Notes under the pieces: model-generated
The model's input: only the letters and a program-made list of their open reading frames with translations
Told to the model about the DNA's origin: nothing
The model's database searches: none
Part shown: positions 1 through 21,209 of the stretch, piece by piece
Layout of the letters: every line of letters begins with the position of its first letter
Position numbering within the stretch: the stretch's first letter is position 1
Source: Candidatus Methylomirabilis limnetica
Lineage (GTDB): Bacteria; Methylomirabilota; Methylomirabilia; Methylomirabilales; Methylomirabilaceae
Assembly: GCF_003044035.1 (NCBI RefSeq)
Contig: NZ_NVQC01000003.1
Location: 1-21,209, forward strand
Direction: 5' to 3'
Length of the DNA stretch: 21,209 bases
Program-made: the position numbers and the translations under genes

Positions 1-474
1 CTCAACGTCATCTCCATCCATCTGCCGCCGCTGCGAGACCGACGGGAGGATATCCCGTTGCTCGCGGCCTCGTTCCTGGCCGATGTCGCTGCGGCGCTGC
101 ACTGTCCGGACCTGCACTTCAGCGAGGACGCCCTGCGCCATCTGGCGATGGTCCCATACCCATGGCCCGGCAACATCCGGGAGCTGCGGAATGTGTTGCA
201 GCAGGTGGGTGTCCTGTTGCAACACCCGGAGATCAGGTGGGACGACTTTCCGGCGTCCATTCGTATGGTGCGCGCAGAGGCGCTGCCGGCCGACCGACCC
301 GATTCGACCGGGTGGCTGGCCCAGGCCGAACGCCAGCTCATCCGCCAGATCGTCCAGCAGTGTGCGGGGAACCTGTCCCAGGCGGCACATCAACTCGGTA
401 TTTCCCGGAGCACGTTGTACCGGAAGCTGGAACAGTTTGGGCTGAAGCGACAGATGTTGATTGCTCCGGACTAG
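1..474 (+). CDS. sigma-54-dependent transcriptional activator (bacterial enhancer-binding protein, NtrC family), C-terminal fragment; the 5' end lies outside the window
   Basis: Frame 1 is open from base 1. It reads LNVISIHLPPLRDRREDIPLL, then GNIRELRNVL (end of the AAA+ sigma-54 interaction domain), then a Fis-type HTH, LSQAAHQLGISRSTLYRKL. Stop TAG at 472-474. The ORF-track start at 58 is an internal TTG. Confidence 0.85.
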   Translation, partial: LNVISIHLPPLRDRREDIPLLAASFLADVAAALHCPDLHFSEDALRHLAMVPYPWPGNIRELRNVLQQVGVLLQHPEIRWDDFPASIRMVRAEALPADRPDSTGWLAQAERQLIRQIVQQCAGNLSQAAHQLGISRSTLYRKLEQFGLKRQMLIAPD

Positions 475-485
475 GACACCTGTTG

Positions 486-501
486 TGCGACAGATGTCGC
501 A
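486..501. promoter_or_regulatory. perfect palindrome TGCGACA-GA-TGTCGCA; candidate upstream activator site for an enhancer-binding protein, or alternatively a short post-gene hairpin
   Basis: A 7-2-7 inverted repeat read directly from the sequence. It lies 12 nt after the activator gene stop and about 135 nt upstream of the -24/-12 element at 629-644. Confidence 0.3.
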
Positions 502-628
502 GTGTGGGGCGGAGTAGTTCAAATTAACTATGTTTCCATTTGTGGTCTGACGTCTATCCCCTAAATTATCATCTGAACTCCTTGTTTTCACAGGTGAAGG
601 TAAACTGGATTCGGAACGTCACTGCGTT

Positions 629-644
629 TGGCATCATCCTTGCG
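629..644 (+). promoter_or_regulatory. candidate sigma-54 (-24/-12) promoter for pmoCAB
   Basis: TGGCAT-CATCC-TTGCG compared with the consensus TGGCAC-N5-TTGCW. GG (630-631) and GC (642-643) are separated by exactly 10 nt. The element is on the same strand as pmoC and about 305 nt upstream of it. Confidence 0.45.
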
Positions 645-949
645 TATATAGCCCATTGAAATTGAGTGGAGACCAGCGTTACCAGTGGTAGTTTGAACTG
701 GGTCCGGGGAGTGAAGAAAGACTTGACAGATATTCCAAGGGCGATATACGATGAATTCTCCTAGAGGTAGGTTTCTGAAAGAGCGATCTTCTTGGAGAAA
801 TAACGCCCTGAATCTTAACCCTGTTGCGTGAGTGGCGACAAAGGAGGTGAGAATAGGCGCCAACAGAAAGCCTGGAGATGTGTGATGTCAAGGGCAGCAC
901 GGTCTACGTTATCTAATAAATTGATCAGAGCGTAAGGAGGAAGAATCGA

Positions 950-1726
950 ATGGCACAGTATAAGACTGAAGCGGTATCGGGTAAAAGTGCCGAGTCAGTA
1001 GAGAAGATGTTCGGCTGGGGTACCTGGTGGAAATGCATGATACCTATCAGCATCTTCTACGTCATGATTCGGATCTACCAGCAGTACTTCTCGTGGTCGA
1101 AAGGCCTCGACTTCTTTTCTGAGGACTTTCGGGTCTATTGGTGGAACATGCTCATCGGTGAGTTGATCATCGAGGCGGCGGTACTGACCTTCACCTTGGG
1201 CTACATCTGGAAGACCCGCGACCGGAATCTGGATCGAATCACGCCGGAGGAGGAACTCAGGCGGTTCTGGGGTCTCGGAATGTGGATCGCGACGTACGCC
1301 TGGGCCGTCTATTGGGGTGCCAGCTTCTTTACCGAGCAGGACGGGACGTGGCACCAGACGGTGATCCGCGATACGGACTTTACGCCGAGCCACATCATCG
1401 AGTTCTATCTCAGCTACCCGATCTACATCATTATCGGGATTAACTCCTACATGTGGGCCAGGACCCGTATCCCCATGTTTTCCAAGGGGCACTCCCTGCC
1501 CTTCATGCTGACGGTCGGCGGTCCTGCGATGATCTTTGTGAATGTGGCGCTGAACGAGTGGGGCCACACCTTCTGGATCATGGAGGAGTTGTTTGTGGCA
1601 CCGCTCCATTGGGGCTTTGTCACGCTCGGCTGGTGCCTTTTTGGGGTATATGGCATAGCGCTGACAATTACTCCGCGGGTCTTTGAGTTGATCAAGATCT
1701 GCAGCGGTAACAAGTCTACTGCGTGA
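950..1726 (+). CDS. pmoC: particulate methane monooxygenase subunit C
   Basis: 258 aa. SD AAGGAGG at 934-940, ATG at 950. Polytopic membrane protein with the PmoC/AmoC hallmark stretches RDTDFTPSHIIEFYLSYP and NEWGHTFWIMEE. It is the first gene of a C-A-B ordered cluster. Confidence 0.95.
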   Translation: MAQYKTEAVSGKSAESVEKMFGWGTWWKCMIPISIFYVMIRIYQQYFSWSKGLDFFSEDFRVYWWNMLIGELIIEAAVLTFTLGYIWKTRDRNLDRITPEEELRRFWGLGMWIATYAWAVYWGASFFTEQDGTWHQTVIRDTDFTPSHIIEFYLSYPIYIIIGINSYMWARTRIPMFSKGHSLPFMLTVGGPAMIFVNVALNEWGHTFWIMEELFVAPLHWGFVTLGWCLFGVYGIALTITPRVFELIKICSGNKSTA

Positions 1727-1783
1727 CGAAACTCGGTAAGGATCGTTTGTTGAGGATCCTCGAAGTCCACAAGTCCAAATAGT

Positions 1784-1812
1784 GGAGGGGGGTGGCGTTC
1801 TTGCCCCCCTCC
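1784..1812 (+). promoter_or_regulatory. GC-rich stem-loop in the pmoC-pmoA intergenic spacer (possible attenuator, processing or stability element)
   Basis: GGAGGGGGG (1784-1792) pairs with CCCCCCTCC (1804-1812) around an 11-nt loop, followed only by a weak CTTT. It sits 24 nt upstream of the pmoA ATG. Confidence 0.4.
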
Positions 1813-1835
1813 CTTTGAGAGAGAGGAAGAGCTAT

Positions 1836-2567
1836 ATGGCGCTCTTGACACAACAGCAAGCCCTGAGCCTGGAGCGGAAATTCGATATTATCGTAATAAT
1901 TGCTGCGTTCACGGGCACGGTCGCGGGGTATCATATTCACCAGATGCTGACCGTCGGCGACTGGGACTTTTGGCTGGACTGGAAGGATCGGCGTTGGTGG
2001 GTCACGTTGACGCCGATCCTGTTGATCACCTTTCCCGCGGCAACGCAATATTTCATGTGGGAGAAGATGCGTCTTCCGATCGGCGCCACATTTTGCGTGA
2101 TGACGCTTCACTTCGGGCAATGGATGAATCGGGTCTTTAACTTCTACATGTGGGCCTGGTTCCCGGTTAACTTTGTCACTCCGAGTCTTATGATACCCAG
2201 CGCGATCTTTCTGGACGTGACGCTGATGATGACAGGAAGCTACATGTTCACGGCGTTGTTCGGCGGTATGGGGTGGTCCCTGTTATTCTATCCGGCGAAC
2301 TGGACTTGGCTCGCCCCGTTTCACTTGGCAGTGAAGCATCCAAGCGGGCCGCTCATGTCGATTGCCGATCTGATGGGGATGGAGTATGTTAGGTCTGCCA
2401 CGCCTGAATACATCAGGATCATTGAGCGTGGGACGCTACGGACATTCGGAAGGGATGTCACGCCAGTCTCCTCTTTCTTCGCTGGGTTCATCAGCGGGAT
2501 AGTATACCTCTGGTGGGTTTGGATGGGGAAGGTGATCAGCAGGCCGGTATTCCTCTCGCGTACGTAG
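1836..2567 (+). CDS. pmoA: particulate methane monooxygenase subunit A
   Basis: The ORF-track start at 1782 lies inside the intergenic hairpin. The ATG at 1836 follows GAGAGGAAG (1821-1829) and gives 243 aa. The protein contains GDWDFWLDWKDRRWWVTLTPI, the signature PmoA/AmoA stretch. Confidence 0.95.
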   Translation: MALLTQQQALSLERKFDIIVIIAAFTGTVAGYHIHQMLTVGDWDFWLDWKDRRWWVTLTPILLITFPAATQYFMWEKMRLPIGATFCVMTLHFGQWMNRVFNFYMWAWFPVNFVTPSLMIPSAIFLDVTLMMTGSYMFTALFGGMGWSLLFYPANWTWLAPFHLAVKHPSGPLMSIADLMGMEYVRSATPEYIRIIERGTLRTFGRDVTPVSSFFAGFISGIVYLWWVWMGKVISRPVFLSRT

Positions 2568-2687
2568 CTGTTATTGATGCTGGCCCGTGGTGGGTTCTCG
2601 AAGCAAGCCTGCAAGGCAAGAGAAGACTCCACGTGGCGCTGCAATGCGAATGAATTGACTCTTACCCACGAACCTGGGAGGATAACA

Positions 2688-3956
2688 ATGAGGATCGGAC
2701 GAGCGGCGTTGTCGGCGATCGTGCTTGGAGCGATCGCCGTGTCCGCGGGAACGGTATGGGCCCATGGCGAGCGGTCGCAGGAGCCGTTTCTGCGGATGCG
2801 CACGATAACGTTTTACGATACTGAGTGGTCGAAATCGAAGGTGAAGCCCGGCGAGACGATGGATCTGACGGGGAAATTCCATACGTTCAGTGAATGGCCG
2901 CAGGCCGTCAATACCCCAGAGTCGATCTTTCTCCACTTCTCGGTACCAGGGCCATCAATGCTTAAGAAAGAGGCGTGGATGAATGGCATGCCCGTCATCA
3001 ACGCTACCAGTACGATTCTTGGCGGAGACTATGATTATAGAATGGTCCTTATGGGGCGGGTCACCGGGACTTATCATGTTCACCCGATGGTAAATATTGC
3101 GGGTGGAGGGCCCCTGGTCGGTGGAGGCCAATTTGTCACTGTCGATGGCGATTGGACTGGCTTTCAAAATAACGTCGCGACCATCGATGGCTCGACAGTG
3201 AACATGGAAAACCACGGGCTGGGAAGGATCATCGGCTGGTGGGGTTTTTGGGTCGTCATAGGTCTGTTCTGGCTGTTGTATTGGATAAAGAGACCATTTT
3301 TGCGGCGTGTCTTCCAGGTTGGGGTTGTGCCTGAGGAGCAGCTTGTGAGCTCAGGCGATAAAACGGTGGCGGTCGTTCTCATGGTCGCGACAGTCCTCAT
3401 CGTGTCCATTGGCTACGTCACGACCAACAGCGCCTATCCCATCACGATTCCGCTGCAGGCCGGTAGGATGGATACTCCTGAACTAGCGCCCACCACGGCG
3501 TTTACGCCGTACGCCCATGCCACCATAAAGGCTAGGCCGATAACCGCGATCTATACAGTGCCTGGGCGTTCTCTTGGGATGCTGGTAGAGATCAAGAACG
3601 GTTCGAACAGGCCTCAGCAGTTGGGGGGATTCATCACGGCCAACCTGCAGTTCAGGGAGCCCAGCATGTTCCCAGACTCGCGGCTCAAGGTCAAGGTGGA
3701 GCCTAACGGCCCCATCGCTCCTGGCCAGACAGTACAGCTAACGATTGATGCTACTGACGCGGAATGGGAGTACCAGAGGTTGGCCGAGTTGATCTATGAC
3801 TCAGATAGCCGGTACGGCGGACTCCTTGAGTTCTTTGATGCAGACAAGAACCGGCAAATTGTCGAGGTCGGCGGTCCTGTGATCCCGTCCTTTGAGGGCG
3901 GTGCCACTGCCATGACAGGCGGCGGCAAATGGCGACCAACTACGCAGTACAAATAA
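2688..3956 (+). CDS. pmoB: particulate methane monooxygenase subunit B
   Basis: The ORF-track start at 2574 has no SD. The ATG at 2688 follows GGGAGGA (2676-2682) and gives 422 aa. Signal peptide MRIGRAALSAIVLGAIAVSAGTVWA, mature N-terminus HGERSQEPFLRMRT (the N-terminal His of the PmoB copper site), and an HxH in GTYHVHPMVN. Two central TM helices are followed by a soluble C-terminal domain. Confidence 0.93.
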   Translation: MRIGRAALSAIVLGAIAVSAGTVWAHGERSQEPFLRMRTITFYDTEWSKSKVKPGETMDLTGKFHTFSEWPQAVNTPESIFLHFSVPGPSMLKKEAWMNGMPVINATSTILGGDYDYRMVLMGRVTGTYHVHPMVNIAGGGPLVGGGQFVTVDGDWTGFQNNVATIDGSTVNMENHGLGRIIGWWGFWVVIGLFWLLYWIKRPFLRRVFQVGVVPEEQLVSSGDKTVAVVLMVATVLIVSIGYVTTNSAYPITIPLQAGRMDTPELAPTTAFTPYAHATIKARPITAIYTVPGRSLGMLVEIKNGSNRPQQLGGFITANLQFREPSMFPDSRLKVKVEPNGPIAPGQTVQLTIDATDAEWEYQRLAELIYDSDSRYGGLLEFFDADKNRQIVEVGGPVIPSFEGGATAMTGGGKWRPTTQYK

Positions 3957-3976
3957 CGGGAAGGAGACACGAAATC

Positions 3977-4054
3977 ATGGAAGCAGCCGGGATGAACATA
4001 GCTCTGCTGGTAATGCTGCTCATTGTCATTATGACGTTGGTGAACCAGGCTTAA
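3977..4054 (+). CDS. 25-codon micro-ORF encoding a single hydrophobic helix (MEAAGMNIALLVMLLIVIMTLVNQA); not in the ORF track
   Basis: ATG at 3977, 21 nt after the pmoB stop, preceded by GGGAAGGAG (3958-3966). Stop TAA at 4052-4054. The operon terminator hairpin follows it rather than following pmoB. Confidence 0.4.
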   Translation: MEAAGMNIALLVMLLIVIMTLVNQA

Positions 4055-4062
4055 GCGGGTGC

Positions 4063-4127
4063 GTGAGGGTCCCATCCTTTGAGATTCCAGATTCGGGATT
4101 TCAACGGGTGGGACCCTCACCCTTTTC
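4063..4127 (+). terminator. candidate intrinsic terminator of the pmoCAB transcription unit
   Basis: GTGAGGGTCCCA (4063-4074) pairs perfectly with TGGGACCCTCAC (4109-4120), extendable by about 3 bp, followed by CCTTTTC. The loop is large (28-34 nt), which lowers confidence. Confidence 0.5.
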
Positions 4128-4198
4128 AAGCGACGCCACCTCAGCAGGTGGTGGGGAGCTTTAATAAGAAGGCAAGTAGAAGGAAGTAGGATAGGGGA

Positions 4199-4963
4199 AT
4201 GAGGGAGTTGGCTTCGATTGGGCTGGCAGTGTTGTTGGTGGCATCCGGGGTATCGCAGGCATGGGCTCACGGTGGTGGTGGCGCTGGTGGAATTACAGAG
4301 GGTGATCTTTGCTCGGTAGAAAAGGGACATCAGCTTGTCCACTTCAGCGCCTATCAGCATGTGTCTGCAGGGCCGGCATCTCAGCTTGCTCGGCTCAAGG
4401 ATGCGGATCTGAAGCGGTACGTTGATGCGCTAAAAGAGGAGTTTCGGTCCTACTGCCGAGATATCCCAAGTACGGGAAAGACGACACTGACCTTTGATCT
4501 CATTAGCGATACTCTTCGAACGATTCCGATGGCTGTCCGGGTCGTTGAGGTGACGAATGACGGCGAGTCCGGAACAGTCCTGGAGATCCCGCAGCAAGTC
4601 TACCCCACTGGCGTGGTGAGAGCGGAGGCGGAGTTTACTAAGGCCGGGAAATATCGGGCTATCGTCGAGCTTCAGGAGCACCATGCAGACGGATCCCCAC
4701 TCGTGGGTGCTGACGACGCGGTAAGCCATAGTCACGATGGGACTGGGGCGGCAAATCAGAAGCACGGAACCGCTGGAGAGGAAGAGGCGTATCATGCCTA
4801 CGATTCTAACTTTAGCTTCCCCTTTACAGTCGGACTGAAGACAGCCAGGTCTGTTGGTGGTTCTTCGTCCATGATGAGCAATCCGGCTATTCTGGTGATG
4901 ACCATAGCAGGTATTGGTATCGGTACTGTGCTCTATGTAAGGCGAAAGAATAAAGCGGCCTAA
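4199..4963 (+). CDS. secreted, C-terminally membrane-anchored His-rich protein of unknown function
   Basis: 254 aa. Signal peptide MRELASIGLAVLLVASGVSQAWA with an AXA cleavage motif, so the predicted mature N-terminus is HGGGG. There is a His/acid-rich patch (EHHADGSPLVGADDAVSHSHDG...HGTAGEEEAYHAYD) and a C-terminal TM helix followed by a basic tail (NPAILVMTIAGIGIGTVLYVRRKNKAA). I recognised no family motif. Confidence 0.7.
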   Translation: MRELASIGLAVLLVASGVSQAWAHGGGGAGGITEGDLCSVEKGHQLVHFSAYQHVSAGPASQLARLKDADLKRYVDALKEEFRSYCRDIPSTGKTTLTFDLISDTLRTIPMAVRVVEVTNDGESGTVLEIPQQVYPTGVVRAEAEFTKAGKYRAIVELQEHHADGSPLVGADDAVSHSHDGTGAANQKHGTAGEEEAYHAYDSNFSFPFTVGLKTARSVGGSSSMMSNPAILVMTIAGIGIGTVLYVRRKNKAA

Positions 4964-4990
4964 ACGGACCACATAAGAGCGTCTGGGAAA

Positions 4991-5036
4991 AAATTGACCC
5001 TCTCACGATGGGATGGACACTCGTGAGAGGGTCAAT
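4991..5036. terminator. 16-bp perfect hairpin, candidate bidirectional terminator between convergent units
   Basis: AATTGACCCTCTCACG (4991-5006) pairs with CGTGAGAGGGTCAATT (5021-5036) around a 14-nt loop. The A6 run at 4985-4990 provides a U-tract for minus-strand transcripts. On the plus strand only AATTGTTA follows. Confidence 0.55.
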
Positions 5037-5424
5037 TGTTAGCTATAAGCGCCAGCGCACATACAACTAACTGCGGAGAATCTTTAAGGGCAGTTTCCTT
5101 TAATAGCGCCCCAGGCCTTTCCGCATTCGTCAGACGCACATACTTTGTCTCTCTTACATGTCTTAACTTTTTCCGTATCCGTTGTGCCTGAATAGTGCGC
5201 TTGGGGAGAAACATCGTTAAGGCCATTGTCCAATCCGTCCACTGGAGAACATCCGCACGGACCTGCCGTCGACTTATAGGTCCAGCCTTGTGCTGAGCCA
5301 CCGCAAACTCACCTGTTTACAGCTCCCACCATCTCTTCCTTGCCCCCCAAGTGTCATGCGCCTAGTTGCAGTAGCGTGGGAGCTATTGGGGGGGCCGGCA
5401 GCAAAAAATATAACAGGCTGCGAG

Positions 5425-7362
5425 CTAGGCGATACCTCCCGCCAGACCGGTGGTGGTAGGTGGTACCGGTGCCGAAGGGGAGCCTCCTGGCGCAGCAGCT
5501 TCGGTGCCTGCCTCAGCGCTGGTAGGTCGTGATGCGTCCAGCGCCACAACCTTCCCCGCCATGACGTCGTCCAGTTCCTCCGCAAATAGGGTTTCGCGAT
5601 CTAGCAGGGCTTTTGCCACGCGCTGCAGCTTCTCGCGATTAGCCTCGATCATCTGATAAGCTACCGTGTAGCACTCATCGGTGATGCGGCGAACCTCCTG
5701 GTCGATCTGGTAGGCGATCTCTTCACTATAGTTTCGGCTGTCGATCATATCTCGACCAAGAAAGACGGGCCCACCCGACCTACCCAGCGTGACGAGACCG
5801 AGCTTTTCCGACATGCCGAAATTAGTCACCATTCGGCGAGCCATGCCAGTTGCCTGCTCAAAGTCATTTGAGGCTCCGGTGGTAACCTCGCCGAAAATCA
5901 AAGACTCAGCGGCGCGGCCACCCATGCCAACGCTGATTTCCGCCAGTAGTTCTGATCGCGTACGAGTGTAGCGGTCCTCCGGCGGGGCCCCCATCACATA
6001 GCCGAGTGCCATCCCGCGCGAGACGATCGTCACCTTGTGGGGCGGATCAGCATTCGGGATGAGCTTGCGCAGGATGGCGTGCCCGGCCTCATGGTAGGCC
6101 ACCATCTCACGCTCCTTTGGTTTCAGGGCACGACTGCGTCGCAAGGGTCCCGCAATTACGCGCTCGACTGCCTCGTCAAAGTCGGACATACTGACTTGAG
6201 TCTTGTTGTGCCTGGCGGCAAGGAGCGCGCCCTCGTTTACCACGGCGGCAAGATCTGCCCCAGAGAAGCCCGGGGTCTGCTTGGCGAGCGTGTCGACGTT
6301 GACGTCAGGTGCCATTGGTATTTCGCGCATGTGTACCTGCAAGATAGCCTTGCGACCCTTGCTGTCGGGGTTATCCACGATGATCCGCCGGTCAAAACGC
6401 CCAGGGCGCAACAGGGCAGGATCGAGGATGTCTGGCCGGTTAGTGGCGGCAATCACGATAATCCCGATATTGTTCTCGAAGCCGTCCATCGCGACCAGCA
6501 GTTGGTTCAAGGTCTGCTCGCGCTCATCGTTTCCGCCGCCGAGGCCCGCCCCACGGTGGCGGCCCACCGCGTCGATCTCGTCGATGAAGACCAGGCAAGG
6601 GACGTTCTTCTTGGCTTGCTCGAACAGATCGCGGACGCGGCTGGCGCCCACCCCCACAAAGACCTCCACGAACTCAGATCCCGAGAGCGAGAAGAACGGA
6701 ACGCTGGCCTCCCCGGCAACCGCCTTAGCAAGAAGCGTCTTCCCGCAGCCTGGTGGCCCCACAAGCAATAGCCCCCTGGGGATCTTCGCGTGCAGCGCCT
6801 GAAACTTTTGGGGGTGCTTCAAGAACTCAATGACCTCCAACAGCTCCTCCTTCGGCTCTTCCTCTCCGGCCACGTCTGCGAAGGTAACATTGGGCTTAGT
6901 CGCGTCGTGCAGTTTCGCCTTGGATTTACCGAACGACATTGGGCCGCCGCCGCCCCCCCCCATCTGCGAGGCCCGACGGCTCATCATCACGAACAGGCCG
7001 ATAATCACGAGGAACGGCAAGAAGTTGAACAGAAGGCCAAGCCAGATGGAGCCGCCGGCTTGCGCCTCGATCGCGAAGCGAATCCCCTTCTTTTTCAATA
7101 GCTCTTGCAGGTCTCCCGTCGCCTCCTTACTGTAGATCGTCCGAAGGTGCTGCCCCTCAGTGACATGGAAGTAGATAGTGTGATTACTTTCATCGAAGAT
7201 CACCGTCCCGGCGATCTGTCCTTCTTCCACCAAGTTCATGAGGTCGCTGAAGATGACCTGGGTGGAGGCTTTTTTGGAACTCGAGAAGATCGGAATCAGG
7301 ATCACGGCGACCACAAGGAACAAGGCGAACACGCTCGCAGCCCATACGTAACGCTTGTTCAC
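5425..7362 (-). CDS. ftsH: ATP-dependent zinc metalloprotease FtsH
   Basis: N-terminal TM helix, Walker A GPPGCGKT, Walker B VFIDEIDA, zinc site HEAGHA. The ORF-track start at 7398 is a TTG. A GTG at 7362 lies 8 nt downstream of AAGGAGG (complement of 7371-7377) and gives MNKRYVW..., 645 aa. I prefer this start, but it is not certain. Confidence 0.93.
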
Positions 7363-7624
7363 GGCAATAACCTCCTTCGTGTTATCCCGACATACCAAAG
7401 CCGGGCGTCAAGCATCCGGGACGTTATGCCGGACACATGAAACATCTTATGGCCAAGGTCTATCATCCGACTCTCACTGCACGCATCAACCAATCGTTGC
7501 CTTCTTGTCGACATAGCCACGTTTATGGCGAATTACTACCCTGCGCAACTAGCTTCGCCGAGTCTTACAGGAACCACGTTTAGGTTAAATCAAGCATATG
7601 AGTTTGTCAAGCCCAACTTCTGTG

Positions 7625-7767
7625 CCCAAGAACAGTGATAGAAAAATTGTCATTGCGAACGAAGTGAAGCAATCTCGCCTTATTGCACTGAGATTGCCAC
7701 GCACCCTACGGGTACTCGCAATGACGGGAAGAATCGAGCGGTTGCGAAGTCTATCGCTGTTCCTGGG
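7625..7767. repeat. palindromic MITE/REP-like element, copy A (143 nt)
   Basis: Near-identical to 15211-15352. Terminal inverted repeats are CCCAAGAACAG(T/C)GATAG and CTA(T/G)CGCTGTTC(C/T)TGGG. Nested internal inverted repeats are GTCATTGCGA/TCGCAATGAC and GCAATCTC/GAGATTGC. Confidence 0.8.
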
Positions 7768-8109
7768 TCTATGGTTTGTAGAGTCGAATGGTCTGGGGTC
7801 ATGGGAGGGGGCGCAGCGAATGGGGCGACGCAAGCTGATCTGGGGGGGTAAGCCGGAGGAGCGCGGGATCTCAAAGGGACTGTGTCTCTGCAGCTCGCAA
7901 CGGCGCAGCGAGCCTGCGCCTGTGACGGTACGCCTGATCGGTCGGATTGTCAGCGCTTCCTTCGAACTCCAGTGATGACCGAGAGAGGAGACTTTCGTGC
8001 CGACGTCAGGGATTGCGAGGAAGGGGGTGATGGTGGGCACGAAGCGGCGTGAAAATATGGAGAGCTGGACGACCTCTATTCGCTATGGCCCTAAAGGTCG
8101 ATCAATGGC

Positions 8110-8364
8110 TTACTGTAGCTTGCCGAATTCTTTCAGAGTAGAGGCGACTACTAAGGTTTCAGATGTGAATAGGTCTGATCCAGCCATATGCTTCATGATT
8201 TTGTTTGCTGCATCTATATCCTTGGCTTCCCATTCGAAAACCAGATCATATTGGCCATAGGTGACATAAGCGGACTTCATCCCCTCGTAACAGGCGGCAG
8301 GAAGATCGTTTTCCAGCTTGGACCAAGCCCCTGGTCTTACCTTGGCTAATGTGAGGAACTTCAT
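8110..8364 (-). CDS. GYD-domain protein
   Basis: 84 aa. YVTYGQYDLVFEWEAKDIDAANKI...TSETLVVASTLKEF fits the GYD-family pattern (GxYD ... EA.D..A ... T.TL). Its ATG overlaps the stop of the upstream gene (ATGA at 8361-8364). Confidence 0.65.
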   Translation of the reverse strand: MKFLTLAKVRPGAWSKLENDLPAACYEGMKSAYVTYGQYDLVFEWEAKDIDAANKIMKHMAGSDLFTSETLVVASTLKEFGKLQ

Positions 8365-8855
8365 GATTGGCTACCCTCCCTTATTCGACTATGGACGGTG
8401 AGGTTCGTGTGGCTGGCGTTGTCGCTCGACGGGATTACTCGTAGAGCCTCCCCGAACTGGATAATCCGGCCTTGGAGGATTGAGTAGTGGCGGTACCTCC
8501 CAGGCATGTGCGAACTCACCGAGGCGATCGCCACGACCAGCAAAAGAAGGGGCAGGCGATAATCCCAGGCATAAGGAACAGCCAGGAGAACCAGCAGTTT
8601 GATGAGTACCGCTGCACCTTTGCCCATGAAGAGCCAGTGCAGTCCGATAGTAGAGATCTCCAGCACCATCAGACCAATACCGCTCGCGATCGTCATGTAC
8701 AGGGCCGGCAGCAAACGGTCTGCGTCGATCGCGAACGTATGCCCCCCCAGCAGGATGCCGAAGCCCACCAGATGTAGGGTTCGTAGCAGAAGCGACAGAC
8801 CCCGCTTTCGCGAATAGCCCTGCGCCATCTTCGCAGTGTCTGTCAGTTGTAGCAT
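8361..8855 (-). CDS. hypothetical integral membrane protein (about 4 TM helices)
   Basis: 164 aa. ATG at 8855 with GGAG about 10 nt upstream. Hydrophobic helices LHLVGFGILLGG, ALYMTIASGIGLMVLEI, AAVLIKLLVLLAV and LPLLLLVVAIASV. It lies 32 nt downstream of the porin gene and is translationally coupled to the GYD gene. Confidence 0.6.
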   Translation of the reverse strand: MLQLTDTAKMAQGYSRKRGLSLLLRTLHLVGFGILLGGHTFAIDADRLLPALYMTIASGIGLMVLEISTIGLHWLFMGKGAAVLIKLLVLLAVPYAWDYRLPLLLLVVAIASVSSHMPGRYRHYSILQGRIIQFGEALRVIPSSDNASHTNLTVHSRIREGSQS

Positions 8856-8887
8856 CTGGTGAGCTCCGGCTGAAGCCTGCCATCAAT

Positions 8888-10384
8888 TTAGAACTTAACC
8901 ATCAACTCAGCGATCCCTTGCTGAGCAACGTTGCTGCCGTGGCTATTGCTCATTCCGACTTGATTCCGGTTGGGGCTGAGGTCGGTCACAATGTAGTTAC
9001 CCCGCACCCAGACGCTGGGGTTGACATACCAAGTCAGACCGAGGGTGCCAGACTGCATCTCCAGTGTCTGCTCGGTGGCCGCGCCAGTCGTGGCAGAATT
9101 AAAGGTGCCCTCACTGTCGTCGACGCGCAGGAACTCGTAGCGCGTGTTGGCCAGCAGGCCATTGCGCTTATTGCCGAAGATCCAGTAGCCGATCGTCCCA
9201 TACGTACCCTGCATGGTGAGGTCGTCTAGATCCGAGCCGCCAACACCCAAGCCATTACGTCTCTGGGAGGCGTAATGGTACTCACCCTTGAGAATAAACG
9301 GGTACCAGTCGAACACGAAGTCGACGCCGCCAGTGTTCCGGTCCCCGTTGATCAGGAAGCCGTTCTGGAGGCCGTTACCGTTACCGGCTAGCGTGACGCC
9401 GGTTGGACCAATCGGATTAAACCGGTGAGCCGTCGAGGCGCCACCTACGGGCGACGTCACCAGGTCGCGAGCGCCATTACCTCTCACGATGTCGAAGTTA
9501 CGGTGATCGGCATTCAGGCCGATGGTGAGATTCCCGATGGGCATCGGGGGTGAAAAGGCAAATCGACCGGTGTACTCCTTGTCGCCGTCGTTGTCGGTGG
9601 CGCACTGATCGACCCGGCCGCAGCCATTAAAGATTCCCAATCCATAGTAGACGGGTAGTACGTTGGCGAGTTTCAGATTGCCCGAGACCATGAGACCCAT
9701 CTGCAGGTCCGGGGCAAGCGCCCTGACGACGACCGCCCGCTCGGCGAAGTCCAGGTCTTGAGAGGCCGTTGCCATCTCGAGGCTGTACATGTCCCTGAAC
9801 TGACCGACCTTCACCTTGGCCCACGGGGCATACGTGTAGGTGGCGAAGGCTGCTTCGAGCCGCGTGCCCTGTCCGCCGCTCACGAGCTCCGGCTCGATGT
9901 GGAAGCCGAAGTCCTTGTAGATCGTGCCGCTCAAGATGATCCGGGCACGGCGCATCTTAAAGGTACTCGCGTCGTGCCGTGCATTTCCTGATGCCACTGA
10001 TCCAGCGGGGAAATGTTCATCCTCTTTTGACCCTTCAACCTGCATCCAGTTCTGGACATACCCGCTCAGGTTCAGTCGGAACTGGTCGTCGGCTGACTTC
10101 AGGAAGAACCCCTTCCCGGGCTCATACCCGGTGAGCAGTGACGAGGCCGCGGCCGCCTGGGCCTTCTGCTCCACCTCCATTACGCGCCTGCTCATCTCGT
10201 CCTGTTGCGCGGTCCGGTCTTGCCGTAGACGGTGCATCTCCTGCTGCAACTGCTGTAGCGACTTCTGCTGTGTCTCAAATGCCTGCTCGAGCTCCGTGAG
10301 CTTGTCGGCCCACGCCCCCACCGGGGCGAGCAGTAAGGCACTGCCCAGGACGACACCGCGGACCCACCACTTTCTTTGATCCAT
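8888..10384 (-). CDS. outer-membrane porin, phosphate-selective porin O/P-like, with an N-terminal coiled coil
   Basis: 498 aa. SD GGGGGAG precedes the ATG at 10384. Signal peptide ...LLLAPVGAWA, then a heptad-like segment LTELEQAFETQQKSLQQLQQEMHRLRQ. FRLNLSGYVQ and FKMRRARIILSG resemble the porin O/P family. Alternating beta-strand pattern and a C-terminal ...AELMVKF. Confidence 0.75.
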   Translation of the reverse strand: MDQRKWWVRGVVLGSALLLAPVGAWADKLTELEQAFETQQKSLQQLQQEMHRLRQDRTAQQDEMSRRVMEVEQKAQAAAASSLLTGYEPGKGFFLKSADDQFRLNLSGYVQNWMQVEGSKEDEHFPAGSVASGNARHDASTFKMRRARIILSGTIYKDFGFHIEPELVSGGQGTRLEAAFATYTYAPWAKVKVGQFRDMYSLEMATASQDLDFAERAVVVRALAPDLQMGLMVSGNLKLANVLPVYYGLGIFNGCGRVDQCATDNDGDKEYTGRFAFSPPMPIGNLTIGLNADHRNFDIVRGNGARDLVTSPVGGASTAHRFNPIGPTGVTLAGNGNGLQNGFLINGDRNTGGVDFVFDWYPFILKGEYHYASQRRNGLGVGGSDLDDLTMQGTYGTIGYWIFGNKRNGLLANTRYEFLRVDDSEGTFNSATTGAATEQTLEMQSGTLGLTWYVNPSVWVRGNYIVTDLSPNRNQVGMSNSHGSNVAQQGIAELMVKF

Positions 10385-11107
10385 GACTCCCCCTCTGCGT
10401 TTTAAGGTTAATCACCGCACTCCCAAATTCGGAGCGCTTTACCGGTGCGGGGCGCTGCGCTGACCCCGCCCTGAACACGCCATCCCACGCCGAGTAAACG
10501 TGAGCTACAGGCCCTCCAGCGGGAGCTGTCGGATGGTAAGTAACTCCCGCTGCGTAGCGGCGACAATATCGCTCAGCTTGAGCCCTCTGTCAAGGATTTT
10601 CTTCAGCCGCATGGATGGCACGTTTCGGTTGAAGACGATCGGCGGTAATGGCAGTGTGCGCGCAGGGCGGCACGCCCACTTACGGGATGGCCGCATGCGG
10701 ATGAACGCGAAGAGACGAGATGCTTCAGACCATTGAGTCCACAGGGGGTTCATTTTAGACGCCAGAGGGCGCCATCCGACTCCTGTATCAGCGCCGGTTA
10801 CCGGCGGAGGAGGTGCAGGCCGAGTGTCGCGATGTGGCGGCCGTGGCGCATGCGATCCGGACTAAGCAGATCCACTATCGAGATCAGTGCGGCAGCACGC
10901 ACGGTGCAAGCCAGGGATAACGGATGACGCGTGAGGGAACTCCGCGGTGAGCGTAACTAACCGCACGCTGATACTGGGCGGGACCGGGAGTACCGCCGCC
11001 CCTGTAAGGCCGTGGAGCTTGTACAGGCACTTATCGCGGCGGGGCCGGGTTCGGGTCGAGGACTGAGGGCGCGGATTGGTCCTCTATTGTTCGTACCCTT
11101 TTTCAGC

Positions 11108-11136
11108 TTGACAGGTATTACTGATGACTGTACATT
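11108..11136 (+). promoter_or_regulatory. candidate sigma-70 promoter placed to give a leaderless mRNA for the PAS-LuxR regulator
   Basis: TTGACA (11108-11113), a 17-nt spacer, then TACATT (11131-11136). The ATG at 11143 lies 7 nt after the -10 hexamer, and no SD is visible. Confidence 0.4.
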
Positions 11137-11142
11137 TGCGTC

Positions 11143-12030
11143 ATGGCGCACCCAGGCACCGGATCGAAACGGTTGGCGCGGACCCGGCGGACGGATCGTC
11201 GGCAGGAGACCGGAGTTCGTGCAGGTGATGCGGTCACCCCCCGTGTCGACGAGGAAGGCGAGCATCGGTCTGTCGTTGATAAAAAAGCCTCGCAAGACGA
11301 GCCAGGAGGCACACAGCCTGCGGAATCACTGAGGGCTGCCTTCAGGCTTTTCGAGGAGACGGCCGATGGGGTATTTATCAGTTCACCGTCGGGTGAGATT
11401 CTGTTCTGCAACCGGGCCGCTGAAACCATCCTGGAAGCTTCCGCGCAACAAGTCGTCGGGCAGGAGTGCCGCGAATTCTTCAACGGCCGTGACGCTAACG
11501 GTAATCAGCTCTGTCAGTGGCCTTGCCCCCTCAAGATGTCGTTGAACCGCGGAGACCTGATCCAGCATTTTGAGATGGCTACTCGGACGAGGACGGGCAA
11601 ACCGCTGTGGATCGATGTGAGCTGTGTTGCCCTTCCCTGTGACGACAACCAGCCTCCGACGGTCGCCCACCTCTTCCGTGATGTCACTGCGGCACACCAG
11701 CTTGAGGTTCTCGTTCGCCAACAACTGGCTCAGACTCAACTCGCGACGAGCGAGGATGTTCTGCCCCCCATCGTTGAACTGACTCGGCGGGAACTGCAGG
11801 TCGTCACCCTGATGCGGACTGGCGCAACCACGGCGGCCATCGCGGAGCAGCTTTTCATCAGTAAAACTACGGTGAGAAACCACATCCAGAACATCTTCAG
11901 CAAGCTCAAGGTTCATTCTCGGCTGGAGGTCGTGGCCTACGTGAATGAGATTACGCGGCGAGAGCCCACGACTCGCGAAAAGGCTGGACCGGCGCCGGGA
12001 GCCACGAAGGAACCCCCCAAGGCAGCGTGA
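11143..12030 (+). CDS. PAS-domain / LuxR-type (GerE) HTH one-component transcriptional regulator
   Basis: 295 aa. The PAS-like core runs from FEETADGVFISSPSGEILFCNRAAETIL to LFRDVTAAHQLE. The C-terminal LuxR HTH is LTRRELQVVTLMRTGATTAAIAEQLFISKTTVRNHIQNIFSKLKVHSRLE. The start codon is uncertain because the N-terminal ~55 aa are low-complexity and basic. Confidence 0.85.
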   Translation: MAHPGTGSKRLARTRRTDRRQETGVRAGDAVTPRVDEEGEHRSVVDKKASQDEPGGTQPAESLRAAFRLFEETADGVFISSPSGEILFCNRAAETILEASAQQVVGQECREFFNGRDANGNQLCQWPCPLKMSLNRGDLIQHFEMATRTRTGKPLWIDVSCVALPCDDNQPPTVAHLFRDVTAAHQLEVLVRQQLAQTQLATSEDVLPPIVELTRRELQVVTLMRTGATTAAIAEQLFISKTTVRNHIQNIFSKLKVHSRLEVVAYVNEITRREPTTREKAGPAPGATKEPPKAA

Positions 12031-12074
12031 TAGCCGTGATCAAATTGATTAAGTCAACCGCTGAAGCTGCGGAC

Positions 12075-12180
12075 CCGGGGAAGGTAAAATCGTTTAGTGT
12101 GATGAATATGCATCACAAGATTGAGTTAATTGCATGATTTATGGGTCCAACTGGAAAAGCGTATATACGAGATTGTATTG
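12075..12180 (+). repeat. nod promoter/operator module, distal copy (a)
   Basis: About 105 nt, directly repeated at 12217-12320 with a period of about 142 nt. Contains the palindrome TGTGATGAATATGCATCACA (12098-12117) and a weaker promoter-like ATTTAT-N19-TATATA. Confidence 0.65.
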
Positions 12181-12216
12181 GCGTGATCGACTGGGTTGAC
12201 CGTTGGAGCTGTAGCC

Positions 12217-12320
12217 TCGGGGGAGGTAGAATCGTTTAGCGTGATGAATATGCATCGCAATATTGAGTCAATTGCATTATTTACAAGTCCCATAGGGCTA
12301 GTATATTAAGGTATTGTGGG
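12217..12320 (+). promoter_or_regulatory. nod promoter/operator module, proximal copy (b), with a candidate sigma-70 promoter for the first nod gene
   Basis: Operator GATGAA-TA-TGCATC (12243-12256). -35 TTTACA (12280-12285), a 16-nt spacer, and -10 TATATT (12302-12307). The predicted start near 12314 implies a leader of about 230 nt. Confidence 0.45.
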
Positions 12321-12545
12321 ATCGGAACTTAAGCGTCGCAAGTTGATTTGATTACAGGCGTTACACGGGCTACCGGGGGTCGCAGCATCGCCACAGAGGC
12401 GATCTTCCCCATGAACCTTACGATAACGAAGGGAGGTGAGTCGGCAAGCAGAGAATAAGTAGCGCAACGGGGCACCGACTGGATGGATCGCAACGACAAC
12501 AGGAGAGTGGCCACCTACGTTATAGGGAGAGCCACAGGAGGAAAC

Positions 12546-14978
12546 ATGAGTCCTAATCCTAACGAAGCTGTCAGCAAGGCGAAGATGCACAGGACCTTCG
12601 CACAGGCCCTATTAATTAAGAAGTATTGGTGGCTTCATGCTTTGATCGTTACGGCAATCAGCGTCATCGGTCTCATTGCTCTCGGCGTCTGGACCTACGC
12701 GGGCGCTCCCCCGCTGGTGAATTTTGTGTCGTCCACTACTGGGGAGGTTGTAATCCCGGAGTGGGAAATGAATCGTGGGAAGCAAGTGTTTTTCCTGAAG
12801 GGCCTGATGACGTATGGCTCCTTCTGGGGGGACGGAGCCGAGCGCGGACCTGATTTCACCGCTGAGGCCCTCCACCGCACGTCCCTCTCTATGGGCACGC
12901 ACTATAGAAATGAGATCGCGAAGACACGGGCTGTGACCCAAGACGACGAGGACATGATCAAGACGAGGGTGGCACGAGAGATCCATACGAACCTGTATGA
13001 CTCGGCGGCTGGCGTCATTCGTCTTAACGATGCCCAGATTTTTGCGTATCATGAGTTGAACACTCACTACACCCGGATGTTTACGGATCGAACCTACGTA
13101 GAAGCATTCCAGAATGGCAGAATTGAGAGCTACATCAAAAACCCAGCAGACATCAAGGCCTTGACGGGCTTCTTCTTCTGGGGCGGCTGGGTTTCCGGGG
13201 CGAATCGACCGGGTGAGGTCTACAGCTACACCCACAACTGGCCATACGATCCAGCGGTGGGTAACTTCCCGACGTACGCGACGTATATCTGGAGCTTCCT
13301 TTCGATCTTCGTGCTGTTCCTTGGCACCATGCTCGTCCTGTACGTTTACGGGGAAATGAAGACCCTGCCAGGCGAGCCGTTCAATGGGCGGGATTGGTCG
13401 CTGACCACGGTTGACCTTGAAAACAAGGGCGACGCCTATGTTCGTCCCACCCAGCGTGCGACGTATAAGTTCTTTGCTTTTGCCGTGATCCTGTTCCTGG
13501 TCCAGATCCTGGCAGGTATCATCAGCGCAGAAGATTTCATTGGTGGTGGGCCGGTTGATGCGATGTTGGGCATGGTTGGGCTCACCATCCCCTTTAGCGT
13601 TGCCAGAGGCTGGCATCTTATCGTCCAGATCTACTGGTTCTTTATGGCCTGGGTTGGCTACACCATCTTCTTCCTGCCCAGGATTTCGAAGGTCCCGAAC
13701 GGACAGAGGTTCCTGATCAACCTGCTCTTTACCCTGTGTGTTATCGTCGGGGCAGGCGCTCTGTTTGGTATCTATCTCGGACATACGGGCTTTTTTGCCA
13801 ATGACGAGATGGCCTACTGGTTCGGGAGTCAGGGTTGGGAGTTCCTGGAGCTCGGGCGATTCTGGCATGTTCTCATGCTGATCTCGTTCTGTCTCTGGGT
13901 CTTCATCATCTTCCGCGCCGTGAAGCCGTGGCTCACGAGCCAGAATATGTGGTCCGTACCGGCTTGGCTGTTCTACGGCAGCGCGATCATGGTGCTGTTC
14001 CTGTTCTTCGGGATGTTTATGACCCCTCAGCAGAACTTCGCCATCTCCGACTATTGGCGGTGGATGAACATCCACATGTGGGTTGAGGTAACCTTCGAAG
14101 TCTTCACCACCTGTATCGTTGGGTACATGCTGGTGCAGATGGGTCTGGTGAACCGGGCCATGGCCGAGCGGGTGATCTTCCTGGCGGTCATGATGTTCCT
14201 CGTCACCGCCCTGATCGGTATCTCTCACAACTTCTACTGGATCGCCAAGCCAACAGGGATCATTGCACTGGGCAGCGTCTTCTCCACCATGCAGGTGTTG
14301 CCTCTGCTCTTGATCACCCTGGATGCCTGGAAGATGCGGACGGAGCGGGTCAAGGCCCATGAGGCTGTTGCCGAGGGCAAGCAGCGCTTCGTGATGGACG
14401 GCGTTTGGACGTTCATCCTTGCCGTCAACTTCTGGAACATCTTCGGCGCAGGCGTGATGGGCTCAATGATCAACCTGCCCATCATCAACTACTATGAGCA
14501 TGGCACCTACGTCACCAGCAACCATGCCCATGGCGCCATGTTCGGCGTCAAAGGCAACATCGCAATTGGCGGTATGCTGTTTGCCTGCCAGCACCTGTTC
14601 CAGCGCTCTGCCTGGAATGAGAAGCTGATCAAGACCGTGTTCTGGTCGCTGCAGATCGGCTTGGTAATGATGATGATGATGGATATGTTCCCAGTCGGTC
14701 TGTATCAGGTTGCGGCCATCATCCAGCACGGCTTCTGGTATGGTCGGCAGCAGTCGTTCATTACGAATGAAGTGTGGCACACCCTGACCTTGCTGCGCGC
14801 GATCGGTGGGGCGGTATTCCTCTTCGGAGGCGTCTTGCCGCTTACGTGGTTCATTCTGTCCAGGGGGACCCGGATGGTCCGCGAGGCCGCCACAGTTGAG
14901 GAAGGCGAGTGGACAATCTACGATAAGGAGAAGGCGAAGGAGCGGGAAGCTTGGGCCGCTTCTGACGAAGCTTTCTAG
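12546..14978 (+). CDS. nod: qNor-family haem-copper oxidase with substituted catalytic and quinol sites; putative nitric oxide dismutase, copy 1
   Basis: ATG at 12546 after AGGAGGA (12536-12542); the ORF-track start at 12483 has no SD. 810 aa. N-terminal TM helix plus a periplasmic domain without CXXCH, carrying YGSFWGDGAERGPDFTAEALH, followed by the NorB core. NIHMWVEVTFE and NHAHGAMFG are retained. GISHNFYW replaces GHH(Y/F)(Y/F)W, and FSTMQVLPL replaces FSxLE.xP. Confidence 0.88.
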   Translation: MSPNPNEAVSKAKMHRTFAQALLIKKYWWLHALIVTAISVIGLIALGVWTYAGAPPLVNFVSSTTGEVVIPEWEMNRGKQVFFLKGLMTYGSFWGDGAERGPDFTAEALHRTSLSMGTHYRNEIAKTRAVTQDDEDMIKTRVAREIHTNLYDSAAGVIRLNDAQIFAYHELNTHYTRMFTDRTYVEAFQNGRIESYIKNPADIKALTGFFFWGGWVSGANRPGEVYSYTHNWPYDPAVGNFPTYATYIWSFLSIFVLFLGTMLVLYVYGEMKTLPGEPFNGRDWSLTTVDLENKGDAYVRPTQRATYKFFAFAVILFLVQILAGIISAEDFIGGGPVDAMLGMVGLTIPFSVARGWHLIVQIYWFFMAWVGYTIFFLPRISKVPNGQRFLINLLFTLCVIVGAGALFGIYLGHTGFFANDEMAYWFGSQGWEFLELGRFWHVLMLISFCLWVFIIFRAVKPWLTSQNMWSVPAWLFYGSAIMVLFLFFGMFMTPQQNFAISDYWRWMNIHMWVEVTFEVFTTCIVGYMLVQMGLVNRAMAERVIFLAVMMFLVTALIGISHNFYWIAKPTGIIALGSVFSTMQVLPLLLITLDAWKMRTERVKAHEAVAEGKQRFVMDGVWTFILAVNFWNIFGAGVMGSMINLPIINYYEHGTYVTSNHAHGAMFGVKGNIAIGGMLFACQHLFQRSAWNEKLIKTVFWSLQIGLVMMMMMDMFPVGLYQVAAIIQHGFWYGRQQSFITNEVWHTLTLLRAIGGAVFLFGGVLPLTWFILSRGTRMVREAATVEEGEWTIYDKEKAKEREAWAASDEAF

Positions 14979-15013
14979 TCTGAGGATCTAGGTAGGTAAG
15001 TCACACTGCACTT

Positions 15014-15063
15014 CGATACCCCCCAGTACAGCAGAAATGCTGTGCTGGGGGGTATCGCTTTTC
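15014..15063 (+). terminator. strong intrinsic terminator of nod copy 1
   Basis: 20-bp stem, CGATACCCCCCAGTACAGCA with TGCTGTGCTGGGGGGTATCG (one G-U pair), a GAAA tetraloop, then CTTTTC. An identical copy lies at 18372-18421. Confidence 0.85.
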
Positions 15064-15210
15064 TGGCAGGTAGTTGCGCGTGCGAGGTGATGGCTTCGTT
15101 CCGAAAGGCGCTGGACAGACCACCAACGCGACCGTTTTTACCCCTTCCAGTCTCCGCCTCCACTCCCACATTCCGCCCACCCGGGCTACACTCCCCTCCA
15201 GCTCCACCCA

Positions 15211-15352
15211 CCCAAGAACAGCGATAGAAAATTGTCATTGCGAATGAAGTGAAGCAATCTCGCATTGTTGTACTGAGATTGCCGCGCACCCTGCGGGTAC
15301 TCGCAATGACGCAAGGAATCGCGTGGTTGCTAGGTCTAGCGCTGTTCTTGGG
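15211..15352. repeat. palindromic MITE/REP-like element, copy B (142 nt)
   Basis: Same element as 7625-7767, in the same orientation. Terminal inverted repeats CCCAAGAACAGCG and CGCTGTTCTTGGG are perfect over 13 nt. It lies in the spacer between the two nod units. Confidence 0.8.
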
Positions 15353-15576
15353 ATCCATCTGACGCTTGACACTAGGGGCCAGGCTTCTACTGCCTCAAAG
15401 CATAACGCCGACTCTCTGCTCTCGCTCAGCGATAGCGGCTCATTTCGGGGTGTTTATAGGTTACCAGAGTGGATGCACGGCTACTCCTCTACTGGTAGAC
15501 CTTTGACCCTTGTGTGACATCGAGGGGCTCACTCAGCAAGCGGGCGCTGAGGCCGTTCACTGACCAGAATCCGAGA

Positions 15577-15665
15577 GAGTGATGCATTTGCATCGTAAAT
15601 TATGTCAATCACCTCATTTACAGGCTGTACTGAGGGTCATAAATTGCCATTGAGAGGTGTTGGGG
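15577..15665 (+). promoter_or_regulatory. nod promoter/operator module, copy (c), with a candidate sigma-70 promoter for the second nod gene
   Basis: Operator GATGCA-TT-TGCATC (15580-15593), a perfect 6-2-6 inverted repeat. -35 TTTACA (15617-15622), a 17-nt spacer, and -10 TAAATT (15640-15645). The sequence is collinear with module b. The leader is about 245 nt. Confidence 0.45.
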
Positions 15666-15897
15666 TGATTATTGAGGAGGTCTTCACCATGAACTTCACG
15701 GTAGGGGTCGACACGAAGAGCAAGCAGGGCGTCGGGTCACCGGCTGGCCGACCAGGCGTGTGCCGTCGAGCTTGCGCCCTGCAGGCTGATCGCGAAGCCC
15801 GGGCGCCCCCGACGGCCGGGGCAACAACAGACGCGGGATCGCAATAACATTGAGAGTGGCCACCTAAGTTATAGGGAGGGCCATGGAGGGGTGTAAG

Positions 15898-18336
15898 ATG
15901 AGTCCTCATCCTAGTACACCTGTCAGCAAGGCGAAGGTCTACAGGACCTTCGCGCAAGCCCTATTAATTAAGAAATATTGGTGGCTTCATGCTTTGATCG
16001 TCGGCCTGATCAGCGTCGTCGGCCTCATCGCTCTCGGCGTCTGGACCTACGCGAGCGCTCCCCCGTTGGTAAATTTTGTGGCGGTATCCAATAGTGGAAC
16101 GGTGGTGATTCCAGAGTGGGAAATCCAGCGTGGGAAGCAAGTGTTTTTCCTGAAGGGCCTGATGACGTATGGCTCCTTCTGGGGAGACGGAGGGGAGCGC
16201 GGGCCGGATTACACCGCCGAAGCTCTGCATCATACTTCCGTGTCCATGAGAAAGTACTATTCGGCCGAGATCGTAAAGAGTCGTCCTCTGACCCAAGACG
16301 ACCTGGGTATGATCGATTCGCGGGTCAAGCGGGAGATTCATACGAATCTCTACGACGAGAAAGCCGGCGTTATTGCCCTTAACGATGCCCAGATTTTTGC
16401 GTACCAGGAGTTGATCACCCATTATACGCGGACGTTTACGGATGCCACCTATGAAGAAGCGTTTATGAAGGGAAGGATCGAAAATCATATCAGCAACCCA
16501 GCAGACCTCAAGGCACTAGCGTCGTTCTTCTTCTGGGGGGGCTGGGTTTCCGGGGCGAATCGACCGGGTGAGGACTATAGTTATACACACAACTGGCCAC
16601 CCGATCAGTCCGTCAACAACTACCCGACGTTCCCGACGTATCTCTGGAGCTTTATCTCGATCTTCGTGCTGTTCGCGGGTACCATGTTGGTCCTATACAT
16701 CTACGGGGAAATGAAGACCCTGCCTGGCGAGCCGTTCAATGGGCGGGATTGGTCGCTGACCACGGTTGACCTTGAAAACAAGGGTGACGCCTATGTTCGT
16801 CCCACCCAGCGTGCTACGTATAAGTTCTTTGCCTTTGCCGTGATCCTATTCCTGGTCCAGATCCTGGCAGGTATCCTGAGCGCAGAGGATTTCGTCGGTG
16901 GGGGACCGGGTAGCTTCCTGGCGACATCGGTATTGGGGTTTACTATCCCCTTCACCGTTACTCGAGGCTGGCATCTTATCGTCCAGATCTACTGGTTCTT
17001 TATGGCCTGGGTCGGCTACACCCTCTTCTTCCTGCCCAGGATTTCGAAGGTCCCGAACGGACAGCGGTTCCTGATCAACCTGCTCTTTACGCTATGTGTC
17101 ATCGTGGGCGCAGGCGCGCTGTTTGGCATCTATTTCGGACATACGGGGTGGTTTGCTAACGACGAGATGGCCTACTGGTTCGGGAGCCAGGGTTGGGAGT
17201 TCCTGGAGCTCGGGCGATTCTGGCATATTCTTATGCTGTCCTCGTTCTGTCTCTGGGTCTTCATCATCTTCCGCGCCGTGAGGCCGTGGCTCACGAGCCA
17301 GAATATGTGGTCCGTGCCGGCCTGGCTGTTCTATGGCAGCGGCATGATGGTGCTGTTCCTGTTCTTCGGGTTGTTCATGACCCCGACGCAGAACTTCGCC
17401 ATTGCGGACTACTGGCGGTGGATGAACATCCATATGTGGGTTGAGGTGACCTTCGAAGTGTTCACCACCTGTATCATTGGGTACATGCTGGTGCAGATGG
17501 GTCTGGTGAACCGGGCCATGGCCGAGCGGGTGATCTTCCTGGCGGTCATGATGTTCCTCGTCACCGCCCTGATCGGCATCTCTCACAACTTCTACTGGAT
17601 CGCCAAGCCAACAGGGATCATTGCACTGGGCAGCGTCTTCTCCACCATGCAGGTGTTGCCTCTGCTCTTGATCACCCTGGATGCCTGGAAGATGCGGACG
17701 GAGCGGATCAAGGCCCATGAGGCCGTTGCCGAGGGCAAGCAGCGCTTCGTGATGGACGGCGTCTGGACGTTCATCCTCGCTGTCAACTTCTGGAATATCT
17801 TCGGCGCGGGCATCATGGGCTCGATGATCAACCTGCCCATCGTCAACTACTATGAGCATGGTACCTACCTCACTGGTAGTCATGCGCATGCCGCCATGTT
17901 CGGCGTCAAAGGCAACATCGCGATTGCCGGTATGCTGTTTGCCTGCCAGCATCTGTTCCAGCGCTCTGCCTGGAATGAGAAGCTGATCAAAACCATATTT
18001 TGGTCGCTGCAGATCGGCTTGAGCCTGATGATAGGATTGGATCTGTTCCCGATCGGTCTGTACCAGGTAGCGACCGTCTTCAAGGAAGGCCTCTGGGCCG
18101 CACGAGCGCAGTCACACGTAACGGATAGCGTGTGGGTTACTTTGACGTGGCTGCGCACGATCGGTGGAGCGATCTTCCTCTTTGGAGGCGTATTGCCGCT
18201 AGCCTGGTTCATTCTGTCCAGGGGAACCCGGATGGTCCGCGAGGCCGCCACAGTTGAGGAAGGCGAGTGGACAATCTACGATAAGGAGAAGGCGAAGGAG
18301 CGGGAATCTTGGGCTGCTTCTGATGAGGCCTTCTAG
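15898..18336 (+). CDS. nod: qNor-family haem-copper oxidase with substituted catalytic and quinol sites; putative nitric oxide dismutase, copy 2
   Basis: ATG at 15898 after GGAGGGG (15885-15891). This start aligns with the MSP... start of copy 1; the alternative ATG at 15883 would add 5 aa. 812 aa. Same motif set as copy 1: NIHMWVEVTFE, GISHNFYW, FSTMQVLPL and SHAHAAMFG. Confidence 0.88.
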   Translation: MSPHPSTPVSKAKVYRTFAQALLIKKYWWLHALIVGLISVVGLIALGVWTYASAPPLVNFVAVSNSGTVVIPEWEIQRGKQVFFLKGLMTYGSFWGDGGERGPDYTAEALHHTSVSMRKYYSAEIVKSRPLTQDDLGMIDSRVKREIHTNLYDEKAGVIALNDAQIFAYQELITHYTRTFTDATYEEAFMKGRIENHISNPADLKALASFFFWGGWVSGANRPGEDYSYTHNWPPDQSVNNYPTFPTYLWSFISIFVLFAGTMLVLYIYGEMKTLPGEPFNGRDWSLTTVDLENKGDAYVRPTQRATYKFFAFAVILFLVQILAGILSAEDFVGGGPGSFLATSVLGFTIPFTVTRGWHLIVQIYWFFMAWVGYTLFFLPRISKVPNGQRFLINLLFTLCVIVGAGALFGIYFGHTGWFANDEMAYWFGSQGWEFLELGRFWHILMLSSFCLWVFIIFRAVRPWLTSQNMWSVPAWLFYGSGMMVLFLFFGLFMTPTQNFAIADYWRWMNIHMWVEVTFEVFTTCIIGYMLVQMGLVNRAMAERVIFLAVMMFLVTALIGISHNFYWIAKPTGIIALGSVFSTMQVLPLLLITLDAWKMRTERIKAHEAVAEGKQRFVMDGVWTFILAVNFWNIFGAGIMGSMINLPIVNYYEHGTYLTGSHAHAAMFGVKGNIAIAGMLFACQHLFQRSAWNEKLIKTIFWSLQIGLSLMIGLDLFPIGLYQVATVFKEGLWAARAQSHVTDSVWVTLTWLRTIGGAIFLFGGVLPLAWFILSRGTRMVREAATVEEGEWTIYDKEKAKERESWAASDEAF

Positions 18337-18371
18337 TCTGAGGATCTAGGTAGGTAAGTCACACTGCACTT

Positions 18372-18421
18372 CGATACCCCCCAGTACAGCAGAAATGCTG
18401 TGCTGGGGGGTATCGCTTTTC
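18372..18421 (+). terminator. strong intrinsic terminator of nod copy 2
   Basis: Same 20-bp stem, GAAA loop and T-tract as 15014-15063. Convergent with nadE, whose stop is at 18502. Confidence 0.85.
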
Positions 18422-18501
18422 GCGCAGGTAGTTTCGCGTGAGGTCTGGATTCGTTCCGAAATGTCTGCGGAAGCCTTAGGCGTGGCGACCAGACGACGGC
18501 G

Positions 18502-19323
18502 TTACTTGCCCCAGTCGCGGGGGTAGCGGAAGTCGCGGTCGATGGTGCGGGCAGAGATTTTGGCGATGAGAGGCAGGCGCCGCTTGTACTGAGAGGCCTG
18601 GACCTTAGTGAGAACGGCTCTGACGAATCGCTCCTCAAAGCCAGCGGCAATGAGCTCAGAGATTTCGCAACGGCGATCCACCATGAGATAGAGGATCCGA
18701 TCAACCTCCTCGTAGGTAAAGCCAAGTTCCGCCTCGTCGGTCTGCCCAACCCAGAGGTCGCCGCTGGGCGCCTTTCGGACGATGACCTCCGGGATACCCA
18801 TGTGGCGCGCCAAGTGCCGGATCTGGGTCTTATACAGGTCACCCAGGGGATTGATGGCGCTGGCCATGTCTCCATACAGCGTGCCGTATCCCAACAACAG
18901 CTCCGTCTTGTTGCTGGTCCCCAGGACCAGGGCCTTGAGCTTGGCCGAATGATCGAAAAGGATGGTCATCCGCTCGCGGGCCATCTTGTTGCCACGGCGA
19001 ACGTGATCGGATTCCGGGAACCGTTCGAAGTAGGCGTCCACCATCGGCGTAATCTCGATAACGTCAGATTGGATGCCCAGTTGCTTCACCACCAGTTCGG
19101 CGTGCTCCCGGCTCTCCGGACTGCTGGTCCGGTACGGCATCATGAGGGCCCAGACATTCTCGGCGCCGAGGGCCTTGGCCCCGAGATAGGCGGACAGTGC
19201 TGAATCCACCCCGCCGGAAAGCCCAACCACGATACGGCTGAACCCGGTCTTTCGGACCTCGTTGGCAATGAATCCAGTCAGGATATGTTGGACGAATTCG
19301 CAGTGTAAAGAGAGACCGATCAC
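18502..19323 (-). CDS. nadE: NAD+ synthetase (synthetase subunit)
   Basis: 273 aa. PP-loop motif GLSGGVDSA. The GTG start overlaps the stop of the upstream gene (GTGA at 19320-19323). Confidence 0.88.
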
Positions 19324-20177
19324 CTGACCCCCTCCCTTCTTACCCGCTCGAGCTCTCGAAGTGTGACATCCAACCGCTCATCTCGAAGCAATGGATTTAC
19401 CGTTCTGGCCCGGCGCACCTCTGCGGGATCGATCTCGACCACCAGGATCTCCTCGCTGAGGTACTCTGCCTTGGCCACCGGCTCGCCGGAGGGGGTGATC
19501 ACCTCTGAGCCTCCCCAAAAGCAAGCCCCATCTTCGTAACCGACCCGATTCGCGAAGAGGACATAGCAGGTAAAGAGTTGGGCATAGGCCCGATTGATCG
19601 TTTCCCAGGCCCTAGCGTTCGCGAAAGATTTGCCCTCCTCCAGACCCCCGCGACCCGGACTGGCAGAGGGAGAGATGAGGATCTCCATCCCATCGATGGA
19701 GGCAACATACGCCGCCGAGGGATGCCACATGTCCTCGCAGATCAGGATCGCAGACCGACCGACCCTCGCGCGAAATGTCCTGATCTGGCCGCCTTCCGCA
19801 AGATACCGTTGCTCATCGAAGATCCCGTACGTGGGCAAGTAGACCTTGCGGTGAACGTGCTGAATTTCACCCATTGAGAGATAAATGGCGGCATTGTAGA
19901 ATAGGTGTTCTGACGACTCCTCAACTAGTCCAACAACGAGATCGATGCGTTGGCTTAGATCTCTGAGCCTTCCGAGGATGGGACTGGTCATGGGAAGGGC
20001 CACGGATGAAACGAGGTCCTTGAGGAAGTATCCGGTCAGGCTCAGCTCAGGAAAGACCAGCAGGCTGGCGCCACGGCGAATCGCCTCTTCAGCCGTCTTT
20101 TCATGTAGGGCCAGGTTCCGCTCCAGATCGCCGAGAGCGGGGTTAATCTGTGCTAGGGCGATGGTGTGTCGGCTCAC
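19320..20177 (-). CDS. carbon-nitrogen hydrolase (nitrilase superfamily), probable glutaminase partner of NadE
   Basis: 285 aa. Glu-Lys-Cys triad contexts [17 protein letters not shown] and [10 protein letters not shown]. The GTG start overlaps the upstream stop (GTGA at 20174-20177). Confidence 0.82.
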
Positions 20178-21028
20178 GTTCCTCTACTCCATACGTCAGA
20201 CAAGGCCAGACTGCGATAGATGGCTTCCATGCTGGGTGACAAAGGGCCGCCCCGTGATTGATAGACGAACAGAGGGGTAAGGATCTGCAGCCCTGGCCGT
20301 CCGTCTCGTCGCGCCTCGACCAGGCTCAGTTCCGCCTCGGCGCCAGGGTAGGAATATACCAGTTGTAACTTTTTCGGTTCTAACCGATTAGCCCTGAGGT
20401 CGCTCAGCAGCTCGACGAGCCGCGAGGCATGGTAGATCAGGCACGCTCTCCCCTTGGGGGCGAGCACATATCGGATGGCCGCAACCGCCCCTTGAAGGGT
20501 AGCGGTCAGCTCATGCTTGGCCTGTCGGATCTCTGGATCCGGGCTGAGCCGCCCTCTGCCGAGCTCTCGATACGGTGGGTTGCAGAGAACCATATCAAAA
20601 CCCGCCGTTGGCAGTAACCCTTTAATCTGACGGAGGTCGCCCTCCACGATCTCGATGCGGCCCTGTAGCCCATTGAGTCGTGCTCCCCTCCTGGCCCGGT
20701 CGGCTAGGGCAGGCTGGACCTCAAGTCCAACGATGCGGACACGTGGATGCCGATGAGCCAGCAGGAAGGTGATGGCGCCGTTTCCGCAGCCGAGCTCAAG
20801 GATCCGGTCGGTGGATCGCGGCACGGCCCACTGCGCCAGCAACAGCGCATCCATCGAATGGCGGAAGCCCGTAAGGCTCTGGAGGACCTTCAGACCAGAG
20901 ATGCCAAGGTCATCCAGGGATTCGCCCTTGCCAAGCCACGAATCAGTCTGGGGGGCAGGAATCGTACTTGTGTCGCACACCAGGACGGAAGCCGGGTCTG
21001 CCTTTCCCTGCTGAATCGCTCCGTTCAT
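20174..21028 (-). CDS. class I SAM-dependent methyltransferase with an NPPY motif (TrmN6/YfiC-like)
   Basis: 284 aa. GFRHSMDALLLAQWA, SAM motif I ILELGCGNGAI, and motif IV VLCNPPYRE. Confidence 0.75.
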   Translation of the reverse strand: MNGAIQQGKADPASVLVCDTSTIPAPQTDSWLGKGESLDDLGISGLKVLQSLTGFRHSMDALLLAQWAVPRSTDRILELGCGNGAITFLLAHRHPRVRIVGLEVQPALADRARRGARLNGLQGRIEIVEGDLRQIKGLLPTAGFDMVLCNPPYRELGRGRLSPDPEIRQAKHELTATLQGAVAAIRYVLAPKGRACLIYHASRLVELLSDLRANRLEPKKLQLVYSYPGAEAELSLVEARRDGRPGLQILTPLFVYQSRGGPLSPSMEAIYRSLALSDVWSRGT

Positions 21029-21209
21029 CGTGCCATTACTCTAATGTATCCCTCAGGAAAAGACAAATGATTAGCCTTCAGCGGGTGTAAGACAAATTTA
21101 TGGGTAAGCTTCTCACCCCGTTGCCCGATTTCCCCAAAACTCCTCCCACCGGCCACTGATCTGACAGCAACGTAGGGCGATAATTGCGTTGGCCCCTCTG
21201 ACAGTCCAT
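21025..21209 (-). CDS. possible 3' end of a further minus-strand gene running off the window (tentative)
   Basis: The frame is open for 60 codons from the window edge (...RSVAGGRSFGEIGQRGEKLTHKFVLHPLKANHLSFPEGYIRVMAR). Its TGA overlaps the methyltransferase ATG as ATGA, matching the coupling style of the operon. No motif was recognised, and the last ~25 codons are AT-rich, so this could equally be an intergenic promoter region. Confidence 0.3.
   Translation of the reverse strand, partial: GLSEGPTQLSPYVAVRSVAGGRSFGEIGQRGEKLTHKFVLHPLKANHLSFPEGYIRVMAR

Follow-up and report, generated by a model that had tools for sequence, protein, structure and literature searches.

The contig studied here carries genes that encode a particulate methane monooxygenase (pMMO), which uses O2, close to two genes for putative NO dismutases, which would make it. 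This arrangement raises the question of whether the two sets form a functional module held together by selection or are separate units that happen to be inherited side by side. The window, meaning the whole stretch of DNA that was analysed, is one entire published contig of 21,209 bp from Candidatus Methylomirabilis limnetica. Its genes were called by Pfam and NCBIfam profile searches of ORFs. We consider it likely that the window holds two neighbouring, independent units of the published intra-aerobic pathway, and that they lie close together through synteny inherited at genus level, and not as a module kept by selection. Both gene sets are already known, as are the organism and the intra-aerobic model, and the pmo-nod proximity is legible from published locus tags. 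That pMMO is paired with a putative NO dismutase is the published defining feature of NC10 nitrite-dependent methane oxidation, and therefore the locus does not represent a new kind of system. What is added here is a genus-wide stable neighbourhood that appears to be made of two separately wired units.

Gene content of the window

The genes were assigned as follows.

1-474, plus strand: 3' end of a gene for a sigma-54 enhancer-binding protein (Pfam AAA_lid_14, AAA lid, and HTH_8, Fis-type HTH)
950-1726, plus strand: pmoC (AmoC, E=1e-96; 304 bits to the solved PmoC 4PHZ)
1836-2567, plus strand: pmoA, 243 aa (AMO, E=1e-95; ORF reaches back to 1782)
2688-3956, plus strand: pmoB, 422 aa (Monooxygenase_B, E=8e-121; likely start ATG 2688, ORF reaches back to 2574)
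4199-4963, plus strand: pmoD-family gene (product with a signal peptide, a cupredoxin-like domain in the periplasm that has two invariant Cys, and a transmembrane helix at the C terminus)
5425-7398, minus strand: ftsH, an intervening housekeeping gene (TIGR01241, E=1e-245)
8110-8364, minus strand: small GYD-like gene (GYD, E=3e-5, under the Pfam cut-off)
8361-8855, minus strand: gene for a 164-aa protein with no assigned function, conserved in L019, L091, L094, and L105
8888-10384, minus strand: gene for a Phosphate-selective porin O/P family outer-membrane protein (Porin_O_P, E=4e-19)
11143-12030, plus strand: gene for a PAS-LuxR (GerE HTH) one-component regulator (Pfam PAS_9 and GerE)
12546-14978, plus strand: nod1, putative NO dismutase, 810 aa (NorB_cytochrome_c-like and COX1; ORF from 12483)
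15898-18336, plus strand: nod2, putative NO dismutase, 812 aa (likely start 15898, ORF from 15883; signature substitutions as in nod1)
18502-21028, minus strand: nadE, carbon-nitrogen hydrolase, and methyltransferase genes (Pfam), unrelated genes that served as a background-synteny control

A preliminary description of this DNA had placed a pmoCAB operon and two nod-type genes on one strand, and the profile matches agree: pmoCAB (950-3956) and both nod genes lie on the plus strand, with nod1 starting 8,590 bp past the pmoB stop (a gap of ~8.6 kb). Its statement that the window has no other denitrification gene and no soluble MMO gene also held, as no match to nirS, nirK, cNor or qNor proper, nosZ, or sMMO was found among window ORFs of at least 80 aa. 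The same description had counted only housekeeping and regulator genes between the two sets, which was correct for ftsH and the PAS-LuxR regulator; however, the gene at 4199-4963 encodes a copper protein of the PmoD family, which goes with the pMMO. The interval from pmoD to nod consists of the ftsH, GYD-like, 164-aa, and porin genes, all on the minus strand, followed by the PAS-LuxR gene on the plus strand. It was noted that the position of the GYD-like gene is also filled in L081, L088, L106, and L107, and that the 164-aa protein had no family match in the profile searches.

The pmo genes show the CuMMO subunit order C-A-B, and the AmoC, AMO, and Monooxygenase_B matches were each reported as E below 1e-95. 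The likely pmoA start, ATG 1836, has a ribosome-binding site and yields the 243-aa length seen in relatives, and against M. capsulatus PmoB 3RGB the pmoB product scored 349 bits. The PmoB CuB ligands are kept (AHGERSQ/YHVHPM compared to AHGEKSQ/WHVHTM in 3RGB; mature N-terminal HGE and HVH). Alignment to 4PHZ showed that the PmoC motifs D-x3-H-x12-H and N-x3-H-x13-H are kept as well (EQDGTWH...PSHIIEF and NEWGHTFW...PLHWGF), corresponding to the ligands of CuC (Asp/His/His) and CuD (Asn/His/His). The NCBIfam models above cut-off were AmoA/B/C_BACT, which bear the name 'bacterial ammonia monooxygenase', and the TIGR CH4/NH3 models for A and B fell below it; methane is regarded as the pMMO substrate because of the organism's identity and the literature. 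Compared to proteobacterial pmoCAB(D) operons, the C-A-B order and copper ligands are common to both, whereas the window's pmoC is preceded by a putative sigma-54 promoter together with the gene for a 2Fe-2S activator.

The gene at 4199-4963 had no Pfam or NCBIfam match. Nevertheless, its product belongs to the PmoD/AmoD family by sequence features, model match, and location. It has 70 NC10 homologue clusters, and H24, C38, H48, and C86 are invariant. A Foldseek search of the PDB with the AF2 model (mean pLDDT 58, core >83) returned PmoD 6CPD as the best match (E=1.4e-7). The gene adjoins pmoCAB, a paralog adjoins an orphan pmoC, and the supplement of PMC6189053 gives the ortholog DAMO_2446 as pmoD. 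Compared to PmoD of Methylocystis sp. Rockwell (6CPD), the NC10 proteins carry the motif C-x9-H-xn-C, with Leu, Phe, or Ile at the place of the CuA Met ligand, and belong to the Cx9HxnC class as opposed to the CuA-forming Cx7MxHxnC class.

The nod-type genes and O2 release

We then assessed the identity of the two nod-type proteins, which share 85% identity. The nod1 start, ATG 12546, is preceded by an AGGAGG ribosome-binding site. The nearest solved structure is the G. stearothermophilus qNOR 3AYF, which was the best PDB match, with no Nod structure found there. Fold and domain order are common to both, namely a cytochrome c-like domain without heme c followed by a heme-copper oxidase subunit I core. 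However, both paralogs differ from 3AYF by H560N, E581Q, H328E, E332G, and D746G. The first replaces an FeB His by Asn (IGISHNFYW compared to IGIGHHYYY in 3AYF), the second an active-site Glu by Gln (STMQVLPL compared to SALEVIPL), and the remaining three exchange the quinol-binding H328, E332, and D746 for Glu, Gly, and Gly. The heme His residues are kept, as are H508, E512, and H559 (3AYF numbering). These substitutions are those that define the putative Nod clade, and each gene carries the full published signature (FeB His to Asn and others; Ettwig 2012), which bears out the nod-type identity that had been proposed for both.

Whether such proteins release O2 bears directly on the meaning of the neighbourhood. 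They might instead be NO-detoxifying or NO-reducing enzymes with another electron route, in which case the neighbourhood would carry no producer-consumer meaning. In the literature searched, we found no biochemical demonstration of the reaction 2 NO -> N2 + O2 by Nod, nor a purified Nod with dismutase activity, and the function is called unproven in reviews as well as in recent papers; the missing Nod structure and a Methylomirabilis MAG reported to express pmoCAB without nod (PMC10130057) also fit such a reading. Against it, the quinol site and one FeB His are missing from the two paralogs, as they are from every one of the 85 Nod-type genes examined, which argues against ordinary qNor chemistry. 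In isotope tracing attributed to Ettwig and dated 2010, O2 reportedly came from nitrite via NO, with little N2O. The literature also ranks nod with the most strongly expressed genes of M. oxyfera and of other enrichments. We therefore regard proteins that release no O2 as a very improbable explanation, and O2-producing Nod is retained below.

Promoter elements and adjacent regulators

The candidate control elements were located as follows.

627-646, plus strand: sigma-54-type -24/-12 element TTTGGCATCATCCTTGCGTA, a putative promoter ~320 nt upstream of pmoC
723-752, plus strand: sigma-70-like TTGACA-N18-TACGAT upstream of pmoC (promoter scan; TTGACA conserved in relatives)
12044-12307, plus strand: two tandem putative nod1 promoter modules, each with the palindrome GTGATGAATATGCATC, ATTGAGTCAAT, and TTTAC(A/G)
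15014-15057, plus strand: intrinsic terminator after nod1 (20-bp stem, then a T-rich tail)
15579-15645, plus strand: putative nod2 promoter module (palindrome GTGATGCATTTGCATCGTAA at 15579-15598; TTTACA-N17-TAAATT at 15617-15645)

On the pmo side, the -24/-12 element has two mismatches to TGGCAC-N5-TTGCW, a pattern that was not statistically enriched over the whole window. The box forms a conservation island in L081, L091, L094, and L096, and is also found upstream of the orphan pmoC in L093. The sigma-70-like element at 723-752 may be an alternative or second pmoC promoter. The product of the truncated gene at 1-474 is 85% identical to residues 397-550 of L096:4437-6098 (Fer2, Sigma54_activat, and HTH_8), and full-length relatives of this activator possess an N-terminal 2Fe-2S ferredoxin domain. 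This activator gene is also encountered upstream of pmoC in L081, L091, L096, and L105.

On the nod side, copies of the palindrome lie at 12099-12118 and 12241-12260 within a 105-nt direct repeat, and the promoter scan placed the proximal nod1 -35/-10 at 12280-12307 (TTTACA-N16-TATATT). All copies of the palindrome in the window lie upstream of nod1 or nod2, with 0 chance matches expected, and the palindrome is conserved in L002, L019, L021, L080, L081, L090, and L094-L097. In every NC10 locus, as in 11 loci outside NC10, the gene immediately preceding nod is the PAS-LuxR gene. In its PAS domain, Cys109, Cys124, Cys128, and His142 are invariant down to 29% identity, and from sequence conservation we propose the protein as a candidate nod regulator.

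The four minus-strand genes between pmo and nod rule out, by strand layout, one operon or co-transcription of the two sets, and the terminator after nod1 is strong (folding energy -46 kcal/mol, z = -7.5). A shared cis-element was not found either: pmoC has no nod palindrome upstream and instead has its own, different conserved box. Taken together, the minus-strand genes, the terminator, and the missing palindrome point to two regulons and not to co-regulation. The earlier suggestion of a dedicated promoter architecture for each unit is in agreement with this, as the cis-elements are conserved, differ from each other, and each have an adjacent regulator gene. The first unit comprises pmoCAB and pmoD, preceded by the sigma-54 activator gene and the -24/-12-type box. 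The second comprises the PAS-LuxR gene and, after it, nod1 and nod2. Each nod has its own palindrome and putative sigma-70-type promoter, and the terminator lies between the two. The adjacent regulators would act on the promoters of their respective units, and the units would be coupled only via their products, with Nod making O2 from NO and pMMO using it, as in the published model.

Conservation of the neighbourhood

We examined the order of genes in other NC10 contigs and nod loci. The order pmoCAB-pmoD-ftsH-porin-PAS/LuxR-nod is kept in 8/9 informative NC10 contig lineages; for the window, L081/82/92, L090, L094, L095, L096, L105, and L106, a single contig carries both pmo and nod. These lineages span 71-99% Pmo identity (PmoB down to 71%). 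The exception, NC10 contig L088, possesses pmoB-pmoD-ftsH-GYD-porin and lacks the regulator and nod; as the sole broken case and a single metagenome contig, it could be a chimera. At least one NC10 contig thus keeps the pmo part of the neighbourhood and lacks the nod part, in agreement with the published nod-less Methylomirabilis. However, no CuMMO gene was found within 10 kb of nod at the nod loci outside NC10, which come from other phyla (0/79). Outside NC10, the LuxR-nod pair turns up again with no pmo, the nod unit going with its own LuxR-type regulator in other phyla, and nod cassettes lacking pmo are present in many phyla.

It could be argued that the proximity was itself selected: with pmoCABD and nod within ~10 kb and ftsH and the porin gene between them, both complexes might be produced and enter the membrane at one shared patch, and internal O2 would reach pMMO before loss or respiration. 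The conserved order across eight independent contig lineages is also what selection for linkage would give, and both units adjoin regulators with putative redox- or gas-sensing domains. The a priori chance of such proximity for this one pre-specified pair is P ~0.006, in a genome of ~2.75 Mb; however, among 10 key pathway loci some pair would sit this close ~25% of the time (~0.25). The sigma-54 activator, ftsH, porin, nadE, CN-hydrolase, and methyltransferase genes are conserved as well as the pmo-nod linkage. With unrelated neighbours equally conserved, the linkage is indistinguishable from ordinary genus-level collinearity. The differing cis-elements, the strand layout, L088, the published MAG that expresses pmo without nod, and the nod cassettes without pmo also count against selected proximity, which we consider unlikely. 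The locus looks like genus-level synteny that was inherited rather than linkage that was selected. Of the co-selected functional module envisaged in the preliminary description, conserved linkage within Methylomirabilis remains, while the minus-strand genes, differing cis-elements, and equally conserved neighbours speak against the module itself. The idea of a compact candidate for transplanting the pathway was not sustained, as the window has no nirS (NO source) and therefore is not a self-sufficient transplant cassette.

Within the preferred reading of two independent units, a further proposal can be made, although we hold it only tentatively. Two dedicated sensor-regulators beside their targets may control O2 production versus consumption, with the 2Fe-2S sigma-54 activator acting on pmoCABD and the orphan pmoC-pmoD via the -24/-12 box and the Cys3His PAS-LuxR protein acting on nod1/nod2 via the palindrome GTGATGCATATGCATC. 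The PAS/LuxR-nod pair would then be a mobile cross-phyla cassette, and its conserved place beside pmo in NC10 would make a two-regulon island in which the supply of O2 from NO is balanced against methane oxidation. In the literature searched, we found no description of these regulators or cis-elements. The conserved promoter elements and regulator domains offer concrete targets for studying the control of internal O2 production.

The neighbourhood can be compared to published regions of the same genus, which have the same genes and two nod paralogs that are ~84-85% identical to each other. Published locus tags for M. oxyfera are Damo_2434/2437 (nod), DAMO_2446 (pmoD), and Damo_2448/2450/2451 (pmoB/A/C; pmo Damo_2448-2451), and for M. 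lanthanidiphila mela_02433/34 (nod) and mela_02441/42 (pmoB/A), a nod-pmo spacing of 11-17 and 7-9 tags, respectively. The M. oxyfera-like L080 and L002 have the order pmoD-ftsH-porin-PAS/LuxR-nod-nod in common with the window. L002 shows the same nadE/CN-hydrolase/methyltransferase order, and nadE directly follows nod in L105. However, L002 contains c-type cytochrome genes between nod2 and nadE that the window lacks, and the window's pair of nod1 promoter modules is spaced by 142 nt instead of ~70 nt.

Gene content and protein signatures

The gene map was assembled from the ORF table together with Pfam and NCBIfam family scans, and start positions were checked against ribosome-binding sites and the lengths of relatives. 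The following features were mapped:

1-474, + strand: sigma-54 activator gene, 3' end
950-1726, + strand: pmoC
1836-2567, + strand: pmoA
2688-3956, + strand: pmoB
4199-4963, + strand: pmoD-family gene, 254 aa, with no Pfam or NCBIfam match
5425-7398, - strand: ftsH
8110-8364, - strand: GYD-like small gene
8361-8855, - strand: 164-aa gene, function unknown
8888-10384, - strand: O/P-type porin gene
11143-12030, + strand: PAS-LuxR regulator gene
12546-14978 and 15898-18336, + strand: nod1 and nod2 (qNor-like)
18502-21028, - strand: nadE, carbon-nitrogen hydrolase and methyltransferase genes

The ORF table and family scans agreed with the preliminary description on the positions and common strand of pmoCAB and the two nod genes, and the 8.5-kb gap reported between them was measured at 8,590 bp. 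No ORF matched nirS, nirK, nosZ, canonical Nor or soluble MMO in the window family scans. As it carries no nirS, which in M. oxyfera sits in the Damo_2408-2415 cluster, the window is not a self-contained pathway cassette, and the proposal that it offers a compact candidate for transplanting the pathway fails on this point. It was also noted that the interval between pmo and nod, described as holding only housekeeping and regulator genes, fits that description except for the gene at 4199-4963, which is pmoD.

The 254-aa product of this gene has the same sequence as PTL37245.1 (CLG94_00105), a Candidatus Methylomirabilis limnetica protein, and every informative source name among its 70 homologue clusters was NC10 or Methylomirabilis. 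Its AlphaFold model (mean pLDDT 58, confident in the beta-sandwich core only) found its best PDB match in 6CPD, the PmoD soluble domain (E=1.4e-7, 30% identity). An invariant His is the first mature residue, a His-rich linker precedes the transmembrane helix, and the motif class is Cx9HxnC, the same class under which the M. oxyfera ortholog DAMO_2446 (254 aa) has already been tabulated as pmoD (supplementary tables, PMC6189053). The gene following pmoB encodes a PmoD/AmoD-family copper protein, and because it shows the defining features of that family and its ortholog is listed as pmoD, the operon is better described as pmoCAB plus pmoD. A new NC10-specific pMMO partner was considered and ruled out, since PmoD is already catalogued for M. 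oxyfera. A pmoD paralog was also encountered 3' of an orphan pmoC in two NC10 contigs (L083 and L093), and the same neighbourhood is on record for DAMO_2340.

Among the other pMMO subunits, PmoB aligned over its full length with the solved M. capsulatus PmoB, including the mature N-terminal His and the HxH motif, and PmoC possessed the ligand motifs D-x3-H-x12-H and N-x3-H-x13-H. The NCBIfam models scoring above cut-off for the Pmo proteins carry ammonia monooxygenase names, so methane is assigned as substrate from the organism and the literature and not from the sequence models.

Nod1 and Nod2 both aligned with the G. stearothermophilus qNOR (3AYF, whose numbering is used here). In both paralogs the FeB ligand His560 is replaced by Asn, Glu581 by Gln, and the quinol-site residues His328, Glu332 and Asp746 by Glu, Gly and Gly, while the heme histidines, His508, Glu512 and His559 are retained. 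Exactly these substitutions define the putative NO dismutases of Ettwig et al. 2012, where an identity of 84% was reported for the M. oxyfera paralogs, compared to 85% in the window. The PDB copy searched contained no Nod structure and the literature searched yielded no biochemical proof of NO dismutation, and the activity of Nod is treated as putative.

Putative regulatory elements upstream of pmo and nod

Four opposite-strand genes lie between pmo and nod, and nod1 is followed by a hairpin of 20 perfectly paired bp and a T-tail (15014-15057, -46 kcal/mol, z = -7.5), which together rule out a single transcript for the two units. Upstream of nod1, we found a 105-nt module that occurs twice in tandem. 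Both copies contain a palindrome, GTGATGAATATGCATC, together with another small one, ATTGAGTCAAT, and a -35-like TTTAC(A/G) box, and in the proximal copy TATATT stands at -10 spacing. A single module of the same kind precedes nod2. The palindrome 20-mer occurs in the window at these three sites only (two for nod1 and one for nod2), with none expected by chance. Corresponding modules precede nod1 by ~290-390 nt and nod2 by ~320-335 nt in the database contigs L002, L019, L021, L080, L081, L090 and L094-L097. FNR/CRP was rejected as the palindrome binder because the half-sites are spaced TGAT-N8-ATCA, not TTGAT-N4-ATCAA.

The PAS-LuxR gene adjoins nod in every NC10 locus, and 11 non-NC10 loci have a LuxR-type gene immediately upstream of nod. 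Cys109, Cys124, Cys128 and His142 of the PAS domain are kept in NC10, in a Bdellovibrionota MAG (L003, 55% identity to the protein encoded in the window) and in a gammaproteobacterial MAG (L035, 29%). The conservation of three Cys and one His down to 29% identity suggests a metal, Fe-S or cofactor sensor site. From the sequence, we infer that the PAS-LuxR protein would be the factor binding the nod palindrome.

The leaders of nod1 and nod2 are near-identical over their final ~60 nt (12485-12545 and 15836-15897), a stretch that includes GAGAGTGGCCACCTA(C/A)GTTATAGGGAG(A/G)GCCA; this suggests that the translation-initiation region was co-duplicated or is constrained. It was also noted that nested inverted repeats lie within 15200-15360 (+), past the nod1 terminator and ahead of the nod2 promoter: 15211-15228 pairs with 15335-15352, and GTCATTGCGA...TCGCAATGAC is nested inside. 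They may form a structured RNA or represent a small repeat element. The Rfam scan returned zero matches across the window, these repeats included, and the long nod and pmoC leaders matched no known RNA family.

Distinct elements were encountered on the pmo side, where a window search found no nod palindrome upstream of pmoC. The sequence TTTGGCATCATCCTTGCGTA at 627-646 matches the sigma-54 -24/-12 consensus at all but two positions and forms a conserved island in diverged relatives, including at the orphan pmoC of L093. Over the whole window, the sigma-54 pattern was not enriched (11 matches vs 9.8 expected), and it is by position and phylogenetic footprint that we regard 627-646 as a putative sigma-54 box. 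A TTGACA-N18-TACGAT element upstream of pmoC is also conserved. The gene ending at 474 encodes the C-terminus of a sigma-54 activator, whose full-length counterparts (L096:4437-6098 and L091:4594-6270) carry an N-terminal plant-type 2Fe-2S ferredoxin domain (CX4CX2C...C). Such a sensor domain is unusual among enhancer-binding proteins; the signal may be redox state, O2 or NO. The 9-mer CTACGTTAT, present in both the pmoC and nod leaders, was rejected as a shared element, being unconserved in relatives and expected by chance. These distinct conserved elements bear out the preliminary view of a dedicated promoter architecture for each unit, and the separate architectures point to two regulons rather than one module.

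Conservation of the pmo-nod neighbourhood

The Nod1 scan, restricted to one genome per species, recovered 79 loci (L001-L079) from many phyla. Its NC10 contigs were too short or ended before pmo and were thus unfit for NC10 synteny, which was anchored on pmoD instead. The order pmo(C)AB-pmoD-ftsH-(small gene)-porin-PAS/LuxR-nod was found on a single contig in L081/82/92, L090, L094, L095, L096, L105, L106 and the window, with PmoB identity falling to 71% among them. The M. oxyfera-like L080 and L097 possessed the same block on contigs cut inside pmoD, and L091 and L107 agreed in gene order up to the contig ends.

The sole exception was L088 (5522-12654), in which pmoB-pmoD-ftsH-GYD-porin is followed by IF-2B-like, SLT-domain (TPR-SLT), coaBC and UDG genes, with the regulator and nod absent from the contig. 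It resembles L107, from the same sample, as far as the intergenic region that separates porin from regulator. Loss of the regulator-nod cassette by simple deletion was rejected, as the downstream genes of L088 follow nod at no other locus; the contig is either genuinely rearranged or an assembly chimera. A published Methylomirabilis MAG (DAMOB2, PMC10130057; 95% complete) expresses pmoCAB and has no annotated nod; L088 fits this genome and may correspond to it, or may be a chimera. A single nod was found in L105 (11642-14720), 91% identical to the window Nod2 and with nadE directly after it, reflecting either nod copy-number variation or assembler collapse of both paralogs. The M. oxyfera-like L002 (12119-15481) differs from the window in that its nod2 and nadE are separated by genes for c-type cytochromes and a membrane protein.

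We assessed whether this linkage is special. The sigma-54 activator gene lies upstream of pmoC in L081, L091, L096 and L105, ftsH and the porin gene are present in every NC10 case compared, and nod is followed by nadE, hydrolase and methyltransferase genes in L002 and by nadE in L105. Because these unrelated neighbours are conserved equally well, the pmo-nod linkage is indistinguishable from ordinary within-genus collinearity. With the genome taken as ~2.75 Mb, the chance of such proximity for a single pair specified in advance is P ~0.006; among ~10 key pathway loci, at least one pair as close as this would be expected in about one-quarter of cases. The proposed co-selected module is partly upheld: the linkage is real and genus-conserved, no evidence establishes selection given the equally kept neighbours, and with its differing cis-elements the pair is not a co-regulated module.

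The biology of the window is already known: publications on M. oxyfera, M. lanthanidiphila and M. limnetica describe the intra-aerobic model, two nod paralogs and one pmo operon, and the proximity is visible in the locus tags of M. oxyfera (nod Damo_2434/2437, pmo Damo_2448-2451) and M. lanthanidiphila (nod mela_02433/34, pmoB/A mela_02441/42). Discussion of the pmo-nod linkage, nod palindrome, PAS-LuxR regulator or 2Fe-2S sigma-54 activator was not found in the partial literature searched, which is weak evidence. The most useful residue comprises the conserved regulatory elements, the sensor-regulator genes and the nod-less pmo contig L088.

Synteny, kept within NC10, did not extend beyond it, with no PmoA, PmoB or PmoC homologue within 10 kb of nod at any of the 79 Nod1-scan loci and hence no CuMMO nearby. 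The His-Asn-Gln signature was present in 85/85 Nod-type genes of the fetched loci. Recurrent nod neighbours were a MORN-repeat protein, LuxR-type regulators, cytochrome b561, ferredoxin, NnrS and a NirK-like protein. In 26/79 loci the MORN-repeat (MORN_2) gene is encoded upstream of nod, on the other strand, and the ferredoxin recurring near non-NC10 nod is of the DUF3470 type. In L038, a canonical qNor (His-His-Glu) was encountered ~4 kb downstream of nod.

Follow-up and report, generated by a model that had tools for sequence, protein, structure and literature searches.

The 21,209-nucleotide stretch of Candidatus Methylomirabilis limnetica DNA analysed here (the window; the whole of contig NZ_NVQC01000003.1) carries two tandem open reading frames that are best explained overall, and we think probably, as nod paralogues derived from quinol NO reductase (qNor) and encoding putative NO dismutases. 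That they are the known nod genes of this lake methanotroph of the Methylomirabilota (formerly NC10) is nearly certain. The pair is already known, and the window brings neither a further member or variant nor a test. For M. oxyfera, the gene pair, its substitution pattern and the idea of NO dismutation were set out in 2010-2012 (Ettwig 2010, 2012), with DAMO_2434 and DAMO_2437 as the founding 'Nod' proteins (Ettwig 2012). The M. limnetica copies date from Graf et al. 2018, according to papers that cite this study; both were treated as nod and placed in a nod tree (Zhu 2019), and they also appear in 2024 reviews.

The two products (810 and 812 aa) are 85% identical in protein and 86% in DNA, and match exactly the M. 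limnetica proteins PTL37251.1/WP_107560883.1 (copy 1) and PTL37252.1/WP_107560884.1 (copy 2). These matches bear out the lengths proposed in an earlier, sequence-only reading of this DNA, which counted from ATG codons at 12546 and 15898. The mechanical ORF bounds are 12483-14978 and 15883-18336; a GGAGG Shine-Dalgarno sequence precedes each ATG, and the N-terminus MSP... is kept in seven of eight nod genes from four Methylomirabilis genomes, the exception being the B copy of M. oxyfera (MRSSS). In both copies, Pfam places PF22085 (NorB_cytochrome_c-like; residues 61-234, E 9e-46) ahead of PF00115 (COX1; residues 305-757, E 1e-49), and in each protein a TM helix at the N-terminus is followed by a periplasmic domain that resembles cytochrome c but has no haem, and then by a NorB core of 12 helices. 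CxxCH is absent from copies 1 and 2, in which the first Cys comes at residues 398 and 400, respectively. The qNor architecture and the lack of CxxCH and of early cysteines, all claimed from the letters alone, are thus upheld by the domain matches, the Cys positions and a full-length alignment to 3AYF. No fitting Nod or qNor model was found in NCBIfam, where the sole match was a cbb3 oxidase subfamily at a sub-threshold 18-22 bits (cut-off 1080). The names in the NCBI annotation, 'nitric-oxide reductase' and 'cbb3-type cytochrome c oxidase subunit I', conceal a Nod.

The closest structurally characterised relatives are qNor/NorZ enzymes, with full-length homology and the same domain architecture (G. 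stearothermophilus, Gs, 3AYF, E 1e-131; N. meningitidis, 6FWF, E 5e-106); the match to 3AYF is enough to fix the fold. Residue register was set by a HMMER alignment to Gs qNor (residues 37-770 against 31-761) and by a second alignment, in MAFFT, that included qNor from both Gs and N. meningitidis, and conservation was counted over 132 full-length close homologues. Kept relative to Gs qNor are the haem b and b3 ligands (H355, H651 and H653), two FeB histidines (H508 and H559), E512 and E516, together with Glu429, which we take to be a Ca2+-site ligand. In copy 1 numbering, H357 and H662 (haem b), H660 (haem b3), H510, H561, E514 and E518 are each invariant in 132/132 homologues. The motifs concerned are NIHMWVEVTFE from residue 508, which holds H510 and E514, and HAHGAMFG from 660 in copy 1 or HAHAAMFG from 662 in copy 2; YGSFWGDG begins at 90/91 (copy 1/copy 2).

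Against this conserved frame, both copies differ from Gs qNor at the metal site and at the former quinol site. H560 is replaced by N562/N564 (copy 1/copy 2), within GISHNFYW from residue 558 of copy 1, and Asn occupies this column in all but one of the 132 homologues. E581 is replaced by Q583/Q585, within FSTMQVLPL from residue 579 of copy 1 (Gln in 132/132). The quinol ligands H328 and E332 correspond to E329/E330 and G333/G334 around SAEDF, which begins at 327/328, and a His or Glu quinol ligand was found at these columns in none of the 132 homologues; D746 corresponds to G755/G757 (Gly in 128 of 132). Because H560, E581, H328, E332 and D746 are replaced, the quinol site is missing and the metal site altered: by alignment, a predicted His2-Asn(+Glu) takes the place of His3(+Glu) at the non-haem metal. 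Since the same residues recur in 131-132 of the 132 full-length homologues, the substitutions are, on this comparison, not due to chance.

Table 1. Coordinates of the features discussed, numbered from the first nucleotide of the window.
Feature	Position	Strand	Basis
pmoCAB (particulate methane monooxygenase)	950..3956	+	Pfam AmoC, AMO, Monooxygenase_B, E 1e-96 to 1e-121
PAS + LuxR/GerE-type regulator, directly upstream of nod	11143..12030	+	Pfam; same position in 4/4 Methylomirabilis loci examined
5' leader of copy 1 (GTGGCCACC...GCCAC, then GGAGG)	12503..12545	+	Direct repeat D7, 94%
nod copy 1 ('A type', 810 aa)	12546..14978	+	DAMO_2437 (CBE69502) orthologue; exact match, Pfam, 3AYF match, synteny, clustering
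Copy 1 E329...G333 at qNor quinol ligands His328/Glu332	13530..13544	+	Alignment
Copy 1 His357, second haem b ligand	13614-13616	+	132/132 homologues
Copy 1 His510...Glu514, first FeB ligand and glutamate kept (Gs H508, E512)	14073..14087	+	132/132 homologues
Copy 1 His561-Asn562, second adjacent FeB His replaced by Asn	14226..14231	+	Codons CAC AAC; alignment
Copy 1 Gln583 for active-site Glu (Gs E581)	14292..14294	+	Codon CAG; alignment
Copy 1 His660, His662, haem b3 and haem b ligands kept	14523..14531	+	132/132 homologues
Copy 1 Gly755 at qNor quinol ligand Asp746	14808..14810	+	Alignment
Terminator-like hairpin 3' of copy 1	15014..15057	+	20-bp stem, 12 G-C pairs, T-run
5' leader repeated before copy 2	15852-15897	+	Direct repeat D7, 94%
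nod copy 2 ('B type', 812 aa)	15898..18336	+	DAMO_2434 (CBE69496) orthologue; exact match, Pfam, aa identity, synteny
Copy 2 E330...G334 at qNor quinol ligands His328/Glu332	16885..16899	+	Alignment
Copy 2 His563-Asn564, second adjacent FeB His replaced by Asn	17584..17589	+	Codons CAC AAC; alignment
Copy 2 Gln585 for active-site Glu (Gs E581)	17650..17652	+	Codon CAG; alignment
Copy 2 Gly757 at qNor quinol ligand Asp746	18166..18168	+	Alignment
Same hairpin 3' of copy 2	18372..18415	+	Inverted repeat I1; sequence

The sequence-only reading had already located the His-to-Asn and Glu-to-Gln changes at these codons, the retained His510/Glu514 and haem-ligand motifs at these residues, and the lost quinol His/Glu in SAEDF. 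Alignment to Gs qNor confirms its register in both copies, finds neither a full His3 site nor the active-site Glu nor the quinol His/Glu, and adds the loss of the third quinol residue, Asp746; its motif reading is therefore reliable. The quinol His, Glu and Asp and the His3 FeB site with catalytic Glu expected of a qNor (EC 1.7.5.2) are thus not present. A putative NOD was defined by the FeB His-to-Asn and Glu-to-Gln replacements and loss of the quinol site (Ettwig 2012), and all the features by which NODs are recognised (Ettwig 2012, Murali 2022), namely architecture, Asn, Gln, quinol-site loss, retained haem and metal ligands and phylogeny, are found here. A 2024 review on NOD likewise names N564 alongside retention of the histidines that bind haem and of two out of three at the metal site. 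The core is also homologous to cNOR NorB (P. aeruginosa 3O0R; 4XYD), as judged solely by E-value (about 1e-25) and matched range (residues 303-768). However, cNOR has a separate haem-c subunit, NorC, whereas the cytochrome-c-like domain of the nod copies is fused and free of CxxCH; no norC-like ORF was found beside the nod genes, and the copies stand apart from cNOR by the same active-site substitutions as from qNor. Within the wider NOD family (Bacteroidota, Gammaproteobacteria HdN1 and other phyla; PMC11549561), the Asn and Gln signature is common to the 132 closest homologues (with the one exception at Asn), among them MAGs labelled Acidobacteria, Gammaproteobacteria, Nitrospinae and others; outside the Methylomirabilis subclade, these homologues are at most 76% identical to the window proteins.

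Orthology to the M. oxyfera pair is close. DAMO_2437 and DAMO_2434 belong to the same length class (810 and 808 aa) at 82-86% amino acid identity, carry identical signature residues (Asn, Gln, quinol-site loss) and lie in the same tandem order behind the PAS/LuxR gene; the copies of the two organisms show species-level divergence only. In a neighbour-joining tree with a qNor outgroup, which is distance-based and without bootstrap, copy 1 falls with the P0023 cluster that holds CBE69502 (DAMO_2437), and copy 2 with the DAMO_2434 group. Tree and synteny therefore place both copies with the founding Nod proteins and apart from qNor, and the Nod-clade assignment of the sequence-only reading holds by gene order, by 82-87% identity to DAMO_2437/DAMO_2434 and by the presence of all substitutions of Ettwig 2012. 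The order FtsH, porin, PAS/LuxR, nodA, nodB, ..., nadE, CN-hydrolase, methyltransferase is found in M. limnetica, in M. oxyfera (FP565575) and in another of the genomes compared; in the remaining one, the FtsH position lies beyond the fetched locus, and a TPR/SLT gene stands between the porin and PAS/LuxR genes.

One difference between the loci bears on the reading of Nod as an NO reductase that makes N2O, or detoxifies NO, with electrons from a source that is not quinol; a periplasmic cytochrome c, for instance, would dock on the haem-free cytochrome-c-like domain and deliver them via low-spin haem b. Directly downstream of nodB, M. oxyfera and one other genome carry genes for a small cytochrome c and a multihaem protein, which favour such a donor, as do the invariance of H357, H662, H660, E514 and E518 in all 132 homologues and the lack of biochemical evidence against NO reduction in the 2024 and July 2026 reviews. 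However, this cassette (about 3.6 kb in M. oxyfera, where it also includes a Tll0287-like protein) does not occur in the M. limnetica window or in a further genome, and is therefore no obligate partner of Nod. The clade as a whole, moreover, has one FeB His and the catalytic Glu replaced, and M. oxyfera yields little N2O despite abundant Nod and also has a canonical qNor, DAMO_1889 (Ettwig 2012). We therefore consider NO reduction by Nod unlikely.

The two nod genes are flanked by repeated sequence on both sides. Their 5' leader is kept upstream of most of eight nod genes in the four genomes, being weak before the B copy of the genome PQAM; Rfam and tRNA scans of the window gave no match, and the leader thus corresponds to no known RNA family. 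The 3' flank with its hairpin was duplicated together with the nod gene, and the terminator-like hairpin after copy 1 suggests that the two genes may be separate transcription units. A promoter scan gave no excess of sigma-70-like sites (6 against 4.6 +/- 1.8 in shuffled sequence), and a MITE-like repeat was not found in four other Methylomirabilis loci.

Tracts of up to 230 nt with one mismatch shared by the M. limnetica copies could mislead an assembler, but to read the tandem pair as an assembly artefact, or one copy as a decaying duplicate, has next to no probability. Both ORFs are intact, the same tandem recurs in three further Methylomirabilis genomes and in a separate ENA assembly, and protein identity is higher between each copy and its orthologues (86-87%) than between the two paralogues (85%); artefact and pseudogene are rejected on these grounds. 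The gene is also contained in the Lake Zug data sets SRR6003826 and SRR6003830. Copy 2, for instance, shares 86-87% of its amino acids with B-type copies, 81-84% with the A-type copies of other genomes and 85% with the A copy of its own.

The tracts instead belong to a mosaic of patchy gene conversion between the tandem paralogues, a reading that is well supported by sequence comparison across the four genomes. The catalytic core (codons ~401-700) tends toward within-genome homogeneity, strongly in three genomes and equivocally in the fourth, whereas codons ~101-200 (periplasmic domain) and ~701-800 (C-terminal helices) remain distinct between types A and B. Fisher tests on 4-fold sites in codons 401-700 were significant for M. 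oxyfera and PQAM (p about 1e-4 and 1e-5), but not for M. limnetica and JAQU (p = 0.3); the M. limnetica signal rests on nearest-neighbour bootstraps and the long near-identical tracts. Conversion tracts are wider in M. limnetica than in M. oxyfera, extending over the first 100 codons as well as the 3' flank. It is speculation, to which we give little credence, that the A and B proteins could function only as a heterodimer, or could be isoforms that each have a partner of their own, with conversion keeping the two active sites alike. Phylogenies of nod inferred from the central gene region are confounded by this exchange between paralogues.

With regard to function, the reaction proposed for these putative dismutases is argued from what they have lost. 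Since the quinol site is gone and the proton path altered, reductive conversion of NO to N2O by Nod is improbable (after Ettwig 2010, 2012). At the centre formed by haem b3 and the non-haem metal, two NO molecules would instead be bound and rearranged to N2 and O2 with no net redox change, and pMMO would use the O2 to activate methane in the intra-aerobic pathway that depends on nitrite. The position of pmoCAB about 8.6 kb upstream of the nod pair on the same contig fits this pathway. In M. oxyfera, little N2O is formed and DAMO_2434/2437 are among the most abundant transcripts and proteins (Ettwig 2012). We hold it fairly likely that NO dismutation, 2 NO to N2 + O2, is the reaction in vivo.

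The ligands of the electron-transferring low-spin haem b, as well as E514 and E518, are strictly kept, for which a redox-neutral enzyme has no obvious need. Nod could also catalyse another reaction of NO, either dismutation to N2O and O2 or a single step of a multi-enzyme route, although we regard this as quite improbable. In M. oxyfera, which is reported to lack nosZ, N2O from such a reaction would build up. Alternative NO dismutation stoichiometries do occur in nature (2024 review), and measurements of what Nod produces have never been made according to the 2024 and July 2026 reviews; however, the M. oxyfera pathway gives N2 and O2, and formation of N2O and O2 is ascribed to N. maritimus (2024 review). 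O2 is also formed from NO in the nod-less N. maritimus and P. aeruginosa (2024 review), and Nod is therefore not the sole possible catalyst.

Nod is still termed uncharacterised in 2024 papers and 'as-yet uncharacterized' in a July 2026 review, in keeping with the caveat of the sequence-only reading that activity had not been demonstrated with purified protein. Our literature searches for purified Nod, a cryo-EM structure or heterologous expression found none, and a search of the PDB found no Nod structure, the best solved relative being 3AYF; the reviews likewise give no activity of a purified enzyme, metal analysis or structure for any Nod. As a putative NO dismutase, Nod is a candidate for a shortcut in denitrification that would bypass N2O, and for one of the very few light-independent biological routes to O2.

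There is hardly any doubt that the pair consists of known nod genes, which encode the qNor-derived putative nitric oxide dismutase (Nod). The window contains two long + strand ORFs, and translation confirmed proteins of 810 aa from ATG 12546 (copy 1, nod1) and 812 aa from ATG 15898 (copy 2, nod2 or nodB), 85% identical to each other. Both ATGs are taken as true starts since the products match PTL37251.1/WP_107560883.1 and PTL37252.1/WP_107560884.1 exactly, GGAGG lies 5-8 nt ahead of each, and both proteins carry the MSP... N-terminus conserved in 7 of 8 nod genes of four Methylomirabilis genomes (the exception, MRSSS, being the M. oxyfera B copy). Translations from the longer ORF starts (12483 and 15883) were absent from the protein collection on exact-match look-up. 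The closest relatives are Methylomirabilis proteins (82-87% identity), including CBE69496 (DAMO_2434) and, in cluster P0023, CBE69502 (DAMO_2437), and some cluster members were deposited as 'putative nitric oxide dismutase'. Gene order is the same as in the nod locus of M. oxyfera FP565575: FtsH, porin, PAS/LuxR, nod (810 aa, DAMO_2437), nod (808 aa, DAMO_2434) and, further on, NAD synthase, CN-hydrolase and methyltransferase. One further genome shares the whole FtsH-to-methyltransferase order; in the remaining one a TPR/SLT gene lies between porin and PAS/LuxR, and the FtsH position is outside the fetched locus. The same tandem pair follows the regulator, which directly precedes nod1, in an independent ENA assembly. 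In a neighbour-joining tree with a qNor outgroup, copy 1 (A type) joined the DAMO_2437 cluster, copy 2 (B type) the DAMO_2434 group, in agreement with whole-protein identities of 86-87% for A-A and B-B pairs and 81-85% for A-B pairs. Tree, synteny and identity agree on the Nod-clade placement proposed in the sequence-only reading.

Putative NOD as described in Ettwig et al. 2012 (PMC3413370) is defined by exactly the traits of this pair: a preserved qNor fold with 14 TM helices, no haem c in the hydrophilic domain, one His replaced by Asn with every other His kept, the catalytic Glu replaced by Gln, and loss of the quinol site (His328, Asp746). A 2024 review (PMC11549561) restates the N564 signature and includes Ca. 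M. limnetica (Graf 2018) among nod-bearing Methylomirabilota. Because definition and listings match the pair, the finding is a correct rediscovery of an already known gene pair. These Nods carry the NCBI names 'nitric-oxide reductase' or 'cbb3-type cytochrome c oxidase subunit I'; no Nod model was found in NCBIfam. Near-identical nod genes also occur under the MAG labels 'Patescibacteria group bacterium' (in tandem, HWQ70396/HWQ70397, 24-kb contig) and 'Verrucomicrobiae bacterium' (HWR21526), both most likely binning errors.

On re-reading, every motif and coordinate first recorded was correct: NIHMWVEVTFE (H510 and E514), GISHNFYW and FSTMQVLPL in both copies, HAHGAMFG/HAHAAMFG, SAEDF and YGSFWGDG were each found, and CxxCH is absent from both copies, whose earliest Cys is residue 398 or 400. 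The suggested qNor architecture was borne out in both by Pfam (NorB_cytochrome_c-like, then COX1) and by alignment with Geobacillus stearothermophilus (Gs) qNor, 3AYF. With HMMER, copy 1 residues 37-770 aligned with 3AYF (E 1e-131), and copy 1 matched Neisseria meningitidis qNor 6FWF at E 5e-106. The two reference sequences, rebuilt from HMMER output and checked for length, were aligned in MAFFT with both window proteins and 132 full-length homologues. The motif register, on which the proposal had been staked, is right by both methods, and the His-to-Asn and Glu-to-Gln replacements and the quinol-site loss were confirmed in both copies. In Gs numbering, H560 is N562/N564 (copy 1/copy 2; Asn in 131/132 homologues), E581 is Q583/Q585 (Gln in 132/132), H328 is E329/E330 and E332 is G333/G334 (His and Glu, respectively, in 0/132), and D746 is G755/G757 (Gly in 128/132). 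Metal ligands H508 and H559, residues E512 and E516, haem b ligands H355 and H653, haem b3 ligand H651 and Glu429, presumably a Ca2+-site ligand, are kept in all 132. Since the same residues recur across these homologues, the substitution pattern is a clade-wide trait and not chance. A periplasmic loop (copy 1 residues 91-102) reads FWGDGAERGPD in Nod, against (V/L)LGHG(S/A)Y(M/Q)(G/A)PD in both qNor references; Gs His90 is Asp in 132/132 homologues, and Gs Tyr93, presumably a Ca2+-site ligand in qNor/cNOR, is Glu in 112/132. This loop is a second clade-wide difference between Nod and qNor, beyond the active site.

Positions of features in the window
Feature	Position	Strand	Remarks
Sigma-54-type activator, C-terminal part	58-474	+	AAA_lid_14 + Fis-type HTH_8; cut by left contig end; ~470 nt upstream of pmoC
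pmoCAB, complete operon	950-3956	+	AmoC, AMO, Monooxygenase_B; ~8.6 kb upstream of nod1, same contig
26-nt inverted repeat	4063-4120		~100 nt past pmoB; probably a terminator
125-nt repeat	7643-7767; 15228-15352		88-89% identical; one copy inside nod1-nod2 spacer
105-nt direct repeat	12044-12148; 12186-12290		79% identical, 142-nt spacing
Best sigma-70-like match	12280-12307		TTTACA-16-TATATT; overlaps end of second 105-nt copy
nod leaders	12503-12545; 15852-15897		own leader per gene
nod1, nod2 ORFs	12483-14978; 15883-18336	+	
Periplasmic loop codons	12816-12851		copy 1
CAC-AAC codons (GISHNFYW)	14226-14231; 17584-17589		copy 1; copy 2
CAG codons (FSTMQVLPL)	14292-14294; 17650-17652		copy 1; copy 2
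Strong hairpin with T-run	15014-15057; 18372-18415		same hairpin after each nod gene

In both copies the sequence thus keeps two haem sites and has a His2-Asn(+Glu514) non-haem site, with Gln for the adjoining Glu and no quinol ligands. Nod would convert 2 NO to N2 + O2, the O2 feeding pMMO, and we regard this dismutase function as fairly probable. The published physiology of M. oxyfera supports it: little N2O is produced, and the products of DAMO_2434/2437 rank among the most abundant in this organism (Ettwig 2012, PMC3413370). Counting against certainty, homologues keep the electron-transfer haem b without exception, and O2 is also made from NO by organisms without nod (2024 review, PMC11549561). 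The main rival, in which Nod is an NO reductase with a non-quinol donor, finds some support in M. oxyfera, where cytochrome c genes lie downstream of nodB. There (L001 12428-16080) and in Methylomirabilis sp. JAQUOY01, nodB and nadE are separated by a ~3.6-kb cassette with genes for a 126-aa cytochrome c, a multihaem protein of ~230 aa and a Tll0287-like protein, and with two further ORFs of 95 and 183 aa. Locus comparison found this cassette missing from M. limnetica (window 18337-18501) and the NC10 MAG PQAM01. A further point against certainty on the dismutase is that reviews from 2024 and July 2026 record no purified, assayed or solved Nod, and a PDB search returned qNor and cNOR relatives only, with no Nod structure.

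The leader GTGGCCACC-N-(A/G)GCCAC followed by GGAGG aligns upstream of most of the 8 nod genes in the four genomes, weakly ahead of the PQAM01 B copy. The leader could fold into a short hairpin adjoining the Shine-Dalgarno sequence; Rfam returned no family match. Because a hairpin with T-run closes each gene, nod1 and nod2 are probably separate transcription units. Both 105-nt repeats lie after the PAS/LuxR gene and before nod1; each contains the near-palindrome GATGAATATGCATC, and they may be duplicated regulator-binding sites. The 125-nt repeat, which resembles a MITE- or REP-like element, was not found in the four other Methylomirabilis loci. Its ends are inverted repeats (GAACAGCG...CGCTGTTC), a palindrome lies inside it (GTCATTGCGA...TCGCAATGAC), and its predicted fold is stable (-52.5 kcal/mol, z = -3.3).

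Patchy gene conversion has occurred between the tandem paralogues of the window and of the other Methylomirabilis loci compared (L001, L003 and L004). Nearest-neighbour bootstrapping by codon segment across the nod pairs of the four genomes identified the own-genome paralogue as nearest over codons 401-700 in three genomes (97-100% of replicates), and the orthologue over codons 101-200 (periplasmic domain) and 701-800 (C-terminal helices); codons 1-100 are homogenised in M. limnetica alone (100% of replicates). At four-fold degenerate sites, the copies of one genome are 69-76% identical in three genomes and 60% in the fourth, and pooled means for cross-species orthologue pairs are far lower than within-genome identity in the converted region. 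Over codons 501-600, within-genome identity is 93, 100, 98 and 87% (M. limnetica, M. oxyfera, PQAM01 and JAQUOY01) against between-species orthologue means of 72-73%; over codons 101-200, with 32-44% within one genome and orthologue means of 43-44%, the copies look saturated. In M. limnetica, a 230-nt tract over the active-site codons has one mismatch between copies, and their 3' flanks are near-identical. This homogenisation probably explains why both M. limnetica copies stand together in an amplicon-based tree (Zhu 2019). The Nod family is still an important unsolved problem in biochemistry, and trees that use nod as a marker gene are confounded by conversion.
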